The notes under the pieces: generated by a model
Databases searched by the model: none
Told to the model about the DNA's origin: nothing
What the model saw: only the letters and a program-made list of their open reading frames with translations
Program-made: the position numbers and the translations under genes
In this document: in pieces, positions 1 to 64,000 of the stretch
How positions within the stretch are numbered: the first letter of the stretch is position 1
How the letters are laid out: each line of letters starts with the position of its first letter
NCBI GenBank assembly: GCA_021735655.1
Contig: JAIPGM010000001.1
Coordinates: forward strand, 160,001-224,000
Source of the DNA: Candidatus Omnitrophota bacterium
GTDB lineage: Bacteria > Omnitrophota > Gorgyraeia > Duberdicusellales > 4484-171
Length of the DNA stretch: 64,000 nt
Direction: 5' to 3'

Positions 1-63
1 ACTAATACTTTACTTGGGCAATGGCGAGCTCAAGGAGCCACAGTTAGTGAGCTTTCAGTAGGG

Positions 64-1035
64 GTGGCCAATCTTAAAGAAAGCTGGTATGTAGTAAATC
101 GAGAAAGTGGTGTCACCTATGTTTTAAGACGAGTCCAAGGCAAGACTCGCCTTAATCATTATTTGGCGATGTTGAAATATTTGGGTGTGCCGCGTGAAAA
201 AATATTTGTCCGAGATTTTAAAACTGCTTACCGAACTATTTATCAGAATAATTTAGCTGATTTAGCCGGCAAGCTCACCCAGTGTGTATTTAGTTTTAAT
301 CTCACTGAACGCTTGGAAGATCTTCAGGCAGTTTATCCGGCAGCAACCGTAAGGGAAGTTCAGGTTGATGGTTTTCATCATGCGGTTATTACCTTTAGCC
401 GAGATAACCAAATTCTTTTAATTGATCTTAGTGATGCCTACGGAAGTCAAATTGCTCAAGTTCTTGACTTTGTAGTTAGCCCTCTCGAACAAGGTGGCTT
501 AGCTATAGAAAGAGTTTTATTTTTAGGAGCCTGTGGAGCAGTAGCTGATAATATTGCTTTAAATGATGCAGTTATAATGCAGGGTTTAATTGATGATGAT
601 CCTCAGGCAGTTGGTTTTCCGGTTAACCAAGTTGACGCTGATCGACTTTTTAGCTATTTAAATTTAAGTTATGAAGATTTTAACGACATGATTCATACAG
701 TAGGCGCTCGGGGAGCGCATTCTGAAGGTTTATGTTGTCAGACCACTGCTAATCTTGCTGATTGGCAAGCTCGCGGAGCTGATTTTGTTGAAATGGAGCT
801 ATTGCCTATTATTGAAGTATTAAGAAATTACTGGCATGTTCAGTTGGAAGTAATTCTCCAAGTTACCGATCTTTTAGGCCGTGAGAAAGAATATCAATTG
901 GGTCAAGGGGTGCCAGCTGCCGCTGAAGCTAGGAGAGCAGCTCGTTTCCGAAAGGCGATTGCTTTATATTTAGTTGGTAATTTAAAGCCAAAAGTTACTG
1001 TAAATGCTAGTCGAAACTTTAGCCTTGACGCTGTT
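64..1035 (+). other. Module 0: nucleoside phosphorylase / MTA-nucleosidase-like (PNP_UDP_1 fold) domain
   Basis: RVLFLGACGAV...NDAVI resembles the Gly-rich loop of the family. ADFVEMELLPIIEV resembles the conserved EME motif of MTA/SAH nucleosidases. Confidence 0.4.
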
Positions 1036-4000
1036 CCTTTGGATAACGGAAAAAGCGAAAAAACTAGTCCAATCGTGCGAGCTCCGCCTTTAGATAATGG
1101 CAAGCAAAGCAAATCTCACCCGGCAGTAATTAGCGAATATGAGGTTTCACGGTTTGTGGCTAAAATAGCTCAAACCCGTCGTCAGGAGATGAGGGTAAAT
1201 ATTCGCTCTAGCTTAGGCCTTGAGTCTTTTATTAGTTTAGTTAAGGGGGAGCGTCTTGAAGCCCTTAGAGAAAAAGTTATAAATTTACATCAATCCGGTG
1301 TTAGGAAGATAGTTTTGATGAACGCTACTGAATCTGGTGGTGGCGTTGCCGAGATGATGCATGATATTGTTTCAGTTATGTGCAGCGCTGGAATGGCTGC
1401 TGAGTGGGTTGTTATGGATGGCCACAGTGCTTTCTTTAATGTAACTGTGCATATTCATGAAGGACTTCAGTCGCCAGCCAAGGAAGATATTTCTTTAGAG
1501 GAAATAGCTTTGTTTGACGAAGCCAGTATCGGAAATTTTGAACGCCTTGAGCAGGATGGTTACTTTGATGGACTTGATTTATTTTTTGCCGAAGACCCTC
1601 AGATAGTCGGTCTAATACCATTGATCAGGGCTTTTTATCCAGAGGTTCATCTTGCTTGGCGTTGTCATATTGACACCTCTACTCCTAATCGTCAAATTGC
1701 CGAATTTGTTAGCGATATGGTTAGCGGCCGTCTTGATCCAGTACGGGATAAATTACTCTATGACTATCTTTTAAAGCGTTTAATGAGAGAGGGTATGATT
1801 GGAGCAGCAGTTGATTTTGAACAAATGATGCAGGCTAATTCCCTTTCGGTTAATCTTGCCCAAGTTGCGACTAGAAGATTGTTGGCCGATATAGCTATTT
1901 ATCACACCGAAGAATTTGCTTTAGGATTACATCTCCAAACTAAAGGCGTGCCAACCTTTATTATGCCTCCGGCAATTAACCCTTTTAGTTATAAAAATAT
2001 TCCCCTAGCTGATAATTTTATTCGGGCAACTATGGTTAAATATGGTTTAGATCCCAATAAATTTACGGTTGTTGAAATATCACGTTTCGATCCTTTTAAG
2101 GGGCCGCTGGAGGCCATTCAGGCTTTTGTGCGTTTATTTTTGGATAATCCGGGATTGCAGAATGATTTACAATTTGTTTATGCCGGAAATATGGCTGACG
2201 ATAACCCTAAGGGAAAACGCGATTTTGAAAAGATCGATGCCTATTCTCGCTATCTTAGAAAGAAATTTCCTAAACTTAGGAAAGCCTTGTTTTTGCTCGG
2301 TCTTGGGAATAAACCCGGGACAGTAGCCTTAAATTGGGCCCAGAGACGCAGCTTGCGTGTTGGTGGTCAGTTTGCTCGGCCATTTTCTCGGAAAGAGATA
2401 GGTCGACTCAACGGTGTTGAGATAAATGCTCTTGAGGTTAATGCTTTACAGCAACAACTTGAGATGGAAAAAAGAGACGGTAGGTTAGTTATTTCTTTAC
2501 CGCGTAAAATAGCAATACAGCCTTCATCAAAAGAAGGTTTTGGCTTAGTGGCGGCTGAGGCTACCGGAAAAGGTACTCTGGTTATCGCTTCTTTGATCGG
2601 TGGCCTTAAAGCGCAATTAAAGGATTTGCTTGCGCAAGCTTCTTGGTTGGGCATTAACTATACGCCGGAGGAAATTAGTCAATCTTTAGAGGTGTATGAC
2701 TCAATGGATTCTGATCAGCATAGAGGTGTTGTTTTCGATGTGGCTTATTTGGAAAGAATTAATTTATATCAACGGCTTAATCAACGAGAATTCGTTTTGG
2801 GTTTAGCTACCTCTCTGCGGGTGGCTTACGAACTGGCTCATAAAAATCCAGATGTCTATCGAGAGCTCGGTTTAGCTGCACGTTGCCAGACTTTAGATAA
2901 GTTTATTACTCTAGCTAATGTTGAGAACCGCTTAGCCGCCGCTTCCTTGATTGTTGATAATCAGCAGCCCTTGGATAATGGTAAGCCAGAAGTTCCGATG
3001 CCTTCTTCTTATTGGATCGATCATAGCCTTCTTCATGAAATTGATAATGTTTGGGCTAACTTGGATTGGATTAATCCCGGGCCAAGTTTAAGCATAGCTC
3101 GCCAGATTGAGAAAAATTTTAAGCCAGCACAAGAGCCAGGTTTTTTAAGAGTTAGCATAGATGCCTTTGGTCCGCTTAACGGATTTAAAAATCAAGTATT
3201 AGCTGAACATGAGCAGTATTTTGATTCCGAGGTTTATAAAGATTATCGAGCTGGCATAATTCATGCTATTGATAATCTTTGGCAACACGGCGGAAAGTAC
3301 GGTGCCTTATTTTTGATGGCTCAGCTTAGAGGACGAACCGTACGCTTTACTTATTGTTTGCTAGATCGCGGTGATGGTTTTATTAATGACGATTACAACC
3401 ATGTTCGTTTAGAAGAAGCCGTTCAGGCACATAGAACATTTAAACGAGCCGGCAAGAATGGTATGGGCCTTTATTATATGGCGATAAAGCCGGATTATTT
3501 TTCAATCACCGCGGTTAATTGCTACCGGGCTGTTGCCACAACTCAAGCTCACTATTGGGAAACTGGCTACACTAAAGAATGGCCGTTTTGCCCGCAACAA
3601 ACTCCGGTTAACAAGGGGGTGCGGGTGATTTCGGTAAAGGATGTAGCTTTAGGCCTTTTGCCATTTTCGAATATGCAGCCGTTAGATAATGGCCGTCGAA
3701 CTGATGAAGAACGCCTGGATTTTATCGGATTTTTAGTTGAGTCATATTTAGAGGCTTTATTTACTTTCCGGAGGTTAAGAGCAAATAACAGCGAAGTAGC
3801 CGAGATGTATCTGCCAGCAATTTCCGAAACTGCCGTTAGAAAGAAACGAGCCAAATGGGTAGTTACAGCTGTTGAGGTTGCCCGTGAGGCATTTCAGGTT
3901 ATGGCTCGAGCTGATTTTCGACATTCATCCGGCTTAACCATTCGTTCAATCTTTGATTCAATTTTGGCTTCTGGCGGTCGCAACCAAGCAGCTAATGATC

Positions 4001-7000
4001 TAGGAGTCGATCGCGCTAGCCTTACTCGCTGGATGCATAGCTTACCTAATGATTTATTAGGTGGGTTAGATCCAGAATTAGCAGTCTTCAAACAAAGAAT
4101 CCTTGATTTATTTGATGAAAACAATACTCGACCCCTAGACAACGGTAAAGAAAATATAGATTTATTAGCGGTTACAGCAGTTAAAAGAGAGGACACCTCA
4201 CCGTGGCTGGCGGGCCCTCTCTCTGCTGTAGCCCCTATATATATAGGTAAACAGCAGGGGCCGCTAGATAACGGCCGAGCGCCTTTGGATAATGGCCAGC
4301 CAGCTAACTTTTGGAAAGTTTTGCATTCTGGTATATACGTACTTCCGATATATTACACTCGACTTTTCGATACAGCTAAAGACGCAGGAATTGGAAAATA
4401 TACTTATGTAGTGCCGTTTGTTCGTGATCATGTATTGTCTTTAGGCCATCAAGCGATACTTTTCTTACCGTTTTCTTTGCAGTTACCTTGGTCGCAATCT
4501 CCTTATGATGCGGCTGATTGGCGTTATTTTAATACTGATTATATTGATTGGGGGCTTATCCCTGAGGCTCAACCTTTTCTAGGTAAGTTCGATTATTACG
4601 GTCATTCACAGCGTAGCGTTGATTTTCGATCAATCCGGCCACGTGAATTATTAATCGGAAAGGCCGCCTTTCTTAATCTCAGAGACAATCGAGAAAAACA
4701 ATACCGCCAGCGCTGGGAAGATTTTCAAAGGTTTGTTAACAATCAGCGAAGTAGAGGGCCGGAGTGGGATTTAACCCATCTTGGTCATTACCGGGCCTTC
4801 AATGATGTCTTGGGTAATGATTTTGGTTTATGGGTTCATGAAGGGATGTATTGCCCTAGGCAGGATACCCATCCAGATGTTATCAAGTACAACGTTGCTG
4901 AGCAAAATAAAAATATGCAATATTCAGATTTAATTCAGTTCTATCAATACCAGCAATGGATTGCTTTCGGCCAGGCTCGCGATATGCTTGAAGGTTTGCG
5001 CAATATTGGTGTCTTTTATCTTTTAGATAATCCTTTCTTTCATGCTAAGGGTGGTATTAATTTTTGGACCCAAAACATCATTTCAAGAGATAGGCATTAT
5101 GAATTTTTTGATCGTTCACCCGGTGTACCCGGAATCGGTAGTGACCCTGAACAATTCTGGACATCTTTGGTTCCTTGGAATTGGCCTAGATTAAGAGAGT
5201 TGGACTATGAACCTTTCTTAAACCCTTATCATTATTATTTAGGTGATTTGGGCGCTCAGGGAGTTCGGGCTGATGCTATTCATTTTCTTTTTCCTTGGAT
5301 TCATTGGGAACGCGGTCCTTATGCTGCTAATTTTCAGAGTTGGGAGTCCCCGGGTCATGATTTACTTTGGAGATTAGACAACGTTTTTAATTCTTATGGA
5401 GCTTTCAGGCTTGGCGAGTTACTTGGCCCGGGTTTTGAAAGTATTCAGAGAATGGGCTTTGATAATTATCACTGGCATTTCTATCGGATGTGGAAATGGG
5501 GTGGCGGACCTGATTTAAATCCGGGTTGGAACGCAAAAGCTTTAGAGTTACATGATGGGCCGCGGGTTTGTGTTGACCATGAACACGGGTTCTATCCTTA
5601 TGCCGGACACGCTTATTTACGGCATCGTTTGGAGGGCCCGGGCGGTCTAAAAGAATTAAATAGTCGTTTCCTTTTAGGCAGTTCGGATATAGCTATGGTT
5701 TATGCCGGAGATGAAGTAGCCGACAACTGGTGGATAAATAACCCTAATCTGCCTGAGTGGATGATGGATCGTAATTGGGCCACTCGAATGCCAATGCAGG
5801 GCGATCAGGATTTTGATCTTTCAGTAGCCTTGTCCATGCTTGAGCATCGCCGTTGGATTGGCCAGCGTCTAATTGAGCGGACGCCTTTGGATAATGGTAA
5901 GCAAGAGTTTAATCATCTTAGCTTGGTTGAATCTAACGGTGAACAAAAGTTATACTCAGCCAGTAGTTTAGTAATATCTCAAAGGGGAGTCTATTTAAGC
6001 CCGACATCAACCGGGCCGAAAGAGGTAATTTCTCAGATTCAACTTAGCCCAAGCGGAATTAAAGTTTCCGGGGAGTTAACTAGCCAGGAGCCAAAATCCC
6101 GGCCAATAGATTATCGTCACTCTTATGAAATTAACTTTTATTTTGAAAAATTAGCTAAAGCCTATGGCCGCGGTTTGTTTGTCGGTATCAATGACGTACA
6201 GCTTTGGATTCGTCTTAGCCAGGCTTTGGGTGATTTTTTATGGGGCGTTTTGCGTCTTGAAACAGGGATTTTTGATATTCCCGATAGAAAATTACGACGC
6301 CTGGTGATTCAGGAAGCGCTTTATCATGAGGTGATGACTAGTGCCTTGGGGCTTTCAGTGGCTAATCGCGGCTTGCGTGAGTTTTTTGCAACCATTTTAA
6401 GTGTCAGCCATTTTTGCTATCTTAGCGAGATAGCTAAAGATCAGGATAAGCTTAATTATCGTTTAGGGATTCTGCAAGCTCTTGATCGGGGTTTAATCCA
6501 GATGAGTGATTCACTGGCTGGGCTATACCGTCAAATTGCCGAGTCTGGCAGTTTACCTGATCCAGCAACCTTGGTAAAAGCAGTTATAACCCATATTAAT
6601 GAAGAAGAACGATACCATAGTGACCGGCGTTCATTTAGGGATTATGTTCGAACTAAGTCCGAGAATTTTAGCGGACGCTTTACAGTCGGAAATCTTACCC
6701 AGGCGGTATTAAATGATTCAGCTTTACAGTTAGAGTTACAGGCAGAGTGGACAAATTTCTTGGGATTTTTAGCTAATTCACAAACCGTAGCCCGTGCCTG
6801 GCAGCCGAAAATTAAATTTATAAGAGGTCCGCGGGGCATAAAGGTTATTAATCCCCAAGGCGTACCGGATCAAGGCGGCTATCAATTCCAGCTGCAAAGT
6901 TTCCGGGCAATTTTTGACTGTTTGGGTTTGCCTAATCCGCTTAGTGAGCCAGCTGCCCTAAATAGATATTTAGGTTTTCTGCCTGAGCCTCCTGAGTATG

Positions 7001-10000
7001 ACTCCCAAGCCGTAAATTTACCGGAGTTAAACATCAGTCAAATTTTACCCGGAGTAGCTGTTGTTTATCCGGATAGTTTGGAAGCTAATCAATTAGCGGT
7101 AAGGCGAGCTTTGTATGAATTGATGAATTTTCGGGTTTGGAAGTTAGCCGTTGAAATACGTGGCGCCTTAGGTACAGAAGATGCTTTGTTTTTTGATCAG
7201 CATTGTCAGGTACATTCCTTTGTTGATGTAGCCCAAGGGTGGATGTTAGATTTAAATCCCCAAAGCCCGATAGTCTATGATGATGTTTTACCCGGCGGCC
7301 AAGCTTACGAAGCGCCGGAGCAGCCGGATTTAGCCGAACATGAGCGATTGCATCAAAAGGCTCAGGCAGTTTTTTCAAAAGTTTGGGCAATCACTATGAA
7401 CAGGTTCTTGCGGGATCAGCGGATGTTTGGCGGTGAAGCCGTGGGTTTAGTTGGCTTTACTACAACCGTACCAATATTATATCGTTACATACAGCAATGT
7501 AAGCATTCTGAGCCGGAATACTCACTACAGCGACCTTTGAATAATGGCCTAGGCATACTTCAATATTTACAATCTTTACGTCGTAGCCAGGAAACCGAGG
7601 CTGCTAGAAGGGTTAGTCTAGACCAAGGCTTTGGGCAATTAAAAAGTTTATTAGTTGAAAAATTACAGTCGATTGATTCAACCACTTTAAGCATTGCAAA
7701 TCTTGATCAGGCTTTGAATGAAGATAGCCAGGCGATATTTTTAACCTTAGAGCAATTAAGAGAGGCACGCTTTCAGGCTGAGAGCTTTCGTAATGGGCAG
7801 GTAAGTATGTGTGATCTTGCTAGCCTAGCTTTGGCCGCTGCCAGCGAAGAAGTTTTTGGCCAGAGACACTTAGTTAAAATAGTTGTTGGCTATTATCGGG
7901 TTGATGAGCAGCTATATAAAAAACATTATTGGGTTGTGATTGATGAAACATTGTTGATTGATATAACTTATGGTCAGTTTGATCCGGACCATCTCAATCG
8001 TATTTTAGTTGCTACAGTAGATGATTACTTGAGATTAAAATTAGAATATGGTACAGAGTTAGAGCCGCTTGATAATGGAAAACAAACTCAAGTTCAGCCT
8101 ACTTGTTTAGAGGCTAGGTGGTGGAATAATTATTATCCCGGGGTTATCGAAGGAACTGGAATAAGGCCGACTGCCCGCTCACTTAGCTTTGAGCAGATCG
8201 AAGAAGTGGTTTGTCTATTACTTCTCGATCAAGCCGGCCAGGAATTGGTAGCTAAAATAATAAATAGAGAACTGCCCGATGTATATCCTTCGGTTCGAAG
8301 AACCGCTCTTAAAGCTATGGTCAGGTTCGATCATTACGAACTTTTTGGCCCGAAGATAATTACTTGTTTGCAGGATGTAGTCAGAGATGGAGCTGAGATG
8401 TATCAGCCTTTTGCTCTTTATGCTTTGGCTCAGACCCCGGCTTTTAATGGCCCGGTTGCCAATAGATTTGCCGAGGAAGCACTTAAGGGGACCCTTAAAC
8501 CAAGCCCAAGAAAGCCTACCGCAGCCGAAAAAACTGCCTTACAGGAAGGGTTAGAGCCAAATACTCAAGCGATTAGATTTAAATCCCGGCTTGCTTCAGT
8601 TGAATATTTAAAAGGAGTTTTAGCTCAACGTCAAGGTTGGGCTCGGGTTTGCCTCGGAACAGTACCACATTTTAGTCGGGTTAGCAATCGCGCTTTAATC
8701 AATAAATTTGCTGCTCAGGTATTAGCAGCTGATAAAAAGCTTTCTTCTAGTTCAGCTCAGCGACGCCAGAAAGATAAGTCAGAATTTTGGGGTCTTGAGC
8801 AAGCTGAGTTTATTCATCCAGCTACTGGCCATGAAGCTTTGGTTGAGCTGGCCAATGATCCGGAGTTATCATCTAGTGATGAAAGTCCTTTGGTTGATCA
8901 AATACTACATCAGATGGAGGAATTAGGTTATGTGCCGATATTGCGACCCAGTAAATTTCAGCTTACTGAGCCAGCTCAAGGTCAGGAAGCTGAAATTGAT
9001 CGCGAGGCGCTTTGGACCAAGGATGCTGTTTTGATGATTTCTACTAAATTCGGAATAGTTCCGGTTTCTTCAGCATTAGCCAATCTTAAGGGCGGTGAGT
9101 TCGTCAGTGGCTATGGTAAGCGCGGCAGCTTTATGATTATTCCGGCAGCCGCTCTAAATTCAAAACAGCAGCTATCTGATATAATTCCCGAGGTTCCGAT
9201 TCATGTATTTCCTTCGGGATTTTTGGTGATCAATGATCAGGGCGTAATTCGTTTAAGAGGAACCTCGCATATTGACACTTCTTTAGGAGCAATTCCGATT
9301 ATGGCCCGGCCAGAATCAGGCCAGTTGATGTTAATCGATCCTTTGTTGCATCAGGTTGCCCGTACACACCCTCGCTATCGCGATCACTATCAATCAGTAG
9401 TTCAAGAAGATGGAGTGCGTTTTATTGATGTGCCCGAGCCTGAACGTCATTTAAATCCTGCTAATTTTGGTATTCTTCCCGGTGGAGAAATATTTATGCC
9501 TTATGCGCCGCGGACTAAACAAGTTTTAATTGAGGCTGGGGTTAATGAGCAGTATATAATAATGTTACCAAGTGAATTTAATAAGTATTTACCAACCCTT
9601 CATGTTTTGGCGGGGAGTATTGGCTGTTTAGTGGCCCAAGCTTTTCATCCGGTTGAGAAGCGAGAGCCGCTCGACAATGGCCATGAAAAAGAAAAACGGC
9701 AAACTAGATCCCGAGCAATAGATATATCAACCAAAGGTGCTGAAGATTTATTGTTTACTGAGCTTCAAACAGGGAGTTTAGTTAGTTTAGTGGTTGATGG
9801 CCTTGAGTATTGGCTTAGCCTTGACCAGGGCGATGAAGTTTGGTTTGATTTATATCGGCCTAAAGATGATATCATTGGCTATATTTATTTTCGAAATGAC
9901 GCAATGCCAGCCAGAAAAATAGCCAATTTTGGCGGCCCGAGCATTGTTCCGGCTTACCGGGGCAGGCATTTGTCGCGAGTTCTTTATTTTGTTTATTTTC

Positions 10001-13000
10001 GTTATCTTTGGCGCAATAATTATATCCCTGAAGAAGACTGTTTGACTATCGATGATCGATTGGCCCTAAAGCTTTATCATGAAGCTAAAAAGTTTTATTA
10101 CGATCAAGACCATACCTTTACTCCGTTTCAGATTATTCCCCGAGCCGAAAAGACTAAAGCTGCAAAACCTTTAGATAATGGCCACGATATGGTTCAAAAA
10201 CAATTATTTGAGTTAATTAAGCGTAAGTCAGATTCGATTAAAACTTTCTTAGAGCCGTTTGAAGCTTGCCTTGCTTACAATGGAGTGTTAGCTTTGCTGA
10301 TTCGAGGAAGGCCTGACTTGAGCGTTAAATTTTTGCTTAAGAAGATTGGCTCGGCTGAGCATTGGTTTTTACTGGCTGAAACTGTTTTAGGAAATCATCA
10401 GTTTGTGGTTGATATTTCGCCGCAAGGAAAGATGTTTACCGATATTGAGGTGCTGGTTGTAGATTGTGCTGAAGCCGGAAAAATAAATTATCTATATGAA
10501 GATTATACTGTAGTTAGCGATCAAGAAACCGAAAACTTATTGCGAGCCTTAGCAAGACAAAAAGGGATGAATGAGTTCTTGCATTTAGTTCATCAATTAC
10601 CAGAAGAAAAATGGATAGGTAGGTTACCGGATAGTGACCAGTCGATGCCACTTGATAATGGTAAATTAATCAATGAAGGTTCAGAAAGTTCTTTTTCCGA
10701 TATAACTAATTCGATGCGGGTGACTTTTGTTATGCCGATGTACAATGAACAGCAACGCTTACTTCCCAAGACTTCTGATAATCCCTATGGTGAAGATGCT
10801 TTAAGGGTTAAAGTAAGTCAATTTAGAGAACTCGAGCAAGAAAATCCTAATTTCCAGTGGCGGCTAATTGCCGTAGATGACGGAACTCCCGGGTTTGCTT
10901 CAGCCAAATGCCTTGAGCAGATTTTGGCTGAGATTGATGCCCAGAATCGGGAATTTAATATCTATTCTAAAGTTTTCGTAGTGGTGATAACTGAACAAGA
11001 AAAGAAACTCCTAGGCAGCCGAAAGGGTGGAGCGGTTTTGCGTGGCTTTCAAGAGGCCCTAAGCCACGGTTGGGCTGATTATATCGGGATTACTGATACT
11101 GATATTTCCAGTAATGTTAACCAAACTAAAGATTTGATTTTGGCTCTTCGCAAAGGTGCTGGAGTAGCCATTGGTTCACGCCGCCAAAGCGGGGCCGAAG
11201 CTCGCGGCATACCGCTTTTAGGGAGAGTTAGCACAGTTATTTATAATTGGTGCATTCGTTTGATTTTGTGGCCGCTTTTTTCAATTCGTGATACCCAGCG
11301 CGGTTTTAAACTTTTTCAAAAAGAAGTAATTGTCAGAATATTACCCTATGCTCGCGATCACCATCTTTCTTTTGATACTGAACTGTTACTTTTGTCGCGT
11401 TTAGCCGGATACCAAATAGCTGAGGTGCCGATTGTCTGGATTGATTCAGCTGAGGCAACTACTTTGGTTATGTCTAAAGATGCTCCAGCGATGCTCTGGC
11501 GAGTGATTAAACAAGCCCGCCATATTTTTAATAATCCTTTTCGCGGCCAAAAGCCGCTCGATAACGGCCGAAAAATAAATCTATCAGTTAGAATGCTCAG
11601 AAAAGCTAGATTAATTACTGTTCATGTTGATGCTGGAGATTGTCCAGCCGCCTTAGCTAGCGCGATTGATAAATTAGTTTCGGGTTTAGGGCAAATCCAA
11701 GTAAGCCGTAGTAATATTGTCTTAAACACCGCCCATCAGAATAGCCCTATGGATATTGTTTCGTCGGTAGGCTCTCTCTCAACTGAACAGATAACAACTT
11801 TATTTCCTGAAGCTGTTTTTCTGATTGCTGGCGGCAATGTGTTTAAATGCTTAAGAAATCTAGTTGAGTCATTGGCTGTCGGCTCAGTGAACAAGCGAAC
11901 TGTTAGGATTTTTGTTCTTTACGATTATACCTATGGCCAAGGCTCTAATTATAGCCCTGAGCAATTAGCCGGTGAATATTATGATTATTTTAGCGATATG
12001 CTTTCAGTCTATAGTGATAGGTTTAATCTAGCTGTATTTTATCTTGCTCAGAATCAATTCGAGCAGGAAATTTACGGTAAAAATTTATCCGGGCCCAATT
12101 TATCTTTAGCAATTATTGAAAAAGAAGCTTTAGCTAGTCAAGTACCTTTAGATAATGGGCGTAGTCTTGGGGAGTTAACTGCCGAAGGCTACAACTTAAA
12201 GTTTCTAGCCCGCAGTTCTGATTTAAGAATGACTGCCCATTGCCGAAGAGATGTAAGTTTTAATAGTTATCTTTATGATTATCGCCTGGATCCAGAGCAT
12301 ACTTATCGTCAAGCCCAATTAGTTCCTTTAGTTGCTCGATCGGTTAAGGAAAATGCTTTTAGAAAGTCTTCTGATTGGCAATACTTGCCGCAGCATTTGA
12401 AAGATTTATACGATTCCGGTAAAGTTTTGATGATTGCTTCCCGAGCCCAAGCTAAAGCTAAGCCTAGCCGGTATTCAGCCTTAGTAATTTCTGGCAGGAC
12501 TGAGGCTTTTAGCGGCCGGATGGGTATTTTACTCTATGACAATCGGCCGATCATTGTTTCAATTTTAGATAAGCCTTTTTTCATTGAAGCTAAAGGAATC
12601 GGGGTTGCTCAAGGAGGTTTTAGCTCAGTGCATCGGCGCTCGGGCCATAGATATGAAGTTACCGGGGCTCAGCGTTGGCAAGCTTCCTTAAAAGAATTTA
12701 CCAGTTTAGAGCTTGAGCGAAAAATCAGCCGATTTTTTGGAACAGCTGATACCCCACGCGCCTTAGCGGCGATAGTCTATAAATATCCTCAAATGGATCA
12801 GTTAATTAGTGATAGCCTAACTAGCCAGGCTGAGCGAAGAGAAGCTAAAGAGCAGTTAGGCGATAGTTTAGGGATAATGTTGCGGCTTTCGCCTTCGAGC
12901 CGCCGCTTTGCTTATAATTTAGAACAGCGTCACATTAGAATGCTTGGTGAAGCTTCAGCCCGCCTGCTTTGTTCTTATCTTCCCCGAGTGCATACTTCGC

Positions 13001-16000
13001 CGCATTTTGAAAATCTTCTGGAGTGGGCCGAAGGCAGTGAATTCTCTTGGTCAGACTATGGAGATATTGAAGTGTTATTTGCTCAAAGTAGTTATCACTG
13101 GTCAAGGTCACTGATTAATGCCCGTCGGATATTAATGTCTTATTTGGAAACTAGTATTAGCTGGAATGTAAATTTATTAAAAAAACTGGGAATAATCGAA
13201 ACCGAAGCAGAATTTATCAGCGAATACCTAGCTGGCTTTGTTGCTTATGCTGAAACTTTAGACTGGATAACTCCTGAGGCAATCGAACGTTTAGCCCGAG
13301 TCCGCTCGCCTAAGGAGTTTGTTGACGTAATGATTTTTGAAGTATTCGCTTTAAATGCTTACAACGTGTTTAAAAAACAAACTTATGAAACTATAGTTGA
13401 AGTTAATCAGAATAATTTAGTAGAAGAACTTTTAAGCTCGGCTTTAACTATTGCCCAGCGGCAAGAGAAAGCTCAACTTGTTGCTGAGTTAAGTGGACAT
13501 ATTGAAGCAGCTAAACAAGGAGAGGCTTTTTTAGGTTGTCGAATAAAAAAATCTCAAGCTAATCAAGGGGTGCTTACGCCGGTAGCTCAGCCGGTTAAAA
13601 ATAGTTCTTGGGCTAATCCCTTTTTTGATCAATTCGCTTATGATTTATGGCATGCGCTACTTTTTGATGATCATAACCTTTATGATTATGTTCAGGCTAA
13701 ATGGGATTATACTGTTGGTGAAGAAGGGGCTTTTAACGTGGCCGGATTTTATCTGCTTGATGCTCATTATCTTGGGTTGTTGCGTTCGCGCACCAGCATG
13801 CATAATATACCGGAAAAATTATATATGTGTTCAGCTGGATATGAAATGACTGCTAATATCAACAAATTATTGACTGCGATTAATCGAGTTAGTTTGTGCC
13901 CTCAGGAAAATACCTTGGTGCGTTCAACCGTACGTAACACCTTACAACATGCGATTTCCCAGCGCCTAAGTAAGTGGCGCCTGGCTCGGGCTTTAATATT
14001 AGTCGTTGAATCTAACGGCGAAGTTCTTGCCGGAGACGACAGCACTTATGTTTATATTATGGATTCTGGTCCGGGCATGCCGATTGATGCGGTAATGCAA
14101 GGCGATTGGCGAAGACATAGTACGATGTTTGGTACGGATTTAAAAGGTTTTCGTGAATATAGGGACGTTGAATGGATTCTTGATTCTTGGTCAAGCAAAG
14201 CCGGCGGACCGCAACGTTGGGATGGTCTAAGAGGGGGGCTGGTTGAGGGAGCTTTAGTACCGGACAACATGCCTTTATTTGGTACTTTATTCGGTATGCG
14301 GCTTAAGCATGGCTTAGAATCGAGTAGCAAACCTTTAGACAACGGTAGAGATTCTCGGTCAAAAGGACAAAATCTTGGTAGTTTAGGAACGGCTAATAAG
14401 GCCCCTCCGGTAAAAACTTACAATGTCGAGAGTCCTTTTAATCGGTTTTCGCTGCGCCTTTTAGATTTAATTCTAACCTTATCTTTCTTGCCTCTGATTA
14501 TTCTAGCTAGCCTACCCATAGCTATATTTGTTAAATATCAGATTTTTAAACACAAGACTGGACAGTCAGTTATTTTTAAAGAGCAGAGATTCGGCTATAA
14601 GGGTAAACCGTTTATCATGTATAAATTTCGTACTTATATCGGCGATAAAGATAATCCTAAGGCAGTTTTACTGAGCTTGCGTTGTTTGGGGCTAGATGAG
14701 TTACCGCAGTGGTGGAATATCTTAAAGGGCGATCTTTCAATTTGGGGAGTGCGCCCTAAGTTACAAGATGATCCCAGCTCTGACAGTGATTTCCAAGCAC
14801 ACCTGGATCAGATCAATGATTTACGCAAGCCGGGAATAATTAGTTTAGCTACGGCTGATGTGCACGCTGAGATGGAGCATGTTTCTTTTTCAGCCGAGCA
14901 TCGCGATCGTCAGATCGCCTTTGATCTTTATGAAGCAGAGTATTGGTCATTCTTTTTAGCTTTTAAAATTGTTGTTTTGAATATCTTTGCTCAATTTAAA
15001 GAAGCAGCCAGGATTGTATTCCGAAATAAAATTTTAGTTATTGTTGCCGTGCATATTCCGCAAGCCGAGCAGCCAAAAGCCGGCCCAATTTTAAATATTT
15101 TAGAATACTTAAGCCAAAGATTCCCTTCGAAATATTATAGTGTCTTTGTTGGTTTTCCGGATTCAGGAAATCCCAATTTAAATTTAGATTTAGCTATTCC
15201 TCAAGGCTTAACCATTGGCTTAGGTGAAGGCGATGAATACAACATAGTTAATTCTCAAGGCCTTAAACTTAAATTTAGCTGGCAGTTTGAGGGGCCAGAC
15301 GATTTAAGCCAAAGAACTTTAAAAATTGGACGCCACAAGTTATTAATGCCATTGTGCGCTGAAAGTTCTCTTCCGGTATTTTCCGGAGCTAAGAAAAAAA
15401 TTCCCCATAAGGCTATCTTCATTCCCTTTATTGCTTTTCGTCCATGTATTGTTACCTGTATGAATGATTTAATATTTCTCAATCTTCCGATAATTGGATT
15501 AGATACCGCTAATGGCATATTTTTGTTTGTTCCCGGCTCAACCCAGATTGATATAGTCGGTACAAACAAGCTTCTGGCCGTAGCAATTAATCATTCCGGC
15601 AGGGTGATGGGCAGTTCATTTAAAGATTTGGACCAAGTCGTTCCTTTAGATAATGGACGTCAAACCATTTCCCACTTCCGAAGTGGGGAAGGTCAGAGCC
15701 GGACCGGCCCGACATCCCGTAATTTCCCCCTGGATAACGGCGGCCGGAATAATGAAGCTATCGAAAACAATCGGTTTTCATTCGCTAATCGTCTAGGAAA
15801 AGTTTTAGTTGCTACTGTTATCGGTGGAATTTCTTTAGGGTTATTGTATTTATTCGGCGGCCTTGATTGGTATACAAATATAAAAAATAGTATTCCTTTA
15901 GGGGCAGTGATTTTCTGGCCGGGGGCTTTCCTGGATATGGTTACCGGTGTTTTGATCTGGTTAATTTCCGATATCGTCGGTCAATATCTTAATCAGGGTA

Positions 16001-19000
16001 GAAGCATTCGCTATCGGCAAAGTTTTAAAGTTGGTGCTTGGGGAGTATTTCAAGGGTTGGCTACTCACATTTTGTATAATTTAGTTGAACTGCTTCCGGT
16101 TGTGCCTTTACCTTTAGCGCAAGCAATGTTTCGAACTATTTTTACTCTTTTTGGCGGACTGACTATTAACATTTTCTATACCGTGGTTGTAGCCCGGGCT
16201 CGTAAAGCATCTAAGGCTGAAGGTTATAGCGGCCTAAAGGAGCGCCACAAGGCTTATGATGTTATTTTTAGTAAGTTTATCGTCGCCCCAATCAAAACTT
16301 ATTTTATAGTTAATCTATTACCTCCGGCAACGCGGGTTATTAGCGAGCAGGCTTGGGAATACTTAATGAAAGTTTTTGATGCTTATTTGATGAACCGTAA
16401 AGATTCACTTTTTTCTAGTTATATTCTAAATTTATTATCTAGAAAAAAACCTTTAGATAACGGCCGCTCCGGGCAGTCGGATGATCAAATAACTTTGGTT
16501 TCTGATAATCTGGTTGACTCATTTAGAAATGTTAGACAAAGGCTGGTAGTAACTGTTAGGCGCGCACAGATGTCTAGATTGGATTTTAAGCCGGGGATAG
16601 TGTCACTTCAGAATATGAGCCCAAAGGTAGATTATTTCTGCCTTTCTTCAATATCTGAACGCCAAGAAGATATCCAAGCCTATAGGCAAGTTCCTTTAGT
16701 ACAGGATGGTGCTAGTTTTGGAGAAAGTTACAGTGAAAAATATCTTATTGCTCAGGAACCGGATACCTTAGTTTTAGTTGAGGGTGATGAAGGGTTGATT
16801 GCCAGTTTTGATTATTCGCTTTGTGGTTGTCTAGTCATTCGGGCTAGAAATCTTTTTGGCATGGCCCACTTAAGTCCATTTATAGATTTTTCGGATGAAG
16901 AGATGGAAATTGAAAATGATCGGATTTATTATAAATATTTATCAGTTTTAGATTATTTCAAATTACAGGGATATAAAGATGTTCAAATTTTTCTCAGTTT
17001 GAATGAGCTGCTTCAGGGATTTAAAACTTTAAAAGCTAGGCTTTGGTCGGCTGGTGATAGCGATGCGACTAATCGTCAGAGAGTGGTAGATCTTCTTGGG
17101 ATTGAGGCTAGGCAACGCGGCATAGCTGTTGTTGATCGCCGCCTTCGACAAAAGTCTGAGGTTCTAGATGTCCTGGGTTTTCCGAGAAAAATGATTAGCC
17201 GTCAATGGCTTAATCGCGGCACAAAACCCGAAAGTTTTGAAATAATATTTATTGAGACTAGAGATGAGTTGCCAGTAGCCATAAACTCAGAGACTCAACA
17301 ACCCGAGATTGAATACTTTCAATTCGCTTGGCCTGTTGTGATACCTCTCGATAATGGCCGCCGGAAACTACCAAATGATGACTGGATTTGGGTTAATGGA
17401 GAGAGTTTGCAATTTGTTGGCCGGGACGGTTTATTGATAACAGGAATGGAGGGCCGGGGTAAAAGTTTTTTGGCCAGAAAAATATACGATAGCGATGATA
17501 GATGGAAAGTCGTATCCTGCGGAGCTACTCATGTATGTATAAGGAATGAATTAGCAGAAAGAGCGCTTTTAGGCAGACGTTTATCCGAAAATAATCTTTT
17601 ATATTCCCGGCTGTCAGGAACAATCCCGGTAGAACTATCGTTAGATGTAGTTGTTAGGTTGAACTGGGTTATGGCCTTAGACGATCTATACCGAGAAATT
17701 TTAGGGGGATTGTTGGCCGATGCCGGGCAAAGAGAGTCTTTGGGCCTCAAAATTATAGATATGAGCGATCTAGACGTAACTCGGCAATGGCCGAAAGTGT
17801 TGAAGTTCATCAATGCGTCTATTGTGAAACCAGAGACTTACGATAAAGGAAATAGTTTATTTCAAGTCCCTCTTGATAATGGTAGACGAGCTCAAGTTGA
17901 ACAGGAACGGGAATTTTTGATCCAGACAATCATAAATGTTTTTAGCCAAGGTGAAGGATTATGCCTGGAGCCGGCGCAGATAGAGGCAGCTATTGCTGTA
18001 GATACATCATTTGATGAATACAGGATAGCTAGAAACTTGCCGATAGTTATTGGCCTAAAGGGTAATATTTATGAAAATTGTCCTTTGGCTAGCAAGCCTC
18101 TTCTTCTTGTGTTTACCGGCAGAGGAAGCATAACTAAACCAGAGCTTATCTTCAATGCCTACACCCAGCAAGGTTTAGTCAGAGAAGCAAGCCGTTTAAG
18201 TCGTTCGATGGAAACTAAAAATGCAATTTGGGAGATACCTTATCATGGCAAGAAGACGGCTTTCATATTGGAAGATAAAAATAACTGGATTGCTTTGGCG
18301 GCAGTTTATGGTCCTGAAGATATTTACCAACAAGGACTATTGATCTGTAAGGGTGGAGATAGGATAACCAGGTTAGGTACAGAAATTTCTCAAGCCGCTG
18401 GTGAGGCAGATGAGGAAGCTATATTTTCTGATTATTCCCGGGCCTTAGTGGTTGCTCGTCTTTTAGGATTTTCTATCCTTGATGGTCCAGATATGATGCG
18501 CCGGGTTAACCGGCGGATGAGCGCTATGATCGCGGCAGCAAAAGAGACTGTGGCCGATATCAATGAGTTTGCTAAGGCATACCCTGGTTATGAGGCTGTT
18601 GATACACATCACATACTTAAACCTACTACCAGTAATCCGGTGGAAGAGGGAGGTTTCCCGCACACTGAATGGATGGTGACTAGTCGAGGGGTTGTTCAGG
18701 GGACGGTTACTGCTTTGCGTTGGCTTAGACAGGTTCTTGACGTTGGAGAGAATAGGTACCCTGAGGAAGTGGTAAGATTTGTTAAAAATTTGAATATATT
18801 TGGAAGTCCGATGAGCTATATTGTCCAAGGCTTTGGTGATGTTGGCAGCGGCATCACTAAGCTTTTTTTGACTATTTTTAAGATTTTTGGGTTTCAGGCC
18901 AGGGGTTTTAATAACCGTTACTTTGCAATTTATCGCCGCGAAGGATTACCTAAACCATTTTTAGTTGAGGCGCGGGAGATCGTTGAAGTTTCTCCTGATG

Positions 19001-22000
19001 CTTTAGATCTAGGGAGATTACTGGCAATGAAGAGTTTTGATGACCAATTACAGGGGGCGGTGGTTTGGATAGCTAATCCAATTAACCCGAAAACTAAAGA
19101 GCCAGTATTTGGTCCTGCTGATGTGGACAGAGTAAATCAAGCTCTTGCTGAAAGAGGTGTTACTGCTATTTGGGGTGATCAGACAGTAGTAAATGAACTA
19201 ATTTATCAAAAGGCAACCGTGCTTTTTCTGGCTGCAACCGCTAATGTTATTAGTGAACTTTCTCAGGTTGAAAGATTGCAGGTTAAGATTATTTCTGAGG
19301 GAGCTAATAATGCAGTTAAACCTGAGTTAAGAGAGCCTTTAAGAAAAGCTAATGTATTTTATATTCCTGGTGAGCTTCTTAACGGCGGGGGCATATATGC
19401 TTCTAAGGAAGATATTCGGCATAACCATACCGATGGATCAGAATTAATAAGGCAACATCGGCAATACTATTATATACATGTAACTGATGAGATCGACACA
19501 TTGGCTCTTCACCGAATGATTTCTTTCCTTGAGATTTGGGCTGAGTCAGCAGGAAATTTTTCTTTTGATTTAACCGTCCATGTAGAAAAAGTTGCCGGCC
19601 GGATTTTTGAAGCAGCTGATAATTTGGTAAGAACCAATAATACACGTTTGAGAAAATTTACCCAAATTGATCAAAAGAGAACCTTTGATCATCAAGCCGG
19701 CCGGCCGACTTTGCCTTGGCGTCATAGTCTTTATGAAATTGCCATTGAAATGGCACCAATGGGAATACTTTATCATTTGCGGGATGTCGGTAGACACTTA
19801 TCTTTACTTAATAGATTTAAGGTTGCAATAAAGGAAGATGGTCAGATAGATAATTATCATATATGTCGTCTGCGTTTTGCTTTATTTGAGTTGACCAAGC
19901 TAGGCTATTATTTAAAAAGTAACCAGCGCAGAAGGTTAATCGGCCTTCTTCCTGGAATAATTACCGATGAAAAGTGTGATGGCCTATTAAGGAAAGATGC
20001 CATGTTTTGTTTGGCAATGGCAATTAGGTGGCAGGAAGAAGAATCCTGTAAATCTGAGGTAGATCGGGCAAGAAAATTATATTTAGGCATATTACAAAAT
20101 CCCCTTGAAAGTGCTCAGCTGCATACCTGGGCTCAGCATTGTCTCTATAGGATTTTCGGAGAAAATTACTTCCGGCGGATAAGCGCTGATTTTGATCGCT
20201 TAAACGGAGTTAACTTACCCAAGCCGCTTGATAACGGTCGGGATAGTTCGGTCGGGATTACCTCAGAACCGTTAAGAATTTTAGCCGAGCTAATTTCGAA
20301 TAGTTATCGGACTAAGGCTTTAGTAGAATTTTTGCAGCCTTTCTTAGATTGTGAATCTGTTAATTATTTACAAGAAGAGATAGCAAAGCATTGCCAGCTA
20401 CCGGCCTGGGGTGTTGTTTCTTCTAGCCATTATCTTGATGAAGGGTATTTCTATTATGGTTTAAAATCCGGTATTGATCGCTGTCTCGAAAGAGGAGTTA
20501 TGGTTGAGAATGACGGTAACAGATTATACGTTACTAAAGATTCAGAGGATACCGTAAAATATAGCGGCCTTGACGAAACTCAAGAAAACCAGTGGGGAAT
20601 TTTTATTTTTCCAAGCGAGTATTTCAATCAGGCTATCAATTGCGGTTATGCCGAGGCCGGCTTAAGGCTTTCACATAACCGCTTAGGCATAACTACTTAT
20701 CCATACTTCAAAAGTTCTTTATCGCTTGCGCCGGCACGCTTTCTGATAATTGATAGATCTAAGGCAGATGAACATAGGCACCTGGAAGGCCAGCCGAAGC
20801 TAAAAGATAAACTTCAAGCCTTGACCGAAGCAGGATTGAAGGTTCTATGGTTGCCGGATTCTTCCGGCCCATTCTTTGACCCTGATTTCCAATATGCTTT
20901 CGGGGAGTTGTTGTTTAGTAATGATATTCCGGAAACCAATCGCTTTCTTTTTTATCCGTCCGCAGATACTCAAGATCTTACAAAAATCATCTGGTGGGTT
21001 TTACAGTCGTTAAGAATGAGTAGTATAAAAAATCGGCTATTACATAATATGGAGTTAGCTCGGCAATTTAAAAAAATCGGCCCCTTTGATAATGGGCGAG
21101 CTGATTTTACAACAGCAGACGAACAGATCGGTAATCTTTTTGCTGAGGCAGTTATTACAGGAGATAATGTTTTAATTGAGACTCATTGGGATGCTGTAGC
21201 GGCTAAGAGAGGCGGCAGTTTGAATATTTTAGAACATGCTGGCTTAAGGATTACAAGAAGTTTAGCTTTAGGAATTGTACCGCGGGCTGGTGAATGGCCG
21301 GATAGGGTTGAAACCGATCAAATCATTCTGAGTTCATCTCGCTATGGTTGGATCGATTCTGAAAGAGATATTGAGCATTTGTTAAGCGGCTTTGATCAAG
21401 CCAGATTGCTTAATTCGTTTAATCTTGGCCATTATTATCAGGGTTGTCACTATCGAAGTTTCCTAAGCTGGCTAGCGGTTTTAAAGAGTAGTCATTTCCC
21501 GGCAGTTATTTTTCATTTCATAGGTGAGCTAATTAATTCTTGGGGTATTAAGCCAGCTGCTAAGAGTGATTTTCCAGTTTTGGCCAGTCGAAGGGATATC
21601 TTTTCTTTCGTTAGCGTGCCTTATGTTTCAGATATAGAAAAATTAGATTTGCCAGTTGCAGTGTTTTTTGATGGTAAGCTTAGTTCGCTTAGGCGTGGCG
21701 ATAGCCGGAAACAGCCAACTTTAATATTAGCTTATTGGCAAGCTTTGAATGGTTTTATTGGTTTTAAAGAACAGATAGCTAGGGAAACAGCAGAATTTCA
21801 GAATACCCCTTTAGATAATGGCCGCAAAGAGCATGACATCTCTGATAGTACGGTAATCCAATGGCCGCTTAATGTAATTGTTAAAGATATGCGCGGTTTA
21901 TCCAAAGGCGAGATATTAGCTGTTGTTAAAACCGGTAAAATATTTTGGGGAAGGGAAATAGTAGGAGCTATTTTTTCTGACCGCAATATTGTTTTTGGTA

Positions 22001-25000
22001 AAGTGGTCGATGATAAGTTTATAGTATTTGATGATTGGTTAATTGAAAGAATTCCTGGAGGATTGTTAGAGGGGTTGCGGAGAAGCATTTTATTTTTGCC
22101 TTATTTAGGAAGTATTTTAAGAAACAAGACATCGTCAATAAATAAACCCCTGGATAATGGCAAGAAATATAATTATCGGCAAGTCCTAGAGATGGTTGAC
22201 TGTTTTGATAGTGCAAGGTTAGAGGCTCACTTATTTAGAGCTCTTGGCAGAGTTGAGACTGAAGCCGTATCTATAGCTGGTGATATTATTAGGGCGGCTA
22301 GAAAATTTGAACGGATAACTAAAGCAGTAAAATCTCTTTATAGGAAAACTTACGGCAAGCTACCTAATTTTACTCTTGCTTTCGATCCTTCCGGTCAAGG
22401 TATGTATGGGGCGTATCAGGAGGATGATACAGCCGGATTTTTTGATCATATTGGCGTAGCTCCAGAAGATGTGCTGCTTGAGGTAGGCAGCGGCGATGGA
22501 AGCATTTCGGATTTCATGGCCCATATGTTTGGGATTAAGGCAACTGGGATTGAGGTTTGGGAGCCATATTATCATTACGCAGTTTTCTTAAGAGATGAAG
22601 CAGTAAGAAGAAGATTCATTCCAGAAGGTAAAGTAGATTTTTTAAATAATAATTTAGTAGATGTTGATTTTTCAAAGTATTCTTTAGTGTACTACGCTGC
22701 TCTTGGCACAAGAAGAAAAAGTGAGCTGGCTGCTAGATTGCTTGGGGTAAGAGAAAAATCCAGGATATTAATTCGGGGTTCACCTGATGAGTTAGTGGAA
22801 GGGATTATCGCATCACATCCTGATTTTAGCTTAAGGAAGCTTGAGATAGAAGTTAATGAAAACCTTACTGGAATTAAGGCAAGGGTTTATACTCGAGAGA
22901 CAATTACCAGTTACCAGCCGGTTCTCGACGTTCCTCTAGATAATGGCCGAAAAAATAACCCTCAGATGGTCAGAGCGCGCTTAGCCGCATTTGAAAAATC
23001 AATCGAGGGCATCGTGCCTAGGGCAGATCCGCTTTATGACCATTTAATTCGTTTTTATCAATATCCTTTGAATAATTTGGGTGAACCTGACGAAGAGACC
23101 TATGTAAGGAATAATACCAAGGAGCAGGAGCGGGAGCTTCTTAGATTCTGGGCCGGCCATTTCGGCCTTCCTAAAAATTACGGCGGTCATGTGACTATCG
23201 GAATCGGTCAGGCTGAATATTATGCCATGTACGTGGCTAGCAATCGATTTCCCAAGGCTATATTTTATATTTCTAATCAGGTCGATAGCCTTCTTTATGA
23301 TACTTTACAGGTGTTGGGCATTGATCAAGGAAGAATAAAGTTAATTAGGTCTTTAGAGAATGGCGAGATCGACTATGGTGATTTAAAGAGAAAGATTAGG
23401 GAGAATTCATCATGGCCGGCGGTGGTCTGCTTGACTGCTGGCAGATTCCTGGGGGCGGTTGATGATTTAGGAAAAGTGGAAGGAATTTTAGGGAGCCTGG
23501 GCCTAAAGCATAAACATATTCATTGCAGCATGTCACCGTTAAGTATAGGCCAGTCGTTTTTGGAAGATGCGGCAAAGATAGATTTTCAACATGGCTTAGA
23601 TAGCATGAGTCTACCGTTGTATCATTTTGTAAGGTGTCCGATGCCAGGAGTCATCGTTCTTACCAGAAGGAAATACCTTCAGAACATTGCTTGTAGTCAA
23701 AAAGCAGCTGAGTATGTTAACTCTAACGACACCACTAATTCTGGATCACGTAGTGGTCATGCTCCGCTTTATCTTTGGTTTGCTACAAAAGTTATTGGGA
23801 CTAAAGGATTTAAGGCTCAGGCTGAGCGGGCCAGGGAAGTTTGTGTTTCTATTAAAGCTCTATTTGACCGTTACGGTTATCCTTGCCGGTTCACCGCGCA
23901 AAAAAATACAATAATCTTTGAGCCACCATTTTATGAGTTGCGTCAAAAATGGGGCTTATTATCACACGGGCAATGGTCCTGTTTTGAGATTGTACCTTAT
24001 TTGACCCCGGTTGAGATAGCCGAATTTGTAAGTGATCTTTTAGGTGATCATTCTCAAGCGGTAGCCGCCCCGGTAGAAACCGTATTTCCGGAACGGATTG
24101 TCTATGAACCGTCTCCGGAAGTCTTAGATGTTTTGGATCAATTAGAAGCAAGGATCCAAATTTTGATGGAAAGATTTTTAGGATTTCCGGCAAATATCGC
24201 CGGCAATGAGACATCTTTTGCTGCCTTGAGCAGCTTGTTTAAATACACCTTGAGAAAAAAGGATGTGGAAGGTTTTCGACACGAAGCCTTGAAATTTTTT
24301 ACTGATCTTTACGGTTTAAGGTACGAAGATTTTTACTGCGGCATAACTGCTGGAGGAACCTGGGGAAATCGGGTTGGCCTATTAGTTGGCCGGGAAAATT
24401 TTCCCGGCGGGATACTTTATTACAGTCAGGATTCGCACTACTCGATTGATAAAGTGGCCAGGAGCCTTAACATGGAAGTAAGAAAGGTCGCCTCTTTGTC
24501 TAACGGCCAAATTGATTATGATGAATTAGCCGAAGCCATAGAGGAAAATCGTGGCCGCCCGGTAATTGTAAATCTTAACATCGGCACAACTATGAAAGGC
24601 GCTATCGATAATCCCCAAAGAGTTATTGAAATATTAAGAGAACAGGATGTTACTGATTACTATATCCATTGTGATGCCGCGCTTTTTGGTATGATTTTAC
24701 CGTTTCTCGAGGCTGCGCCAAAAATTGATCTGGCTAACGGCGTCCATAGTATTGCCATATCCGGACATAAATTTCTCGGCCTACCGATGCCTTCGGGCAT
24801 ATTCATGGTTCGGAAAAATTGTGCTAGGGATAGATTGATAACTATTTCGGATCGATTATTGACTGCCCAAACTGGCCATGTCATTTTGTATTTTTGGCAG
24901 GCTGTTGCTAGCCGAGGGTATGAGGGTTGCAGAGAAGAAGCTATGGCTTGTGTGGATAATGCCCAATATCTTTATTACAGATTACAGGAAAGGGGATTGC

Positions 25001-28000
25001 CTTCGGAGGTAAACCCTTTTTCCAATATAACAATGTTTTCCCGGCCATCGGGTAGCCTAATTGACACTTGGCAGTTAGCGCCTTGCGGGGACCGCGTCCA
25101 CGTAGTGGCCATGCAGCATGTTACCAGAGATAAGATTGATGCTTTTGTCCAAGAGTTAACTAGGGATATGCAGCAAGGGCAGATAGAACTAGCTAGTTCT
25201 ATGCAGCCTCTTGATAATGGTAGACGGCGCAAAGCATCGCTAGTGCCAGAGGTAGGCCTTGATGAATTAGTTGAAAAACATTTAGGAAACTTGAAGTTGA
25301 TATCTTCTGAGTATGGAAAAAGCGTAGGCATGTTATCTACTATTTTAAGACGACCAGACAATGAGAGCCTTCAACAAAGAGCAGAGGAGTTGAGGAAGAT
25401 TGGTCCTGGCCGTCTGGCCTTAGCAGCTGACTTAGGCGAATTCGGAGTAGATAGTTTGAAAATTGGTCAGAAGTATGGCGTTGGCCGAAGAACAGCGGCT
25501 AGTTGGCTTGTTAATAATGGATTTGGCGATAGGGTTAATAGCGCTAGATATAGTCGAAGTAGAACATTAAGACGTCAAAAAATAGCTCAGGAATATGAGC
25601 CGATTGCTCGCTTATTAGATGGTGAAGGCAATCTTTTACAGACATTTTATACCCATATTTCTTGGAAAGAGGTATCTGCTTATCCTTTCGCTGTTTTAGA
25701 TGAATTAGAAATCCAAGCTACCGAAGTTTTAAGTTATGGTGGTAAGCAATGGGGTCAGTTTAAGGGGCATGCTGGCCATAGAGCTCGGATAACATTGGAG
25801 TGGGGCTATCCAATAGAAGTTGCTATGTCTAGCAAAAGAGGAGTTGATCAAGGTAGCTATAGAGCCATGCAGCTTAGGACCTATCAGTCAACTCTTTTTG
25901 ATAGAGAGGGGGAACTCTTAGATACTGCTTTTTTCGTTTTTGGTTACGATGAAGATTTATGTCGGGGAACAACAAAAGTTGTTAACTATCAATTAACCAA
26001 GGCTGGAAGAATTAGTATTTTTGGTGATGAACAAATACAGCTAATAAAACATAAACAAGCCTGGGCTAATTTAGTTGCAGTGGATGGAAAGGTGGTCAGG
26101 GCTACCATTCTTGATAGAGAGGGCGGGAATGAGGTTATTACTTATAATTTTTCTCGAGTGTATGATGAAAACAACCGAGTAATTTACACTTTTACTGGAG
26201 GTTTAGAGTTTAAGCAAAGCAGTGTGCCGCCTGCGTTGTTGAAATCTTTAGCTAGAGGAAGAATTGAAGGTATTTACCTAAAAGGTGGTCGTGGCAACTT
26301 AACTATTGGCGGCAGAACTTGGGTTGTTTTAAGTGACTATAAAAATTATCCATGTAGGGCTTATATTGAAGAAGGGCTTGTGGTCAGAGTAGAGGTTTTA
26401 GGTGAAGAAGGAGAGGCTGTTTTTACCAAGCATTCTCACCGCCTTTATGATAGAGAAGATAACTTTGTCGAAGTATTTTATGATTCTATTTCACCAGAGC
26501 GACTTAACCAGGTTGGTTTGTGTCGTAGCAGTCCACTTATTGTGACTCCTTCAGGAGAGTTATGCTTATCTGGAAATCGTTATACTTTTGAAAATGAAGG
26601 CGGCTCTAAGGCTATTGTTTGGATTGAACCCGGAGTTAAGTTCACCAGAAATAGAAAGCCGGATGGTAAAGCAGTTAGAATTGATTTTTATGATCAATAT
26701 ATGCATTATAAGCATACCCGTTATGCAGTCAGAATCTATGAAGATGAAGGAGTTTTAATTGATACTTTTTTTGGTCCAGGATATGCTGAGAAGCTAAAGA
26801 TTTTTGGTGATGTAATTGGCTTTGCTCAACTCGATACGTTAGGTTCTCTTAATATTGGCTACACAACCCATACCTTTACTAAATATGGTGACCCTCGACA
26901 TTTTGTTAGATTTAGTCTACACCAGGCTCAAGTTCTGGATGTAGATGTTCTTGGCCATGACTATTGTCATATCGATAGAGTTGGCTTTGACGCTTGGCCT
27001 GATATGGCTATCGATCACTTTGAAATGGCCCGAATTGTTGATGAGCAGGATCAGCTATTACACACTTTTTGGTACGGTGTTTATTCAGAACGGATTCCCA
27101 ATAGAGGTAGAGCTAGAATTTTAGGGGCGACTTTTACTGCCGGAGGTCACCTGCGACTTGGTAACGAAGATGTTTATCATGATGCGAACTTTCCCGAAGC
27201 TAGAGTAAATGTTACTTATATTGACGGAGAAGTAAGTGAGATATTAATTTATCAGGATGCTCAAGGCAACTCAGTAAATTATCATTATACTAAAAAGCAG
27301 ATAGATAATTATAAGCGCAGAGTGCAATATTATAATCTGCGCGGTCATGTATTCGAGCATGCTTTAAGAGTTGCCTTACCTTTTTTAAGCGACTGCCCTT
27401 TTGATTATCAAAAGCGCATTGGTGGTGAAGTTGATGGGTGGGTTGATGGTGAAGCTGAACCAAAGCCAGCTGATTCCAGATCACTTAAACGTCCAGATTT
27501 TACTAGTCCTTTTAGCTGGGCAATGAGTGAAGGGGTATTGTGCTATATTGATGCTAAATTCAATCTTAGAATTAAGTTTTTAATAGAATATCTAGAGGCA
27601 ATTAAAGAGACTTTAAGAACTGATTATTTTACTGATTGTGATGCCCCAGTTGAAACACATTTTGTAGGAAGAGTTATATTTGAGATAGTTTATTTAGGCA
27701 GAGTAAGTGAAGCTAATGTAGAGGCAAAGTTAGCTGGTCATCAGAGAAATTTTTCAGCTACCAATTCTGAGATGCTCACCTTGAAACCAGTTAGCTTTCT
27801 TGATGAGTACGGAGATAGGCTTAAGACCGCTGGTCAGGATACTTTAGTAAGGTTTCTGAGACATCTGAGAGTTTTTCATTATAAGCCAGGTCGCAAGAAA
27901 GCCTTAGATAGCTATTTAGCCCAATTAGAACAGGATAAAATTCCCGAGATAGCCGATGAGCAGACTAATCTTTTTTCAAGGCCGCTGGATAATGGCCGAG

Positions 28001-31000
28001 AAAGATTATTGGTTAGTAGCGGTAATAGTCATTTAAAAAGTTTTCGTGAGGCGAAAGGTTTATTAGCAAAATTAAAATGTACAGACATTTTTGGGGTTGT
28101 CATGGGTTATCGCGCTGCCTTAGCTGATAGAGATAATTATCAGAGAGTATTTGCTCGTGATTCTGTTTGGATGGGGTTAGCCGAAATGCTTTCCGGCTGT
28201 AAAGGTAGTTTAGCTTTAACATTAAGCGTATTAAAACATCATCAATGTCGGTACGGACAGAGACGCGGGGCTATTCCGAGTAACATTTCAAGGTATCATC
28301 GGGTAAGTTATGGGACAACTAGCCCAAGAATTGATCCAACCCTTCTTTATATTGTTAGTTCTGGCCAATATTATCGGTCCAGACCAGCCTATTTTCAAAA
28401 ACAGTTTCTCGTTGAAAATTTATCGCCGCTACAAAAAGCTATAGCATATTTAGAAAGACAATGGGTTATGGATAACGGTTTATTGTTTATTCCGATTGCC
28501 GGAGATTGGGCTGATGAATATTTTCAACAAGGCCTTGTTTTGTATGATGAAGTTTTATGGTATATGGCACTTTCAGAGTATGCCTACCTTTTAGCTGAAG
28601 ATAATAATTCTAATTCAGAAGTTTATCAAGCTAAGGCTGCTTGGGTAAAGAATATAGTCAGATCCAAATTTTGGATAAATAAAAATCCCGGTCAAGGCAA
28701 TTTGGGGCATTTCCGTCATTTTTTCAATCAATTACAAAGCCCGAATCAGGCAGCGACATTTGGCTGTCCCTATGATAGCTTTGATGCTTTTGGTAATATT
28801 TTGGCAATTCTTTCCGGCGTGGCTACAGAGGAGCAAACTGCTCAGATAATTAAATATATTGATGTAATTTCAGAAAATAATCAGCCATTACTGGTGCCGG
28901 CACATTATCCGGCAGAAGAAGTTGAACATTTTGTTCACACAGGTGCTCCGTATCGGTATCAATTTAAGAATAATCCCGGGTGTTATCATAATGCTGGTTT
29001 ATGGTCATGGTATACAGGTTTATATGTTGCGGCATTAGTGAAAGCCGGCCGATTAGACCGGGCGGCTAAATTTTTAGAAGGGGTACAGCTAGCCAATGAA
29101 GCTAAGGACTCAAATGGCCGGGGGTATCATGAGTACCATACTAATATTCCCGGTCAATTGAGTAGGCCGGGTGGAGTTAGCAATTTAGGTGTCAGCGCTG
29201 CTGGTTATATAATAGCTCACCAAGCATTTTTTAAAAATAAGATTGTTTTTGGTCAGAATCATCCTTTAGACAACGGCCGTCAGATGCCTGATTATTTTTC
29301 TCCGGTTGGAGACGTCAATGTAACTCTTAATAGTTCTTCAGAAAAAGCCCCCCTTGATAACGGAAGAAATTATTCCAGTTCGCCAATATTTCAAGAGACA
29401 ACCTTTACCTATTGGTTAAGAGTGAGTTTATATTTATTAAGATTTTTGCTTAGTGCACCTTATTATTTTATTATTACTTTAGTTGTATCAAGAATGATGA
29501 AAGGAAAAAACATTTTATTTGTATCTTACCGTATTAATGAATTTGCTTTAGATGGAGTATCTTTAGAAATAAAAGAGTGGCGAAATCTTTTATATCGATT
29601 GGGCGCACATATTTTTCTATTTTCTGGTCATAGCAAAATTGTTCAGGATGGAAGTATCACCGGTCAGGCTCCGGATTGCATTGAGAGTGATTTTCTTGCT
29701 GAACAGGCAACAAAAATAAGAGAGAAGATTGAAAGAGAGGGAAAGCTAGATGCTGAAGATTTTGAATTAATTCATAGAGCAAAAGAGATAATTAAACGCA
29801 ATCTGCGTAAGTGTATCTTGGAAAATAATATTCACTACATTGTTTCGGAAAATGTATTTTGTCTACCGGGAAACCTCGCTCTTGCCGAGGCACTTATAGA
29901 ACTTGCCGAAGAGTTTCCTCGGTTAGGTTTTATTTCTCATAACCATGATTTTTGGTGGGAACGATCCCGCTATTCAAAACATATTCGCACTGATTGTGCT
30001 AGTTACTTAGATAACCTTCATAATCGAATCCGTCGCCAAACAGTCGTTGTTATAAATCAAGGCCAGTTGAGAAATATTTCAGATCATCTCGATGCTGGTT
30101 TGCACAAAGTATTTATTGTTCCGAACGTAAGAGATTTTTCCCGAAAGCCAAAAGTAGATCATTCGTGCGTAGCTAGGCTTAAGACTTATCTAAGACAGAG
30201 GCACGGGATTACTGAAGATTGCCATGTATTTTTAGCACCGGTAAGGCCCGTTTATCGAAAGAATTTAGAACATGCTATTGATGGTTTGGCTAAAGTTCAG
30301 GAAGAAATGGGGGAACCTTTGCTATTTGTTGTAAGCCATAGCGCCCAAGATTCTCAACCAGGTTACGTTGACCAACTAAGAGCTCGGGCTGAAAGCCAGG
30401 GTCTTAAATTTGTTTATCTGGGTGAAGAAGTGCTTTCCGGTCAGTTTAGCTTAGAGACGATATATGCTTTTTGTGATATGGTCATTGTTACTTCTACCTG
30501 GGAGGGTTGGGGTAATGCCACGCTTGAAGCATTTTATTACCAGAGACCAGTTATTGTCTGGCCGTACCAGGCTTACCAAACCGAGATAAAGCCTGTAGGG
30601 CTAAGTTGCTTAGAGGCGCCTGAATTTTCTTCTGAGGTCATTACTTCGATAATTACGGTTTTACGATTTACTTGGTTGAGAAAAAGAATTGCTAGAGGGA
30701 ATTATTGGTTAGCTAAATTACATTTTTCTTACCGAAGGCTTACAAGAGTATTTTTTAAAGTATTTAATAATTTAGAATCTGCCGAAACCAAAACACAACA
30801 ATTTCCGCTTGATAATGGTAAAAAGGGTGAGGGTTCTAAACCAAAACAAAAATTATCTCCTTTCGAGAGATTTAAACAAGACATAGACGAGCTTCTTAGC
30901 AATCCCCAAATCAGGCAAGTAAGCGTAGACAGTATTCTTCAATTTTACGGCCCACGGCTGAAACGCGATGTTGTTGAGGCCCATCTTAAAAGTAAGGGTT

Positions 31001-31038
31001 TCCAACGCCGGGATAGAGACACCTATTTAATTCCCTGA
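64..31038 (+). CDS. Giant 10,324-aa multi-module fusion protein (polyprotein-like). Chain of ~30 enzyme-like modules separated by PLDNG[K/R/H] motifs. Frame is open upstream to nt 1, so the true start may lie outside the window.
   Basis: Continuous ORF, GTG at 64 to TGA 31036-31038, also stop-free from nt 1 to 63. No stop codon in 31 kb of AT-rich DNA. Family motifs are readable in many modules (listed as separate features). Confidence 0.85.
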   Translation: MANLKESWYVVNRESGVTYVLRRVQGKTRLNHYLAMLKYLGVPREKIFVRDFKTAYRTIYQNNLADLAGKLTQCVFSFNLTERLEDLQAVYPAATVREVQVDGFHHAVITFSRDNQILLIDLSDAYGSQIAQVLDFVVSPLEQGGLAIERVLFLGACGAVADNIALNDAVIMQGLIDDDPQAVGFPVNQVDADRLFSYLNLSYEDFNDMIHTVGARGAHSEGLCCQTTANLADWQARGADFVEMELLPIIEVLRNYWHVQLEVILQVTDLLGREKEYQLGQGVPAAAEARRAARFRKAIALYLVGNLKPKVTVNASRNFSLDAVPLDNGKSEKTSPIVRAPPLDNGKQSKSHPAVISEYEVSRFVAKIAQTRRQEMRVNIRSSLGLESFISLVKGERLEALREKVINLHQSGVRKIVLMNATESGGGVAEMMHDIVSVMCSAGMAAEWVVMDGHSAFFNVTVHIHEGLQSPAKEDISLEEIALFDEASIGNFERLEQDGYFDGLDLFFAEDPQIVGLIPLIRAFYPEVHLAWRCHIDTSTPNRQIAEFVSDMVSGRLDPVRDKLLYDYLLKRLMREGMIGAAVDFEQMMQANSLSVNLAQVATRRLLADIAIYHTEEFALGLHLQTKGVPTFIMPPAINPFSYKNIPLADNFIRATMVKYGLDPNKFTVVEISRFDPFKGPLEAIQAFVRLFLDNPGLQNDLQFVYAGNMADDNPKGKRDFEKIDAYSRYLRKKFPKLRKALFLLGLGNKPGTVALNWAQRRSLRVGGQFARPFSRKEIGRLNGVEINALEVNALQQQLEMEKRDGRLVISLPRKIAIQPSSKEGFGLVAAEATGKGTLVIASLIGGLKAQLKDLLAQASWLGINYTPEEISQSLEVYDSMDSDQHRGVVFDVAYLERINLYQRLNQREFVLGLATSLRVAYELAHKNPDVYRELGLAARCQTLDKFITLANVENRLAAASLIVDNQQPLDNGKPEVPMPSSYWIDHSLLHEIDNVWANLDWINPGPSLSIARQIEKNFKPAQEPGFLRVSIDAFGPLNGFKNQVLAEHEQYFDSEVYKDYRAGIIHAIDNLWQHGGKYGALFLMAQLRGRTVRFTYCLLDRGDGFINDDYNHVRLEEAVQAHRTFKRAGKNGMGLYYMAIKPDYFSITAVNCYRAVATTQAHYWETGYTKEWPFCPQQTPVNKGVRVISVKDVALGLLPFSNMQPLDNGRRTDEERLDFIGFLVESYLEALFTFRRLRANNSEVAEMYLPAISETAVRKKRAKWVVTAVEVAREAFQVMARADFRHSSGLTIRSIFDSILASGGRNQAANDLGVDRASLTRWMHSLPNDLLGGLDPELAVFKQRILDLFDENNTRPLDNGKENIDLLAVTAVKREDTSPWLAGPLSAVAPIYIGKQQGPLDNGRAPLDNGQPANFWKVLHSGIYVLPIYYTRLFDTAKDAGIGKYTYVVPFVRDHVLSLGHQAILFLPFSLQLPWSQSPYDAADWRYFNTDYIDWGLIPEAQPFLGKFDYYGHSQRSVDFRSIRPRELLIGKAAFLNLRDNREKQYRQRWEDFQRFVNNQRSRGPEWDLTHLGHYRAFNDVLGNDFGLWVHEGMYCPRQDTHPDVIKYNVAEQNKNMQYSDLIQFYQYQQWIAFGQARDMLEGLRNIGVFYLLDNPFFHAKGGINFWTQNIISRDRHYEFFDRSPGVPGIGSDPEQFWTSLVPWNWPRLRELDYEPFLNPYHYYLGDLGAQGVRADAIHFLFPWIHWERGPYAANFQSWESPGHDLLWRLDNVFNSYGAFRLGELLGPGFESIQRMGFDNYHWHFYRMWKWGGGPDLNPGWNAKALELHDGPRVCVDHEHGFYPYAGHAYLRHRLEGPGGLKELNSRFLLGSSDIAMVYAGDEVADNWWINNPNLPEWMMDRNWATRMPMQGDQDFDLSVALSMLEHRRWIGQRLIERTPLDNGKQEFNHLSLVESNGEQKLYSASSLVISQRGVYLSPTSTGPKEVISQIQLSPSGIKVSGELTSQEPKSRPIDYRHSYEINFYFEKLAKAYGRGLFVGINDVQLWIRLSQALGDFLWGVLRLETGIFDIPDRKLRRLVIQEALYHEVMTSALGLSVANRGLREFFATILSVSHFCYLSEIAKDQDKLNYRLGILQALDRGLIQMSDSLAGLYRQIAESGSLPDPATLVKAVITHINEEERYHSDRRSFRDYVRTKSENFSGRFTVGNLTQAVLNDSALQLELQAEWTNFLGFLANSQTVARAWQPKIKFIRGPRGIKVINPQGVPDQGGYQFQLQSFRAIFDCLGLPNPLSEPAALNRYLGFLPEPPEYDSQAVNLPELNISQILPGVAVVYPDSLEANQLAVRRALYELMNFRVWKLAVEIRGALGTEDALFFDQHCQVHSFVDVAQGWMLDLNPQSPIVYDDVLPGGQAYEAPEQPDLAEHERLHQKAQAVFSKVWAITMNRFLRDQRMFGGEAVGLVGFTTTVPILYRYIQQCKHSEPEYSLQRPLNNGLGILQYLQSLRRSQETEAARRVSLDQGFGQLKSLLVEKLQSIDSTTLSIANLDQALNEDSQAIFLTLEQLREARFQAESFRNGQVSMCDLASLALAAASEEVFGQRHLVKIVVGYYRVDEQLYKKHYWVVIDETLLIDITYGQFDPDHLNRILVATVDDYLRLKLEYGTELEPLDNGKQTQVQPTCLEARWWNNYYPGVIEGTGIRPTARSLSFEQIEEVVCLLLLDQAGQELVAKIINRELPDVYPSVRRTALKAMVRFDHYELFGPKIITCLQDVVRDGAEMYQPFALYALAQTPAFNGPVANRFAEEALKGTLKPSPRKPTAAEKTALQEGLEPNTQAIRFKSRLASVEYLKGVLAQRQGWARVCLGTVPHFSRVSNRALINKFAAQVLAADKKLSSSSAQRRQKDKSEFWGLEQAEFIHPATGHEALVELANDPELSSSDESPLVDQILHQMEELGYVPILRPSKFQLTEPAQGQEAEIDREALWTKDAVLMISTKFGIVPVSSALANLKGGEFVSGYGKRGSFMIIPAAALNSKQQLSDIIPEVPIHVFPSGFLVINDQGVIRLRGTSHIDTSLGAIPIMARPESGQLMLIDPLLHQVARTHPRYRDHYQSVVQEDGVRFIDVPEPERHLNPANFGILPGGEIFMPYAPRTKQVLIEAGVNEQYIIMLPSEFNKYLPTLHVLAGSIGCLVAQAFHPVEKREPLDNGHEKEKRQTRSRAIDISTKGAEDLLFTELQTGSLVSLVVDGLEYWLSLDQGDEVWFDLYRPKDDIIGYIYFRNDAMPARKIANFGGPSIVPAYRGRHLSRVLYFVYFRYLWRNNYIPEEDCLTIDDRLALKLYHEAKKFYYDQDHTFTPFQIIPRAEKTKAAKPLDNGHDMVQKQLFELIKRKSDSIKTFLEPFEACLAYNGVLALLIRGRPDLSVKFLLKKIGSAEHWFLLAETVLGNHQFVVDISPQGKMFTDIEVLVVDCAEAGKINYLYEDYTVVSDQETENLLRALARQKGMNEFLHLVHQLPEEKWIGRLPDSDQSMPLDNGKLINEGSESSFSDITNSMRVTFVMPMYNEQQRLLPKTSDNPYGEDALRVKVSQFRELEQENPNFQWRLIAVDDGTPGFASAKCLEQILAEIDAQNREFNIYSKVFVVVITEQEKKLLGSRKGGAVLRGFQEALSHGWADYIGITDTDISSNVNQTKDLILALRKGAGVAIGSRRQSGAEARGIPLLGRVSTVIYNWCIRLILWPLFSIRDTQRGFKLFQKEVIVRILPYARDHHLSFDTELLLLSRLAGYQIAEVPIVWIDSAEATTLVMSKDAPAMLWRVIKQARHIFNNPFRGQKPLDNGRKINLSVRMLRKARLITVHVDAGDCPAALASAIDKLVSGLGQIQVSRSNIVLNTAHQNSPMDIVSSVGSLSTEQITTLFPEAVFLIAGGNVFKCLRNLVESLAVGSVNKRTVRIFVLYDYTYGQGSNYSPEQLAGEYYDYFSDMLSVYSDRFNLAVFYLAQNQFEQEIYGKNLSGPNLSLAIIEKEALASQVPLDNGRSLGELTAEGYNLKFLARSSDLRMTAHCRRDVSFNSYLYDYRLDPEHTYRQAQLVPLVARSVKENAFRKSSDWQYLPQHLKDLYDSGKVLMIASRAQAKAKPSRYSALVISGRTEAFSGRMGILLYDNRPIIVSILDKPFFIEAKGIGVAQGGFSSVHRRSGHRYEVTGAQRWQASLKEFTSLELERKISRFFGTADTPRALAAIVYKYPQMDQLISDSLTSQAERREAKEQLGDSLGIMLRLSPSSRRFAYNLEQRHIRMLGEASARLLCSYLPRVHTSPHFENLLEWAEGSEFSWSDYGDIEVLFAQSSYHWSRSLINARRILMSYLETSISWNVNLLKKLGIIETEAEFISEYLAGFVAYAETLDWITPEAIERLARVRSPKEFVDVMIFEVFALNAYNVFKKQTYETIVEVNQNNLVEELLSSALTIAQRQEKAQLVAELSGHIEAAKQGEAFLGCRIKKSQANQGVLTPVAQPVKNSSWANPFFDQFAYDLWHALLFDDHNLYDYVQAKWDYTVGEEGAFNVAGFYLLDAHYLGLLRSRTSMHNIPEKLYMCSAGYEMTANINKLLTAINRVSLCPQENTLVRSTVRNTLQHAISQRLSKWRLARALILVVESNGEVLAGDDSTYVYIMDSGPGMPIDAVMQGDWRRHSTMFGTDLKGFREYRDVEWILDSWSSKAGGPQRWDGLRGGLVEGALVPDNMPLFGTLFGMRLKHGLESSSKPLDNGRDSRSKGQNLGSLGTANKAPPVKTYNVESPFNRFSLRLLDLILTLSFLPLIILASLPIAIFVKYQIFKHKTGQSVIFKEQRFGYKGKPFIMYKFRTYIGDKDNPKAVLLSLRCLGLDELPQWWNILKGDLSIWGVRPKLQDDPSSDSDFQAHLDQINDLRKPGIISLATADVHAEMEHVSFSAEHRDRQIAFDLYEAEYWSFFLAFKIVVLNIFAQFKEAARIVFRNKILVIVAVHIPQAEQPKAGPILNILEYLSQRFPSKYYSVFVGFPDSGNPNLNLDLAIPQGLTIGLGEGDEYNIVNSQGLKLKFSWQFEGPDDLSQRTLKIGRHKLLMPLCAESSLPVFSGAKKKIPHKAIFIPFIAFRPCIVTCMNDLIFLNLPIIGLDTANGIFLFVPGSTQIDIVGTNKLLAVAINHSGRVMGSSFKDLDQVVPLDNGRQTISHFRSGEGQSRTGPTSRNFPLDNGGRNNEAIENNRFSFANRLGKVLVATVIGGISLGLLYLFGGLDWYTNIKNSIPLGAVIFWPGAFLDMVTGVLIWLISDIVGQYLNQGRSIRYRQSFKVGAWGVFQGLATHILYNLVELLPVVPLPLAQAMFRTIFTLFGGLTINIFYTVVVARARKASKAEGYSGLKERHKAYDVIFSKFIVAPIKTYFIVNLLPPATRVISEQAWEYLMKVFDAYLMNRKDSLFSSYILNLLSRKKPLDNGRSGQSDDQITLVSDNLVDSFRNVRQRLVVTVRRAQMSRLDFKPGIVSLQNMSPKVDYFCLSSISERQEDIQAYRQVPLVQDGASFGESYSEKYLIAQEPDTLVLVEGDEGLIASFDYSLCGCLVIRARNLFGMAHLSPFIDFSDEEMEIENDRIYYKYLSVLDYFKLQGYKDVQIFLSLNELLQGFKTLKARLWSAGDSDATNRQRVVDLLGIEARQRGIAVVDRRLRQKSEVLDVLGFPRKMISRQWLNRGTKPESFEIIFIETRDELPVAINSETQQPEIEYFQFAWPVVIPLDNGRRKLPNDDWIWVNGESLQFVGRDGLLITGMEGRGKSFLARKIYDSDDRWKVVSCGATHVCIRNELAERALLGRRLSENNLLYSRLSGTIPVELSLDVVVRLNWVMALDDLYREILGGLLADAGQRESLGLKIIDMSDLDVTRQWPKVLKFINASIVKPETYDKGNSLFQVPLDNGRRAQVEQEREFLIQTIINVFSQGEGLCLEPAQIEAAIAVDTSFDEYRIARNLPIVIGLKGNIYENCPLASKPLLLVFTGRGSITKPELIFNAYTQQGLVREASRLSRSMETKNAIWEIPYHGKKTAFILEDKNNWIALAAVYGPEDIYQQGLLICKGGDRITRLGTEISQAAGEADEEAIFSDYSRALVVARLLGFSILDGPDMMRRVNRRMSAMIAAAKETVADINEFAKAYPGYEAVDTHHILKPTTSNPVEEGGFPHTEWMVTSRGVVQGTVTALRWLRQVLDVGENRYPEEVVRFVKNLNIFGSPMSYIVQGFGDVGSGITKLFLTIFKIFGFQARGFNNRYFAIYRREGLPKPFLVEAREIVEVSPDALDLGRLLAMKSFDDQLQGAVVWIANPINPKTKEPVFGPADVDRVNQALAERGVTAIWGDQTVVNELIYQKATVLFLAATANVISELSQVERLQVKIISEGANNAVKPELREPLRKANVFYIPGELLNGGGIYASKEDIRHNHTDGSELIRQHRQYYYIHVTDEIDTLALHRMISFLEIWAESAGNFSFDLTVHVEKVAGRIFEAADNLVRTNNTRLRKFTQIDQKRTFDHQAGRPTLPWRHSLYEIAIEMAPMGILYHLRDVGRHLSLLNRFKVAIKEDGQIDNYHICRLRFALFELTKLGYYLKSNQRRRLIGLLPGIITDEKCDGLLRKDAMFCLAMAIRWQEEESCKSEVDRARKLYLGILQNPLESAQLHTWAQHCLYRIFGENYFRRISADFDRLNGVNLPKPLDNGRDSSVGITSEPLRILAELISNSYRTKALVEFLQPFLDCESVNYLQEEIAKHCQLPAWGVVSSSHYLDEGYFYYGLKSGIDRCLERGVMVENDGNRLYVTKDSEDTVKYSGLDETQENQWGIFIFPSEYFNQAINCGYAEAGLRLSHNRLGITTYPYFKSSLSLAPARFLIIDRSKADEHRHLEGQPKLKDKLQALTEAGLKVLWLPDSSGPFFDPDFQYAFGELLFSNDIPETNRFLFYPSADTQDLTKIIWWVLQSLRMSSIKNRLLHNMELARQFKKIGPFDNGRADFTTADEQIGNLFAEAVITGDNVLIETHWDAVAAKRGGSLNILEHAGLRITRSLALGIVPRAGEWPDRVETDQIILSSSRYGWIDSERDIEHLLSGFDQARLLNSFNLGHYYQGCHYRSFLSWLAVLKSSHFPAVIFHFIGELINSWGIKPAAKSDFPVLASRRDIFSFVSVPYVSDIEKLDLPVAVFFDGKLSSLRRGDSRKQPTLILAYWQALNGFIGFKEQIARETAEFQNTPLDNGRKEHDISDSTVIQWPLNVIVKDMRGLSKGEILAVVKTGKIFWGREIVGAIFSDRNIVFGKVVDDKFIVFDDWLIERIPGGLLEGLRRSILFLPYLGSILRNKTSSINKPLDNGKKYNYRQVLEMVDCFDSARLEAHLFRALGRVETEAVSIAGDIIRAARKFERITKAVKSLYRKTYGKLPNFTLAFDPSGQGMYGAYQEDDTAGFFDHIGVAPEDVLLEVGSGDGSISDFMAHMFGIKATGIEVWEPYYHYAVFLRDEAVRRRFIPEGKVDFLNNNLVDVDFSKYSLVYYAALGTRRKSELAARLLGVREKSRILIRGSPDELVEGIIASHPDFSLRKLEIEVNENLTGIKARVYTRETITSYQPVLDVPLDNGRKNNPQMVRARLAAFEKSIEGIVPRADPLYDHLIRFYQYPLNNLGEPDEETYVRNNTKEQERELLRFWAGHFGLPKNYGGHVTIGIGQAEYYAMYVASNRFPKAIFYISNQVDSLLYDTLQVLGIDQGRIKLIRSLENGEIDYGDLKRKIRENSSWPAVVCLTAGRFLGAVDDLGKVEGILGSLGLKHKHIHCSMSPLSIGQSFLEDAAKIDFQHGLDSMSLPLYHFVRCPMPGVIVLTRRKYLQNIACSQKAAEYVNSNDTTNSGSRSGHAPLYLWFATKVIGTKGFKAQAERAREVCVSIKALFDRYGYPCRFTAQKNTIIFEPPFYELRQKWGLLSHGQWSCFEIVPYLTPVEIAEFVSDLLGDHSQAVAAPVETVFPERIVYEPSPEVLDVLDQLEARIQILMERFLGFPANIAGNETSFAALSSLFKYTLRKKDVEGFRHEALKFFTDLYGLRYEDFYCGITAGGTWGNRVGLLVGRENFPGGILYYSQDSHYSIDKVARSLNMEVRKVASLSNGQIDYDELAEAIEENRGRPVIVNLNIGTTMKGAIDNPQRVIEILREQDVTDYYIHCDAALFGMILPFLEAAPKIDLANGVHSIAISGHKFLGLPMPSGIFMVRKNCARDRLITISDRLLTAQTGHVILYFWQAVASRGYEGCREEAMACVDNAQYLYYRLQERGLPSEVNPFSNITMFSRPSGSLIDTWQLAPCGDRVHVVAMQHVTRDKIDAFVQELTRDMQQGQIELASSMQPLDNGRRRKASLVPEVGLDELVEKHLGNLKLISSEYGKSVGMLSTILRRPDNESLQQRAEELRKIGPGRLALAADLGEFGVDSLKIGQKYGVGRRTAASWLVNNGFGDRVNSARYSRSRTLRRQKIAQEYEPIARLLDGEGNLLQTFYTHISWKEVSAYPFAVLDELEIQATEVLSYGGKQWGQFKGHAGHRARITLEWGYPIEVAMSSKRGVDQGSYRAMQLRTYQSTLFDREGELLDTAFFVFGYDEDLCRGTTKVVNYQLTKAGRISIFGDEQIQLIKHKQAWANLVAVDGKVVRATILDREGGNEVITYNFSRVYDENNRVIYTFTGGLEFKQSSVPPALLKSLARGRIEGIYLKGGRGNLTIGGRTWVVLSDYKNYPCRAYIEEGLVVRVEVLGEEGEAVFTKHSHRLYDREDNFVEVFYDSISPERLNQVGLCRSSPLIVTPSGELCLSGNRYTFENEGGSKAIVWIEPGVKFTRNRKPDGKAVRIDFYDQYMHYKHTRYAVRIYEDEGVLIDTFFGPGYAEKLKIFGDVIGFAQLDTLGSLNIGYTTHTFTKYGDPRHFVRFSLHQAQVLDVDVLGHDYCHIDRVGFDAWPDMAIDHFEMARIVDEQDQLLHTFWYGVYSERIPNRGRARILGATFTAGGHLRLGNEDVYHDANFPEARVNVTYIDGEVSEILIYQDAQGNSVNYHYTKKQIDNYKRRVQYYNLRGHVFEHALRVALPFLSDCPFDYQKRIGGEVDGWVDGEAEPKPADSRSLKRPDFTSPFSWAMSEGVLCYIDAKFNLRIKFLIEYLEAIKETLRTDYFTDCDAPVETHFVGRVIFEIVYLGRVSEANVEAKLAGHQRNFSATNSEMLTLKPVSFLDEYGDRLKTAGQDTLVRFLRHLRVFHYKPGRKKALDSYLAQLEQDKIPEIADEQTNLFSRPLDNGRERLLVSSGNSHLKSFREAKGLLAKLKCTDIFGVVMGYRAALADRDNYQRVFARDSVWMGLAEMLSGCKGSLALTLSVLKHHQCRYGQRRGAIPSNISRYHRVSYGTTSPRIDPTLLYIVSSGQYYRSRPAYFQKQFLVENLSPLQKAIAYLERQWVMDNGLLFIPIAGDWADEYFQQGLVLYDEVLWYMALSEYAYLLAEDNNSNSEVYQAKAAWVKNIVRSKFWINKNPGQGNLGHFRHFFNQLQSPNQAATFGCPYDSFDAFGNILAILSGVATEEQTAQIIKYIDVISENNQPLLVPAHYPAEEVEHFVHTGAPYRYQFKNNPGCYHNAGLWSWYTGLYVAALVKAGRLDRAAKFLEGVQLANEAKDSNGRGYHEYHTNIPGQLSRPGGVSNLGVSAAGYIIAHQAFFKNKIVFGQNHPLDNGRQMPDYFSPVGDVNVTLNSSSEKAPLDNGRNYSSSPIFQETTFTYWLRVSLYLLRFLLSAPYYFIITLVVSRMMKGKNILFVSYRINEFALDGVSLEIKEWRNLLYRLGAHIFLFSGHSKIVQDGSITGQAPDCIESDFLAEQATKIREKIEREGKLDAEDFELIHRAKEIIKRNLRKCILENNIHYIVSENVFCLPGNLALAEALIELAEEFPRLGFISHNHDFWWERSRYSKHIRTDCASYLDNLHNRIRRQTVVVINQGQLRNISDHLDAGLHKVFIVPNVRDFSRKPKVDHSCVARLKTYLRQRHGITEDCHVFLAPVRPVYRKNLEHAIDGLAKVQEEMGEPLLFVVSHSAQDSQPGYVDQLRARAESQGLKFVYLGEEVLSGQFSLETIYAFCDMVIVTSTWEGWGNATLEAFYYQRPVIVWPYQAYQTEIKPVGLSCLEAPEFSSEVITSIITVLRFTWLRKRIARGNYWLAKLHFSYRRLTRVFFKVFNNLESAETKTQQFPLDNGKKGEGSKPKQKLSPFERFKQDIDELLSNPQIRQVSVDSILQFYGPRLKRDVVEAHLKSKGFQRRDRDTYLIP
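1036..1053 (+). repeat. PLDNGK punctuation motif (aa 325)
   Basis: In-frame codons cct ttg gat aac gga aaa. Confidence 0.9.
1087..1104 (+). repeat. PLDNGK punctuation motif (aa 342); tandem with the previous copy, 11-aa spacer
   Basis: cct tta gat aat ggc aag. Confidence 0.9.
1105..2967 (+). other. Module: GT4 glycosyltransferase, TreT / trehalose-synthase-like
   Basis: IVLMNATESGGGVAEMMHDI N-terminal motif and C-terminal EGFGLVAAEATGKG (E-x7-E of the GT4 / GT-B retaining family). Confidence 0.5.
2968..2985 (+). repeat. PLDNGK punctuation motif (aa 969)
   Basis: ccc ttg gat aat ggt aag. Confidence 0.9.
3679..3696 (+). repeat. PLDNGR punctuation motif (aa 1206)
   Basis: ccg tta gat aat ggc cgt. 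Confidence 0.9.
3694..4131 (+). other. Module: small domain containing a Fis-type helix-turn-helix
   Basis: GGRNQAANDLGVDRASLTRWMHSL matches the G-N-x-x-x-A-A-x-x-L-G-[IV]-x-R-x-[ST]-L pattern of Fis/NtrC C-terminal HTH_8. Confidence 0.4.
4132..4149 (+). repeat. PLDNGK punctuation motif (aa 1357)
   Basis: ccc cta gac aac ggt aaa. Confidence 0.9.
4261..4278 (+). repeat. PLDNGR punctuation motif (aa 1400)
   Basis: ccg cta gat aac ggc cga. Confidence 0.9.
4282..4299 (+). repeat. PLDNGQ punctuation motif (aa 1407); directly tandem with the previous copy, separated only by Ala
   Basis: cct ttg gat aat ggc cag. Confidence 0.9.
4300..5883 (+). other. Module: alpha-glucan-active glycoside hydrolase-like domain (GH13-like; tentative)
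   Basis: GVRADAIHFLF resembles GH13 region II (G-x-R-x-D-A) and CVDHEHG resembles region IV. The order is compatible with an alpha-amylase-family catalytic core. Confidence 0.3.
5884..5901 (+). repeat. PLDNGK punctuation motif (aa 1941)
   Basis: cct ttg gat aat ggt aag. Confidence 0.9.
7534..7551 (+). repeat. PLNNGL degenerate variant of the motif (aa 2491; D to N, no basic residue after G)
   Basis: cct ttg aat aat ggc cta. Confidence 0.5.
8065..8082 (+). repeat. PLDNGK punctuation motif (aa 2668)
   Basis: ccg ctt gat aat gga aaa. Confidence 0.9.
9667..9684 (+). repeat. PLDNGH punctuation motif (aa 3202)
   Basis: ccg ctc gac aat ggc cat. Confidence 0.9.
9685..10167 (+). other. Module: GNAT-family acetyltransferase-like (tentative)
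   Basis: About 160 aa with IGYIYF...AYRGRHLSRVLYF resembling GNAT motif A (R/Q-x-x-G-x-G/A). Confidence 0.25.
10168..10185 (+). repeat. PLDNGH punctuation motif (aa 3369)
   Basis: cct tta gat aat ggc cac. Confidence 0.9.
10648..10665 (+). repeat. PLDNGK punctuation motif (aa 3529)
   Basis: cca ctt gat aat ggt aaa. Confidence 0.9.
10666..11553 (+). other. Module: GT2 polyprenyl-phosphate glycosyltransferase (DPM1 / ArnC / GtrB-like)
   Basis: VTFVMPMYNEQ, IAVDDGTPG, ITDTDIS (DxD-like) and TQRGFKLF are arranged as in dolichyl/undecaprenyl-phosphate sugar synthases. Confidence 0.65.
11554..11571 (+). repeat. PLDNGR punctuation motif (aa 3831)
   Basis: ccg ctc gat aac ggc cga. Confidence 0.9.
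12145..12162 (+). repeat. PLDNGR punctuation motif (aa 4028)
   Basis: cct tta gat aat ggg cgt. Confidence 0.9.
13900..14331 (+). other. Module C-terminus: GHKL / histidine-kinase-like ATPase fold (HATPase_c-like)
   Basis: ILVVESNGEVLAGDDSTYVYIMDSGPGMP (D-x-G-x-G G1 box) followed by FGTDLKGF (G2-like). Confidence 0.35.
14332..14349 (+). repeat. PLDNGR punctuation motif (aa 4757)
   Basis: cct tta gac aac ggt aga. Confidence 0.9.
14430..14760 (+). other. Module: polyprenyl-phosphate phosphoglycosyltransferase (bacterial sugar transferase; WbaP/PglC-like)
   Basis: LLDLILTLSFLPLIILASLPIAIFVK membrane helix, QERFGYKGKPFIMYKFRTY, and LDELPQWWNILKGDLSIWGVRP, the hallmark C-terminal motif of this family. 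Confidence 0.75.
15643..15660 (+). repeat. PLDNGR punctuation motif (aa 5194)
   Basis: cct tta gat aat gga cgt. Confidence 0.9.
15727..15744 (+). repeat. PLDNGG punctuation motif (aa 5222); tandem with the previous copy, 22-aa spacer
   Basis: ccc ctg gat aac ggc ggc. Confidence 0.9.
15742..16449 (+). other. Module: polytopic membrane domain (several hydrophobic helices), function unknown
   Basis: Runs such as VLVATVIGGISLGLLYLFGG, GAVIFWPGAFLDMVTGVLIWLI and FTLFGGLTINIFYTVVV. Confidence 0.4.
16450..16467 (+). repeat. PLDNGR punctuation motif (aa 5463)
   Basis: cct tta gat aac ggc cgc. Confidence 0.9.
17344..17361 (+). repeat. PLDNGR punctuation motif (aa 5761)
   Basis: cct ctc gat aat ggc cgc. 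Confidence 0.9.
17359..17868 (+). other. Module: P-loop NTPase-like domain
   Basis: Walker A-like GMEGRGKSFLARK. Confidence 0.35.
17869..17886 (+). repeat. PLDNGR punctuation motif (aa 5936)
   Basis: cct ctt gat aat ggt aga. Confidence 0.9.
18250..19420 (+). other. Module segment: Glu/Leu/Phe/Val amino-acid dehydrogenase-like. The NAD-binding domain is clear; the N-terminal domain is tentative.
   Basis: IVQGFGDVGSG (GxGxxG) and KIISEGANNAVKPE...VFYIPGELLNGGGIYAS closely resemble the C-terminal domain of glutamate/leucine dehydrogenases. Confidence 0.55.
20224..20241 (+). repeat. PLDNGR punctuation motif (aa 6721)
   Basis: ccg ctt gat aac ggt cgg. Confidence 0.9.
21082..21099 (+). repeat. 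PFDNGR variant of the motif (aa 7007; L to F)
   Basis: ccc ttt gat aat ggg cga. Confidence 0.8.
21808..21825 (+). repeat. PLDNGR punctuation motif (aa 7249)
   Basis: cct tta gat aat ggc cgc. Confidence 0.9.
22147..22164 (+). repeat. PLDNGK punctuation motif (aa 7362)
   Basis: ccc ctg gat aat ggc aag. Confidence 0.9.
22162..22932 (+). other. Module: class I SAM-dependent methyltransferase
   Basis: VLLEVGSGDGSISDFMA (motif I, E/D-x-G-x-G-x-G) in a module of ~256 aa. Confidence 0.55.
22933..22950 (+). repeat. PLDNGR punctuation motif (aa 7624)
   Basis: cct cta gat aat ggc cga. Confidence 0.9.
22948..25206 (+). other. Module: tandem PLP-dependent group II decarboxylase-like domains (histidine-decarboxylase-like). 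The second copy is intact. The first lacks the PLP lysine.
   Basis: Second copy: ITAGGTWGNRVGLLVG, IHCDAALFG and SIAISGHKFLGLPMPSG (S-x-H-K). First copy has the cognate positions as IHCSMSPLSIG and PLYHFVRCPMPG (Asp and Lys replaced). Confidence 0.55.
25207..25224 (+). repeat. PLDNGR punctuation motif (aa 8382)
   Basis: cct ctt gat aat ggt aga. Confidence 0.9.
25222..27981 (+). other. Module: beta-rich repeat region with recurring G-x-x-x-x-Y-x-Y-D-like units (YD / RHS-like; tentative)
   Basis: Recurring units: EGELLDTAFFVFGYDED, GGNEVITYNFSRVYDENNRVIYTF, GEAVFTKHSHRLYDREDNFVEVFYD, EGVLIDTFFGPGY, GNSVNYHYT. Confidence 0.25.
27982..27999 (+). repeat. PLDNGR punctuation motif (aa 9307)
   Basis: ccg ctg gat aat ggc cga. 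Confidence 0.9.
27997..29262 (+). other. Module: (alpha/alpha)6-barrel glycoside hydrolase (GH63 / glycogen-debranching C-terminal domain-like; mannosyl- or glucosylglycerate hydrolase-like)
   Basis: DNGLLFIPIAGDWADEYFQQGLVLYDEVLWYMAL, GCPYDSFDAFGNILAIL and YHNAGLWSWYTGLYVAALVKAG are characteristic of this fold. Confidence 0.5.
29263..29280 (+). repeat. PLDNGR punctuation motif (aa 9734)
   Basis: cct tta gac aac ggc cgt. Confidence 0.9.
29350..29367 (+). repeat. PLDNGR punctuation motif (aa 9763); tandem with the previous copy, 23-aa spacer
   Basis: ccc ctt gat aac gga aga. Confidence 0.9.
29500..30700 (+). other. Module: GT4 glycosyltransferase preceded by a hydrophobic helix
   Basis: MKGKNILFVSYRINEF start typical of GT4. 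C-terminal TSTWEGWGNATLEAFYYQRPVIV (E-x7-E). An upstream hydrophobic stretch WLRVSLYLLRFLLSAPYYFIITLVV. Confidence 0.6.
30805..30822 (+). repeat. PLDNGK punctuation motif (aa 10248); last copy, followed by a 71-aa basic C-terminal tail
   Basis: ccg ctt gat aat ggt aaa. Confidence 0.9.
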
Positions 31039-31041
31039 AGG

Positions 31042-31070
31042 TTGCTTTAAGACAAGCCTTAAGGTATAAT
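31042..31070 (+). promoter_or_regulatory. Candidate sigma70-type promoter immediately upstream of the peptide-binding protein gene: TTGCTT, 17-bp spacer, TATAAT. The predicted start site is about 2 nt before the ATG, so the transcript would be leaderless.
   Basis: -35 TTGCTT at 31042-31047 and -10 TATAAT at 31065-31070. No Shine-Dalgarno before ATG 31079. Confidence 0.35.
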
Positions 31071-31078
31071 TACTTTCA

Positions 31079-32797
31079 ATGAAGGCAATTAATGGTTTTT
31101 TTCTTGTGCTTTTATTACTTTTTCAACCTTTCCTGACTTATGCCGAATGTCCCTGTGCAAAGAATAAGCCTAAGCATGGCGGAGATTTGGTGTTGTCTAC
31201 GATAACTGACCCTAAATCATTTAATCCGATAGTTTCTAAAGAGGCTAATGTTGGGGCGGTTATGGGGTTAGTTTTTGAAGGGCTAACCCGTACTAATGGT
31301 GTGACAACTGAAGTTGAACCTAATCTTGCTTTGAACTGGGAAGTAGATGAAACCGGCAAAGTTTGGACCTTTAAGTTACGTGAAGATGTAAGCTGGGTAG
31401 ATGGAGAACTATTTACTGCTGACGATGTTGTGTTTACCTTTAACCAGCTTATCTATAATCCGGATATCGATACCAGCGCTCGAGATATCTTTACTATTGA
31501 AGGGAAAATTTTTAAGGTTGAAAAAATCGATAAATTTACCGTAAGATTTACTTTGCCGGTTAAGTTTGCTCCCTTTTTGCGTTCAATGGGCCATGAGATT
31601 ATGCCAAAGCATCTCTTAGAAGATGTGGTTAAACAAGGAAAATTTAACTCTCATTGGGGCTTGGACGCTAAACTTGAAACTATTGTTGGGACCGGTCCCT
31701 ATATGCTTTCAAAGTACTTACCTAGTGAGCGGATAATTTTAATTAGGAATCCCAACTACTGGCGAAAGGATAAACAGAAAAAAAGATTGCCCTATATTGA
31801 AAAAATAACTTACTTAATCGTTCAAAATCAAGATGTAGCTCTCCTAAAGTTTCAGCAGGCTGAGATTGACTACTATGGCCTTCGTGGTCCTGATTATCCA
31901 ATTTTAAAGCCTCAGGAGAAGGAAGGTAATTTTACGGTTTATAATACTGGACTGGGCTTTAGTACTAATTTTTTAGTTTTTAATCAAAATCCTGGAAAAA
32001 ATCCAAAAACTAAACAGCCTTATCTTGCCCCGGATAAATTAAAATGGTTTAGTGATGTAAAGTTTAGAAGAGCGGTTGCACACGCTATTGATAAAGAGTC
32101 GATAGTTAATATTGTAATGAATGGCCTAGGCGCTCCTCAATATTCGGCGATGAGCCCATCAAGTGGATTTTTCCATAATCCTAATGTAGAAAAGTACGAT
32201 TATAGCTTGGCGAAAGCCAAAGAGTTACTTAAAGAAATCGGCATAGTAGACCGCGACGATGATGGTAAAGTTGAAGATTCAAAAGGTAATAAAATCCAGT
32301 TCAACCTCTTTACTAATGCCGAGAATACTCAAAGGATAACAATAGCTAATATTATCAAAAAAGATCTTGAGCAGCTTGGCTTTATAATAAATTTTGTACC
32401 GCTTAGTTTCAATCAGCTAGCTAGTAAATTTGATTCTACTTACGACTGGGATGCAATAATTTTAGGGTTTACCGGCGGAATCGAACCGCATTTTGGAAGT
32501 AATGTTTGGCAGTCAAGTGGGCATCTCCATGCTTGGTATCCAAAACAGAAAAAACCAGCTACAAAGTGGGAAGCTGAAATTGATGATATTTTTAATCAAG
32601 GGGTTCAGGAATTAGATCGGGAGAAACGAAAAGTTTTTTATGATCGCTGGCAGGAAATAGTTGCCGAGGAGTTACCGTTGATCTATACAGTACTACCTTC
32701 AAGCATATTTGCCGTAAGAAATAAGTTTGGCAATTTAAATCCTACTCCTTATGGAGGAGCTTTTCATAACTTAGAAGAAATCTATATAAAAAAATAA
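31079..32797 (+). CDS. ABC transporter substrate-binding protein, family 5 (OppA/DppA-like peptide-binding lipoprotein or secreted protein)
   Basis: N-terminal signal-like hydrophobic stretch FFLVLLLLFQPFL followed by Cys. Family-5 SBP architecture and length (572 aa). First gene of a five-gene Opp/Dpp-type operon. Confidence 0.8.
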   Translation: MKAINGFFLVLLLLFQPFLTYAECPCAKNKPKHGGDLVLSTITDPKSFNPIVSKEANVGAVMGLVFEGLTRTNGVTTEVEPNLALNWEVDETGKVWTFKLREDVSWVDGELFTADDVVFTFNQLIYNPDIDTSARDIFTIEGKIFKVEKIDKFTVRFTLPVKFAPFLRSMGHEIMPKHLLEDVVKQGKFNSHWGLDAKLETIVGTGPYMLSKYLPSERIILIRNPNYWRKDKQKKRLPYIEKITYLIVQNQDVALLKFQQAEIDYYGLRGPDYPILKPQEKEGNFTVYNTGLGFSTNFLVFNQNPGKNPKTKQPYLAPDKLKWFSDVKFRRAVAHAIDKESIVNIVMNGLGAPQYSAMSPSSGFFHNPNVEKYDYSLAKAKELLKEIGIVDRDDDGKVEDSKGNKIQFNLFTNAENTQRITIANIIKKDLEQLGFIINFVPLSFNQLASKFDSTYDWDAIILGFTGGIEPHFGSNVWQSSGHLHAWYPKQKKPATKWEAEIDDIFNQGVQELDREKRKVFYDRWQEIVAEELPLIYTVLPSSIFAVRNKFGNLNPTPYGGAFHNLEEIYIKK

Positions 32798-33763
32798 ATG
32801 ACTGCTTATATTATCCGTCGCCTGCTTCTATTTATCCCATTACTTTTAATAATTACCTTTATCGGCTTTGCTTGTATTAATCTTGCTCCCGGTAATTACT
32901 TTGATAGCTTAAAGCAAAATCCCCAAGTATCCGAAGATACAATTAAGCAGTATGAAGCTAAATATCATTTAGACAAGAATGTTTTTATTCAGTATTATTA
33001 TTGGTTAGCTAATGTAGCTCGGCTTGACTTTGGATACTCTTTTACTTATAAGATACCGGTTTTTAAGCTCTTGAAGCTACGGATGTTTAATACAATCATT
33101 TTGTCGCTCTCGGTGCTTATTTTCAGTTGGTTAATTGCTATACCTTTGGGAATTTATTGTGCGGTTAATCAATATAAGTTTAGCGATAAGTTTTTTTCTT
33201 TTCTTTCATTCATCGGTCTTTCAATTCCTAATTTTTTCTTTGCTCTCTTACTTTTATATCTAGCTTCGGTAACTGGAATATTACCTTCAGGCGGAATGCA
33301 TTCCTTGGGTTATGAAAATCTAAGTCGCCTCGGAAAGATTTTTGATGTACTTAAACATTTAATTATTCCAACCTTAGTTATTGGTACGTCAAGTATTGCC
33401 GGACTGCAGCGTCTTATGCGGGGAAATATGCTCGAAGTCCTTAGAGCTCAGTATATTACAACAGCCAGAGCTAAAGGCTTGCCAGAGCGCAGAGTCATCT
33501 ATGTCCATGCAGTAAGAAATGCTATTAATCCGATGGTTACTATGTTTGGCGGAACTTTAGCCGGGCTTTTAAGCGGTGCAGCCTTAACCGAGATAATCTG
33601 CAGCTGGCCGGGGTTGGGTCAGTTGATGCTTGAAGCAGTAAGGAGCCAGGATTTATTTTTATTCGTTGGGGATCTGTTGATGATTAGTTTTCTTTTGATT
33701 ACTGGATATTTAATTGCCGATATATTATTAGCCTGGGTAGATCCGCGAATTCAGTATCAATAG
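32798..33763 (+). CDS. ABC peptide transporter permease (OppB/DppB-like)
   Basis: Polytopic membrane protein with the conserved permease region TTARAKGLPERRVIYVHAVRNAINP. Start codon abuts the SBP stop. Confidence 0.8.
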   Translation: MTAYIIRRLLLFIPLLLIITFIGFACINLAPGNYFDSLKQNPQVSEDTIKQYEAKYHLDKNVFIQYYYWLANVARLDFGYSFTYKIPVFKLLKLRMFNTIILSLSVLIFSWLIAIPLGIYCAVNQYKFSDKFFSFLSFIGLSIPNFFFALLLLYLASVTGILPSGGMHSLGYENLSRLGKIFDVLKHLIIPTLVIGTSSIAGLQRLMRGNMLEVLRAQYITTARAKGLPERRVIYVHAVRNAINPMVTMFGGTLAGLLSGAALTEIICSWPGLGQLMLEAVRSQDLFLFVGDLLMISFLLITGYLIADILLAWVDPRIQYQ

Positions 33764-33791
33764 AACGATAAGTTAAGATTGAACAATAAAG

Positions 33792-34886
33792 ATGAAAAAA
33801 GAAAATTCCAGCAATTTAACTAAAGGAATTCGCAAATTAAAAAGACACGGCTTGGCCATGGTTGCCTTTTGGACCATAGTGGCTTTATATCTATCGGCTG
33901 TCTTTGCCGGGTTTATTGCTCCTTATCATTATGATAATGAGGAAAGAACTTTAAGCTATGCTCCGCCGGTAAAAATTCACATTATTGATCAAAGCGGTCG
34001 CTTGCAGAGACCGTTTGTCTATAAAAGAACTTTTGAGTTTGACGAGTTTTATAATCGTGTATATAAGGAAGATAGAGCTAAAATGTATCCGATTAAATTT
34101 TTTACCAAAGGAGATAAATATAGCATTCTTTGGTTAGTTAAGAGCAACCGGCATCTTTTTGGCGTTGAAAATGAGGCGAGAATTTATCTTTGGGGTGCTG
34201 ATTCACGCGGTCGGGATATTTTTTCACGCATATTCTACGGTGGACAAATCTCTCTTTCGATTGGTTTTGTCGGAGTGATCATCGCTTTATTATTGGGTTT
34301 GTTTTTTGGCGGAATTTCCGGTTACTTTAGGGGAAAGACCGATACGATTATCATGCGGGTCTGTGAAGTTATTATGATGATTCCGGGATTTTATTTGATG
34401 CTGTCTTTGCGGAGTATATTTTCCTATTCTTTGACTTCTCTACAGATTTACTTTGCTTTGGTTTGCATAATGTCCTTTATCGGCTGGCCGGGCTTAGCCC
34501 GGGTTATCCGGGGGATGAGTCTTTCTCTGCGTGAGCGGGAGTTTGTTTTGGCGGCTAGGGCTTTGGGAGTTTCTGACTTGAAAATTATTTGGCGCCATAT
34601 TATCCCGCATACCTTTTCTTATTTAGTAGTTGCAGTATCACTCTCAATACCAGGATATATTTTAGGTGAATCAGCGATAAGTTTATTAGGTTTGGGTATT
34701 CAAGATCCTTACGCCAGCTGGGGAAATATGTTAAGTGAGTCAATGGCTATTGCTCAGATTAAATTTCACCCTTGGATATTAATACCGGGTGTATTTATTT
34801 TTATTACCGTAATGGCCTTTAATCTTTTGGGTGATGGTTTGCGTGATGTTTTTGATCCGAAGATGACTATTGGTCGGAAATTTTAG
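33792..34886 (+). CDS. ABC peptide transporter permease (OppC/DppC-like)
   Basis: LAARALGVSDLKIIWRHIIPH permease signature and N-terminal extension typical of OppC. Confidence 0.8.
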   Translation: MKKENSSNLTKGIRKLKRHGLAMVAFWTIVALYLSAVFAGFIAPYHYDNEERTLSYAPPVKIHIIDQSGRLQRPFVYKRTFEFDEFYNRVYKEDRAKMYPIKFFTKGDKYSILWLVKSNRHLFGVENEARIYLWGADSRGRDIFSRIFYGGQISLSIGFVGVIIALLLGLFFGGISGYFRGKTDTIIMRVCEVIMMIPGFYLMLSLRSIFSYSLTSLQIYFALVCIMSFIGWPGLARVIRGMSLSLREREFVLAARALGVSDLKIIWRHIIPHTFSYLVVAVSLSIPGYILGESAISLLGLGIQDPYASWGNMLSESMAIAQIKFHPWILIPGVFIFITVMAFNLLGDGLRDVFDPKMTIGRKF

Positions 34887-34901
34887 CTTTTTAATTTTAA
34901 T

Positions 34902-35867
34902 ATGGAAAATATATTAGAGATCAAGAATCTGCACACTTATTTTTACACTGAAGACTCAGTCGTTAAGGCGGTAGAGGGGTTGAACCTTTCGGTGAAGAGG
35001 AACGAGGCTTTGGGCTTGGTCGGTGAATCAGCCTGCGGAAAAAGTGTTACCGCTAGTTCAGTGATGCGCTTGATTCAGCCACCGGGTAAGAGTGTTAACG
35101 GCGAAATTATTTTTGAAGGGAACGATATTCTAAAGCTATTTCAAAATCAGATGCAAAAAATTAGAGGTAAGGATATCGCGATTATCTTTCAAGAGCCGTT
35201 TATGGCATTGAATCCGGTATATCGAATTGGTTTTCAAATTGGCGAGGCTATTGGCTTTCATCAAAAAGGGGTATCAAAGGAGACCAAAGAGAAAAAAGTT
35301 ATTGATCTTTTGAACAAAGTTGGAATTCCTGATCCAAAGTCAAGGCTAAATGATTACCCGCATAATTTAAGTGGCGGCCAAGCTCAAAGAGTAGTAATCG
35401 CAATGAGCCTATCTTGTGAGCCTAAGTTAATTATTGCCGATGAACCAACTACCAGCCTAGATGTAACCATCCAGGCTCAAATAATGGAGCTTTTGCTTAA
35501 GTTAAAAAAAGAGAGTAATTTTACTTTTATTTTAATAACCCACAATCTAGCTCTTTGTTCAGAGGTAGTTGACCGGATAGCAATAATGTATGCTGGCCGG
35601 ATAGTTGAATTGGCTAAAACAGAAGAAATATTTAAAAATCCCTTACATCCTTACACTCAGGCTTTGTTTTCATCTATCCCCAGGGGTGATTGTATTAAAA
35701 AGAAACTAAAAGTTATTGAAGGTTCAGTGGCAGATCCGGCTAGTAAACCTTTAGGCTGTCATTTCAATCCGCGTTGTCCAAAGAAAAAAGATAATTGTCT
35801 AAGCCAGTATCCGGAATATAAAGAGATTAGTCCAGGGCATTGGGTGAGTTGTCACTATGTGAAGTAG
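34902..35867 (+). CDS. ABC peptide transporter ATP-binding protein (OppD/DppD-like)
   Basis: Walker A GESACGKS, signature LSGGQAQRV, C-terminal oligopeptide/dipeptide transporter Cys-rich tail. Confidence 0.8.
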   Translation: MENILEIKNLHTYFYTEDSVVKAVEGLNLSVKRNEALGLVGESACGKSVTASSVMRLIQPPGKSVNGEIIFEGNDILKLFQNQMQKIRGKDIAIIFQEPFMALNPVYRIGFQIGEAIGFHQKGVSKETKEKKVIDLLNKVGIPDPKSRLNDYPHNLSGGQAQRVVIAMSLSCEPKLIIADEPTTSLDVTIQAQIMELLLKLKKESNFTFILITHNLALCSEVVDRIAIMYAGRIVELAKTEEIFKNPLHPYTQALFSSIPRGDCIKKKLKVIEGSVADPASKPLGCHFNPRCPKKKDNCLSQYPEYKEISPGHWVSCHYVK

Positions 35868-35873
35868 TAGACT

Positions 35874-36842
35874 ATGAGTGCAATATTAGAAGTTAAAAAT
35901 TTAAAGAAATATTATCCGATCAAAAGAGGTTTGTTTTATAAGACGGTTGGTTGGCTGAAAGCAGTTGATCGGGTGAGTTTTTCTCTTGAGCGGGGGAAAA
36001 CTTTAGCTTTAGTCGGTGAGTCTGGTTGTGGAAAAACCACTCTGGCTAGATCAATAGCTAAGCTAATTGAGCTGGACTCAGGCGAGATTAACTTTCTCGG
36101 TCATCAAATAACTAATATGACCGCAAGCCAGATGAGGCCGTTGCGTCGAGATTTGCAGATTATTTTTCAAGATCCGTTTAACTCTTTAGATCCCCGTTTT
36201 ACGGTAGCTAAAATTATTCAGGAAGGGCTAGCTGCTTTACATAGCGTAAAATCAAAACAGGAGATACTTGATTTATCAAAGAAGATGCTTGATCGGGTGG
36301 GTTTACCAGAGAATTGTTTAACTCTTTATCCGCATGAGTTTAGTGGCGGACAGCGCCAAAGAATTAGTATTGCCCGTTCATTAATTCTTAATCCGCAACT
36401 ACTTATTCTTGATGAACCAGTTTCAAGTTTGGATGTTTCTATCCAGGCCCAGATCATTAATTTATTGCTAGAGTTACAGGAAAGGTTTAAACTTACTTAT
36501 TTATTTATTGCCCATGATTTAAATGTAGTTAGGTGCGTCAGCGATGAGGTATGTGTGATGTATTTAGGAAAAATAGTTGAGCGAGCTCAGTCAAAAGAGT
36601 TGTTTGGGAATCCACTACATCCCTACACTGAGACTTTGCTTGCGGCATCACCGCAGCTAGAGGTTAAGAAAATAAAAAGAGTTCATATTGCTAGTGACAC
36701 TAAGGATCAGCCAAGGTCAAAAGGGTGCTCATTTTATTCTCGTTGCAGTTTTCGTTCTGATGGCTGTCGCAAAAAGCCACCGGAGTTAAGAGAGGTAAGT
36801 AGCGGCCATTGGCTTAGTTGTTTTAGGTCAAGCTTGCCATAA
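35874..36842 (+). CDS. ABC peptide transporter ATP-binding protein (OppF/DppF-like)
   Basis: Walker A GESGCGKTT, signature FSGGQRQRISIARSL, Walker B LLILDEPVSSLD. Confidence 0.8.
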   Translation: MSAILEVKNLKKYYPIKRGLFYKTVGWLKAVDRVSFSLERGKTLALVGESGCGKTTLARSIAKLIELDSGEINFLGHQITNMTASQMRPLRRDLQIIFQDPFNSLDPRFTVAKIIQEGLAALHSVKSKQEILDLSKKMLDRVGLPENCLTLYPHEFSGGQRQRISIARSLILNPQLLILDEPVSSLDVSIQAQIINLLLELQERFKLTYLFIAHDLNVVRCVSDEVCVMYLGKIVERAQSKELFGNPLHPYTETLLAASPQLEVKKIKRVHIASDTKDQPRSKGCSFYSRCSFRSDGCRKKPPELREVSSGHWLSCFRSSLP

Positions 36843-36914
36843 AACCGCGCCTTTTTCAGGACTTTTCTTTTTATTCTATTGATTTTTTTCCTTCGCTATT
36901 GATTTGTAATTTGG

Positions 36915-36942
36915 TTGGAATTCATTGAATTTAATGTATAAT
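36915..36942 (+). promoter_or_regulatory. Candidate sigma70-type promoter for the FAD-oxidoreductase gene and possibly the downstream exporter/radical-SAM genes: TTGGAA, 16-bp spacer, TATAAT
   Basis: -35 TTGGAA at 36915-36920 and -10 TATAAT at 36937-36942, inside the only sizeable intergenic gap (36843-36985). Confidence 0.4.
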
Positions 36943-36985
36943 AATTAAGATAATATCAATAAGGCTTTCTAAAGGGGCCTTTGTC

Positions 36986-38293
36986 TTGAAATTACCAATG
37001 AAAAGAAAGAGAATCCTGATTGTCGGAGGCGGGTTAGCCGGCTTAAGTGCTGCCTATTTTTTGGGTAAGCAGGGCCAAGCGGTATCTGTCTTTGAAAGAG
37101 AGAAAGAATGTGGAGGATTGTGCCGTTCAATAAAAAAGAATGGCTTTACCTTTGATTTTGGAGGTCATCTTCTGCACTTCCGAAGAAAGGATATTTTTCT
37201 GCTGGTCAAGAGACTTCTTAAGGGCAATTTGCTAAAACATAAAAGAAGTGCCTGGGTTGATACTCATCAACGTTTATTGCCTTATCCGTTTCAGGCTAAT
37301 CTTTTCGGTCTGCCTAAAAATATAGCTGCAGAATGCCTTCAAAACTTTATTGAGGTTAATACTAATGGACAAAAAACTGCTAAAACCAATAATTTTCGGG
37401 ATTGGATAGATAGCAATTTTGGTAAAGGGATTGCCAGGCATTTTATGGTTCCTTATAACCTTAAATTTTGGAAAATGCCCTTAGAAAACCTTTCTTATGA
37501 ATGGGCAGAGCGATTCGTAGTTCTTCCTTCGCGTAAAGATGTTGTTGAGGGGGCCATTGGAAGCCGAAGTAATAATTTAGGGTATAATTCCTTTTTTTGG
37601 TACCCTAAGCAAGGCGGAATAGAAGAGTTGATAAAGTCTTTTTCCGGTAGGGTGGATGATATTTTTTTAAATTCCGAAGCAGCAGAAATCGACCTAAAGA
37701 ATAAAGCAGTAAGGTTTAAGAATGGTTCCAAAGAGAAATTTGACATTTTAGTTTCTACCATACCTTTACCCGAGCTTGGCAAAATTATTAAAGGATTGCC
37801 AAAAGATATTTTATCTGAATTTAGAAGATTAAACTGGCTATCTATTTATAATATAAATCTAGGGGTAAAAGGAAATATTAGGCCAGGACAACACTGGATT
37901 TACTTTCCGAGAAAAGATAGTTCCTTTTTTAGAGTCGGATTTTTTAATAACTTTTCATCGCAGCTTGCGCCACGAGGCATGAGCTCTTTATATGCCGAAG
38001 CTTCATATCTCGGTGGTTCTGCGATAAGTAAGTCAAGGCTTGCCACGGCGATAAAAAAAGATTTAGCCAGAGCCGGAATTCTCGGAAAGGATAATTCTAC
38101 TTGTTGCGAATACACGAATGATATAGATTACGCTTATCCGATTTATGATAAGAATTATAGGACAGCCAGGCATAGAATTTTTAAGTTTTTGTCGAAAAAC
38201 AAGGTTGTTTCGGTCGGCCGTTATGGCGGTTGGCAATACCTATCTATGGAGGATGTTATTTTGGAGGCCCAAGCTACGGCTAGGAGTATATAA
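36986..38293 (+). CDS. FAD-dependent oxidoreductase (amine-oxidase / UDP-galactopyranose-mutase-like Rossmann flavoprotein)
   Basis: N-terminal dinucleotide-binding motif KRILIVGGGLAGLSAAYFL...FEREKECGG. Probable TTG start preceded by AAGGGG. Confidence 0.65.
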   Translation: MKLPMKRKRILIVGGGLAGLSAAYFLGKQGQAVSVFEREKECGGLCRSIKKNGFTFDFGGHLLHFRRKDIFLLVKRLLKGNLLKHKRSAWVDTHQRLLPYPFQANLFGLPKNIAAECLQNFIEVNTNGQKTAKTNNFRDWIDSNFGKGIARHFMVPYNLKFWKMPLENLSYEWAERFVVLPSRKDVVEGAIGSRSNNLGYNSFFWYPKQGGIEELIKSFSGRVDDIFLNSEAAEIDLKNKAVRFKNGSKEKFDILVSTIPLPELGKIIKGLPKDILSEFRRLNWLSIYNINLGVKGNIRPGQHWIYFPRKDSSFFRVGFFNNFSSQLAPRGMSSLYAEASYLGGSAISKSRLATAIKKDLARAGILGKDNSTCCEYTNDIDYAYPIYDKNYRTARHRIFKFLSKNKVVSVGRYGGWQYLSMEDVILEAQATARSI

Positions 38294-39076
38294 ATGAAGT
38301 TTAGAAAAAGAATAAAAAATGTATTTTTCCATAAATCCATTTTGTGGGAGATGTCGATTAAGCAGCTTAAGGCAAAGTATTCTGGTTCTATGTTGGGTAT
38401 TTGGTGGGCAGTGGCGACCCCTCTTATTCTGGCTGTAAGTATTAATTTTATTTTTACTAATGTATTTAAGGTGGGTATTGAAAATTTTACCTTTTTTGTT
38501 TTATCAGGGATAGTCCCTTGGCTATTGTTCTCTAATGCTATAAACGAAGCCGCCGGGTCTTTTATTGCCAATTTTTCGGTATTAAGGCAGGCCATTTTTC
38601 CTCGAGAGTTTGTTCCAATGACTTCGATTATCTCTAATTTTTTAATTTTTCTGATCGGTTTATTGATTCTGCTTCCTTTTTTTATTGTTTCTAATCCGAG
38701 GGTAATTACGGTTTTGCCGTTTCTGTTGGTAGTTTTATTTTTTTATTTATTTTTTCTTGTCGGGCTTGCTATGATTTTTTCATCTTTAAATGTTTTCTTT
38801 CGTGATGTATCCCATCTTTTAGCTATCGGGTTAATGGTTTGGTTTTGGGTTACGCCTATTTTTTACTCTTTGGATATGTTACCGGCTTCATTTCGCTGGA
38901 TCTGCTTAAGTAATCCAGTTACTTACTATGTAGTTTCTTATAGATTAATTTTGTTTGAAGCGAAGCCGTTATCCCTTCCAATTTTGTTAACTTTATTTTT
39001 TATTTCCTTTACGTCATTCATCGTTGGTTATGCCTTTTTCCTTAAAAATGAAAATAGTTTATTAAAACGAGTATGA
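38294..39076 (+). CDS. ABC-2 type polysaccharide/polyol-phosphate exporter permease (Wzm/TagG/KpsM-like)
   Basis: 260-aa six-helix membrane protein with ABC-2 family layout. The next gene starts 4 nt before its stop (translational coupling). Confidence 0.7.
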   Translation: MKFRKRIKNVFFHKSILWEMSIKQLKAKYSGSMLGIWWAVATPLILAVSINFIFTNVFKVGIENFTFFVLSGIVPWLLFSNAINEAAGSFIANFSVLRQAIFPREFVPMTSIISNFLIFLIGLLILLPFFIVSNPRVITVLPFLLVVLFFYLFFLVGLAMIFSSLNVFFRDVSHLLAIGLMVWFWVTPIFYSLDMLPASFRWICLSNPVTYYVVSYRLILFEAKPLSLPILLTLFFISFTSFIVGYAFFLKNENSLLKRV

Positions 39077-42000
39077 GGATAATAGAATTTAATAATGTTT
39101 GGGAGAAGTACCGGATTAAATTTGTAAGGGACAGGAAAGTTTCTTGGGAAGAAATTTGGGCTTTAAGCAATATAGACTTTACAGTTAATAAGGGTGAAGT
39201 TATAGGAATAATTGGTGAAAATGGTGCCGGAAAAACTACTTTATTAAAATTAATCGCTGGCATGTTTGCTCCGGATAGAGGAGATATATCTGTTCGAGGA
39301 AAGGTATCGGTATTGATGGAGCTAGGGGCTGGTTTTAATCCTGAGTTTACCGGGAGGGAAAATGTTATTCTTAATGCCCGTATCTACGGGTTAGATACAG
39401 ACATAGTTGAACAGCAAATGGAGAAAATCGTCGAATTTGCTGATATTGGTAAATTTATCGATGCCCCGGTTAAATATTATTCACAGGGCATGTATACCCG
39501 TTTAGCATTTGCTTTGGCTATATTTGTAGAGCCGGATATTCTTTTAATTGATGATATTCTATCGGTAGGCGATGCTGACGCACAAAAGAAATGTATTGAT
39601 AAAGTATTCAAGTTAAAGGAATCGGGAAAGACTATTATTTTAGTAAGTCATGACATGCATATGATAAGTAGGCTGTGCGATCGAGTTATCCTTTTGGATA
39701 AAGGTAAACTTATCGACAGAGGTAATCCCGCTGAGATTATCTATCATTACCTAGAGACTGTTGGGGATAAAAGTGGTATTGCAGTTTTAGAAAAGGATAA
39801 ATTAAGATTAGTATTTAATAATGGGAGAATTACTTTTAGCTACGCAGGAGTGCCCCTTACTAAAGAATTTGGTGGTTATGTGGCTTATTTTGTTTCTTCC
39901 CTTGGTAGTTGGCTTTCTTCTTTTGATTTATTCTGGAAGATAAGCCATTTTTCAGCTAATAAAATTGTTGCTGAGGGAGAATATAAAGGTAGAGGGCCTT
40001 CTCAGGTTTGGGTTTTGGAATTTTCTGAAAGCAGATTATGTTGGCAGGTGAAGATAAAAGACAAAGATGTAAGAGATCCGCATATAGATTTATTGCTTAA
40101 CCCTCAATATAAAAAATGGTTAAATTTAGACCAAGGCGGGGGTTTTCCTTCCTTTATTTCTAAATCTACTTGGCAGAATTTGGGTTTAGCTAATTTTCCC
40201 CAAGCTATGGTCGGTTTAACCGCAGACTTGGAAGTTAAGAGTTGTCCTTCTTTTGTTTTGACCGCAGAGGATAAGGATACTCAGATTAGACTTTTCAATA
40301 CAGGTTATGACCAGGAAGGACGCATTATTCAGTTGGATTTAAAGTTAGCCGGAGACAATCTATTTTTTCTTAAAATATTTCCTGAGAAAAATATATTTGA
40401 AGAGTATATTAAAAAAGAGAAAGATATATTTGAAGAGAGCATTAAAAAAGTAAACCAGCAACTAGCTTTAGAGAAAGAAGCGCAACAGGTCAGATTGCGG
40501 GATTTATCAACTTTTGCTTGGGGCAATTTTAGTCTTTTTGCTGATAAGGAGGAAAAGTCTTTAAAGCTATACTTTAAGAATAAAGAAGTCACCAAAAAAG
40601 AAGGATTCCATATATCTTTTTTGATCAATAATATCTGGTACGATACTACTTCTGCGGATTGGCAGATAACTAAAGAAAAGGAAGTTTTCATAATTAAACT
40701 ATTTTGGAAAGTGTTTGATTTTAAACAAACTTGGAAATTTTCAGTTAAGAATGGGGGGCTTCTTTGGAATTTAAATTCCATCGTAAAGAAAACCTTCAAT
40801 CCAGAGATTATGAAAATCGGTTTACTATTAATAAGTGAGTACAAAACTTTCTTTTGCGGTTATCAGCAGGAAGATTTTCCAGATAAATTCAGCTCTTGGC
40901 AGGATATGTCTCTCAAAGACCCGAAAGCAAGATGTTTTGGTTTAAGAAAACAAACATCGTTACCGGCGATTGCTTTAGATAACAATGAAAGTTTTGATTG
41001 TATTGTACAGAACAGCGATGAAGAAAATTCCTGTCGGGTACTACAGCTAAGCCTTCCCAGGCAAAGTTTTATTCAAAAAAATACATCTTTTGGTGTTCAA
41101 CTTAGCCTGCTTGAAGAGGAAAGTCCCATTGATCATTACCTTAAACAAGAAAGACAGGACCATTTACTTAGGCAACAAGAAGCAAAAAGATTGCTTAGCG
41201 CTAAAAGTACTATATCAAAAGATAATTTTCGTTTTTTTGTTGATAAGGAAGAAAAATCTTTAAGGATATACTTTAAGGACAAAGAGATTACTAAAGGGGC
41301 CGGTCTACATAGTTCATTATGCGTTTTCGGGAAGTGGTTTCATAGGGAGGAAACTAGGTGGCAGACAAAAAAGATTTCCGATGAAGAAGTAGTTTTAATT
41401 TTAAGTTATGACTCACTACCGCTTTTACAAATTTTTTCTCTTAGTTTCAAAAGAAAGGGTATTCTAAGAGTTAAAGTCGAAATGGAAATAAGCGAGCAGA
41501 TTCATTTGTCTGATCATCATCTGAAGCTTGAGCTTCAAGATGACTATAATAATTGGGATACTGGCTATGAGCAAGGCAATTTTTTTATTGATCGATATGT
41601 GGATGAGATCGGTCCGATTAGACTAAAAGATAATAGAATTTCGAATATACTATTGAGATCAAACAATGAAAGTAAAATTCCAAAAATGCTTTTGAAAATT
41701 ATTTCCCAAATTGATAGACGAATTATAAACCTTTATAAGCGAAGAAGTGAAGATGGAGAATGCGTTGGCCTTTGCTCTCCTTTGATTGTATCTAAAAAAG
41801 AAGAACTGGTTAAACCTGGAAAGTATACTTATTTCGAAGGAGAAATCATATTTGGAAAAGAAGCTAAATTAGAAAGAGAAGCTTCTAGGGTAGATATTGT
41901 CGAGCTTAAAAAAGATGATATAAGATTTGTTTTTGATCGTGGCAGAGTTAAAATTTTCTGGAAGGAAGAAGAGTTAACTTCGGAATTAGGAATTTATACC

Positions 42001-42540
42001 TCATTGCGTTCAAAAGGAATCTGGCAGGATTCTTACCAGGCAGCTTGGGAAATAGAGCATAAAGCTAAGGAAAAAATTGTGGCAACTGGAGGTTGGCCTT
42101 ACCTTCCCATTTCTCAAACATGGAAATTAGAGTTGCTCGGCAAGAATTCAATATCTTGGCAAGTTGACATGGAGATTTACGGTGAAGTTAATTTAGAGAT
42201 AGAACAGGCTAGTGTAATGATTTCTTCTAAATACAGGAATTGGGAAATTCCCAGTTTTAACAGCGGTAAATTTCTTGATGTCTATGTTAAGAATCACGAT
42301 ATTCTACCTTTTAGATTTTGGTCTGGGGATGCAAACAAGATAGCTGCTGTTTCAGAATGTTTTCCCTCGATAATTTTTAAAAGCGAAAGACAAGATAAAG
42401 AAATGCAGGCGGTTATAGAAAATACAGGTATTTTATATAGGGCAAGGTTGTTGCAGTATCAAAGTACAAGTAATAATGCAATTTTGCCAGGTAAATATCC
42501 ATACTTTAGGGGGATGATAGAAATTGAGACTAGGAAGTAA
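39073..42540 (+). CDS. ABC-2 exporter ATP-binding protein (Wzt/TagH-like) with a ~900-aa C-terminal extension made of four copies of a ~115-aa domain
   Basis: Walker A GENGAGKTTLLKLIAG, signature YSQGMYTRLAFA, Walker B ILLIDDILSVGD in aa 1-230, then repeats (next feature entries). Confidence 0.8.
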   Translation: MRIIEFNNVWEKYRIKFVRDRKVSWEEIWALSNIDFTVNKGEVIGIIGENGAGKTTLLKLIAGMFAPDRGDISVRGKVSVLMELGAGFNPEFTGRENVILNARIYGLDTDIVEQQMEKIVEFADIGKFIDAPVKYYSQGMYTRLAFALAIFVEPDILLIDDILSVGDADAQKKCIDKVFKLKESGKTIILVSHDMHMISRLCDRVILLDKGKLIDRGNPAEIIYHYLETVGDKSGIAVLEKDKLRLVFNNGRITFSYAGVPLTKEFGGYVAYFVSSLGSWLSSFDLFWKISHFSANKIVAEGEYKGRGPSQVWVLEFSESRLCWQVKIKDKDVRDPHIDLLLNPQYKKWLNLDQGGGFPSFISKSTWQNLGLANFPQAMVGLTADLEVKSCPSFVLTAEDKDTQIRLFNTGYDQEGRIIQLDLKLAGDNLFFLKIFPEKNIFEEYIKKEKDIFEESIKKVNQQLALEKEAQQVRLRDLSTFAWGNFSLFADKEEKSLKLYFKNKEVTKKEGFHISFLINNIWYDTTSADWQITKEKEVFIIKLFWKVFDFKQTWKFSVKNGGLLWNLNSIVKKTFNPEIMKIGLLLISEYKTFFCGYQQEDFPDKFSSWQDMSLKDPKARCFGLRKQTSLPAIALDNNESFDCIVQNSDEENSCRVLQLSLPRQSFIQKNTSFGVQLSLLEEESPIDHYLKQERQDHLLRQQEAKRLLSAKSTISKDNFRFFVDKEEKSLRIYFKDKEITKGAGLHSSLCVFGKWFHREETRWQTKKISDEEVVLILSYDSLPLLQIFSLSFKRKGILRVKVEMEISEQIHLSDHHLKLELQDDYNNWDTGYEQGNFFIDRYVDEIGPIRLKDNRISNILLRSNNESKIPKMLLKIISQIDRRIINLYKRRSEDGECVGLCSPLIVSKKEELVKPGKYTYFEGEIIFGKEAKLEREASRVDIVELKKDDIRFVFDRGRVKIFWKEEELTSELGIYTSLRSKGIWQDSYQAAWEIEHKAKEKIVATGGWPYLPISQTWKLELLGKNSISWQVDMEIYGEVNLEIEQASVMISSKYRNWEIPSFNSGKFLDVYVKNHDILPFRFWSGDANKIAAVSECFPSIIFKSERQDKEMQAVIENTGILYRARLLQYQSTSNNAILPGKYPYFRGMIEIETRK
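39787..40146 (+). repeat. Wzt C-terminal repeat domain, copy 1
   Basis: LRLVFNNGRITFSYAGVPLTKEFGGYVAYFVSSLGSWLSSFDLFWKI...QVWVLEFSESRLCWQVKIKD shares the [LI]-x-[FY]...G...W..S...W.I...Q.W...W.V pattern with the other copies. Confidence 0.6.
40525..40872 (+). repeat. Wzt C-terminal repeat domain, copy 2
   Basis: DKEEKSLKLYFKNKEVTKKEGFHISFLINNIWYDTTSADWQITKEKE...KQTWKFSVKNGGLLWNLNS. Confidence 0.6.
41224..41592 (+). repeat. Wzt C-terminal repeat domain, copy 3
   Basis: DKEEKSLRIYFKDKEITKGAGLHSSLCVFGKWFHREETRWQTKK..., nearly identical opening to copy 2. Confidence 0.6.
41899..42267 (+). repeat. Wzt C-terminal repeat domain, copy 4
   Basis: IRFVFDRGRVKIFWKEEELTSELGIYTSLRSKGIWQDSYQAAWEIEHK...LPISQTWKLELLGKNSISWQVDMEIYGE. 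Confidence 0.6.
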
Positions 42541-44890
42541 TTATCAAAAGTTTCGAAATCATCTAAGCGCGGGGGGTTTGATTTATGCTGTCTATAGAGG
42601 TATAAAATATTTTATTTATTTGCCGCAGAGGAGAAATTGTAAGCGTAAACAAAAACAAATAATGCTTATTAACGGCAAGCTAAGAATAGATTATTTGGAT
42701 AAAGGGATTGGCATGTCTTGGAATAATTCCCCAATTACCGAAAATGTACACTTTAATGTCGGGCTTAATACTTTAGGATTATGGACAGATTCTTCAAAGG
42801 CTCATTGGCAAATTATGGATCAAGGAGAAGATTATCTCAAGGTCAAGGTAATTTTCCAGGAGTTACCTTTGAGCCAGAATTGGCTAATAAAGTTAGAGGG
42901 CGACCACCAAATATACTGGAAGATAGATTTAGAAATAGAAGAGCATCTTCATATTGATGAATTCCGGATGGTTTGCGGAGTTAACCGTAAGTATAAAACT
43001 TGGATTAATAGCTTTCAGGAGAAAGTTTTTCCCCGGCTTAATCAATATTGGCAAGATTTATGTCTAGATAATGTTTTTACTTCTTTTGTGGGAGTAAGGT
43101 TTCCTACTGGAAACACTCTCTTGCCTTCATTGGTATTTGAATCTTGCGATGATAGCAGAGTTTTTTCCCCCCTTGTTCAAAATACCCCTTTAGATATTAA
43201 TACCCATATTATAGGATTTAGAAAGATTAATCACGAAGATGAAAGGGATTATCCGCCGGGTTGTTATCAGCTTTTTGCTGGCAGAATAAAATTATACGAA
43301 GACAATTATCTGTTAGATAAGAAAATAGAAGATGTGCGTCAAGATTACTTTAAGTCTACAATGAAACGAGTAAGTGCTATTTCCGAAGCCAAAGAATTAA
43401 AAGTTATGCTAGTAAATCTACCTTGGCAGAATAACGGGGTAGGGGGAGTAAGGGCTGGCTCTCGTTGGCCGCACATGAAAGATTTAAGCGAAGGAAATTA
43501 CTTACCATTTCCTTTTTTTCTTGCTTACGCCACCTCTCTTTTAGAAAAAAACGGTATCAAGGCTGACTTAGTTGATGCTATCGCAGAATGTTTATCCGAA
43601 GATAAGTTTATCGAGCGGCTTTTAGGAGCTAATTGTAATGTTTTAGTTGTTGAGACCTCTGTGCCTTCATTTTACCATGATCTGCAGCTATTAAGGAAGT
43701 TATCAAATTTTGGTTTTACAATAATTTTATGCGGTCCAAATTCTGAAATTTATAAATTTGAATTTTTAAAAGAAAATAGATTCATTAATTATGTTTTATT
43801 CGGAGAATATGAATTTACGCTTTTGGAATTGACGAAGATTATTTCTAAGGGCAAAAAAGATCTTACTTTTGTAAAAGGCCTTATTTGGAGAGATGAAAAA
43901 GGTAATATTATTAAGAATCATCCTCGGGAGCCTTTTGATATAAATTGTTTACCTTGGCCTCACAGGGATAAGCTTCCGATGGAAAAATATTGGGATTTAC
44001 CTGGTGATATTCCTCATCCTTCGGTTCAAATAGTTGCCTCGCGGGGTTGTCCTTTTGGTTGCAGTTTTTGCCTTTGGCCTCAGATTCTTTTTGGCGGAAA
44101 GACCTATAGAGTGAGGGACGTAACTGATTGCATTGATGAAATGGAGTACTTAGTAAGAGAAAAAGGCTTTAAATCAGTCTATTTCGATGATGATACTTTT
44201 AATGTCGGAAAAGCTAGGATGCTTGATTTTTGCAATGAGATTATAAAGAGAAAGCTAGATAATGTCCCCTGGGCAATTATGGCTAAAGCCGACCTTATGG
44301 ATGAGGAGATTTTAGATAAGATGAAGGAGGCTGGGTTACATGCGGTAAAGTATGGAGTAGAGAGTGCTTCGCAAGAGTTAGTGGATAGGTGTGGAAAATG
44401 TCTAGACCTTAAAAAAGCAGAGCAGATGATTAAATATAGCCAACATTTAGGCATAAAGGTTCATTTGACTTTTTCCTTTGGTCTTCCTGGAGAAACTAAG
44501 GAGACAATTAAAAAAACAGTTGATTATGCTTTAAAATTAGATCCACAGTCAGTTCAATTTTCAATTATTACACCTTTTCCAGGCACAACTCTTTTTGAAG
44601 AGCTAGATAAAAAGGAAAAAATTCTTACTAAGAATTGGTCTTTGTATGATGGTCATTATAGTTGTGTTTTCCAGCCGGATAACCTTTCTTTGGGAGATTT
44701 AGAAGAATCAAAACAACATGCTTACAGGTTGTGGCTAGATTATCAAAGGAAAAAAAGAGGATTGCTGGGTGATCTAAAAAGGTTCTATAATTATGCACAA
44801 AAAGATGGTTTAGGCAATGCAGTTAAGAAGACTAAAGATTACTTGAATTATTCTATTTTTCATAGAAAGAAGTTTATCGGTAAGATATGA
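42524..44890 (+). CDS. B12-binding radical SAM enzyme with an N-terminal Wzt-C-like ~115-aa domain
   Basis: N-terminal domain (nt ~42663-43030) IDYLDKGIGMSWNNSPITENVHFNVGLNTLGLWTDSSKAHWQIM...LPLSQNWLIKLEGDHQIYWKIDLEIEE parallels Wzt repeat 4. The radical-SAM cluster is SRGCPFGCSFC (nt ~44044-44075). B12-binding-like region precedes it. Confidence 0.75.
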   Translation: MRLGSNYQKFRNHLSAGGLIYAVYRGIKYFIYLPQRRNCKRKQKQIMLINGKLRIDYLDKGIGMSWNNSPITENVHFNVGLNTLGLWTDSSKAHWQIMDQGEDYLKVKVIFQELPLSQNWLIKLEGDHQIYWKIDLEIEEHLHIDEFRMVCGVNRKYKTWINSFQEKVFPRLNQYWQDLCLDNVFTSFVGVRFPTGNTLLPSLVFESCDDSRVFSPLVQNTPLDINTHIIGFRKINHEDERDYPPGCYQLFAGRIKLYEDNYLLDKKIEDVRQDYFKSTMKRVSAISEAKELKVMLVNLPWQNNGVGGVRAGSRWPHMKDLSEGNYLPFPFFLAYATSLLEKNGIKADLVDAIAECLSEDKFIERLLGANCNVLVVETSVPSFYHDLQLLRKLSNFGFTIILCGPNSEIYKFEFLKENRFINYVLFGEYEFTLLELTKIISKGKKDLTFVKGLIWRDEKGNIIKNHPREPFDINCLPWPHRDKLPMEKYWDLPGDIPHPSVQIVASRGCPFGCSFCLWPQILFGGKTYRVRDVTDCIDEMEYLVREKGFKSVYFDDDTFNVGKARMLDFCNEIIKRKLDNVPWAIMAKADLMDEEILDKMKEAGLHAVKYGVESASQELVDRCGKCLDLKKAEQMIKYSQHLGIKVHLTFSFGLPGETKETIKKTVDYALKLDPQSVQFSIITPFPGTTLFEELDKKEKILTKNWSLYDGHYSCVFQPDNLSLGDLEESKQHAYRLWLDYQRKKRGLLGDLKRFYNYAQKDGLGNAVKKTKDYLNYSIFHRKKFIGKI

Positions 44891-47800
44891 AGAATTATCT
44901 AGTCACCTGGGATAAAATATGTAAGGGTATAACTAAGCAAAAGAAGATATTTTGTGGCCCACACACTGTCCAAATAGATTTAACCGACAAATGCAATAGT
45001 AGCTGCGTTGCTTGTTGGATTCACTCACCTTTAGTTGAGGAAAAAAAATCATTTCCAGAAGGCAAAAAACAACTTTCTTTCGAATTAGTTAAAAGTTTGA
45101 TTAATGATTTGTCTGATTTAGGAACTCAGGAGGTAATTTTATCCGGATCAGGGGAGCCATTTTTATATCCAGAAATAAAAGAGGTTATAAAAAATATAAA
45201 GTCAAAAAATATGTATCTAAATATAATTACCAATGCTTCTCTTATCGATGAGGAAATGGCAGAGCTGTTAGTAAAATGCAAAGTCGATTTAATTACTGCC
45301 AGCATATGGGCCGGTGATGCTGAAACTTACAGCTTAACTCATCCAGGAAAAAGCGAAGCTGATTTCGAAAAAATAAAGAGTAACTTAAAGAAATTGGCTT
45401 TTTATAAGAAGCGGTATGGTTCATTGGAGCCGCATTTAAAATTATATAATGTAATTTGCAGTAAAAATTATAGAAATATTGAGGAAATGGTTGATTTTGC
45501 TAAATCAATGGATGCCGATTCTTTAGAGTTTCAGGTTGTTGATATAATTTCTGGGAAAACAGATCATTTGGCCCTGAAAGATGCCTATAAGAGCGAGATA
45601 GTAAATCAATTGGACAATATAAGAAAGCGAAAAGATTTAATATCTTTTAATACGCCTAAAGAAATGCCGATAGATAGTTTTATTGATGAGGAATTTTTTG
45701 ATTTTGGAAAGATTTGGAAAAATTACAAAAACGGCTTTTGCGTTTCTCAGTGTAGCAGTTCTTTGGTTTGCAAAAAAGATCACGAGATAAAAGATAAGAG
45801 AATTATTGTTTCAGAGTCGACATCAACCAGAGGGACTCGTCCGGTTGCATTTTGGTATAAATTTGAAAATAATATATGTAAAACTTGCGAGGAAAATATT
45901 GAGTGCGTTGACGATGAAAATGCAGTGAGCATAAAATTGTTGAATATGTTGGGTATTGGTTCATTTTTGAGGAGATTATTGCGCTCTGATTTAGAGAGAG
46001 GGATATATGAAAAGCAAATAAATAGCATCCCATGTTATATAGGGTGGTATTATTCTCGTATTTTAGCTAATGGTGATGTTATCCCTTGTTGCAAGGCAGG
46101 TAAGTTATCTTTAGGTAATATTAAGAAAAGAACTTTTTCTAAAATTTGGCATTCCTATCGATATAAAAAGTTTCGGCTTAACGCTAAGAATTTAACTAAG
46201 CATCATAAGTATTTTTCTAACATCAATTGCATCAAGAGTTGCGATAATTGGGGAGTAAATTTAGAAATCGACGGGAGATTGAAGGAATTTGAAAATAAAG
46301 AGAAAAAAAAGGAGCCTTACCTTTTAACTATCAAGAATAGCATTATAAAGGGTAGGGTTGAGGATACGCTTGCAAAAATTACTCGTAATATTAAACCGAA
46401 TAATTTAAAAAAGAGATATTCAGAAATTTTAGGTGTATTTGATGGTGAACATGGTTATAAAGGTCCATTCCACGTTCAGATAGACTTGACTAATGATTGC
46501 AATAACACTTGCATTGCTTGTTGGTGCAATTCACCTCTTTTGAAAGAGAAACGATTATCGGCTGATAAAAAAAATCAATATTTACCTTTAGGAATGGTAA
46601 AGGAATTATTGGATGAGATTACTAATATGGGTGCTACTGAGGTCTATTATTCAGGAAGTGGTGAACCATTTATGCATCCAGCGATTATGGAGATTCTCGA
46701 TTATTCAAAAAAGAAAGGTTTAATCTGTCACGTAAATACTAATTTTACTCTTCTTAATCAAGAAAAGATAGATTGCTTAATCGATATGGAGGTTGACCAT
46801 CTTACGGTGAGTGTTTGGGCGGCTACGGCCGAAACTTATGCAAAAACTCATCCTAATAAAACCGAGGCTGACTTTCAACGGATAAAAGAGAATTTACTAT
46901 ATCTGAACTTACGAAAGAAAAGTAAGCCCTGTATAAAAATTTATAACGTTATTTTTAACATGAATTACCTTGAAGTTGAGAAGATGCTTGATTTTGCCGT
47001 TGAGACTAAATCTGAATCTTTAGAATTTACCCTTGTAGATACTATGCCTGGGGCTACTGATATGCTTGCTTTAAATCAAGGACAGTTGGATGAGCTTAAT
47101 GATTTATGCAGGAAAATAAAATTAAAATTAGATAAAAATTACATAATTAGGAGTAAAAAGGTATTGCTTTTTCAGTTTGAGCAGTTTTTGAGAAGGATTT
47201 CTGTTTCTCAAGATGTCCAGGAGGCAAAATACGATAGAGGTGTTATTGATAGTATGCCTTGTTATATTGGTTGGCTTTTTGCACGAATAATTCCTAACGG
47301 GGAAGTTCATTCTTGTCTTAAGGCGCATAGAATTCCGACCGGTTCTTTGTATAAAGATAGATTTTTCGAAATTTGGAATAGTGCTAAACAGGCACATTTT
47401 CGTAAAAAGACTTTAGTTTGCAGAAAAGATGATCCTTTCTTTAGGTTGATTGGCAACGATCCCAATACAAAGGAGGCCGGTTGTTACAAGAGTTGCGATG
47501 ATATCGGGAGGAACACTTGGATGCATAACAAGATGAATATGTTGACGCCACTGGGAAGGCTGACACTTAAGTACGTAGCTAAAGCCATGAAGCCTCTAAG
47601 GAGGCTTAGGTCCAAAAACGATAATTTTAAGAATTACCACAGTGACCCTTTAATTGCCGGGGTCATCCATGGCCGGAAGGCTTTTTTGGGACCCGAACAA
47701 GTAGTAATTGATCCGACCAATAAGTGTAATTTGCAATGCATTTCTTGTTGGATGTATTCGCCATTATTGAAAAAAAATAAACCAGCTTTGGATTTATTGA

Positions 47801-48741
47801 AACAAGAATTATCTAAAGAGGTACTTATTAAATTAATCGATGATTTAGCTGATTTAGGAACAAAGCGTATTAGGTTCACTGGTGGCGGAGAGCCTTTTAT
47901 GCATAAAGATTTGATGACAGTAATAGAGCATGCCCGAAAAAAGAATATTTTAGTTGCGGTAACTACGAACTTTGGTTTGGTCTCTAGACAGGATATTCTT
48001 AGATTGTGTGATTTGGGATTGGAGGAGTTATGCATAAGCATTTGGGGTTCTTCATCGAGAGTCTACAATTTGGTTCATCCTGGTACCGGTGAGGATTATT
48101 TTAAGAAATTAAAAGAAAATCTTTCTTATTTGAAAGGGCTAAATAAGTATAAACCGCGGACTACCTTTGCTAATGTAATCATGAATAATAATTTCACTGA
48201 TTTTGAAGCAATGTATGATTTTGCTTTAGATCATGGAGCTGATGCAGCCTATTTTACCTTGGTTGATATTATTTCCGGTCAAACCGATAAGTTCTTGTTG
48301 AATAAAGATGAACGAAGCGAATTGCTAAAGAGAGCTCTTATGGTTCAGCAACGAAATAAAGATAACAAGCTGCAGCTTGAATTTTTTGAGAATTTTCTAA
48401 AAAGAGTATCTAGTTTCCAAGGAGACTTTGAAAAAGGAGAATATGATAAATCGAGCATTGATCAATTGCCTTGTTATGCCGGCTGGATTTTTTCAAGAGT
48501 TTTGGCAGACGGAAGCGTTGCGCCCTGCTGCCGGGGGGTTAAAAAAATAATCGGCAACATCAAGACTAAATCTTTTAAAGATATTTGGTTTTCGCCCGAA
48601 TACAATGAGTTTAGAGTTAAAGCAAAGTATTTATCGAAAAGCAACGCTTACTTTAAGGATATAGGCTGTATAAAAGAATGTGATAATTTGATGCATAATC
48701 AGGAGTTTCATAAAAGAATAAATCTAAAAGAAGGAGGTTGA
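44887..48741 (+). CDS. Triple-module radical SAM / SPASM-domain protein (three tandem radical-SAM + Cys-rich auxiliary-cluster units in one 1284-aa polypeptide)
   Basis: Three C-x3-C-x2-C cores: DKCNSSCVACW (nt ~44991-45015), NDCNNTCIACW (~46498-46524), NKCNLQCISCW (~47722-47750). Each is followed by SGSGEPF/TGGGEPF and a C-terminal PCY[IA]GW...CC...GC[IY]K[SE]CD SPASM/twitch-like Cys cluster. Confidence 0.8.
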   Translation: MKNYLVTWDKICKGITKQKKIFCGPHTVQIDLTDKCNSSCVACWIHSPLVEEKKSFPEGKKQLSFELVKSLINDLSDLGTQEVILSGSGEPFLYPEIKEVIKNIKSKNMYLNIITNASLIDEEMAELLVKCKVDLITASIWAGDAETYSLTHPGKSEADFEKIKSNLKKLAFYKKRYGSLEPHLKLYNVICSKNYRNIEEMVDFAKSMDADSLEFQVVDIISGKTDHLALKDAYKSEIVNQLDNIRKRKDLISFNTPKEMPIDSFIDEEFFDFGKIWKNYKNGFCVSQCSSSLVCKKDHEIKDKRIIVSESTSTRGTRPVAFWYKFENNICKTCEENIECVDDENAVSIKLLNMLGIGSFLRRLLRSDLERGIYEKQINSIPCYIGWYYSRILANGDVIPCCKAGKLSLGNIKKRTFSKIWHSYRYKKFRLNAKNLTKHHKYFSNINCIKSCDNWGVNLEIDGRLKEFENKEKKKEPYLLTIKNSIIKGRVEDTLAKITRNIKPNNLKKRYSEILGVFDGEHGYKGPFHVQIDLTNDCNNTCIACWCNSPLLKEKRLSADKKNQYLPLGMVKELLDEITNMGATEVYYSGSGEPFMHPAIMEILDYSKKKGLICHVNTNFTLLNQEKIDCLIDMEVDHLTVSVWAATAETYAKTHPNKTEADFQRIKENLLYLNLRKKSKPCIKIYNVIFNMNYLEVEKMLDFAVETKSESLEFTLVDTMPGATDMLALNQGQLDELNDLCRKIKLKLDKNYIIRSKKVLLFQFEQFLRRISVSQDVQEAKYDRGVIDSMPCYIGWLFARIIPNGEVHSCLKAHRIPTGSLYKDRFFEIWNSAKQAHFRKKTLVCRKDDPFFRLIGNDPNTKEAGCYKSCDDIGRNTWMHNKMNMLTPLGRLTLKYVAKAMKPLRRLRSKNDNFKNYHSDPLIAGVIHGRKAFLGPEQVVIDPTNKCNLQCISCWMYSPLLKKNKPALDLLKQELSKEVLIKLIDDLADLGTKRIRFTGGGEPFMHKDLMTVIEHARKKNILVAVTTNFGLVSRQDILRLCDLGLEELCISIWGSSSRVYNLVHPGTGEDYFKKLKENLSYLKGLNKYKPRTTFANVIMNNNFTDFEAMYDFALDHGADAAYFTLVDIISGQTDKFLLNKDERSELLKRALMVQQRNKDNKLQLEFFENFLKRVSSFQGDFEKGEYDKSSIDQLPCYAGWIFSRVLADGSVAPCCRGVKKIIGNIKTKSFKDIWFSPEYNEFRVKAKYLSKSNAYFKDIGCIKECDNLMHNQEFHKRINLKEGG

Positions 48742-48747
48742 AGTTAA

Positions 48748-49566
48748 TTGAATATGGCGGGTAAAGTGGGTGCTATCGATTTTCAATTATTTTTAAGAAA
48801 AATCAGCCTTGAGCGTTTTTTTCAAAGTTTTTATTATTTTAAATGGTTGGAATACCCTTTAGTCTACAATAACCTTGAACTAAAAGCAGGTGAACAGTAT
48901 CTCGATATCGGTAGTGGAAAGTCCATTTTTCCTCTATTTGTCGTAGCGAAAAATAACTGTAACGTGCACGTATTTGATGATCAGTCCATTATAAAAGACA
49001 GTATTACTTATTATCAGAGCAATATTAGAAAGATGGGGTTATGCAATATTTCTGGAAAAAATTTCTTGATTCACGAAGCTACAGAGAAAGGACAGCTCGA
49101 TTTTCCTGATAATTACTTTGATAGAGTTTCTTGTATTTCGGTATTAGAGCATATTAAGGGCAATGGTGATAGTGTAATGATGCAGGAAATATCAAGAATT
49201 TTAAAAAAAGGCGGGAGGGCTGTGATAACTTTTCCGTTTAATGGCAAGGATTATATAGAAGAAGATAACCCAGAAGGGGTAGGATATTTCCAGCGGAAGT
49301 ATAGTGTAGCGGCGATTAAAGAGCGGATAATTGATCCAGCCAATTTAAAGGTTAAGAAGGTTATATATTTTGGAGAACGTTATATAAGTTTTGGGGAACA
49401 ATACTTGCAGAATAAATTTAGAAAAATAAATTGGCTCATACCTTTATTCGCGCCTATTTTATGGAGGGTGTGCCATTATTATGAAGGTGAATATCGCAAT
49501 TTTTATGAGCGAGCAATAGATAAAAAAGGTACTGGCGTAGCGTGTATTGTTTTTGATAAGATTTGA
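48748..49566 (+). CDS. Class I SAM-dependent methyltransferase (Methyltransf_11-like)
   Basis: YLDIGSGKSIFPLFVVAKNNCNVHVFD (motif I and the acidic residue at the end of beta-2). Strong RBS AAGGAGG at 48731-48737 before the TTG start. Confidence 0.7.
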   Translation: MNMAGKVGAIDFQLFLRKISLERFFQSFYYFKWLEYPLVYNNLELKAGEQYLDIGSGKSIFPLFVVAKNNCNVHVFDDQSIIKDSITYYQSNIRKMGLCNISGKNFLIHEATEKGQLDFPDNYFDRVSCISVLEHIKGNGDSVMMQEISRILKKGGRAVITFPFNGKDYIEEDNPEGVGYFQRKYSVAAIKERIIDPANLKVKKVIYFGERYISFGEQYLQNKFRKINWLIPLFAPILWRVCHYYEGEYRNFYERAIDKKGTGVACIVFDKI

Positions 49567-49591
49567 ATAAGCAAAATTGTGAAAATTTAAG

Positions 49592-50464
49592 ATGCTGACT
49601 TTTCCTAAATATCTTTCAATCCAAACTACTTCTCTATGCAATGCTTCTTGTGTATTTTGTCCCTATAAAGATATAAAAGATGTAAGGTTCAAGACAATAA
49701 TGGATAGAGGCCTTTATGAAAAAGTTATTAATGAATGCAGTAACCATAAAGATATTGAATGCATTATAGTTTACATGAATAACGAGCCCTTAACTGATCC
49801 TTGCATAGTTGAGAGAATAAATTATGCCAAAGATAAAGTTCCTTGGGCTAGTGTGCATATCTTGACCAATGGAGCCTTACTTAGCGATGACCTGGCTGAT
49901 AAACTTATTGATTCTCGTCTAGACTGGATCGGGGTAAGCTTTCATGGGATCAGAAAAGAAACTATAGAGCGGGCAATGGGCATTCCTTATGAGATCAGCT
50001 TGAAGAGAATAACCAATTTTATCGAAAAAGCAAAAGCGAAGAAAAATATAAAGAACTATTTTATGCTAACTTTTTTGCGCCATGTATATTTGACTCCTCA
50101 AGAGCGGGAAGAGGCTATTAGTTTTTGGAGAAAACTGGGGATAGAAAGAATAAGCTATTTTGACGGGCCCATATCTCGGGCCAGCAATGTAACTAATTTA
50201 CCAAAAGTCTACCATCAAGGCAAGATCAGTGGATGTAATTCTATCTGGGCTGATGAGATGCTTCATGTGGTAGAGGATGGTAAGGTTATTTTGTGCTGCA
50301 TGGATTGGCGAAGAGAAGTAATTTTAGGCGACCTAAACAAACAAAGCATCCATGAAATATGGAATGGCAAAAGAAGAAAGATTTGGGATATGATTCGTGG
50401 AACAGGAGAGGTTCCTGAAGGATTTTTGTGCCGCAGGTGCGAAGAGGCTAAGCAAGAGATTTAA
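49592..50464 (+). CDS. Radical SAM / SPASM-domain protein (single module, 290 aa)
   Basis: TTSLCNASCVFCPY (C-x3-C-x2-C, nt ~49631-49665). C-terminal CCMDW...GFLCRRCEE Cys cluster. Confidence 0.7.
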   Translation: MLTFPKYLSIQTTSLCNASCVFCPYKDIKDVRFKTIMDRGLYEKVINECSNHKDIECIIVYMNNEPLTDPCIVERINYAKDKVPWASVHILTNGALLSDDLADKLIDSRLDWIGVSFHGIRKETIERAMGIPYEISLKRITNFIEKAKAKKNIKNYFMLTFLRHVYLTPQEREEAISFWRKLGIERISYFDGPISRASNVTNLPKVYHQGKISGCNSIWADEMLHVVEDGKVILCCMDWRREVILGDLNKQSIHEIWNGKRRKIWDMIRGTGEVPEGFLCRRCEEAKQEI

Positions 50465-50467
50465 AGG

Positions 50468-52636
50468 ATGCTCATGAAAAATGAAAATTGCGAATTAATT
50501 TTTGTAATGACTCCGCCTTGGCAGACAAAGATGCCGCCTTTAGGCTTGGCCTATTTAGCCAGTTTTTTGAAGTCAAACAATATTAACGTAGATGTCATAG
50601 ATTTGAATGTGGATCTTTTTAATAATGCTCAAGAATGCCATAAATATTTTTGGGATATAGAAACAATAAGTAATTTTGGTTCGCTTCGGATTGCCCAAGA
50701 TTTTATTAAGGCATTCAATAAAGAACTTGAAAATTTTGTTGATCGAATCTGTAGTCATCCTGCAAAGTTGGTCGGTTTTTCTACTACGGTAGCTAGTATA
50801 AATATCGCCACCTACCTTACTCATCGGATAAAATCAAAAGATCCTTCGAAAATAATTATTTTAGGCGGGCCAGGATGTTTTTTGGATACTTGCAATATAG
50901 ATCCTGAAAGGGTGGTAGATATTTTTGTCATTGGCGACGGAGAGCTGCCTTTATTGGATATAGTTAAAAGATTTAAAGATAAACAGTCTTTGTCTGATTT
51001 GTTGGAGGTTCCTGGGACAATAATTTGTCTAGATAAGAAATATCATGACTTTTCACCGGCGAATCCTGTTAAGCAGATAAACGATATTCCTTTTCCTACT
51101 TTTTCGGAGTTCGAGCTGGATGAATACCATAAAGAACATGTTTACAAACCAATTCCAATTATTACCAGCAGAGGCTGTATAAATAAATGCAGTTTTTGCG
51201 TAGACCATAAGCTCAGTAATCCTTTTAGATTTCGAAATCCGCACAAAATATTTGAAGAGATAAAATACCATGTAGAAAATAATTGTAAAAAAGAGTTTGA
51301 GTATAACGATCTACTATGTAATGGAAATTTAAAGCAATTGGAGCAGCTTTGCGACCTGATCATTGAAAGCGGCCTGTCTATAAAATGGACAAGCTATGCG
51401 GCCATAAGGAAAGGTATGAGTTTAGAGTTATTTCAGAAGATGCAGAAGGCGGGATGCAGATTTTTATGTTATGGTATGGAGTCAGCTTCAGATTTAGTTT
51501 TAGATAAGATGAATAAAAGATATAATTCTCATACGGCAGAGGATGTTATTAGAAAAACCCATTCCTCAGGTATCGAGACAGGAATCAACATTATAGTTGG
51601 CCACCCCGGTGAGTCGAATAAAGAATTTAACCAAACTTATAGATTTATCAAAAGAAACAAAGACTACATTGATCAAATCACAAACCTGTCTACTTGTTTT
51701 TTAATACCGACTTCGGATTTAGCTGAGAATATGAGCAATTTCGGTATTTATTTTTATTCTCCTTTGAAAAGGATGCCAAAATTCTTATTTCGAAATAAAG
51801 AGCTTGAGCCTAATTATGAAAATTTCTGCGCCTATCCTCATAATACTCCTGCGATTAGAGCAAAACGAGCCAGAAAAATTATAACTCTTGCTTCAAAGAT
51901 AGCTATACCGATTACTATTTTGAACTATCAAAAGCAGCACGATATGGGTATGGGGGATTTTCTAGTCCAAACTCAAGAAGCGGAAAAAGTTTTTCGTTGT
52001 AAGAAGTTAAAGATAGACTTTAGTCAAAAAGGAAGCGGTAGGTTATATTATGACAATAAGGCCTTAACTAAAGACGTAGGCCTAAATGCTTCCTTTCATG
52101 CCAATGGGCGATGGTTTGATTCTTCTTCGGCAAAGTGTCGGGTAGCCAGATCCAACAGAGGCTTGGAAATAAGAATGAGTTGGCCGGAGATTTCTTTGTT
52201 TCAATGCTGGACGATAAAAACAGAAGGTGATTCTTCTGTCGAATGGCGGGTAAAAACAGAGTTTAAAAGGTCTTTGGAGCTATCTCAATATAAGATCGGC
52301 ATTATCTTGTCACAGGAATACGATAGTTGCCAAGTTAATGGTGAAGAACACCGATTCTCCGATAATTTTACCGAGAACTGGGAGGAAGCATTGTTTTTGA
52401 AGCTTGATTCGATAAGCATCGGCTCTAAGGGATTTTTACCGATGATGACCCTGAAGGAAGAATCCAAGGGTGGTGTGTTCGTGCAGGTCCATAATACCCC
52501 GCTTCACTTGCATACTCGAATGATTAATTTTTGCCGTTTTGGCGAGAACCTTAAAGATGACCACAGCACTGAATCTTTATTGATCAAAAAAGGTGATGTT
52601 TGGAAAAATAAGCTAAAAATAAAATTAAAGGTTTAA
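50468..52636 (+). CDS. B12-binding radical SAM enzyme with a C-terminal Wzt-C-like domain
   Basis: B12-domain start IFVMTPPWQTKMPPLGLAYLASFL. Radical-SAM cluster TSRGCINKCSFC (nt ~51171-51206). C-terminal domain (nt ~52001-52400) GRLYYDNKALTKDVGLNASFHANGRWFDSSSAKCRVA...ISLFQCWTIKTEGDSSVEWRVKTE matches the Wzt repeat pattern. Confidence 0.75.
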   Translation: MLMKNENCELIFVMTPPWQTKMPPLGLAYLASFLKSNNINVDVIDLNVDLFNNAQECHKYFWDIETISNFGSLRIAQDFIKAFNKELENFVDRICSHPAKLVGFSTTVASINIATYLTHRIKSKDPSKIIILGGPGCFLDTCNIDPERVVDIFVIGDGELPLLDIVKRFKDKQSLSDLLEVPGTIICLDKKYHDFSPANPVKQINDIPFPTFSEFELDEYHKEHVYKPIPIITSRGCINKCSFCVDHKLSNPFRFRNPHKIFEEIKYHVENNCKKEFEYNDLLCNGNLKQLEQLCDLIIESGLSIKWTSYAAIRKGMSLELFQKMQKAGCRFLCYGMESASDLVLDKMNKRYNSHTAEDVIRKTHSSGIETGINIIVGHPGESNKEFNQTYRFIKRNKDYIDQITNLSTCFLIPTSDLAENMSNFGIYFYSPLKRMPKFLFRNKELEPNYENFCAYPHNTPAIRAKRARKIITLASKIAIPITILNYQKQHDMGMGDFLVQTQEAEKVFRCKKLKIDFSQKGSGRLYYDNKALTKDVGLNASFHANGRWFDSSSAKCRVARSNRGLEIRMSWPEISLFQCWTIKTEGDSSVEWRVKTEFKRSLELSQYKIGIILSQEYDSCQVNGEEHRFSDNFTENWEEALFLKLDSISIGSKGFLPMMTLKEESKGGVFVQVHNTPLHLHTRMINFCRFGENLKDDHSTESLLIKKGDVWKNKLKIKLKV

Positions 52637-52646
52637 AAATTTACAT

Positions 52647-55600
52647 ATGAATCTAACAGATAAAATTTTATTAGTGGGTCTTGCTCCTTGGGGAGTAGAT
52701 ACGCCACCCCTAGCCTTAGCTTGTTTAAGTACCTCTTTGAGGAATGCAAATATTAGCACTGAAGTATTTGATATGAATATTGAGCTTTACAATGCCGTTA
52801 ATGAGCAAAGTAAATATTTGTGGAGTATGAATTATTCTCATTGGTGGCGAGAGCCAGAAAGATATTCTGATATTAGAAAGGAATTAGATGTTTACATAGA
52901 ACCTTTAATAAAGAAAATTTTAAGTTTTAAGCATAAGATAGTTGGCTTTTCACTTTCTACTAATTGCTCTGACCTTTTGTTGGAGGAGATAGTAAAAAGA
53001 ATAAAAACTAGCGATCCCGATAAGGTAATAATTCTAGGTGGTGTTTCAATTTCAATAAATGAGCAGAGAAATGATTTAATTAGGAAGTTAAGGACGCAGA
53101 TAGATTACTGTGTGATTGGAGAAGGAGAAGAGGTACTTGTCGAATTGGTAAAGAAAATAGCTAGCAATAAGCTAGAAGATATAGGTCGATTGCCAGGCAT
53201 AATTAAGAAGGGTGAGTTTGAAGGAGTTAAACAGAGGGCAGAGATCAAAGATTTTAATTCGCTGCCATTTCCTACATTTGAAGAATTCAATTTAAAAAAA
53301 TATAAAGCACCCGTGAGCTTACCTATGGAATTTTCTCGTGGCTGCGTAGGTAGTTGTCCTTTCTGCGATTTTAAAAGCGTTTCTTCTGCCTTTAAGTCAA
53401 AAGCACCTTATTATATTATAAGCCAGATAAAATTCTATAAAGAAAAATACAATATTATTCATATGAGCCTATCTGACCCAGCAGTAAATGGAGATATTAG
53501 GGTTCTTGAGCAAATATGTGATTTATTAATCGAAGCTAACCTTTCTGTAAATATAAATTCTCTGGCAATTCCCCGCAAGGAAATGACCTTAGAACTATTA
53601 GAGAGAATGAAGAAAGCAGGTTTTTATCGTTTGGAGTATGGTCTAGAGAGCGGTTCGAATAAGATTCTCAAAGCAATGAGGAAAATATTTACTGTCGAAA
53701 TTGCCGAGAAAGTTATCCGAGATACTTATCAAGCAGGGATAAAAACATATCTCTATTTAATTGTGGGTTATCCACAGGAGACAGAGGATGATCTCAATCA
53801 GACCAAAGATTTTTTGAATAGAAACCGTCAGTATATTTCCATGATAAAGTCTATCAACCCTCTTTATGTAATGGCCGGTTCAGAGATATTTTGCAATCCC
53901 GATAAATATCAAGTCACATTACCGGCTAAAGATAGTGACAAGAGATGGTTTATTGGTGATAAGAATACATATTCTTTGCGAAAAGCCCGGATATTTGAAC
54001 TTAAAAAAGTAGTTGCTAGTTTAAATATTCCCTTTACCGAAGAGGCGGAATCTTTAGAGTTTACTGGAAACTCTTTAAATAAACAACAAGGAATCGTTGT
54101 AGGTGGAGGCAATCCATACGATAAAGATGAGTCAACTACAGAAAATAAAATTATGTCTAGAGGATATGCAGAACAAAAAACAGATAAATATAGAGATAGT
54201 TTTTTATTAATTAATTTGCCCCCTTGGGGTCAAGAAAATCCTCATATCGGAGTAGGCTATGTGTGTAGCTATCTTCGTCATAAAGGCTTTAAGCCATCGG
54301 TCTTAGACTTGAATAAGAAATTTTATTTGAGTCAGCCAAATTTTCAAATGCTCTGGCATGTAGAAAATAAAAACTTTTGGTCAAATCAAGATTCTTTTCC
54401 TTTGATTTTAAAATTATTTAAGAAGGAAATAGATAAGGCAATAAATGATATTTTGTCTTCAGGTTGCAGCCTATTAGGTTTCTCGGTAGTTGACCCTAAA
54501 GAAAAAATAACTATAGAGTTCATTAGGAGAATAAAACGTAGGGATAAAAGTAAAAAGATAATTTTAGGTGGTCCGGCAACTTCTACTTATGAGCAGAGAA
54601 AGATATTTTTGGATAATGTTGAGGAAGAGATAGATACTTTTGTGATCGGCGAAGGCGAGCAAACTTTGTTTAAGGTAGTAGACCGAATTTTAAAGAAAAA
54701 AGAGCTTAAAGGTATCGAGGGTTGTTGCAGCCGGGATAATGGTAAGTGGGTTTGTCGAGAAAGCGGTGAGATTGTTTCTTTAGATAAGATTCCTTTCCCG
54801 ACCTATGAGGAATTTGATTTGAGTCTATACGGTAAATCTTTCCTTGTTGAATGGTCAAGAGGCTGTAGGAGTAAATGCGCTTTTTGCAAAAATTATCGGC
54901 TTTTTTCTTCTTATCGGTCAAAGTCAGCTGAATCGGTTATGAAGGAATTGAGATATCATAAGCAAAAGTATAATGTAGATGAATTCACTGTAGTCGATAA
55001 TATTTTGAATGGTGATCTAAATACCTTGAATGATATTTGCGACAGGATAATAAAGGAAAATCTTCAAATTAGATGGACTGGGCAAATTGCCCCCCGCAAA
55101 GATATGAATTTTGAATATTTCCAAAAAATGAAGCAGGCCGGATGTTTTAAACTTCAAATTGGCCTTGAGTCTGGTTCGAACAAGGTGTTAAAGTTAATGC
55201 ATAAGAGCTTTACGGCAGAGATTTCTGAAAAAAATATAATTTTTGCTAAGAAAGCAGGCATTGAGACAGAAATTTTTACAATGATTGGTTTTCCCGGGGA
55301 GGCTGAGAAAGATTTTCAAGAAACTTACGATTTTATAAAAAGAAATGCAAAATATCTGGATACCATAAAATCGATAAACACCTTACATCTAATAGCCGGA
55401 ACTGAAATCTATGAGCAGAGAGAGCGTTTTAAAATAAAGCCTTTACCTCAAGAAAACTGGCATTATTTATGGGAAACTTATGAGGGAAATACATACAAGG
55501 TACGGGAAGAAAGAGCTAAGCGTATTCTAGGGTTAGCTTGCGATCTTAAGATTAAAGTTATGGAGACTAATATTATAGAGGGAAAAGAGCAAAAAGTTTT

Positions 55601-55805
55601 GCTTGAAAATCTCGGCTTATTGGAAAAATCCCTGAATTCTTTGCAAGAGTTACCAGAAAAAGAAGAATTTAAGCTAAAAAGAAGAAATATTAATAAATGG
55701 TTAATCCTGATTTTTGTTTCTTTTTACACATTTTTTTATATTATTTATTTTTGGGTATTTATGATTTTTAGAAATAAAGTTCTCTTGGGGGGAAGAAAAA
55801 AGTGA
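52647..55805 (+). CDS. Double-module B12-binding radical SAM protein (two complete B12-rSAM units fused) with a C-terminal transmembrane helix
   Basis: Unit 1: LVGLAPWGVDTPPLALACL then SRGCVGSCPFC (nt ~53335-53370). Unit 2: LINLPPWGQENPHIGVGYV then SRGCRSKCAFC (nt ~54855-54893). C-terminal WLILIFVSFYTFFYIIYFWVFMIF. Confidence 0.8.
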   Translation: MNLTDKILLVGLAPWGVDTPPLALACLSTSLRNANISTEVFDMNIELYNAVNEQSKYLWSMNYSHWWREPERYSDIRKELDVYIEPLIKKILSFKHKIVGFSLSTNCSDLLLEEIVKRIKTSDPDKVIILGGVSISINEQRNDLIRKLRTQIDYCVIGEGEEVLVELVKKIASNKLEDIGRLPGIIKKGEFEGVKQRAEIKDFNSLPFPTFEEFNLKKYKAPVSLPMEFSRGCVGSCPFCDFKSVSSAFKSKAPYYIISQIKFYKEKYNIIHMSLSDPAVNGDIRVLEQICDLLIEANLSVNINSLAIPRKEMTLELLERMKKAGFYRLEYGLESGSNKILKAMRKIFTVEIAEKVIRDTYQAGIKTYLYLIVGYPQETEDDLNQTKDFLNRNRQYISMIKSINPLYVMAGSEIFCNPDKYQVTLPAKDSDKRWFIGDKNTYSLRKARIFELKKVVASLNIPFTEEAESLEFTGNSLNKQQGIVVGGGNPYDKDESTTENKIMSRGYAEQKTDKYRDSFLLINLPPWGQENPHIGVGYVCSYLRHKGFKPSVLDLNKKFYLSQPNFQMLWHVENKNFWSNQDSFPLILKLFKKEIDKAINDILSSGCSLLGFSVVDPKEKITIEFIRRIKRRDKSKKIILGGPATSTYEQRKIFLDNVEEEIDTFVIGEGEQTLFKVVDRILKKKELKGIEGCCSRDNGKWVCRESGEIVSLDKIPFPTYEEFDLSLYGKSFLVEWSRGCRSKCAFCKNYRLFSSYRSKSAESVMKELRYHKQKYNVDEFTVVDNILNGDLNTLNDICDRIIKENLQIRWTGQIAPRKDMNFEYFQKMKQAGCFKLQIGLESGSNKVLKLMHKSFTAEISEKNIIFAKKAGIETEIFTMIGFPGEAEKDFQETYDFIKRNAKYLDTIKSINTLHLIAGTEIYEQRERFKIKPLPQENWHYLWETYEGNTYKVREERAKRILGLACDLKIKVMETNIIEGKEQKVLLENLGLLEKSLNSLQELPEKEEFKLKRRNINKWLILIFVSFYTFFYIIYFWVFMIFRNKVLLGGRKK

Positions 55806-56962
55806 AAATACTAATGGTGCACCCCCATGATTTATTTGATCGGTCTGAACCTTGGACGATAAGAATTAAGAGTATAGCCAGAGAATTTGAGAAAAAGGAT
55901 CACAAGGTTAAATTGTGTTATTTCCCTTTAACTATAAATGAAAAACATTATCCTAAAAATATGGGATCTATAGAACTGATCCCCTTAGATCGAACACCTT
56001 CTCCGAAAGCTTTTATTATAAATATAATTAAACTTATAAAATTGTGTAAATGGGCGAATATCGTCCACTTGCAGAAATGTCATCATTACTCTTCAATCCC
56101 TACGGTAATTGCTGCCTATATTGCCGCTAAGCCTCTTCATTATGACTGGGATGATTGGGAGGAGAAAATTTGGTATGAATCCTGCGGTAGAGGTTTACAT
56201 TCCCGTTTCATCGGTTTTTCATTTAAAGTATTAGAGAGATGGCTTCCGGTTTTAGCTGATTCAACTTCTTGTGCTAGCAAGTGTTTGAGAAACTTAACTT
56301 ATAAGTTTGGAGTAAAAAAAGAATACATATTTGATACTCCGGTAGGAGCTGATCTAGATAAATTTAAGCCTAGCCTAAATGGTCAATGGGTTAAGAAAAA
56401 ATTCAATATTAGTTCAGATTTAGTTTTATATATTGGTCAGTTACACGGAGCCCAATACGTAGATATATTTATAAAAGCGGCCAATATCCTTTCTTCTGAG
56501 CGGCCGGATGTCAAATTTATGATTGTTGGTGAAGGTTTTTCGGAACATTCATTGAAACAGCTTACTTATGATTTAGGCTTAAAAGATAAAGTTATTTTTA
56601 CCGGGAGCATACCTTATGGTGATATTCCCGATTATGTTAATGCTGCATCAGTATGCGTGGCACCCTTTAAAGATACTGAGGTAACTCGTTGCAAGAGTCC
56701 TTTAAAAATTGCAGAGTATTTAGCCAGCGGTAAACCAATAGTGGCAAGTTTAGTAGGTGAAGTAAGAAATATGATCGGCGGCTGTGGAGTTTTAGTCAAG
56801 CCGGGGGATCATCATTCTTTAGCTGAAGGAATTCTGCGCCTAGTTGAAGATAAAGAATTAAGAGGTAAATTATCTAAGCATGCACGTAAGCGGGCTGAGA
56901 GAAAGTATAACTGGACCAACACGGCAGATTCCTTAATTTGCGCCTACAAAAAGATACTGTAA
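55802..56962 (+). CDS. GT4-family glycosyltransferase
   Basis: 386 aa. GT-B C-terminal half with VVASLVGEVRNMIGGCGVLVKPGD. 4-nt overlap with the upstream gene. Confidence 0.75.
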   Translation: MKILMVHPHDLFDRSEPWTIRIKSIAREFEKKDHKVKLCYFPLTINEKHYPKNMGSIELIPLDRTPSPKAFIINIIKLIKLCKWANIVHLQKCHHYSSIPTVIAAYIAAKPLHYDWDDWEEKIWYESCGRGLHSRFIGFSFKVLERWLPVLADSTSCASKCLRNLTYKFGVKKEYIFDTPVGADLDKFKPSLNGQWVKKKFNISSDLVLYIGQLHGAQYVDIFIKAANILSSERPDVKFMIVGEGFSEHSLKQLTYDLGLKDKVIFTGSIPYGDIPDYVNAASVCVAPFKDTEVTRCKSPLKIAEYLASGKPIVASLVGEVRNMIGGCGVLVKPGDHHSLAEGILRLVEDKELRGKLSKHARKRAERKYNWTNTADSLICAYKKIL

Positions 56963-58062
56963 TGAAGTTTGTATTTATAACTCGAGAAGGCCTTGAGAAT
57001 CCGGGAGCCAGAACCCGTTGTTATAGTTTATCGGCTAAACTAAGGCAAAAAGGACTAAGGGCTGATGTTTTTTCTTTTTCCGATAGGTTGGGTGCTAAAT
57101 CAGGAAAAGATGAAATTGATTTTACTTTTTTTGAGAAGTTTAAGCATATTTATAAGGGATTTAAGTTACTCTCAAAAGAAAAAGATAAGCCGATCTTTAT
57201 CGTAAATCGCTTTAATTATCATACAATTCCGGCATGGCTAGTTTCTAAGCTTAAAAAGATACCTTTGGTGTTTGATATGGATGATTGGGAGGCAAGAGAA
57301 GATATAGGGTATTATTTTGGACTATTCCCTAAGTCAAAAGCCGAATACCTTGCTGGTTTATTTGCAAAGAACAGCATGTTTTGTATTGCGGCTAGTAATT
57401 ATTTAAGAGATTATCTTTTGCAGTTTAACAAGAAGGTTTATTATCTGCCCACCGGAGTAGATACTGATAAATTTAAGTCCCTTGGTCGTAAAGACAAGAA
57501 AGATTTTATTTTTTCATGGCATGGTTCGGTGAATAGGATAGAGGTTTTAAAATATATAAAATTTATCATTGATTGCTTTTTGGCTATTCGTAAAAAATAT
57601 CCTTTTATTAAGCTGGTTATTGCCGGAGACGGTATTTTCGGAAATGAATTGCGAAAATTAGTCAAAGCTTCGAGTTCTAACAGTATAATATATGCTGGGT
57701 GGATTAATTATCGGAGTATTCCCAGTCATCTAGATAGTATTGATGTTGGATTGGTACCGCTTTTGGATAAGACCCGGTTTAATTTATCAAAAAGCCCGGT
57801 TAAATTATTTGAATATATGGCTATGGCCAAGCCAACCATCTCTAGTAATATCGGAGAAGCAGCCAGTATTATTGATAATGGCGAGAATGGATTTTTAGCT
57901 GGAACCGAGGAAGAATTTTTAGAAAGGATGGAAGCTCTGATTAAAGATAAAGATTTGGGTAAAAAGATAGGGGATAATGCTCGTAAAACAGTAGAGAAGC
58001 AATACTCTTTAGATGTCGTTAGTGAATCAGCCTATGAAATATTGGCTGGTATCAATGCTTAG
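56938..58062 (+). CDS. GT4-family glycosyltransferase
   Basis: 374 aa. FEYMAMAKPTISSNIGEAASII (E-x7-E region) and NGENGFLA. Confidence 0.75.
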   Translation: MRLQKDTVMKFVFITREGLENPGARTRCYSLSAKLRQKGLRADVFSFSDRLGAKSGKDEIDFTFFEKFKHIYKGFKLLSKEKDKPIFIVNRFNYHTIPAWLVSKLKKIPLVFDMDDWEAREDIGYYFGLFPKSKAEYLAGLFAKNSMFCIAASNYLRDYLLQFNKKVYYLPTGVDTDKFKSLGRKDKKDFIFSWHGSVNRIEVLKYIKFIIDCFLAIRKKYPFIKLVIAGDGIFGNELRKLVKASSSNSIIYAGWINYRSIPSHLDSIDVGLVPLLDKTRFNLSKSPVKLFEYMAMAKPTISSNIGEAASIIDNGENGFLAGTEEEFLERMEALIKDKDLGKKIGDNARKTVEKQYSLDVVSESAYEILAGINA

Positions 58063-58107
58063 AATTTTCACAGTTGCTATAACTTAAGGAATAAAGGAGA
58101 ATTTGAT

Positions 58108-58785
58108 TTGGGTTATCTTGTTGAGACGCATCAACTAACTAAAATATTTAAGCCACACAAAGGCATTGGTGAGAAGCTTAGAGGCTCAGCAGCTCGAACC
58201 GAGGTAAAGGCTGTAGATAGAGTTAGTTTTTCTTTAGAAGCAGGTTCCACCATGGCTATTATGGGTCCTAATGCTGCCGGAAAAACAACTCTTTTAAAAC
58301 TAATCGCTTCTTTAATTATTCCAACCAGTGGTCGGATTTCGGTTAAAGGTACAATTGGTTTGGTTACCGGGGAAGAGAGGAGTTTTTACTGGCGCTTGAG
58401 CGGTCAGCAGAATTTAGAGTTTTTTGCTGCTTTGTACGGTTTGGGAAAATCCGAAGCCAAGAGGCGAATCCAGCAGTTGGTTGAATTGCTGGGCATCGAG
58501 GATATGAGTGATGTTCTGGTTCAAGAGTATTCCTCGGGATACAAACAGAGGCTGGCTATTGCTAGAGGATTATTGCATGATCCGGATATCTTGCTTTTAG
58601 ATGAACCCACTAAAAATTTGGATTCTTCTCACGCTGAACATTTAAGAATTTTTATAAGAGAAAACTTAGGTAAAGAAAGCAAAAAGACAGTTATTTTTAC
58701 TAGTCATAACTTAGAGGAAGCTTCGTTTTTAGCGAATAAATTAGCAGTAATGGATAAGGGTTGCCTAAGGCAACAGGATAGTTGA
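58108..58785 (+). CDS. ABC transporter ATP-binding protein (second ABC-2-type exporter ATPase)
   Basis: Walker A GPNAAGKTTLLKLIAS, signature YSSGYKQRLAIARGL, Walker B LLLDEPTKNLD. RBS AAGGAG at 58095-58100. TTG start. Confidence 0.8.
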   Translation: MGYLVETHQLTKIFKPHKGIGEKLRGSAARTEVKAVDRVSFSLEAGSTMAIMGPNAAGKTTLLKLIASLIIPTSGRISVKGTIGLVTGEERSFYWRLSGQQNLEFFAALYGLGKSEAKRRIQQLVELLGIEDMSDVLVQEYSSGYKQRLAIARGLLHDPDILLLDEPTKNLDSSHAEHLRIFIRENLGKESKKTVIFTSHNLEEASFLANKLAVMDKGCLRQQDS

Positions 58786-58786
58786 T

Positions 58787-59590
58787 ATGGGAAAAATTAT
58801 AGCATTTATTAAGAAAGATTTTCAAATTTTTTTAAGTTATAAGCTATTTTTCATGTTGCGTTGGGCGGGTATTGTTATACCGGTTGTTACTTTTTATTTT
58901 ATATCTAAGTTTATCGACCAGCAGGGGAATATTGCCTTCAGCGAATATCGAGGAGGGTACTTCCCTTTTGTGGTTATAGGCTTGTCAGTATACGGCTATC
59001 TTCTTGTCTTGTTGCGTTCAGCTTCTGAAGGTATGCGGCAGGAGCAGATGTACGGAACTTTAGAGGTTATTTTTGCTACCCCGGTAAAAAGTAGTATCGT
59101 AGCAATTTCGGCAGGTTTGTGGAATAGTCTTATTGCTTTAGTTGCTATGGTGGTATGTTTGGTAACCGGAATTTTATTGTTTAAGGAGGGCATTGTTGCT
59201 TTGGATTGGTTTGCCTTATTTTTAACTTTAATTATGATTGTCGTTAATTTTTTAAGCATAGGTATATTGGCTGCTGCAGTAATAGTGGTTTGTAAAAGAG
59301 GTGATCCGATTGCTTGGTTTGCTAGTACATTCTTTGCTTTTTTTGGCGGAGTTTATTATCCAGTGAGTGTTTTGCCTAAAGGGTTTCAGAAAATATCTCA
59401 GTTTTTACCGATCACTTATGCTGTCAGGGCTTTGCGTAAAGTTATACTTGCCGGGGCAACATCTGTCGAGATAACTAACGAGTTAGTTGTGTTGTTTATT
59501 TGTGCAGTATGTTTGTTGCCTTTATCTTTAATTATTTTTAGTTATGCTGTGCGGCGAGCTAAGATGAGCGGTAGCTTATCTTATTATTAG
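58787..59590 (+). CDS. ABC-2 type exporter permease
   Basis: 267-aa six-helix membrane protein immediately after the ATPase. Confidence 0.7.
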   Translation: MGKIIAFIKKDFQIFLSYKLFFMLRWAGIVIPVVTFYFISKFIDQQGNIAFSEYRGGYFPFVVIGLSVYGYLLVLLRSASEGMRQEQMYGTLEVIFATPVKSSIVAISAGLWNSLIALVAMVVCLVTGILLFKEGIVALDWFALFLTLIMIVVNFLSIGILAAAVIVVCKRGDPIAWFASTFFAFFGGVYYPVSVLPKGFQKISQFLPITYAVRALRKVILAGATSVEITNELVVLFICAVCLLPLSLIIFSYAVRRAKMSGSLSYY

Positions 59591-59597
59591 GTAATGA

Positions 59598-60944
59598 TTA
59601 TTCACTTAAATTGTTGGTAATATTTTGCTGGGCATAAACTTCATTAACATAAATTCCTAGCCCTTCTGGGGAGAATCGCTTTTTTGGAACAATGCGTATA
59701 CACCCTTTATATTTTTCAATTACATCTTTTCGAATCATTTTTTTAAATGTTTTTAAACTTTTGTTGTAGTCGTGGCTCGGCCAGAAATTGTATTTTTTAT
59801 TTAGGCGGGAGTAATTTAAAAAACGATCCGGGTTAGATATTATTTTTTCCAGATCGCAGTTAAACCGGTCATTGAAATAATCTATATTTATTCCCTCGGG
59901 TAATAGAAGCTGTAGGTAGATAGCACGTAGAAGGCTCCAGTAAAATGGTTTGTCGTTAGAGAGAAGCGCTTTGGTTTGGCTGAGAGGATTTTTGATGTAC
60001 TCTTTGATATTTATTGAATTCATGCCGTCCCAGCCTATGGCTCCGGCGCCAAGGCCCATAAAGGGAACGCAGAAAACAAAGATTAGTTCTGATAGAAACT
60101 CTTTTCCTTTTTTGGCAAAATAAGTATGAAAATAATTAGGATATCCATTGTTAGATAAATAGTCGTAGGCATGGAGGATTAAATCTAAATTGCCCGCTAT
60201 CAAGTTCATTCGGTATGGGTTGAATATTTTTTTTTCGATTATGTTCGTTGATTTATCAAATAAGGGGCCAGGCACCGGGAGTAAGGTGGCATAAGACATG
60301 TGGTCTGGTTCCATGCTAACAGCAATTTTTAAGTCATCTTTGCATTCGGAAAACGTCTGGCCTGGAAAGTTGCATAGCAAGTCAAGGTTTACGTTTTTAA
60401 AACCAACCTTACGTATGCGATCGTAACTAGAATAAATATCCTTTGCTCGGTGGTCGCGGTTTAAGCCTGAGAGGATTTTGTTATTAAAAGTTTGCACCCC
60501 GATACTTATTCGGTTAAACCCTATAGATTTTAAGCCGCGGACTTTTTGGTCAGTTAAAGAATCAGGAGTTGCTTCTATGCTTATTTCTACGATGTCGCTT
60601 CTATTTTGTCCGGAGCAGGAAAGTATTGAAGAAATTATCTTATCCAGTTCTTTTACCGAGAGTAAAGACGGAGTTCCTCCGCCAAAATAAATTGCTTTTA
60701 GCTTTGTTTTTCGGTTTTTTTCGGAACAAAAGCTTTTTACCGCGAGCTCTTTTAAGAGAGCTTTGATGTAAGGGGTTTTTAGTTCTTTTAAGGCTAGAAA
60801 ATCATTATTATACCTGCGGCAGAAACAACAGAAGTGACATTTGTATTTACAAAAAGGGATGTGGACATATACTAGTGATAAGTCATTGGATTGTCGTAAC
60901 TGCGGTATGGTAAGAGTTGCTTTGGATTTTTGTAGATTGCCCAT
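59598..60944 (-). CDS. Radical SAM protein, HemN / HemW-like (oxygen-independent coproporphyrinogen-oxidase family)
   Basis: VYVHIPFCKYKCHFCCF (C-x3-C-x2-C, nt ~60810-60870 on the minus strand) and the GGGTPS motif YFGGGTPSLL of the HemN family. Confidence 0.7.
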   Translation of the reverse strand: MGNLQKSKATLTIPQLRQSNDLSLVYVHIPFCKYKCHFCCFCRRYNNDFLALKELKTPYIKALLKELAVKSFCSEKNRKTKLKAIYFGGGTPSLLSVKELDKIISSILSCSGQNRSDIVEISIEATPDSLTDQKVRGLKSIGFNRISIGVQTFNNKILSGLNRDHRAKDIYSSYDRIRKVGFKNVNLDLLCNFPGQTFSECKDDLKIAVSMEPDHMSYATLLPVPGPLFDKSTNIIEKKIFNPYRMNLIAGNLDLILHAYDYLSNNGYPNYFHTYFAKKGKEFLSELIFVFCVPFMGLGAGAIGWDGMNSINIKEYIKNPLSQTKALLSNDKPFYWSLLRAIYLQLLLPEGINIDYFNDRFNCDLEKIISNPDRFLNYSRLNKKYNFWPSHDYNKSLKTFKKMIRKDVIEKYKGCIRIVPKKRFSPEGLGIYVNEVYAQQNITNNLSE

Positions 60945-61064
60945 GATTGGAAGTTATTATATCTCTTGTAACTAAACCGGGCAATGCTTTTCTTGGTGGT
61001 GTTTTACTGATTGGAAGCAAATTCGTGCGATAATTCATGATTTTAGATAATAAACAGCGTATAT

Positions 61065-62204
61065 ATGAGTTGGAAAAAGCTAAATCATAAGACGGTTCCC
61101 GGCAACAAAGACTTAAACCTGACAACATGGAAATTTAGTCCGGTTTCGGGAGACAAACATGGGGTTATTTCTTTGGAGCGAATCAGAGATAAAGCAAGCA
61201 CAAAGGCAAAATCTACTCTTCTTTATTTACCGGGAACCTGGGGAAATTCTACTTTAATTGATTATCGGGAGAACTACGAGTTTCGTATTTATCTTGCTCG
61301 GAACCAGGTAGACATTTTTAGCTTAGATTATCGGACCCACAGTGCTGATATCCAAGACCAAGATAATTTATCGTTTATGGCCGATTGGACTTATGGGGTA
61401 TTTTTGGAAGATATTAAAAAAAGCGTCGATTTTATCAAGAAAATTACCAAAACAGATAAAATATTTATTGCTGGGATGAGCAGAGGTGGGACTCTGGCTT
61501 ATTATTATGCTTGTCGTAATTGGTTTAGCGATCTTGCCGGTTTGATTATCCTCGACGGCTCTCTTTGGTGGGATTATTTTTCCTTTGATCACAAAATTAC
61601 CTTAAAAGAGGCCTTAGATTCTTTTCGTATTCAGGCAGCTTTTCAAGAAGAGACAGCTTCCCGAGAACAATTAATGAATGTTGGACGGTACTCTATTAAT
61701 CTTAATTTTACTAAGCAGCTAATACAGCAAGCGATTGATAACCCCAATGCTCCTAGTCCAGTTGAGGGGCCTAAGAATTTAGCGGAATATATGGCCGAAA
61801 GGATACATAACAGTCGAGGGCCTTGCTGGGGGTCTAAAGGTATAGCTAATCTATTTGAAGGGTATAATAATATTGAAATTTTGCTAGCTTGGCTGCTGTC
61901 TAAGGATCCTTACTGGCCTATTGTTCAGATTGCTGAATCAATATCTTTGCACAGCCAAGGTATAGGGTCTTCTGAGATAACTTATGCAAATCAAATAAAT
62001 GAGGTAGATGTGCCAGTAATTGCTTTTTTCTCTCAATGGTACTATTCTTTAGATGAAAAACTAAAGGCAACAAAATATATAGGCAGTCGCGATGTTACAA
62101 CGCAGATATTAAATAACTGGGGGCATGCTGATATTCTTTTTGGTGAATATGCACATAAAAAAGTCTTTAAGCCAATGTGTAGATGGTTAAAAGAAAAGGT
62201 ATAG
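61065..62204 (+). CDS. Alpha/beta-hydrolase fold protein
   Basis: Nucleophile elbow IAGMSRGGTLA (G-x-S-x-G) and a downstream His-containing region NNWGHADILF. Confidence 0.55.
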   Translation: MSWKKLNHKTVPGNKDLNLTTWKFSPVSGDKHGVISLERIRDKASTKAKSTLLYLPGTWGNSTLIDYRENYEFRIYLARNQVDIFSLDYRTHSADIQDQDNLSFMADWTYGVFLEDIKKSVDFIKKITKTDKIFIAGMSRGGTLAYYYACRNWFSDLAGLIILDGSLWWDYFSFDHKITLKEALDSFRIQAAFQEETASREQLMNVGRYSINLNFTKQLIQQAIDNPNAPSPVEGPKNLAEYMAERIHNSRGPCWGSKGIANLFEGYNNIEILLAWLLSKDPYWPIVQIAESISLHSQGIGSSEITYANQINEVDVPVIAFFSQWYYSLDEKLKATKYIGSRDVTTQILNNWGHADILFGEYAHKKVFKPMCRWLKEKV

Positions 62205-62271
62205 ATGTTAAACTGTATTCATGATAAAATAGTTTTCATTTTACTGGAAAGGAAGGGATTAAGGGCAAACA

Positions 62272-63510
62272 ATGAATATATGTATATTAGGTAAATATCC
62301 TCCGATACAAGGAGGGGTTTCAACTTGCAATTATTGGTTGAGCAAGGCTTTAGGGCAACGTGGACATAAGGTTTTTGTTGTAACCAATGCTGAAGAAGCT
62401 GGTTTTGAATATAGAGAGCAGATTTATCCTTCTGATGCCCGTCAGCTTGAGCCAAAAAATGTAAGAGTATTCAGTACGCAGCCTTTGAGTAGGCGTTTTA
62501 TCCCTCAGTATCAGCCGTTTATTGCTAAGCTTGCCAGCATGGCAATAGAAATTGTGAAAAAGAATAAAATAGATGTGCTTTACTCAAATTATCTGCTTCC
62601 TTATGGGGTTGCTGGTCTTTTGGTTAAGCAAGCTACGGGTGTGCCTTGGTTTTTAGATCATGCTGGCAGTGACATTACTAATTTATTTGATGAGCCAGAG
62701 CTTAGGCCTATTTTTCTTGAGCTGTTTAAAAATGCAGATTTGGTAGTTAATTCGCCCCAGGTCAAAAGCCGGTTGGTAGATTCAGGGGTTATCCCTGAAG
62801 ATAAACTATCACCTTCTATTGGAAAGATGTCTTACACTAGGGCTCTAGACGATAGTTTTCACCCTCAAGCAAAACCTTTTGATTTAAGTGATTATTTTGA
62901 TCGGTTTAACAGACGCTTACCAGTTTTTACTTTTCTAGGAAAGATTTCTCCCCTCAAAAAAACTTTTGCCTTTGTTGAAGCTGCAGCTAAATTGCCTAAA
63001 GGTAAGTTTTATCTTTTGTTTGTTACCGAAAAAGGGCGGATGCGGATTCATTTGAGGAATTTAATAAGAGAAAAGGGTTTGTTGCCTTACACTTGCCTGT
63101 TGGATTTTAAGCCGCCTTGGCTGGTACCTTCTATCATTACCGCTTCTACGGCAGTGGTTGCCCCAGAAAGCGAAGAGACTCCTTATTTGCCTGAAGGCAC
63201 TCACGGATCCAAAATAGGTTTAGAGGCAATGCTTTGTGGGCGTTGTGCGGTAATCGGAAAAGGAATGAGTAAGAAAGCTTTTTATTATGGTTGTAAAGAT
63301 AAAGAACACTTTTTGGTGGTTGATCCTCATAATATTAATACTTTTGCTAAAAAACTTAAGCTTATTGTAGATGATCCTGGTTTAGCTTATAAAATTGGAA
63401 AAAAAGCCAGGGCTGTTTGGACTGCCAGACGGAATTTTTTTGAGGCTTCCCTAGACTTGTTTGTTAAAAATTTCAAAATAGCTATCCTAAAGAATTCATG
63501 CCTAAGGTAA
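62272..63510 (+). CDS. Glycosyltransferase (GT4-like GT-B fold)
   Basis: MNICILGKYPPIQGGVSTCNYWLSKALGQRGHKVFVVTN N-terminal GT4-style sugar-donor-binding start. Confidence 0.6.
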   Translation: MNICILGKYPPIQGGVSTCNYWLSKALGQRGHKVFVVTNAEEAGFEYREQIYPSDARQLEPKNVRVFSTQPLSRRFIPQYQPFIAKLASMAIEIVKKNKIDVLYSNYLLPYGVAGLLVKQATGVPWFLDHAGSDITNLFDEPELRPIFLELFKNADLVVNSPQVKSRLVDSGVIPEDKLSPSIGKMSYTRALDDSFHPQAKPFDLSDYFDRFNRRLPVFTFLGKISPLKKTFAFVEAAAKLPKGKFYLLFVTEKGRMRIHLRNLIREKGLLPYTCLLDFKPPWLVPSIITASTAVVAPESEETPYLPEGTHGSKIGLEAMLCGRCAVIGKGMSKKAFYYGCKDKEHFLVVDPHNINTFAKKLKLIVDDPGLAYKIGKKARAVWTARRNFFEASLDLFVKNFKIAILKNSCLR

Positions 63511-64000
63511 TACTTATAAGTATTGATGGGGCTTGTTGGCCGGCAATGAATCACTTGTTTAAGAAAGGTGATTTACCGGTTTTAAGCCGCTTAGTAGACC
63601 AAGGGGTCAGCGGGACTCTTAATAATATTAATATGCTTGAGGCTGATCTTTGGGAGATTTTTGATATATACCGAGAGTATATCAAGAAGATCCCTCGTTT
63701 AGGGAGCCATTCGGATTTATCGGATTGGTTGACTTCAATGACTGGTTTTTTACCTAAGGTTCATGGAGTTATTTCCTCAACCGAAAAAGATTCACGTGGC
63801 AGAGAAATACCAGCTTCTCGAAGGACCAGGAAACGTCCGGTAGCATGGGAGATCTTGGCAAATAAAGGCAAAACAATAGGGGTAATTGGCTGTATGGGTG
63901 ATTGGCCCCCGATAGCTTTGCCTCATTATAATGTATCTAGATTTTACAATGTTGATGATATTTATTTTCGCAAAGCTAATAAGGATGCTGACAGTGGCTG
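63498..64000 (+). CDS. Alkaline-phosphatase-superfamily enzyme (type I phosphodiesterase / nucleotide pyrophosphatase-like), 3'-truncated by the window edge
   Basis: ATG at 63498 overlapping the upstream stop by 13 nt. MPKVILISIDGACWPAMNHL matches the metal-binding ISIDG start of ENPP / phosphonate-ester-hydrolase AlkP-core proteins. The frame is open to nt 64000. Confidence 0.5.
   Translation, partial: MPKVILISIDGACWPAMNHLFKKGDLPVLSRLVDQGVSGTLNNINMLEADLWEIFDIYREYIKKIPRLGSHSDLSDWLTSMTGFLPKVHGVISSTEKDSRGREIPASRRTRKRPVAWEILANKGKTIGVIGCMGDWPPIALPHYNVSRFYNVDDIYFRKANKDADSG

Follow-up and report, generated by a model that had tools for sequence, protein, structure and literature searches.

Giant proteins described as "multi-enzyme metabolic clusters" are already on record for Omnitrophota (Nielsen & Lui 2026 preprint, 10.64898/2026.06.07.730766), as are giants of the "Archaeovorin" type (West-Roberts et al. 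2023 preprint, 10.1101/2023.11.21.568195); published work on giant genes of Omnitrophota poses cleavage as an open question, with the cleavage points unknown. The giant ORF analysed here, in a stretch of 64,000 nucleotides from a contig of a Candidatus Omnitrophota MAG (the window), shares with the Omnitrophota giants the phylum, a single ORF of at least 10,000 amino acids, and a chain tiled by many enzyme Pfams that include sugar GT/GH, methyltransferase and peptidase-like families. The HEAT, C39, S8, SecA and dockerin domains usual in Archaeovorins are missing from it, it has few TM helices and, unlike the described Omnitrophota giants, it possesses a transglutaminase-like Cys-His-Asp module. 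A junction motif and cleavage points are unreported for the giants of both preprints, whereas the giant ORF carries about 30 copies of a hexapeptide, P-L-D-N-G-[R/K]; unlike the multi-enzyme architecture, this punctuation is not described so far for Omnitrophota giants. Because its approximately 25 modules are parted by approximately 30 copies of one hexapeptide, the ORF looks polyprotein-like, not merely like a fused sugar-pathway operon, and we put the probability that it is a polyprotein processed at the PLDNG-[R/K] sites at about one half.

The ORF runs uninterrupted from position 64 to 31038 of the window (forward strand) and comprises at least 10,324 codons before its stop. Its frame is still open across nt 1-63, up to the 5' edge of the window; therefore, the protein must begin at that edge or further upstream. 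It is composed of approximately 25 gene-sized modules and six short spacer or tail peptides (Table 1), and GC3 is uniform from module to module. The span to which the original prediction referred, 1105-30804, extends from just past the second PLDNG junction to just ahead of the last one.

Table 1. Modules of the giant ORF in window coordinates. Limits are set by the junction motifs, and each module ends with PLDNG (last 15 nt) unless stated; family calls are from Pfam, NCBIfam and PDB sequence search.
Module	Position	Strand	Length and assignment
M01	64..1050	+	329 aa; purine/uridine phosphorylase-like (PNP-like); PNP_UDP_1 2.6e-7
M02	1051..1101	+	17-aa spacer peptide, junction motif on either side
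M03	1102..2982	+	627 aa; TreT-like GT4; TreT_GT1 1.9e-31, Glycos_transf_1 1.6e-9, TreT 2x6q 1.7e-34; EX7E intact
M04	2983..3693	+	237 aa; no family match
M05	3694..4146	+	151 aa; no family match
M06 + M07	4147..4296	+	Spacer peptides, 43 aa + 7 aa; tandem junctions PLDNGRAPLDNGQ
M08	4297..5898	+	534 aa; GH77 4-alpha-glucanotransferase-like; Glyco_hydro_77 3.5e-11, NCBIfam malQ models; RADAIH nucleophile motif
M09	5899..8079	+	727 aa; no family match; degenerate PLNNG inside (nt 7534-7548)
M10	8080..9681	+	534 aa; no family match
M11	9682..10182	+	167 aa; no family match
M12	10183..10662	+	160 aa; modelled transglutaminase/papain-like Cys-His-Asp fold; candidate processing protease; end ...EKWIGRLPDSDQSM-PLDNG
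M13	10663..11568	+	302 aa; GT2; Glycos_transf_2 1e-5, DPMS 5mlz 1e-3; DxD (TDTD) intact
M14	11569..12159	+	197 aa; no assigned family; DHFR-like match sub-threshold only
M15	12160..14346	+	729 aa; no family match
M16	14347..15657	+	437 aa; PglC/WbaP-type phosphoglycosyltransferase; Bac_transf 1.6e-27, PglC 8g1n 7e-13; DELPQ and GVRP motifs; hydrophobic helix; C-terminal extension of ~220 aa without assignment
M17	15658..15741	+	28-aa spacer peptide
M18	15742..16464	+	241 aa; membrane module, polytopic (3 or more hydrophobic helices)
M19	16465..17358	+	298 aa; no family match; CheD-like resemblance by eye (Cys/His) not supported
M20	17359..17883	+	175 aa; P-loop NTPase-like; weak AAA matches, Walker A GMEGRGKS
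M21	17884..20238	+	785 aa; includes Glu/Leu/Phe/Val (Trp) dehydrogenase-like domain; ELFV_dehydrog 3.7e-12, NCBIfam
M22	20239..21096	+	286 aa; no assigned family; terminal junction is the sole variant, PFDNG
M23 + M24	21097..22161	+	242 aa + 113 aa; no assigned family; junction between them ends at nt 21822
M25	22162..22947	+	262 aa; class-I SAM methyltransferase-like; DOT1 1.1e-4, below cutoff; LLEVGSGDG
M26	22948..25221	+	758 aa; two tandem group-II PLP decarboxylase copies; histidine decarboxylase NF002748 505 bits in 2 stretches, serine decarboxylase 8jg7 1.9e-70; C-copy intact (SGHK), N-copy without PLP lysine (alignment of the two halves)
M27	25222..27996	+	925 aa; no assigned family; weak motif recurring every ~95 aa
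M28	27997..29277	+	427 aa; GH100 / alkaline-neutral invertase-like six-hairpin hydrolase; Glyco_hydro_100 1.2e-13, 5z73, 5goo
M29	29278..29364	+	29-aa spacer peptide
M30	29365..30819	+	485 aa; N-terminal hydrophobic helix, then GT4; Glycos_transf_1 1.8e-9; EX7E intact
M31	30820..31035	+	72-aa C-terminal tail past the last junction

The original prediction had read the ORF as a complete glycan/glycolipid biosynthesis toolkit fused from formerly separate genes. Most of the enzymes that it named were matched: the two GT4 transferases, the PglC/WbaP-type initiating phosphoglycosyltransferase and the PLP decarboxylase were confirmed; the supposed DPM1-like lipid-phosphate sugar synthase (M13) is a GT2, with the lipid-phosphate label not established; the GH13-like module (M08) is instead GH77, of the same clan as GH13; the GH63-like module (M28) is a hydrolase, though of GH100/alkaline-invertase-like type; and the methyltransferase (M25) has a clean motif I with a weak family match (DOT1 scores 22 bits where the cutoff is 23). 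The catalytic motifs of the recognisable modules are all present (EX7E, DxD, DELPQ, SGHK, RADAIH and Walker A). The glyco modules amount to just 2,812 aa (27% of the protein), or approximately 37% with the methyltransferase and decarboxylase added, and 13 of the 25 modules of at least 100 aa match no family (4,847 aa, 47% of the protein); thus, "complete glycan toolkit" is an overstatement. Non-glycan content comprises PNP-like, Glu/Trp-dehydrogenase-like, P-loop, cysteine-protease-like and membrane modules. The further suggestion of trehalose or compatible-solute metabolism is compatible with the TreT, GH77 and GH100-like assignments, as judged from sequence. Stand-alone homologues of M13 (P0004, P0006 and P0007, of approximately 415 aa; 45% identity to P0004) span essentially the whole module, and those of M28, ordinary genes of Bacteroidia and Vulcanococcus, cover residues 11-414 of 427. 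Since the modules are intact and their stand-alone homologues are module-length, the ORF consists of gene-sized units strung together.

PLDNG occurs 29 times in the giant ORF and PFDNG once, compared with 0.009 expected from composition; within the window the PLDNG copies are confined to the frame of this ORF, and R or K directly follows the motif in 26 of the 30 cases. All copies are located at module boundaries, between recognisable domains, and none inside a domain. The 29 exact copies are encoded by 26 different 15-mers, their codon usage is close to that of the ORF as a whole and departs from it mildly at Pro and Gly, and the junction flanks are unrelated at the nucleotide level (27% identity); thus, selection acts on the peptide and not on the DNA. 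Around the motif, K, Q, S, N and R are over-represented and W, Y and C under-represented, a composition as expected of exposed linkers, and tandem sites, spaced 7-43 aa apart, look like the spacers found in processed precursors.

The C-terminus of M12 lies directly at a PLDNG junction, and its triad is Cys3402 (nt 10267-10269), His3433 (nt 10360-10362) and Asp3450 (nt 10411-10413). In the AF2 model (pLDDT 86), which shows a transglutaminase/papain-like Cys-His-Asp fold, the corresponding Cys29 is at the N-terminus of a helix, His60 and Asp77 are on successive strands, and the C-terminal tail including PLDNG is disordered. The three residues are invariant in all four members of the M12 family, and the relatives that can be detected occur only inside multi-module proteins, of 488 aa (partial), 2,200 aa and 6,429 aa. 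Foldseek matches had non-significant E-values, the peptidase models of Pfam and NCBIfam gave no match, no C39 (PF03412) or LapG-family sequence match was found, and comparison with viral proteins gave no significant structural match. The fold superfamily also includes deamidases, acyltransferases and transglutaminases.

The giant ORF connects whole enzymes of varied function (sugar transfer and hydrolysis, amino-acid chemistry, methylation, nucleotide binding, membrane modules) through hydrophilic linkers, and the hexapeptide in each linker would be the signal for recognition and cleavage. The scissile bond most likely would follow Gly, as the analogy with papain-like and C39-type proteases suggests, and M12 may be the processing enzyme, releasing itself in cis before acting on the other sites in trans.

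Other giant ORFs contain the closest relatives of M13, M03 and M12; that of M13 (49% identity) is a module of the giant P0001, which also has a stretch homologous to M25. P0001 has a private recurring peptide, KPGSSDME (7 exact copies of KPGSS, 9 including near-variants, compared with 0.02 expected), and no detectable M12-like module. P0009 has another, GGG[ML]S[VI], in five copies, and its M12-like module ends at this element (...EKWIGAPLPTPDDRP-GGGMSV). Four related giants (P0002, P0003, P0010 and L009) possess no short recurring peptide, so punctuation by a motif is not universal; P0010 nevertheless includes an M12-like module.

That the long ORF is an artefact of chimeric assembly, a run of pseudogenes or a mis-set genetic code is barely conceivable: the DNA comes from a metagenome and the window truncates the N-terminus, but 31 kb are stop-free at 41% GC, no RNA elements are present, the domain matches all fall in one frame with intact catalytic motifs, the independent Logan assembly of SRR12088349 carries the identical sequence (0 mismatches in 21,719 nt), and the known alternative bacterial codes, read with table 11, break ORFs and do not fuse them. 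We also consider it unlikely that the genes of a glycan/glycolipid operon, or of a trehalose/compatible-solute operon, were recently fused by loss of stop and start signals into an ORF for a single pathway. Intact GT4, GT2, phosphoglycosyltransferase, GH77 and GH100-like modules equivalent to full-length stand-alone enzymes, with two further GT4 genes and ABC-2 exporters downstream, accord with such an origin, whereas the low carbohydrate-active fraction and the large fraction without family do not, and neither a flippase, a polymerase nor a nucleotide-sugar enzyme was recognised. The ancestral N-termini noticed beforehand proved indistinguishable from chance (Met within 30 residues past the junction in 37% of cases, where composition predicts 37% and random positions give 35%), and no Shine-Dalgarno relics were found at the junctions. 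No unfused cluster was found among approximately 85 related loci, and none of the 80 metagenome loci with an M13 relative or of the M28-relative loci has a homologue of any other module, an absence that is weak evidence because the collections searched hold no close relative of this genome. The location of the nearest relatives in other giants and the uniform GC3 favour an old, lineage-typical architecture over recent stop loss in an operon, and random stop loss would not place one and the same hexapeptide at each junction.

Two further explanations accept the ORF and its motif but not proteolysis. The chain might stay uncleaved as a mega-enzyme or scaffold, with PLDNG[RK] as a structural or docking linker or a short linear motif for a common partner. 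We regard this as a tentative alternative: Asn-Gly is a classic type I' beta-turn; the two decarboxylase copies of M26 have no motif between them; P0002, P0003 and L009 are multi-enzyme giants without a junction peptide, so fusion does not require cleavage; and published work takes Omnitrophota giants as single membrane-anchored chains. A structural turn alone, however, would not require six residues to be nearly invariant at 30 sites whose flanks are otherwise unrelated, tandem copies 7-43 aa apart are poorly explained as hinges, and a protease-fold module is located exactly at a junction. Separation without a protease, by 2A-like co-translational skipping of a peptide bond or by spontaneous or autocatalytic succinimide cleavage at Asn-Gly, the most succinimide-prone dipeptide, could draw on the Asn-Gly of the motif, its loose likeness to the ...NPG|P of 2A peptides, and a giant (P0001) with a junction peptide and no M12-like module; yet it appears improbable, as the motif does not match the 2A consensus D(V/I)ExNPGP, residues upstream of the motif are unconserved, 2A skipping is not known to operate on bacterial ribosomes, uncatalysed Asn-Gly chemistry mostly deamidates and does not cleave, and a linker without ordered structure provides no surroundings for catalysis.

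Processing at PLDNG-[R/K] would resemble that of viral polyproteins cut by papain-like cysteine proteases that they themselves contain (alphavirus nsP2, arterivirus and coronavirus PLPs, potyvirus HC-Pro): a single ORF for many mature proteins, a short consensus ending in Gly at each junction, and a Cys-His protease-fold module immediately upstream of one site; the giant ORF differs in being a cellular bacterial gene for metabolic enzymes whose cleavage we only infer. Unlike C39 double-glycine leader processing and the BTLCP protease LapG, it has PLDNG instead of GG or AA, and many internal sites instead of one leader. Nuclear-encoded plastid polyproteins of Euglena and dinoflagellates, with LHC or RuBisCO small-subunit units and a conserved decapeptide linker that is removed by a protease, are likewise cellular, non-viral and parted by one repeated short linker, but are eukaryotic and repeat one protein or similar ones, in contrast to approximately 25 unrelated enzymes in a bacterium. 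Unrelated enzymes are concatenated in the engineered "fuse-and-cleave" nif polyproteins, in which a fixed protease site allows stoichiometric expression from few genes (PMC6130400); these are synthetic and depend on TEV protease and its site. If the polyprotein reading is true, the giant ORF would be their natural counterpart, a single translation unit that yields individual enzymes in fixed stoichiometry.

We propose, with a probability of about one half, that the giant ORF encodes a polyprotein putatively cut at copies of a short junction peptide. The giant protein contains 29 exact copies of PLDNG and one PFDNG, against 0.009 expected from its composition, and PLDNG is found nowhere else in the 64-kb window, whether in other frames or in other genes. 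The residue after the motif is R at 17 sites, K at 9, H at 2, Q at 1 and G at 1. Conservation acts at the peptide level, because the 29 exact copies are encoded by 26 different 15-mers and the 30-nt junction flanks are 27% identical, as random sequences are; codon choice within PLDNG is near the ORF background, departing from it mildly at Pro and Gly. The idea that the motif is a DNA repeat or an RNA signal was rejected on these grounds, and neither tRNA nor Rfam elements were found within the window. Relative to the recognisable domains all copies are inter-domain (30 of 30 sites), and a conserved consensus, as would mark a polyprotein, stands at every boundary. The flanks are rich in K, Q, S, N and R and poor in W, Y and C, and where copies are closely spaced they enclose spacers of 7-43 aa, five in all. 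No junction motif separates the halves of the decarboxylase module M26, and these would presumably remain joined as a pseudo-dimer. The scissile bond would probably follow the Gly of PLDNG, as papain-like and double-glycine proteases suggest by analogy.

The giant protein was divided at the junction peptide into 31 pieces (M01-M31), each of which was scanned with Pfam, NCBIfam and PDB sequences (see table). Pfam families tiling the chain are PNP_UDP_1, TreT_GT1, Glycos_transf_1, GH77, GT2, Bac_transf, ELFV_dehydrog, Pyridoxal_deC and GH100, and catalytic motifs are intact in M03, M30, M16, M13, M26, M08, M28 and M25. The original prediction described a complete glycan/glycolipid toolkit, which over-reads the chain, since 13 of the 25 modules of at least 100 aa (4,847 aa, 47% of residues) match no family in these three collections and 27% of residues are carbohydrate-active. 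Within its module list, the two GT4 transferases, the PglC/WbaP-type enzyme, the GT2 and the PLP decarboxylase were borne out by HMM or PDB matches; the alpha-glucan module proved to match GH77 and no GH13 alpha-amylase model, and the supposed GH63 hydrolase matched no GH63 model. Of the DPM1-like label for M13, the GT2 fold with its DxD stood, and the link to Dpm1-type enzymes reached only 1e-3 over 127 residues (DPMS 5mlz), M13 having no TM segment. The methyltransferase call drew support from the SAM motif of M25 and none from Pfam at threshold. Modules M01, M12, M18, M20 and M21 were absent from that list.

Features of the window and of related loci, with module assignments
Feature	Location	Assignment	Basis or remark
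Giant ORF	64-31038 (+)	One ORF, 10,324 codons	Open at 5' window edge
M01		Phosphorylase-like module	
M03		TreT-like GT4	TreT_GT1 1.9e-31, 109 bits (cutoff 27); TreT 2x6q 1.7e-34
M08		GH77 4-alpha-glucanotransferase-like	Best and only family match; same clan as GH13
M09, PLNNG then Leu	7534-7548 (aa 2491-2495)	May be a decayed junction copy	Would split M09 into 546 + 177 aa
M12	10183-10662 (+)	Predicted cysteine-protease-fold module	160 aa
M13		GT2 with DxD (TDTD)	Glycos_transf_2 26 bits (cutoff 23.3)
M16		PglC/WbaP-type phosphoglycosyltransferase	Bac_transf 1.6e-27, 96.6 bits (cutoff 27); Asp-Glu dyad in DELPQ motif
M18		Polytopic membrane module	
M20		P-loop module	
M21		Amino-acid dehydrogenase-like module	ELFV_dehydrog
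M25		Methyltransferase	Slightly under Pfam threshold; SAM motif I clean
M26	22948-25221	PLP decarboxylase	Histidine decarboxylase model 505 bits; serine decarboxylase 8jg7 1.9e-70
M27	25222-27996	Suggested divergent beta-rich repeat array	Weak motif about every 95 aa
M28		GH100/invertase-like	GH100 1.2e-13; weaker GH94 and GDE_C matches (related six-hairpin fold)
M30		Second GT4	Confirmed by domain scan
Downstream cluster	31079-59590	Opp-type peptide ABC importer	5 genes
Downstream cluster	31079-59590	Amine oxidase	
Downstream cluster	31079-59590	Two ABC-2 exporters	One with 1,155-aa ATPase
Downstream cluster	31079-59590	Methyltransferase	
Downstream cluster	31079-59590	Two GT4 genes	
Downstream cluster	31079-59590	Six radical-SAM genes	Several fused
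L008 (36-kb contig of P0002)	1-34443	Four consecutive giant ORFs	>1,091, 2,720, 4,945 and 3,175 aa
L009	1-20870	ORF spanning the entire 20.9-kb locus	46% identical to P0002 over 1,139 aa, several modules

M03 combines a TreT N-terminal domain with a GT1 C-domain and carries the EX7E motif as EGFGLVAAE; it is assigned as TreT-type by sequence, and trehalose formation is only predicted. M26 is a tandem pair whose C-terminal copy bears the PLP lysine (ISGHKF) and Asp (IHCDAA); SLPLYHF and IHCSMS occupy these positions in the N-terminal copy, which for that reason probably serves as a catalytically inactive pseudo-subunit within an intramolecular dimer. The recurring motif of M27 (for example RVYDENNRVIYTF, RLYDREDNFVEVFY and RIYEDEGVLIDTFF) was not picked up by BLAST self-comparison. 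The candidate assignment of M19 as a CheD-like Cys/His deamidase common to P0001 and P0009 (two other giant multi-enzyme proteins) gained no support: no PDB profile matched and its AlphaFold2 model (pLDDT 34) was unusable.

M12 is the foremost candidate for the protease acting at PLDNG sites, a role that we rate as somewhat less likely than not. A search of 1.84 billion representative proteins yielded just three relatives, namely a fragment of 488 aa, a protein of 2,200 aa and a giant of 6,429 aa, and Cys29, His60 and Asp77 (Cys3402, His3433 and Asp3450 of the giant protein) are invariant in all four family sequences. An AlphaFold2 model from the four-sequence alignment (pLDDT 86, pTM 0.82) puts the Cys where a helix begins and the His and Asp on the strands that follow, the core arrangement of the transglutaminase/papain fold; Foldseek E-values were non-significant, the top ranks nonetheless belonging to transglutaminase/papain-like classes. 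Viral structures (BFVD) gave no significant match, and among curated sequence models, including Transglut_core and Peptidase_C39, neither Pfam (to an E-value of 1) nor NCBIfam gave a match. On the strength of the model we predict a transglutaminase/papain-like fold with moderate confidence; the superfamily includes non-proteases, and M12 may act as a protease, deamidase or transferase. M12 ends in ...EKWIGRLPDSDQSM-PLDNG followed by K, and its homologue in P0009, the 6,429-aa giant, ends in ...EKWIGAPLPTPDDRP-GGG followed by MSV, which is P0009's own recurring element. The peptide SSKPLDNGRDSR is an example of a putative M12 substrate.

Two further candidates for M12-like proteases, the M09 C-terminus and one small P0001 module, were rejected (hhalign probability 0.2%). 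By eye, the 177-aa piece of M09 shows a Cys...His...Asp pattern like that of the transglutaminase core; profile comparison with the M12 family gave no match. In the closest M12 relative (P0008, the partial 488-aa fragment), the M12-like part directly follows a remnant of a trypsin-like serine protease (GGWSGGPV) and itself precedes a membrane segment and a methyltransferase.

Giant ORFs are common in Omnitrophota (PMC10066038), and the module content of the present one is that of an already known class; what is new is the strict hexapeptide punctuation combined with an M12-type module. It shares with the "multi-enzyme metabolic cluster" giants of Nielsen & Lui 2026 (10.64898/2026.06.07.730766), who treat these as a class and mention neither cleavage, linkers nor motifs, an Omnitrophota genome, a length of at least 10,000 aa and many Pfams with none dominant by copy number. 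Domains of GT, methyltransferase, GH and peptidase type likewise abound in the Archaeovorins of West-Roberts et al. 2023 (10.1101/2023.11.21.568195); autocatalytic cleavage via C39 or S8 was speculated for them, with the cleavage points stated to be unknown. In contrast to Archaeovorins, the giant ORF has no HEAT, C39, S8 or SecA Pfam matches, and instead of many TM helices it has about six hydrophobic segments, all in M16, M18 and M30.

A subset of these giants carries private junction peptides. P0001 (5,638 aa), which has GT2 and methyltransferase modules in common with the giant ORF, is punctuated by KPGSSDME (KPGSS occurs 7 times exactly and 9 times when near-variants are counted, the expectation being 0.02), and P0009 carries GGG[ML]S[VI] five times, each copy followed by D or Q and then by some 60 aa of conserved, helical sequence. 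No recurring junction peptide was found in P0003 (from Omnitrophica) or P0010, and no short recurring motif in P0002 with its neighbours or in the metagenome locus L009, all of which instead have a repeated domain of about 100 aa with HExxH. On the P0002 contig this domain (NPNTLRGPP...RVIFEGHELFH) occurs four times between enzyme modules, and its sequence is possibly that of a metalloprotease built in at the junctions.

Origin of the giant ORF as an artefact is scarcely credible: the sequence shows 0 mismatches over 21,719 nt against an independent Logan assembly of run SRR12088349, whose contig stops at about window position 4224. Encoding by Omnitrophota is confirmed by eight ordinary downstream proteins that match MCF7907298-MCF7907318 exactly (NCBI MAG with locus tags K9L86_, Candidatus Omnitrophica/Omnitrophota bacterium, contig of 341 kb). 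Its N-terminus lies at or beyond the window edge, since the frame is stop-free over positions 1-63; the GTG at nt 64 is merely the first possible start within the window, and the giant protein may exceed 10,324 aa. The original prediction derived the chain from separate genes fused through loss of stop and start signals. Modules do equal gene-sized units, M13 and M28 corresponding to whole stand-alone enzymes elsewhere: stand-alone M13 relatives are about 415 aa long (P0004, 45% identity; P0006 and P0007, 32-34%), those of M28 span residues 11-414 of 427, and 79 of the 80 metagenome loci found with an M13 profile carry the match in ORFs shorter than 600 aa, the exception being L009. Recent operon fusion as the whole story is nevertheless improbable, as the closest relatives of M13 (49%), M03 and M12 sit inside other giant ORFs of 2,200-6,956 aa, and no homologue of another module, hence no unfused cluster, was found near M13 relatives in the 80 loci, near M28 relatives or around P0005 and P0007 (further homologues). 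The two junctions singled out as retaining ancestral N-termini do resemble typical starts of GT2 and GT4 proteins; taken over all junctions, 37% have a Met in the 30 residues after the junction, compared with 37% predicted from Met frequency and 35% found at random positions. Shine-Dalgarno relics are absent at these Met residues, the organism's real genes being mostly without one too, and relic internal starts were rejected. GC3 is even across the modules and equal to that of neighbouring genes, leaving recent mosaic acquisition unsupported. Together, relatives in giants, uniform GC3 and the missing unfused cluster point to an old and lineage-typical architecture rather than a recent loss of operon stop codons. 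The missing unfused state is weak evidence, because the collections searched hold no close relative of the source genome: a GTDB scan with M25-M28 returned only remote stand-alone GH100-like genes, the source genome and its close relatives being absent, and a metagenome scan with the M12-family profile returned no match. Homologue searches with long chunks (4,761 aa, just 3 matches; 4,977 aa, none) lose sensitivity, as the decarboxylase module searched by itself reaches 1e-70 in PDB.

As to the fate of the chain, it may act as an uncleaved mega-enzyme, with the junction peptide serving as a structural turn or docking motif, which we consider somewhat unlikely; should processing be refuted, PLDNG would remain a linker element of unusual strictness that calls for explanation. 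Separation without a protease, by 2A-like skipping or Asn-Gly chemistry, is very improbable: PLDNG does contain Asn-Gly, but PLDNG[RK], with variable upstream positions, departs from the 2A-like consensus D(V/I)ExNPG then P.

Downstream of the giant ORF lies a large mixed gene cluster that looks as if it serves to modify peptides or glycolipids. Its fused radical-SAM genes encode proteins of 788 aa, 1,284 aa (three rSAM and three SPASM), 722 aa and 1,052 aa (two B12-rSAM units) and contain no PLDNG; the fusions show a general domain-fusion tendency of the source genome. G+C is 0.41-0.43 over most of the giant ORF (window 1-26000) and lower, 0.34-0.36, in the radical-SAM cluster (38000-58000), GC3 being similar in both (about 0.30-0.36). 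A Shine-Dalgarno core is recognisable at 4 of 20 downstream gene starts, and the source organism thus appears to lean little on Shine-Dalgarno-led initiation.

Giant genes are a hallmark of Omnitrophota, and the giant ORF offers 30 candidate cleavage points with one consensus at single-residue resolution, together with a candidate protease with a named catalytic cysteine. Its junctions also provide a natural split of the giant protein for structure prediction and expression. To our knowledge, polyprotein expression has until now been described only in viruses, in a few precursors targeted to eukaryotic organelles and in synthetic biology, and nothing relevant on PLDNG or on bacterial or Omnitrophota polyproteins was found in the searchable literature. 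It is conceivable, though short of probable, that some Omnitrophota giants are true cellular polyproteins with a private junction peptide per lineage and, here and possibly in P0009, a self-encoded transglutaminase-like cysteine protease of the M12 family that would set free dozens of ordinary metabolic enzymes from a single translation product. If processing occurs, the protease and its short site would form a new pair of possible biotechnological use, and the giant ORF would represent the use of a polyprotein by a bacterial cell to produce enzymes in stoichiometric amounts.

Follow-up and report, generated by a model that had tools for sequence, protein, structure and literature searches.

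A repeated, predicted supersandwich module on the exporter ATPase and the radical-SAM enzymes of a putative Omnitrophota surface-glycan cluster

The window analysed here, a stretch of 64,000 nt from a Candidatus Omnitrophota genome, contains a Wzt-like ABC exporter ATPase gene whose product carries a 920-aa tail, and segments of this tail recur on two radical-SAM enzymes encoded downstream. This raises the question of what the recurring unit is and what an exporter and tailoring enzymes would need it for. A sequence-only reading had described a ~115-aa domain occurring six times. Six homologues in the three proteins it named are indeed found, but the true unit, termed R in the following, comprises ~205-220 aa, and the copy coordinates given earlier cover just its N-terminal half in each case. 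Coordinates written with two dots refer to the forward strand of the window.

Six copies of R and their family

Homology of the copies was evaluated by leave-one-out profiles. Each copy scores 70-116 bits against the profile of the other five, compared to a maximum of 15 bits for shuffled copies; the alignment that had been proposed as a check is thus significant. Pairwise BLASTP of the ATPase tail versus the two radical-SAM proteins yields 45-72 bits. Moreover, a family HMM built on 326 copies finds exactly six copies when run on all six reading frames of the window (independent E-values 6e-48 to 4e-72). A seventh is absent from the window, the next-best match having an E-value of 0.5. Identity among copies inside one protein is only ~20%.

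The ATPase gene (39073-42540) encodes 1155 aa. Its Wzt/TagH-type nucleotide-binding domain (aa 1-233, 39073..39771, Pfam ABC_tran) ends near aa 230, and R1 begins straight after it at aa 236 (aa 236-439, 39778..40389; family HMM 151 bits, leave-one-out 70 bits). In the full-length AlphaFold model aa 236-436 are all-beta. DSSP on this model predicts a Lys/Glu-rich, single 40-residue helix as linker to R2 (aa 439-478, 40387..40506), which is poorly conserved among orthologues (0.23). R2 (aa 479-684, 40507..41124; family HMM 174 bits) is connected by a second predicted single helix of 28 residues (aa 684-711, 41122..41205; DSSP) to R3 (aa 713-932, 41209..41868; 173 bits, leave-one-out 87 bits). 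R4 (aa 943-1155, 41899..42537; 236 bits) is the most conserved of the four among orthologues (0.49) and bears the ortholog-specific motif DILPFRFW. The tail is fully taken up by R1-R4 and the two single-helix linkers. The fifth copy, which was chosen for modelling, is N-terminal in the class-B radical-SAM protein of the 42524 ORF (aa 46-261, 42659..43306), the sixth C-terminal in a second B12-radical-SAM enzyme, that of the 50468 ORF (aa 509-722, 51992..52633; family HMM 157 bits, leave-one-out 86 bits).

The R family comprises at least 627 cluster representatives (profile matches at E <= 1e-3), and all named members belong to Candidatus Omnitrophota. ATPases with one to seven R copies account for 87 of the best 150 matches, two to five being the norm. 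Four tandem copies, considered unusual before, are so in comparison with characterised Wzt proteins but not within the R family. Other fusion partners are B12-radical-SAM and radical-SAM/SPASM enzymes, GT-C (PMT_2) membrane glycosyltransferases (seven) and one signal-anchored sulfatase; a membrane-anchored R-only protein exists as well. Two proteins (P0017 and P0126) combine ABC ATPase, R copies and radical-SAM/SPASM in a single chain. Relatives of the 50468 protein are P0079 (identical to its aa 3-722), P0134 (B12-radical-SAM-R-R) and a protein of locus L003.

Predicted fold and conserved residues

R is predicted to fold into a 17-strand beta-supersandwich (AlphaFold pLDDT 89.9), and both the model and its structural matches place it by fold in the galactose-mutarotase-like superfamily. 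Aldose-1-epimerases as well as glycoside hydrolase and lyase domains are among the best matches, and the structural neighbours are mostly carbohydrate-active proteins. They also comprise the P1 domain of YidC and a capsid protein of PBCV-1, showing that the fold is not always sugar-binding. Searches of Pfam, NCBIfam (tail) and PDB give no sequence match of R to any described family of this superfamily, even with a 28-sequence profile, and no earlier report of an ABC ATPase or radical-SAM enzyme carrying a supersandwich was found in the literature searched. Judged from sequence and model, R is a previously undescribed, ~210-residue all-beta module.

Family-wide conserved positions in the 326 copies are five Trp/Tyr as well as Thr, Ser, Gln, Asn and Arg. 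In contrast, no position holds His in >=75% or Asp/Glu in >=75% of these copies. Hence R fits binding better than catalysis. The conserved positions may however be core residues, which would count against a binding role.

The sequence-only reading had likened R to the Wzt C-terminal carbohydrate-binding module. Homology of the two has to be abandoned. None of the six copies matches Pfam Wzt_C (PF14524) or a similar family at E <= 10, nor does Wzt_C match the whole 1155-aa ATPase at 0.01. No Wzt turns up in PDB searches with R profiles of 6 and of 28 sequences, and in a phmmer comparison with full-length Aquifex Wzt (8dku, 404 aa) only chain residues 20-236, the ATPase domain, align. Known Wzt carbohydrate-binding domains are strand-swapped jelly-roll dimers (PMC9445017). 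A jelly-roll with exchanged C-terminal strands was considered for R and rejected, the prediction being a supersandwich instead, and a differing fold is what the earlier reading itself had named as speaking against homology. R is plausibly a functional analogue of the Wzt domain, not a homologue.

Exporter, enzymes and related loci

The closest solved sequence to the ATPase domain is Aquifex aeolicus Wzt (219 bits, E 7e-64), followed by TarH (189 bits), TagH and mycobacterial Wzt/RfbE. Foldseek aligns it to 6m96 with a TM-score of 0.85 and 45% identity. TagH and Wzt are the best NCBIfam models, all scoring below their equivalog cut-offs. The earlier label of a Wzt-like exporter ATPase thus holds in the sense of a true Wzt/TagH homologue in its ATPase domain. 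Directly upstream is an ABC-2 (Wzm-type) permease (38294..39076; Pfam ABC2_membrane E 4.9e-12), the gene end of which overlaps the ATPase gene start by 4 bp, an arrangement conserved in related loci. A Wzt/TagH-homologous ATPase with an adjoining ABC-2 permease fits the Wzm/Wzt-TagGH (type V) class of ABC-2 glycopolymer exporters. The conserved first cluster gene, preceding Wzm in most related loci, encodes an FAD-dependent oxidoreductase of the amine-oxidase/UDP-galactopyranose-mutase-like type (36986..38293; Pfam Amino_oxidase and NAD_binding_8, NCBIfam PRK07208-like, weak UDP-Galp mutase match).

The first radical-SAM protein (gene 42524-44890) starts with a ~45-aa leader (42524..42658) with the motif NYQKFRxHLxxGGLxYAxxRGIKYFIFL, which is kept in orthologues, in fused and stand-alone R proteins alike. 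Behind R lies an HpnJ/BchE-like class-B catalytic region (aa ~290-788, 43391..44890) with Pfam Radical_SAM and the cluster motif CPFGCSFC. HpnJ reaches 236 bits (aa 296-737; cut-off 577) and BchE 156 bits, both below the NCBIfam cut-off. Pfam B12-binding is not matched in this protein, while Radical_SAM, CPFGCSFC and the HpnJ/BchE alignment from aa 296 are present. Next come three radical-SAM/SPASM modules fused into a single protein of 1284 aa (44887..48741; Pfam Radical_SAM x3, SPASM x3), found at the same position in related loci as separate or fused genes, the only class-I methyltransferase of the window (48748-49566), not conserved across 26 related loci, and a small radical-SAM/SPASM protein of 290 aa (49592..50464; Pfam) with homologues in several related loci. 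The 50468 protein (gene 50468-52636) combines an N-terminal B12-binding domain with a CxxxCxxC core, the class-B architecture (aa 1-500, 50468..51967; Pfam B12-binding E 7.8e-11, Radical_SAM; motif CINKCSFC). Its nearest NCBIfam models are the PhpK P-methyltransferase and a RiPP C-methyltransferase, both below cut-off. A double B12-radical-SAM fusion of 1052 aa without R follows (52647..55805; Pfam B12-binding x2, Radical_SAM x2), and the cluster ends with two GT4/GT1-family glycosyltransferases (55802..58062; Pfam Glycos_transf_1, Glyco_trans_1_4), which have homologues beside the cluster in the majority of related loci. The proposal of probably C-methylating enzymes fits the 50468 and 52647 proteins, having P-/C-methyltransferases as nearest curated families with scores below the cut-offs, but not the 42524 protein, which is nearest to HpnJ.

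The 26 related genome loci were recovered via the R4 motif. In 26/26 an R-bearing gene directly follows the Wzt gene, usually overlapping it, and in most of them this R is part of a class-B radical-SAM fusion protein. In four loci (L004, L008, L019, L022) R stands alone after Wzt, followed by a B12-radical-SAM gene. Together with the P0017 and P0126 fusions this synteny supports the earlier notion of a module common to exporter ATPase and radical-SAM enzymes and of a functional link between the two. A GT-C-R gene directly adjoins Wzm-Wzt in L020. A WecA/MraY-type priming transferase (PF00953) is found directly upstream of the cluster in 5/26 loci; other loci contain phosphomannomutase, DegT aminotransferase and GT2/GT4 genes. 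Within this window GT4 genes are present but no priming transferase or sugar-nucleotide gene.

R1 is orthologous to copy 1 in all relatives with four copies (12/12) and with three copies (8/8). Three-copy ATPases read R1-R3-R4 and miss R2, while in a six-copy ATPase R2 is multiplied (R1-R2-R2-R2-R3-R4). By sequence comparison R1-R4 are thus old, position-conserved paralogues, which indicates that each copy has been under selection for a long time. Whether R2 is present bears no relation to the set of enzymes encoded in a cluster (L012 vs L015; L021 vs L002), which speaks against a simple one-copy-per-mark scheme.

Possible function of R and known systems

We favour, with somewhat better than even confidence, that the region is a conserved Omnitrophota cluster for an ABC-transporter-dependent cell-surface glycan and R its non-catalytic polymer-binding module. 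Polymer assembly on a lipid carrier and subsequent tailoring would take place in the cytoplasm, followed by export via the Wzm/Wzt-type transporter. R1-R4, spaced by long single helices, would take the place of the one jelly-roll carbohydrate-binding domain found in classical Wzt and, at the transporter, capture the completed chain or check it, and the paralogues on the HpnJ-like and the B12-radical-SAM enzyme would bring these to the same chain, with radical-SAM chemistry presumably acting on what is exported. Through R, exporter and tailoring enzymes most likely hold on to one and the same polymer, and R is best read as a module recognising a lipid-linked glycan as substrate. The usual substrates of SPASM radical-SAM enzymes are peptides, which counts against a glycan.

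Much of this arrangement would also suit a protein-protein docking module, in which R of the enzymes pairs with R of the ATPase tail and the tail scaffolds a tailoring complex, the glycan being recognised elsewhere. The paralogues are distinct and position-conserved, the predicted helical spacers are long, ATPase, R and radical-SAM occur in single-chain fusions, the R-bearing enzyme gene always follows the ATPase gene, and YidC P1 and the capsid protein share the fold without sugar binding. We nevertheless consider docking unlikely, with structural neighbours of R being mostly carbohydrate-active. By analogy to ArnT/PglB the R domains of the GT-C fusions should lie outside the cytoplasm, as should those of the signal-anchored sulfatase and the membrane-anchored R-only protein, out of reach of the ATPase tail. 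If R proteins are located on both sides of the membrane, the exported product would be what both share.

Whether this product is a glycan at all can be questioned in view of the eight radical-SAM modules of the cluster, four with SPASM. RiPP C-methyltransferases, sactipeptide/PQQ maturases and B12-radical-SAM enzymes of ladderane/hopanoid-kind lipids are among the nearest curated families, lipids are also moved by ABC-2 exporters, and Pfam search detected no RRE domain in the cluster proteins. We nevertheless regard it as quite improbable that the product is a peptide modified by radical-SAM enzymes (RiPP), an unusual lipid or a glycolipid, with R as new recognition element replacing RRE/PqqD. 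The cluster genes overlap or sit few bases apart, leaving no room for a precursor-peptide gene, the ATPase domain is nearest to Wzt and TagH, related clusters hold GT4, GT2, GT-C, WecA-type transferase, phosphomannomutase and DegT aminotransferase genes, and the R fold belongs among carbohydrate enzymes. Very improbable is finally that R itself is a mutarotase-, epimerase- or hydrolase/lyase-like enzyme on the sugar chain, despite aldose-1-epimerases and glycoside hydrolase/lyase domains among its top structural matches. Aldose-1-epimerases use His and Glu (Lactococcus GalM), and this catalytic pair is not conserved in R, in line with the missing conservation of His, Asp and Glu over the 326 copies. 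Moreover, R has ~210 aa compared to ~340 for epimerases, identity among copies of one protein is low, and occurrence in one to seven tandem copies is typical of binding modules.

As a proposed polymer-binding module R can be compared to several known systems. Among galactose-mutarotase-like domains (aldose-1-epimerases; accessory domains of GH2, GH36, GH38, GH97 and polysaccharide lyases; OpgG/OpgD; YidC P1) identity to R is just 5-12%. HpnJ, a hopanoid-associated class-B radical-SAM enzyme and best curated match to the catalytic part of the 42524 protein, rearranges a sugar ring, converting glucosamine to a cyclitol ether, and is therefore a precedent for radical-SAM chemistry on sugars. Unlike HpnJ, the 42524 protein carries the N-terminal leader and R, and a hopanoid gene context is absent.

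Like the carbohydrate-binding domain of Wzt, R is directly C-terminal to a Wzt-type ATPase domain partnered by a Wzm ABC-2 permease, and its likely role would be polymer recognition ahead of export. In contrast to this ~150-aa jelly-roll dimer (E. coli O9a, Raoultella terrigena, Aquifex aeolicus), R is a predicted supersandwich of ~210 aa, is present not singly but as one to seven diverged copies in tandem, separated by helical spacers, and is also carried by tailoring enzymes. The Wzt domain is known to work in trans (PMC9445017), of which the stand-alone R proteins are reminiscent. The proposed R system shares its concept with chain terminators of the WbdD type in ABC-transporter-dependent O-antigen pathways, where the polymer is modified by a tailoring enzyme in the cytoplasm and its export requires that the finished chain be recognised (PMC9445017). 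WbdD is however a kinase/class-I methyltransferase without a domain common to Wzt, whereas here the radical-SAM enzymes bear the exporter's own module.

Six copies of R and their predicted fold

The family HMM, run on a six-frame translation of the window, detects exactly six copies of the all-beta module R and no further copy above noise. Four of them (R1-R4) make up, together with their linkers, the whole tail of the 1155-aa Wzt-like ABC ATPase. The fifth is located at the N-terminus of the radical-SAM protein starting at 42524, the sixth at the C-terminus of the B12-radical-SAM protein starting at 50468. BLASTP matches the ATPase tail to both of these termini with 45-72 bits. Tested against a profile of the remaining five, every copy reaches 70-116 bits, while the maximum in the shuffle control (500 shuffles per copy) is 15 bits. 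The sequence-only reading had proposed six copies of ~115 aa. Their number is confirmed by BLASTP, leave-one-out profiles and the family HMM, but their length is not: the alignments run well beyond this size and the real unit comprises 205-220 aa. The six-copy alignment has no conserved stretch of 7-10 residues, and a word-indexed protein search with it returned a single match.

No Pfam family, Wzt_C included, matches any of the six copies at E <= 10. NCBIfam matches on the ATPase are confined to the ATPase domain, with none in the R tail, and searches of PDB sequences with 6- and 28-sequence profiles solely returned a small heat-shock protein (E 0.31, not meaningful). The predicted structure of R matches aldose-1-epimerases, OpgG/OpgD, polysaccharide lyases, the P1 domain of YidC and the supersandwich domains of GH2, GH36, GH38, GH97 and GH174 hydrolases, in agreement with Foldseek. 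The predicted fold is thus a galactose-mutarotase-like beta-supersandwich, whereas known Wzt carbohydrate-binding domains (CBDs) are strand-swapped jelly-rolls (PMC9445017). Kinship with the Wzt C-terminal modules, against which the sequence-only reading had wished R to be compared, is borne out neither by sequence nor by predicted fold, and homology of R to Wzt_C was rejected on this evidence. Across 326 R copies no His, Asp or Glu is conserved, in contrast to five aromatic positions and several polar ones. In HMM numbering, conservation throughout the family falls on T28, W43, S46, W51, Q74, W76, Y113, W116, F125, N175 and R183. R as a catalytic mutarotase was rejected, as the catalytic residues are not conserved.

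By its sequence the ATPase domain is clearly a Wzt/TagH homologue. The nearest solved sequence is Wzt of Aquifex aeolicus (219 bits), and the Aquifex CBD remains unmatched because the alignment stops at the final residue of the Aquifex ATPase domain. Structural comparison of this domain gave the same outcome. In the full-length model (pLDDT 80, pTM 0.43, a pTM at which the domain arrangement is not reliable) the ATPase domain (aa 1-229) is followed by R1 (aa 236-436), a single 40-residue helix (40387-40506, + strand), R2 (aa 480-680), a single 28-residue helix (41122-41205, + strand), R3 (aa 713-927), a short coil and R4 (aa 943-1152). Both linker helices are charged and poorly conserved in sequence. 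They could form coiled coils in a Wzt dimer.

The gene cluster and its counterparts in related genomes

The R-encoding genes belong to a run of + strand genes (36986-58062) which overlap or are separated by small gaps. Based on Pfam matches, the products are a FAD-dependent oxidoreductase (36986-38293), an ABC-2 permease (38294-39076), the ABC ATPase (39073-42540), a radical-SAM protein of 788 aa (42524-44890), a triple radical-SAM/SPASM fusion (44887-48741), a class-I methyltransferase (48748-49566), a small radical-SAM/SPASM protein (49592-50464), a B12-radical-SAM protein of 722 aa (50468-52636), a double B12-radical-SAM fusion (52647-55805) and two GT4 glycosyltransferases (55802-58062). 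Among curated families, HpnJ comes nearest to the enzyme at 42524, and P- or C-methyltransferases to those at 50468 and 52647, all with scores below the curated cut-offs.

Several of these proteins show features of their own. On the first radical-SAM protein R is preceded by a leader of ~45 residues (42524-42658, + strand; NYQKFRxHLKxGGLxYAxWRGIKYFIFLxRK), which may be an amphipathic membrane helix or a docking helix; the motif is conserved in the orthologues of 26 related loci, including stand-alone R proteins. The triple fusion is a single protein of 1284 aa with three complete radical-SAM/SPASM modules, the homologues of which are separate genes of ~400 aa in many related genomes and two- or three-module fusions in others. 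The double fusion (1052 aa, two B12-binding radical-SAM modules) ends in a hydrophobic tail (…WLILIFVSFYTFFYIIYFWVFMIF…) that looks like a membrane anchor. The class-I SAM methyltransferase lies mid-cluster, and the 26 related loci contain no homologue. Because of this absence it was rejected as a conserved chain terminator; apparently it was added specifically in this lineage.

The related loci were collected from one genome per species using an R4-specific motif derived from an alignment of orthologous R4 copies, a search which favours Wzt orthologues among the 26 loci; nearly all carry an Omnitrophota label. The usual order is FAD oxidoreductase, Wzm (the permease), Wzt with 2-6 R, R-B12-radical-SAM, another B12-radical-SAM, three SPASM radical-SAM modules and GT4. 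In all 26 loci the gene straight after Wzt encodes R, usually overlapping the Wzt gene, and in most of them R is fused to an HpnJ-like radical-SAM enzyme. In four loci (L004, L008, L019, L022) a stand-alone R gene precedes this enzyme, and in L013 the contig ends within the R gene. A WecA/MraY-type polyprenyl-phosphate sugar-phosphate transferase is encoded immediately upstream in 5/26 loci; others contain phosphomannomutase, DegT aminotransferase and GT2 genes, and GT-C homologues are located at the ends of L008 and L026. Judged by their sequences, the accompanying genes point to glycan synthesis. The link between exporter and radical-SAM enzymes drawn in the sequence-only reading is strongly backed by fusions and synteny.

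Upstream of the cluster, a giant ORF of 10,324 aa (64-31038, + strand) precedes the genes for an Opp/Dpp-type ABC importer (SBP_bac_5, two permeases, two ATPases; 31079-36842, + strand). An arrangement of this kind, in which solute-binding and importer genes lie downstream of a giant gene, has been published for Omnitrophota (bioRxiv 10.1101/2023.11.21.568195; PMC10066038). According to the family HMM, this region contains no R module. Just downstream of the cluster lies a second pair of ABC ATPase and ABC-2 permease (58108-59590, + strand), in which the ATPase has only 225 aa and no tail. The window holds 23 ORFs of >= 150 aa, and only two of them are on the minus strand, a HemW-like radical-SAM gene (59598-60944) and a 171-aa ORF within the Wzt gene (40329-40844), presumably spurious. 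The window has a positive GC skew over its full length. G+C is about 0.41-0.43 in the giant gene and falls to 0.34-0.36 within the cluster, where the sign of AT skew flips as well.

Distribution and history of the R family

An exhaustive profile search in 1.84 billion cluster representatives yielded 627 proteins at E <= 1e-3, of which 294 reach E <= 1e-30. Among the best 150 of the 627, 87 combine the ATPase domain with one to seven R copies (three in 41, two in 19, four in 14, five in 10), and many of the others are fragments. Fusion partners of R are B12-radical-SAM enzymes (R at either end), radical-SAM/SPASM enzymes, seven GT-C (PMT_2) membrane glycosyltransferases and one sulfatase with an N-terminal signal anchor. 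Two proteins, P0017 (RKY36779.1, Candidatus Omnitrophota) and P0126, carry ATPase, R copies and radical-SAM/SPASM in a single chain, as confirmed by Pfam. Source names, where given, are exclusively Candidatus Omnitrophota, and these proteins are annotated as 'hypothetical protein', 'radical SAM protein' or 'polysaccharide/polyol phosphate transport ATPase'. The window sequence is contained in a 129.8-kb Logan contig of run SRR12088349.

R is also present on a GT-C glycosyltransferase (L020 4044-6314, - strand, a divergent gene adjoining Wzm-Wzt), on the signal-anchored sulfatase (P0138) and on a membrane-anchored R-only protein (P0130). By analogy this implies that R would work outside the cytoplasm too.

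Sequence identity is only ~20% between copies of the same protein, compared with 38-48% between orthologous ATPases. In a best-hit analysis orthology of R strictly follows position: copy i matches Ri of the window in 12/12 four-copy proteins, three-copy proteins are R1-R3-R4 in 8/8, a two-copy protein is R3-R4 and a six-copy protein R1-R2-R2-R2-R3-R4. The N-terminal copy borne by enzymes forms its own group in 21/22 cases, and R4 is the best conserved copy. Position-specific orthology and the conservation of R4 therefore indicate, at the level of sequence, that the array is old, that selection acts on each position separately and that R2 is the expandable unit. A one-to-one pairing of R copies with tailoring enzymes was rejected, as the presence of R2 does not follow enzyme content.

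Putative role of R and comparison with known exporters

The most economical reading of sequences and models is that R binds the polymer and that the R tail would be a functional analogue, not a homologue, of the Wzt CBD. This is suggested because the fold overwhelmingly occurs in carbohydrate-active proteins, because aromatic and polar positions are conserved but no acidic residue or His, because the tandem arrays vary, and because R is attached to proteins of successive steps on both sides of the membrane, which share only the substrate. These proteins are tailoring enzymes of the cytoplasm, the motor of the exporter and, presumably outside the cytoplasm, GT-C and sulfatase enzymes. The exporter might recognise a terminal cap or the backbone, and the radical-SAM enzymes may create this feature. 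Paralogues specific to a position, as well as the fusions, would also fit a docking scaffold built by R-R pairing, with which, however, the extracytoplasmic R fusions are difficult to reconcile. That R itself is catalytic is unlikely given its conservation pattern. The many SPASM and B12 enzymes suggest a peptide or lipid as product of the cluster, but there is no space for a precursor gene, the motor is of the Wzt/TagH type and related clusters contain glycan genes.

Going beyond polymer binding, a scenario which we consider rather improbable as a whole sees the R tail as a multi-site checkpoint or ruler and as part of a phylum-wide system ('one reader, many enzymes') dedicated to surface polysaccharides of a new, C-modified class in Omnitrophota. 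Here R1, R3 and R4 would recognise different features of a glycan heavily modified by radical-SAM enzymes, while the expandable R2 and the rigid helical spacers would fix the amount of bound chain needed before the ATPase fires. Tailoring by radical-SAM enzymes in the cytoplasm, export, and GT-C or sulfatase steps outside the cytoplasm would all be guided by one reader family.

Literature searches on radical-SAM enzymes and ABC transporters of Omnitrophota, and on galactose mutarotase together with Wzt, yielded no earlier description; neither the R domain, nor a mutarotase-like tail on Wzt, nor the cluster was found in any earlier account, and two Omnitrophota giant-gene papers do not mention the cluster. 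The type of pathway is known already. Going by sequences and models, the recognition module, its multiplicity, the radical-SAM-rich tailoring and the sharing of R among exporter and radical-SAM, GT-C and sulfatase enzymes would be new. Our data name and delimit a domain that hundreds of unannotated Omnitrophota proteins carry, and they join some ten genes to a single pathway in a phylum that lacks a cultured model. With recombinant R modules as a testable handle, the probably unusual polymer on the surface of these ultra-small and possibly predatory bacteria might be fished out.

Our understanding of ABC-transporter-dependent glycan export comes from a small number of proteobacterial and Aquifex systems, in which one jelly-roll domain on Wzt recognises the terminal cap. 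To our knowledge, radical-SAM enzymes are hardly known in surface-polysaccharide assembly. In contrast to those systems, another domain family, unrelated to the first, occupies the same position here, up to seven R in a row stand in for the one domain, and R is common to the exporter and the polymer-tailoring enzymes, radical-SAM enzymes included.

Follow-up and report, generated by a model that had tools for sequence, protein, structure and literature searches.

The Escherichia coli O9a and O8 polymannan systems combine the GT4 mannosyltransferases WbdA, WbdB and WbdC with the capping methyltransferase/kinase WbdD and the Wzm/Wzt exporter, in which Wzt carries a C-terminal carbohydrate-binding module. 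Sugars are modified by radical SAM (rSAM) enzymes in small-molecule antibiotic pathways, among them the diol dehydratase AprD4, the twitch-type dehydrogenase BtrN, DesII and BlsE, and the B12-dependent C-methyltransferases GenK and GenD1. A membrane-bound sugar is the substrate of HpnJ, a hopanoid-associated rSAM with a B12 domain, whose presumed reaction is a contraction of the glucosamine ring that turns bacteriohopanetetrol glucosamine into a cyclitol ether. Dense groups of rSAM enzymes are also found in the polytheonamide-type proteusin clusters, where several B12 rSAM C-methyltransferases accompany an rSAM epimerase.

We analyzed a 64,000-nucleotide stretch (the window) of a contig from a Candidatus Omnitrophota metagenome-assembled genome (MAG), which holds an island of five rSAM genes, R1 to R5. 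As in the E. coli O9a and O8 systems, the locus has a Wzm permease, a Wzt ATPase with a C-terminal extension, adjacent GT4 genes and a SAM-dependent methyltransferase, and relatives of the island add a WecA-type primer and a Wzy_C ligase. Judged from the genes, the logic may also be shared, with a modification made in the cytoplasm being read by the exporter's extra domain. The differences lie in the Wzt extension, which consists of galactose-mutarotase-like repeats (here domain X) rather than Wzt_C (PF14524; no match in Wzt at E ≤ 0.01), in the fusion of this exporter domain to the tailoring enzymes as well, and in tailoring by three to nine rSAM modules rather than by a kinase/methyltransferase cap. 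The rSAM enzymes of aminoglycoside and nucleoside pathways act on small soluble substrates, whereas the island modules belong to a polymer-export locus, come with a membrane anchor and a domain of glycan-binding type, and stay under the family cut-offs throughout. The island is probably the tailoring section of an ABC-transporter-dependent pathway for an O-antigen-like cell-surface glycan.

Organization of the island and its rSAM modules

A motif scan located eight C-x3-C-x2-C (CxxxCxxC) cores in five adjacent genes (Table 1), within about 10 nt of the positions given by an earlier sequence-only reading of this DNA. That reading had also placed a methyltransferase in the island, a Wzm/Wzt exporter upstream and GT4 glycosyltransferases downstream, all of which were recovered as Pfam matches, with two GT4 genes spanning 55802-58062. 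The eight cores, methyltransferase, exporter and both GT4 genes are co-directional, and the island genes overlap or sit 3-25 nt apart. A ninth rSAM candidate on the reverse strand (59598-60944) was excluded from the island, as it is HemW (205.5 bits, with the cut-off at 205.4). An Rfam scan of the window detected neither a cobalamin riboswitch nor any other RNA family, and promoter-like and terminator-like sites did not exceed their frequency in shuffled sequence.

Table 1. Features of the rSAM island and the flanking genes. Positions are those of the window; aa, residue numbers; motif, start of the C-x3-C-x2-C core.
Feature	Position	Strand	Description
FAD/NAD(P)-binding oxidoreductase	36986..38293	+	Amine-oxidase fold, PRK07208-like; opens the conserved cassette
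Wzm-type ABC-2 permease	38294..39076	+	PF01061 4.9e-12
Wzt-type ABC ATPase	39073..42540	+	ATPase aa 1-240, then four tandem X; PF00005 8.7e-25
Wzt X1	39787-40512	+	X1-X4 together, aa 239-1155
Wzt X2	40513-41181	+	
Wzt X3	41212-41904	+	
Wzt X4	41905-42537	+	
R1	42524..44890	+	X, ~30-aa helix, then rSAM; PF04055 7.9e-21
R1 domain X	42665-43357	+	aa 48-278
R1 rSAM	43394-44890	+	B12-domain-like; motif 44048 (CPFGCSFC)
R2	44887..48741	+	Three fused rSAM + SPASM/twitch modules; PF04055 2.4e-50 (three stretches), PF13186 6.9e-34 (three stretches)
R2 SP1	44887-46326	+	Motif 44992
R2 SP2	46327-47601	+	Motif 46498
R2 SP3	47602-48741	+	Motif 47725
Class I SAM-dependent methyltransferase	48748..49566	+	PF08241 3.6e-09, PF13847, PF13489
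R3	49592..50464	+	Small rSAM with twitch-like auxiliary-cluster domain; motif 49637 (CNASCVFC, from residue 16); PF04055 2.1e-15, PF13186 2e-10 (one stretch)
R4	50468..52636	+	PF02310 7.8e-11, PF04055 9.5e-18
R4 rSAM	50468-51952	+	B12-binding; motif 51176
R4 domain X	51992-52630	+	C-terminal
R5	52647..55805	+	Two fused B12-binding rSAMs; PF02310 6.6e-19 (two stretches), PF04055 4.8e-44 (two stretches)
R5a	52647-54146	+	Motif 53343
R5b	54147-55805	+	Motif 54864
R5 tail-anchor helix	55698-55769	+	Hydrophobic; WLILIFVSFYTFFYIIYFWVFMIF
GT4 a	55802..56962	+	PF00534 1.3e-28, PF13692
GT4 b	56938..58062	+	PF13692 9.5e-20, PF00534, PF13439; 30% identity to GT4 a

The proposed division into four B12-binding and four SPASM/twitch cores stands as a count after HMM classification, but R1 belongs to the first class by homology alone and three of the SPASM modules are twitch-like. 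The class B arrangement, an N-terminal B12-type Rossmann domain followed by the rSAM core, was found in R4 and in R5a and R5b alike. R1 itself has no PF02310 match, and was assigned to class B through its homology to HpnJ, BchE and AprD4 and the presence of PF02310 in many of its orthologues. Its nearest solved structure is AprD4 (6fd2, 1.9e-26), an enzyme not known to need cobalamin, and 'B12 class' for R1 therefore denotes domain homology only. The best-scoring named family for R1 is HpnJ (TIGR03471), with 236 bits against a cut-off of 577.6 (E = 8.5e-70); from residue 296 onward R1 aligns with positions 5-432 of the 472-position model, and unlike HpnJ it carries an additional N-terminal X. 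The top 120 relatives of R1 are full-length or nearly so and 46-65% identical to it, except for one identical entry, and nearly all of the named ones are labelled Omnitrophota.

Domains for a C-terminal auxiliary Fe-S cluster are present in R2 and R3. The first R2 module has nine conserved extra cysteines, while SP2, SP3 and R3 have just four or five, in a BtrN-like twitch pattern (C-x17-20-C(C) ... C-x2-3-C) that falls short of the full seven-cysteine SPASM motif with its two auxiliary clusters. The closest structural neighbours of R3 include DesII, BlsE and BtrN; PDB sequence searches with R4 and with the first module of R2 gave marginal matches only. For R4 the best families are PhpK-type and TIGR03975, both under cut-off, and across NCBIfam no rSAM module of the island reaches the curated cut-off of any family. 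The R2 modules are 35-43% identical among themselves and 62-69% identical to the modules at the same position in two related loci (L002 and L007). Between loci the rSAM modules swap between fused and split forms with positional orthology retained, and the retention of this orthology despite shuffling suggests that the modules may work together.

The exporter and domain X

The two exporter genes pair an ABC-2 permease with a Wzt/TagH-type ATPase. The best NCBIfam family for the permease is the galactan export permease Wzm/RfbD (54 bits), followed by KpsM, and for the ATPase TagH (205 bits) and Wzt/RfbE (156 bits); the TagH, Wzt/RfbE and Wzm/RfbD scores are under the orthologue-level cut-offs and so denote family-level similarity rather than orthology. 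The oxidoreductase matches Amino_oxidase (3.4e-21) and NAD_binding_8 in Pfam and, under cut-off in both cases, PRK07208.1-4 (171 bits) and, as a weak similarity, UDP-GALP_mutase (64.7 bits) in NCBIfam. At least 19 related loci have it directly 5' of Wzm. The 31-64 kb part of the window lacks both a stand-alone initiating phosphoglycosyl transferase and a ligase; the only nearby candidate for an initiating transferase is a Bac_transf domain inside a giant upstream ORF. This ORF was considered as an obligatory partner or substrate of the system and rejected, because it is missing beside the cassette in the related loci that were inspected gene by gene.

Six copies of X occur in the locus, four in the C-terminal extension of Wzt, one at the N-terminus of R1 and one at the C-terminus of R4. 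They are alike in a BLASTP self-comparison (1e-7 to 1e-16; the R4 copy matches that of R1 at 1.9e-16 and Wzt at 2e-12) and in alignment, and none has a Pfam match. The predicted structure of X (pLDDT 92.8) has a galactose-mutarotase-like fold, the beta-supersandwich common to aldose 1-epimerases and to accessory domains of glycoside hydrolases and lyases. Its structural neighbours are almost all carbohydrate-active proteins, though they are just 6-10% identical in sequence, and the periplasmic domain of YidC and a PBCV-1 capsid protein also have this fold, so that the likeness falls short of proof of carbohydrate binding. By its sequence and model, X appears to be a previously undescribed all-beta domain of about 210 residues and of a sugar-binding type, and we infer that it binds glycan.

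An exhaustive HMM search with the six-copy alignment found X in 626 of 1.84 billion representative proteins. The same alignment had returned zero matches in a word-indexed homology search, a result that in light of the 626 reflects low sensitivity and not true absence. In the best 150 of the 626 proteins, the partners of X are exclusively ABC ATPases, B12 rSAMs and SPASM rSAMs, and in two proteins (P0135 and P0242) a single polypeptide combines ABC_tran, X repeats, Radical_SAM and SPASM. The Wzt proteins of relatives carry one to eight tandem copies.

These observations bear on the possibility that the substrate is a lipid or glycolipid, which the rSAM enzymes would methylate, cyclize or cross-link in the manner of hopanoids, ladderanes or tetraethers, with GT4 adding a head-group sugar and the ABC-2 transporter flipping or exporting the product. 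The family scores behind such a lipid substrate are all far under their cut-offs, the model of X has the fold of a carbohydrate enzyme, and with two to eight tandem copies of X, Wzt seems suited to multivalent contact with a repeating polymer rather than with one head group. HpnJ, for its part, works on the sugar moiety (glucosamine) of its substrate. Hopanoid genes were found neither in the window nor among the recurrent neighbours of related loci, and it is glycan genes, as set out below, rather than lipid-biosynthesis genes that recur beside the cassette. We consider a lipid substrate quite improbable.

Related loci and the identity of the substrate

The cassette of FAD-oxidoreductase, Wzm, Wzt-X, rSAM genes and GT4 recurs in about 65 species genomes, retrieved with R1-type rSAM motifs and therefore biased towards rSAM content; the predicted genes indicate that it is conserved across Candidatus Omnitrophota. 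Homologous islands mostly travel with Wzm/Wzt. Where enough upstream sequence was available, the rSAM block directly follows Wzm and Wzt-X in 34 of 42 species loci, and in eight Wzm/Wzt was not seen within the retrieved range. When three loci were instead seeded on X alone, all three had rSAM genes beside Wzm/Wzt-X and the oxidoreductase directly 5' of Wzm, and they also hold WecA-type PF00953, Wzy_C ligase or ManC. GT4 genes turned up in 37 of 68 loci, a set in which many are truncated.

Unbiased clustering of recurrent neighbours returned only glycan genes: GT2 (28 loci), GDSL (16), PMT_2 (12), carbamoyltransferase (10) and WecA-type PF00953 (8), with AsnB (5), Wzy_C (3) and NDP-sugar epimerase (3) less often. 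GT-C also counts among the glycan genes adjoining the cassette. The lipid reading would have to account for GT2, GT4, WecA-type, Wzy_C, carbamoyltransferase and NDP-sugar enzymes at this position.

The same neighbourhoods speak to whether the island instead belongs to a RiPP pathway, in which B12 rSAMs and SPASM maturases would modify a ribosomal peptide whose gene lies elsewhere, or part of the giant protein, for export by the ABC-2 transporter. The island resembles proteusin and other RiPP clusters in its density of B12-type and auxiliary-cluster rSAMs, its class I methyltransferase and its exporter; it is unlike them in having no precursor, RRE or protease, in its Wzm/Wzt-type exporter, which is without a peptidase domain, and in its glycan neighbours. 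The sequence-only reading had found no precursor ORF, and this is upheld: with gaps of at most 25 nt, a small gene cannot fit between the island genes, and no precursor-like ORF is conserved in 69 loci. A screen of 942 small intergenic ORFs from these loci yielded one recurrent family, a single-TM peptide of about 40 residues, present as a separate ORF in 8-10 loci. It was rejected as a RiPP precursor, because elsewhere the last B12 rSAM ends in this sequence as its C-terminal tail (a comparable tail is present in at least 11 related loci), and the peptide is therefore an anchor and not a substrate. No island protein has a Pfam match to a PqqD/RRE domain, and since the Cx3Cx2C motif begins at residue 16 in R3 and 36 in R2, neither can accommodate an N-terminal RRE. 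TIGR03975, the family of RiPP rSAM C-methyltransferases, has a cut-off of 281.85 bits, which R4 (110 bits) and R5 (280.1 bits, summed over two modules) do not reach. Gene-by-gene inspection of related loci did not place the giant ORF next to the cassette, so it offers no general substrate either. A RiPP pathway is thus very improbable. The earlier preference for an exported glycan over a RiPP is strengthened by the Wzm/Wzt-X synteny, the glycan neighbours, the ATPase-rSAM fusions and the missing precursor and RRE.

A proposed tailoring pathway for an exported glycan

In the pathway that we propose, the eight rSAM modules would be cytoplasmic and held to the membrane and the polymer by two devices, the galactose-mutarotase-like X on R1 and R4 and the predicted tail-anchor helix on R5. 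The modules would take hydrogen atoms from sugar carbons and so remodel the chain, acting on sugars that are already linked to the polymer. Methylation seems most likely for the B12-type R4, R5a and R5b, rearrangement or dehydration of a sugar ring for the HpnJ/AprD4-like R1, and dehydrogenation or epimerization for the twitch-type modules SP1-SP4, while the class I methyltransferase, found in few related loci only (L011, for example), may add an O-methyl group. All of these reaction types are guesses, because no module reaches an NCBIfam cut-off; the C-methylation or epimerization chemistry and the heavily modified polysaccharide envisaged by the sequence-only reading are, in the same way, what we infer from the enzyme classes. 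The X copies of Wzt occupy the site of the glycan-recognition module in characterized Wzt proteins, and Wzt would then pick the finished chain for export through Wzm.

Tailoring might instead take place before polymerization, with the rSAM modules acting on nucleotide sugars or other soluble precursors in the style of DesII and BlsE, and X serving only to assemble the complex. DesII, BlsE, BtrN and AprD4 are small-molecule enzymes, the first three of them structurally close to R3, and in one related locus (L060) NDP-sugar epimerases and dehydratases are located between the rSAM genes. Action on soluble precursors is nevertheless hard to reconcile with the presence of the same X on the exporter ATPase, where the precedent is polymer recognition, with the direct fusion of ATPase to rSAM in some relatives and with the predicted membrane anchor on one B12 rSAM, and we regard it as distinctly unlikely. 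A bolder form of tailoring on the polymer, which we hold to be doubtful, is a single membrane-bound machine of exporter and rSAM modules, joined by the X domains and their following helices as well as by the tail anchor, that would processively edit a lipid-linked polysaccharide as the chain enters Wzm/Wzt. Its product would carry modifications unknown in polysaccharides (for example C-methyl branches, deoxygenated or keto sugars, carbocyclic (cyclitol) units or C-C cross-links), and a new class of Wzt recognition module would gate export on them.

Our literature search found no paper that connects rSAM enzymes to Wzt, O-antigen loci or the Omnitrophota cassette, and queries on rSAM with C-methylation or exopolysaccharide and on Omnitrophota with Wzm gave irrelevant papers only, which suggests that rSAM editing of an exported cell-surface glycan has no described precedent. 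If tailoring of an exported glycan is correct, up to nine radical enzymes serve to decorate the surface glycan in an uncultured and widespread phylum, whose members are ultra-small and possibly host-dependent. Several uncharacterized B12-rSAM and twitch-rSAM families would gain functions and Wzt exporters a new glycan-recognition module, and a compact gene set (Wzm/Wzt, two GT4 and eight rSAM modules) would be at hand in which to look for new carbohydrate chemistry. How the cells attach to hosts or prey may plausibly depend on the surface glycan as well. The number of rSAM modules varies from three to nine per related system, and a simpler version, in a MAG labelled Gammaproteobacteria, has a Wzt with a single X, and its two rSAM genes lie among those for GT2, GT4 and NDP-sugar epimerases.

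The radical SAM island

The island (42524-55805) consists of six co-directional ORFs, overlapping or spaced 3-25 nt apart, five of which encode radical SAM (rSAM) proteins (R1-R5). The sequence-only reading of eight rSAM cores in five genes is borne out by eight Pfam Radical_SAM domains, with the C-x3-C-x2-C motifs at the positions it had proposed; its flanks are also confirmed, with Wzm/Wzt upstream of the island and two GT4 glycosyltransferases downstream. Its division into four B12-binding and four SPASM/twitch cores holds, with refinements. A B12-binding domain is matched in R4 and in both halves of R5, while R1 has no B12-binding Pfam match of its own and is placed in this class only through its alignment along nearly the whole HpnJ model and through its orthologues, many of which contain PF02310. 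The closest solved relative of R1 is AprD4, which is not known to use cobalamin. Four SPASM-type Pfam domains are present, and those of R3 and of the second and third modules of R2 (SP2 and SP3) are twitch-like by their count of 4-5 conserved extra cysteines, against nine in the first R2 module (SP1). None of the rSAM modules of the island reaches a curated family threshold. Proteins identical to R1 (though with a later annotated start) and to R3 occur in an NCBI MAG that bears the label Candidatus Omnitrophica. A further rSAM gene, on the minus strand, was rejected as a member; it encodes an unrelated haem chaperone of the HemW type (205.5 bits; cut-off 205.4), and with it the run of co-directional genes ends.

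Features of the window; motif, C-x3-C-x2-C start (nt)
Feature	Position (nt)	Strand	Details
Giant ORF	1-31038	+	at least 10,345 aa, running off the left window end
Bac_transf domain of giant ORF	~14455-14994	+	phosphoglycosyl transferase; aa 4819-4998, TM-like peak at aa 4824
Opp/Dpp-type ABC importer	31079-36842	+	complete: SBP_bac_5, two permeases, two ATPases with oligo_HPY
X, four copies			C-terminal extension, aa 239-1155 of 1155-aa Wzt-type ATPase
R1	42524-44890	+	788 aa; one Radical_SAM (Pfam); motif 44048
X, one copy			R1 N-terminus, aa 48-278
R2	44887-48741	+	1284 aa; three Radical_SAM, three SPASM-type (Pfam); motifs 44992, 46498, 47725
Methyltransferase	48748-49566	+	
R3	49592-50464	+	290 aa; one Radical_SAM, one SPASM-type (Pfam); motif 49637
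R4	50468-52636	+	722 aa; one Radical_SAM, B12-binding (Pfam); motif 51176
X, one copy			R4 C-terminus, aa 509-721
R5	52647-55805	+	1052 aa; two Radical_SAM, B12-binding in both halves (Pfam); motifs 53343, 54864
R5 hydrophobic helix	55698-55769	+	aa 1018-1041
DrrAB-like ABC-2 exporter	58108-59590	+	ATPase and permease
HemW	59598-60944	-	

A domain shared by exporter and enzymes

An all-against-all BLASTP comparison within the locus identified six copies of a domain of ~210 aa, here called X (pairwise E 1e-7 to 1e-16), which has no Pfam match and differs from the known Wzt_C domain. The AlphaFold2 model of X (57 sequences; pLDDT 92.8, pTM 0.87) is all-beta with a terminal helix of ~30 residues and has a galactose-mutarotase-like fold; its structural neighbours, nearly all of them carbohydrate-active proteins, share 5-10% sequence identity with it; this is therefore an assignment of fold and not proof of binding. 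A charged, coiled-coil-like helical segment follows each X (Wzt aa ~440-485, 680-715 and 925-945; R1 aa ~268-296, helix 221-249 of the modelled fragment), and these segments could mediate oligomerisation of Wzt with the X-bearing rSAM enzymes.

An exhaustive HMM search found X in 626 of 1.84 billion representative proteins. Among the best 150 of the 626, X is fused only to an ABC ATPase, a B12 rSAM or a SPASM rSAM, with 2-7 copies C-terminal to the ATPase; at least seven follow the ATPase in P0190 (2244 aa), and more distant genome loci have one copy on Wzt. In P0135 (1856 aa) and in P0242 (1217 aa), as Pfam confirms, one polypeptide joins a Wzt-type ATPase (ABC_tran) and an rSAM/SPASM enzyme (Radical_SAM, SPASM) with 2-5 repeats of X. 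Fusions of this ATPase-X-rSAM kind argue for a common target of exporter and rSAM enzymes.

Related loci and their glycan setting

When one genome per GTDB species was scanned, 65 loci emerged, mostly labelled Omnitrophota, with about ten labelled Planctomycetia or Planctomycetales and a few either labelled as unrelated phyla or unlabelled. Annotated with the domains of the window, they show a recurring order of FAD oxidoreductase, Wzm, Wzt with variable numbers of X, an X-B12 rSAM and further SPASM or B12 modules, closed in many loci by GT4. Whether such islands always travel with Wzm/Wzt has a qualified answer: Wzm and Wzt-X stand at the start in 34 of the 42 loci that leave space for them ahead of the first gene with an X, and are missing from the fetched range of the other eight. 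These exceptions include a five-locus sub-lineage (L030, L034, L036, L039 and L041; also L008, L026 and L045) whose fetched range lacks Wzm/Wzt and in which two SPASM/twitch rSAMs precede a third bearing three X copies, usually followed by a B12-X-SPASM-X protein, a B12 rSAM and GT4. In this sub-lineage the X repeats are on an rSAM protein and none on an ATPase.

Each locus holds 1 to 9 rSAM modules, which are lower bounds because many loci are incomplete. The modules are fused in some species and split in others, with positional orthology kept: SP1, SP2 and SP3 share 62-69% identity with their positional counterparts in L002 and L007 but 32-46% with modules at other positions, and in L002 R3 is joined to the orthologue of the second half of R5. 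As the search behind the 65 loci used R1-type rSAM motifs, they are biased and do not test whether X-type Wzt always co-occurs with rSAMs; three ABC-X proteins from the X-seeded search were therefore looked up. In all three, rSAMs adjoin Wzm/Wzt-X and the FAD gene, with a WecA-type PF00953 transferase in two, a Wzy_C ligase in two and ManC in one. A minimal version, in a MAG labelled Gammaproteobacteria, reads rSAM, GT2, epimerase, B12 rSAM, epimerase, Wzm, Wzt-X, GT4, GT2, dehydratase.

The remaining ORFs of these loci, from 120 aa upwards, were all clustered with no family chosen beforehand and the largest clusters annotated, giving GT2 (28 loci), further rSAM/SPASM genes (19), GDSL hydrolases (16), PMT_2 GT-C enzymes (12), carbamoyltransferases (10), PF00953 initiating transferases (8), asparagine synthases (5), O-antigen ligases (3) and NDP-sugar epimerases (3). 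Judged by these annotations, the neighbourhood has the gene complement of a surface-polysaccharide locus. The G+C content is 0.335-0.362 across the cassette (38000-58000) against 0.405-0.433 across most of the giant upstream ORF (compared region 1-26000), so that the glycan locus is compositionally distinct, in agreement with reports of variable surface-polysaccharide loci on Omnitrophota chromosomes (2026 preprint, Omnitrophota giant proteins).

The substrate of the rSAM battery and its surroundings

In Wzm/Wzt pathways the chain is completed, cap included, in the cytoplasm, and the C-terminal module of Wzt then reads it. By analogy, we propose as most likely that the GT4 enzymes would assemble a lipid-linked glycan on the membrane's inner face; that the rSAM modules, recruited by X (R1, R4) and by a tail anchor (R5), would remodel its sugar carbons; and that Wzt would select the product for export through its four X copies.

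Were the substrate instead a RiPP, a precursor gene would be expected, and the earlier claim that none lies in the interval stands: the gaps within the island leave no space for one. Screening 942 small intergenic ORFs across 69 loci gave one recurrent family, a single-TM peptide of ~40 aa directly after the last B12 rSAM, with a basic N-terminus, a hydrophobic helix and LLKK.R...FPGG. It stands, either as a free ORF or as part of the enzyme, at L003 17500-17619, L009 8360-8479, L012 11243-11368, L018 14766-14888 and others; the last B12 rSAM carries this sequence as its C-terminal tail in at least 11 other loci, and R5 ends in a comparable helix. We therefore rejected it as a precursor and regard it as a split or fused membrane anchor. 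The island proteins also have no RRE/PqqD domain, the rSAM motifs of R2 and R3 lie too near the N-termini for an RRE, and none of the related loci examined gene by gene has the giant ORF next to the cassette.

A lipid substrate would agree with HpnJ being the best family match of R1 (236 bits; cut-off 577.6) and with the presence of lipid rSAMs in some Omnitrophota. However, ladderane-type and other lipid rSAM families score below the HpnJ match, and no lipid genes recur beside the cassette in related loci. HpnJ itself acts on a sugar ring.

On computational evidence, we consider the genomic case for glycan tailoring strong and internally consistent. The cassette has the same architecture as ABC-transporter-dependent O-antigen-type pathways, but its Wzt recognition module is of a different fold, stands in tandem and is also fused to tailoring enzymes, which here are a battery of rSAM modules. 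We found no publication describing such a system with an rSAM battery, and in the 2026 preprint radical SAM is listed only among the domains that giant proteins contain.

The giant ORF is not a repeat adhesin; it contains enzyme-like blocks (TreT_GT1, GT1, GH77, Bac_transf, ELFV dehydrogenase, PLP decarboxylase, GH100 and, at the C-terminus, a GT4-like block). Between the blocks a PLDNG[RKH]-type motif occurs 29 times (0.008 expected from composition; spacing 17-925 aa). This motif, which could be a conserved linker or a polyprotein cleavage site, is absent from the same preprint and was not found in the literature in a giant-protein context. The cassette has no initiating transferase or ligase of its own; within the 64 kb, the Bac_transf domain is the sole candidate for a transferase that initiates a lipid-linked glycan, and could prime the pathway tailored by the rSAM cassette. 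The importer, encoded on the same strand, separates the giant ORF from the cassette, and none of the related loci examined gene by gene contains it. The second exporter directly follows the GT4 genes, and among related loci its ATPase has a weak match in L069 only.
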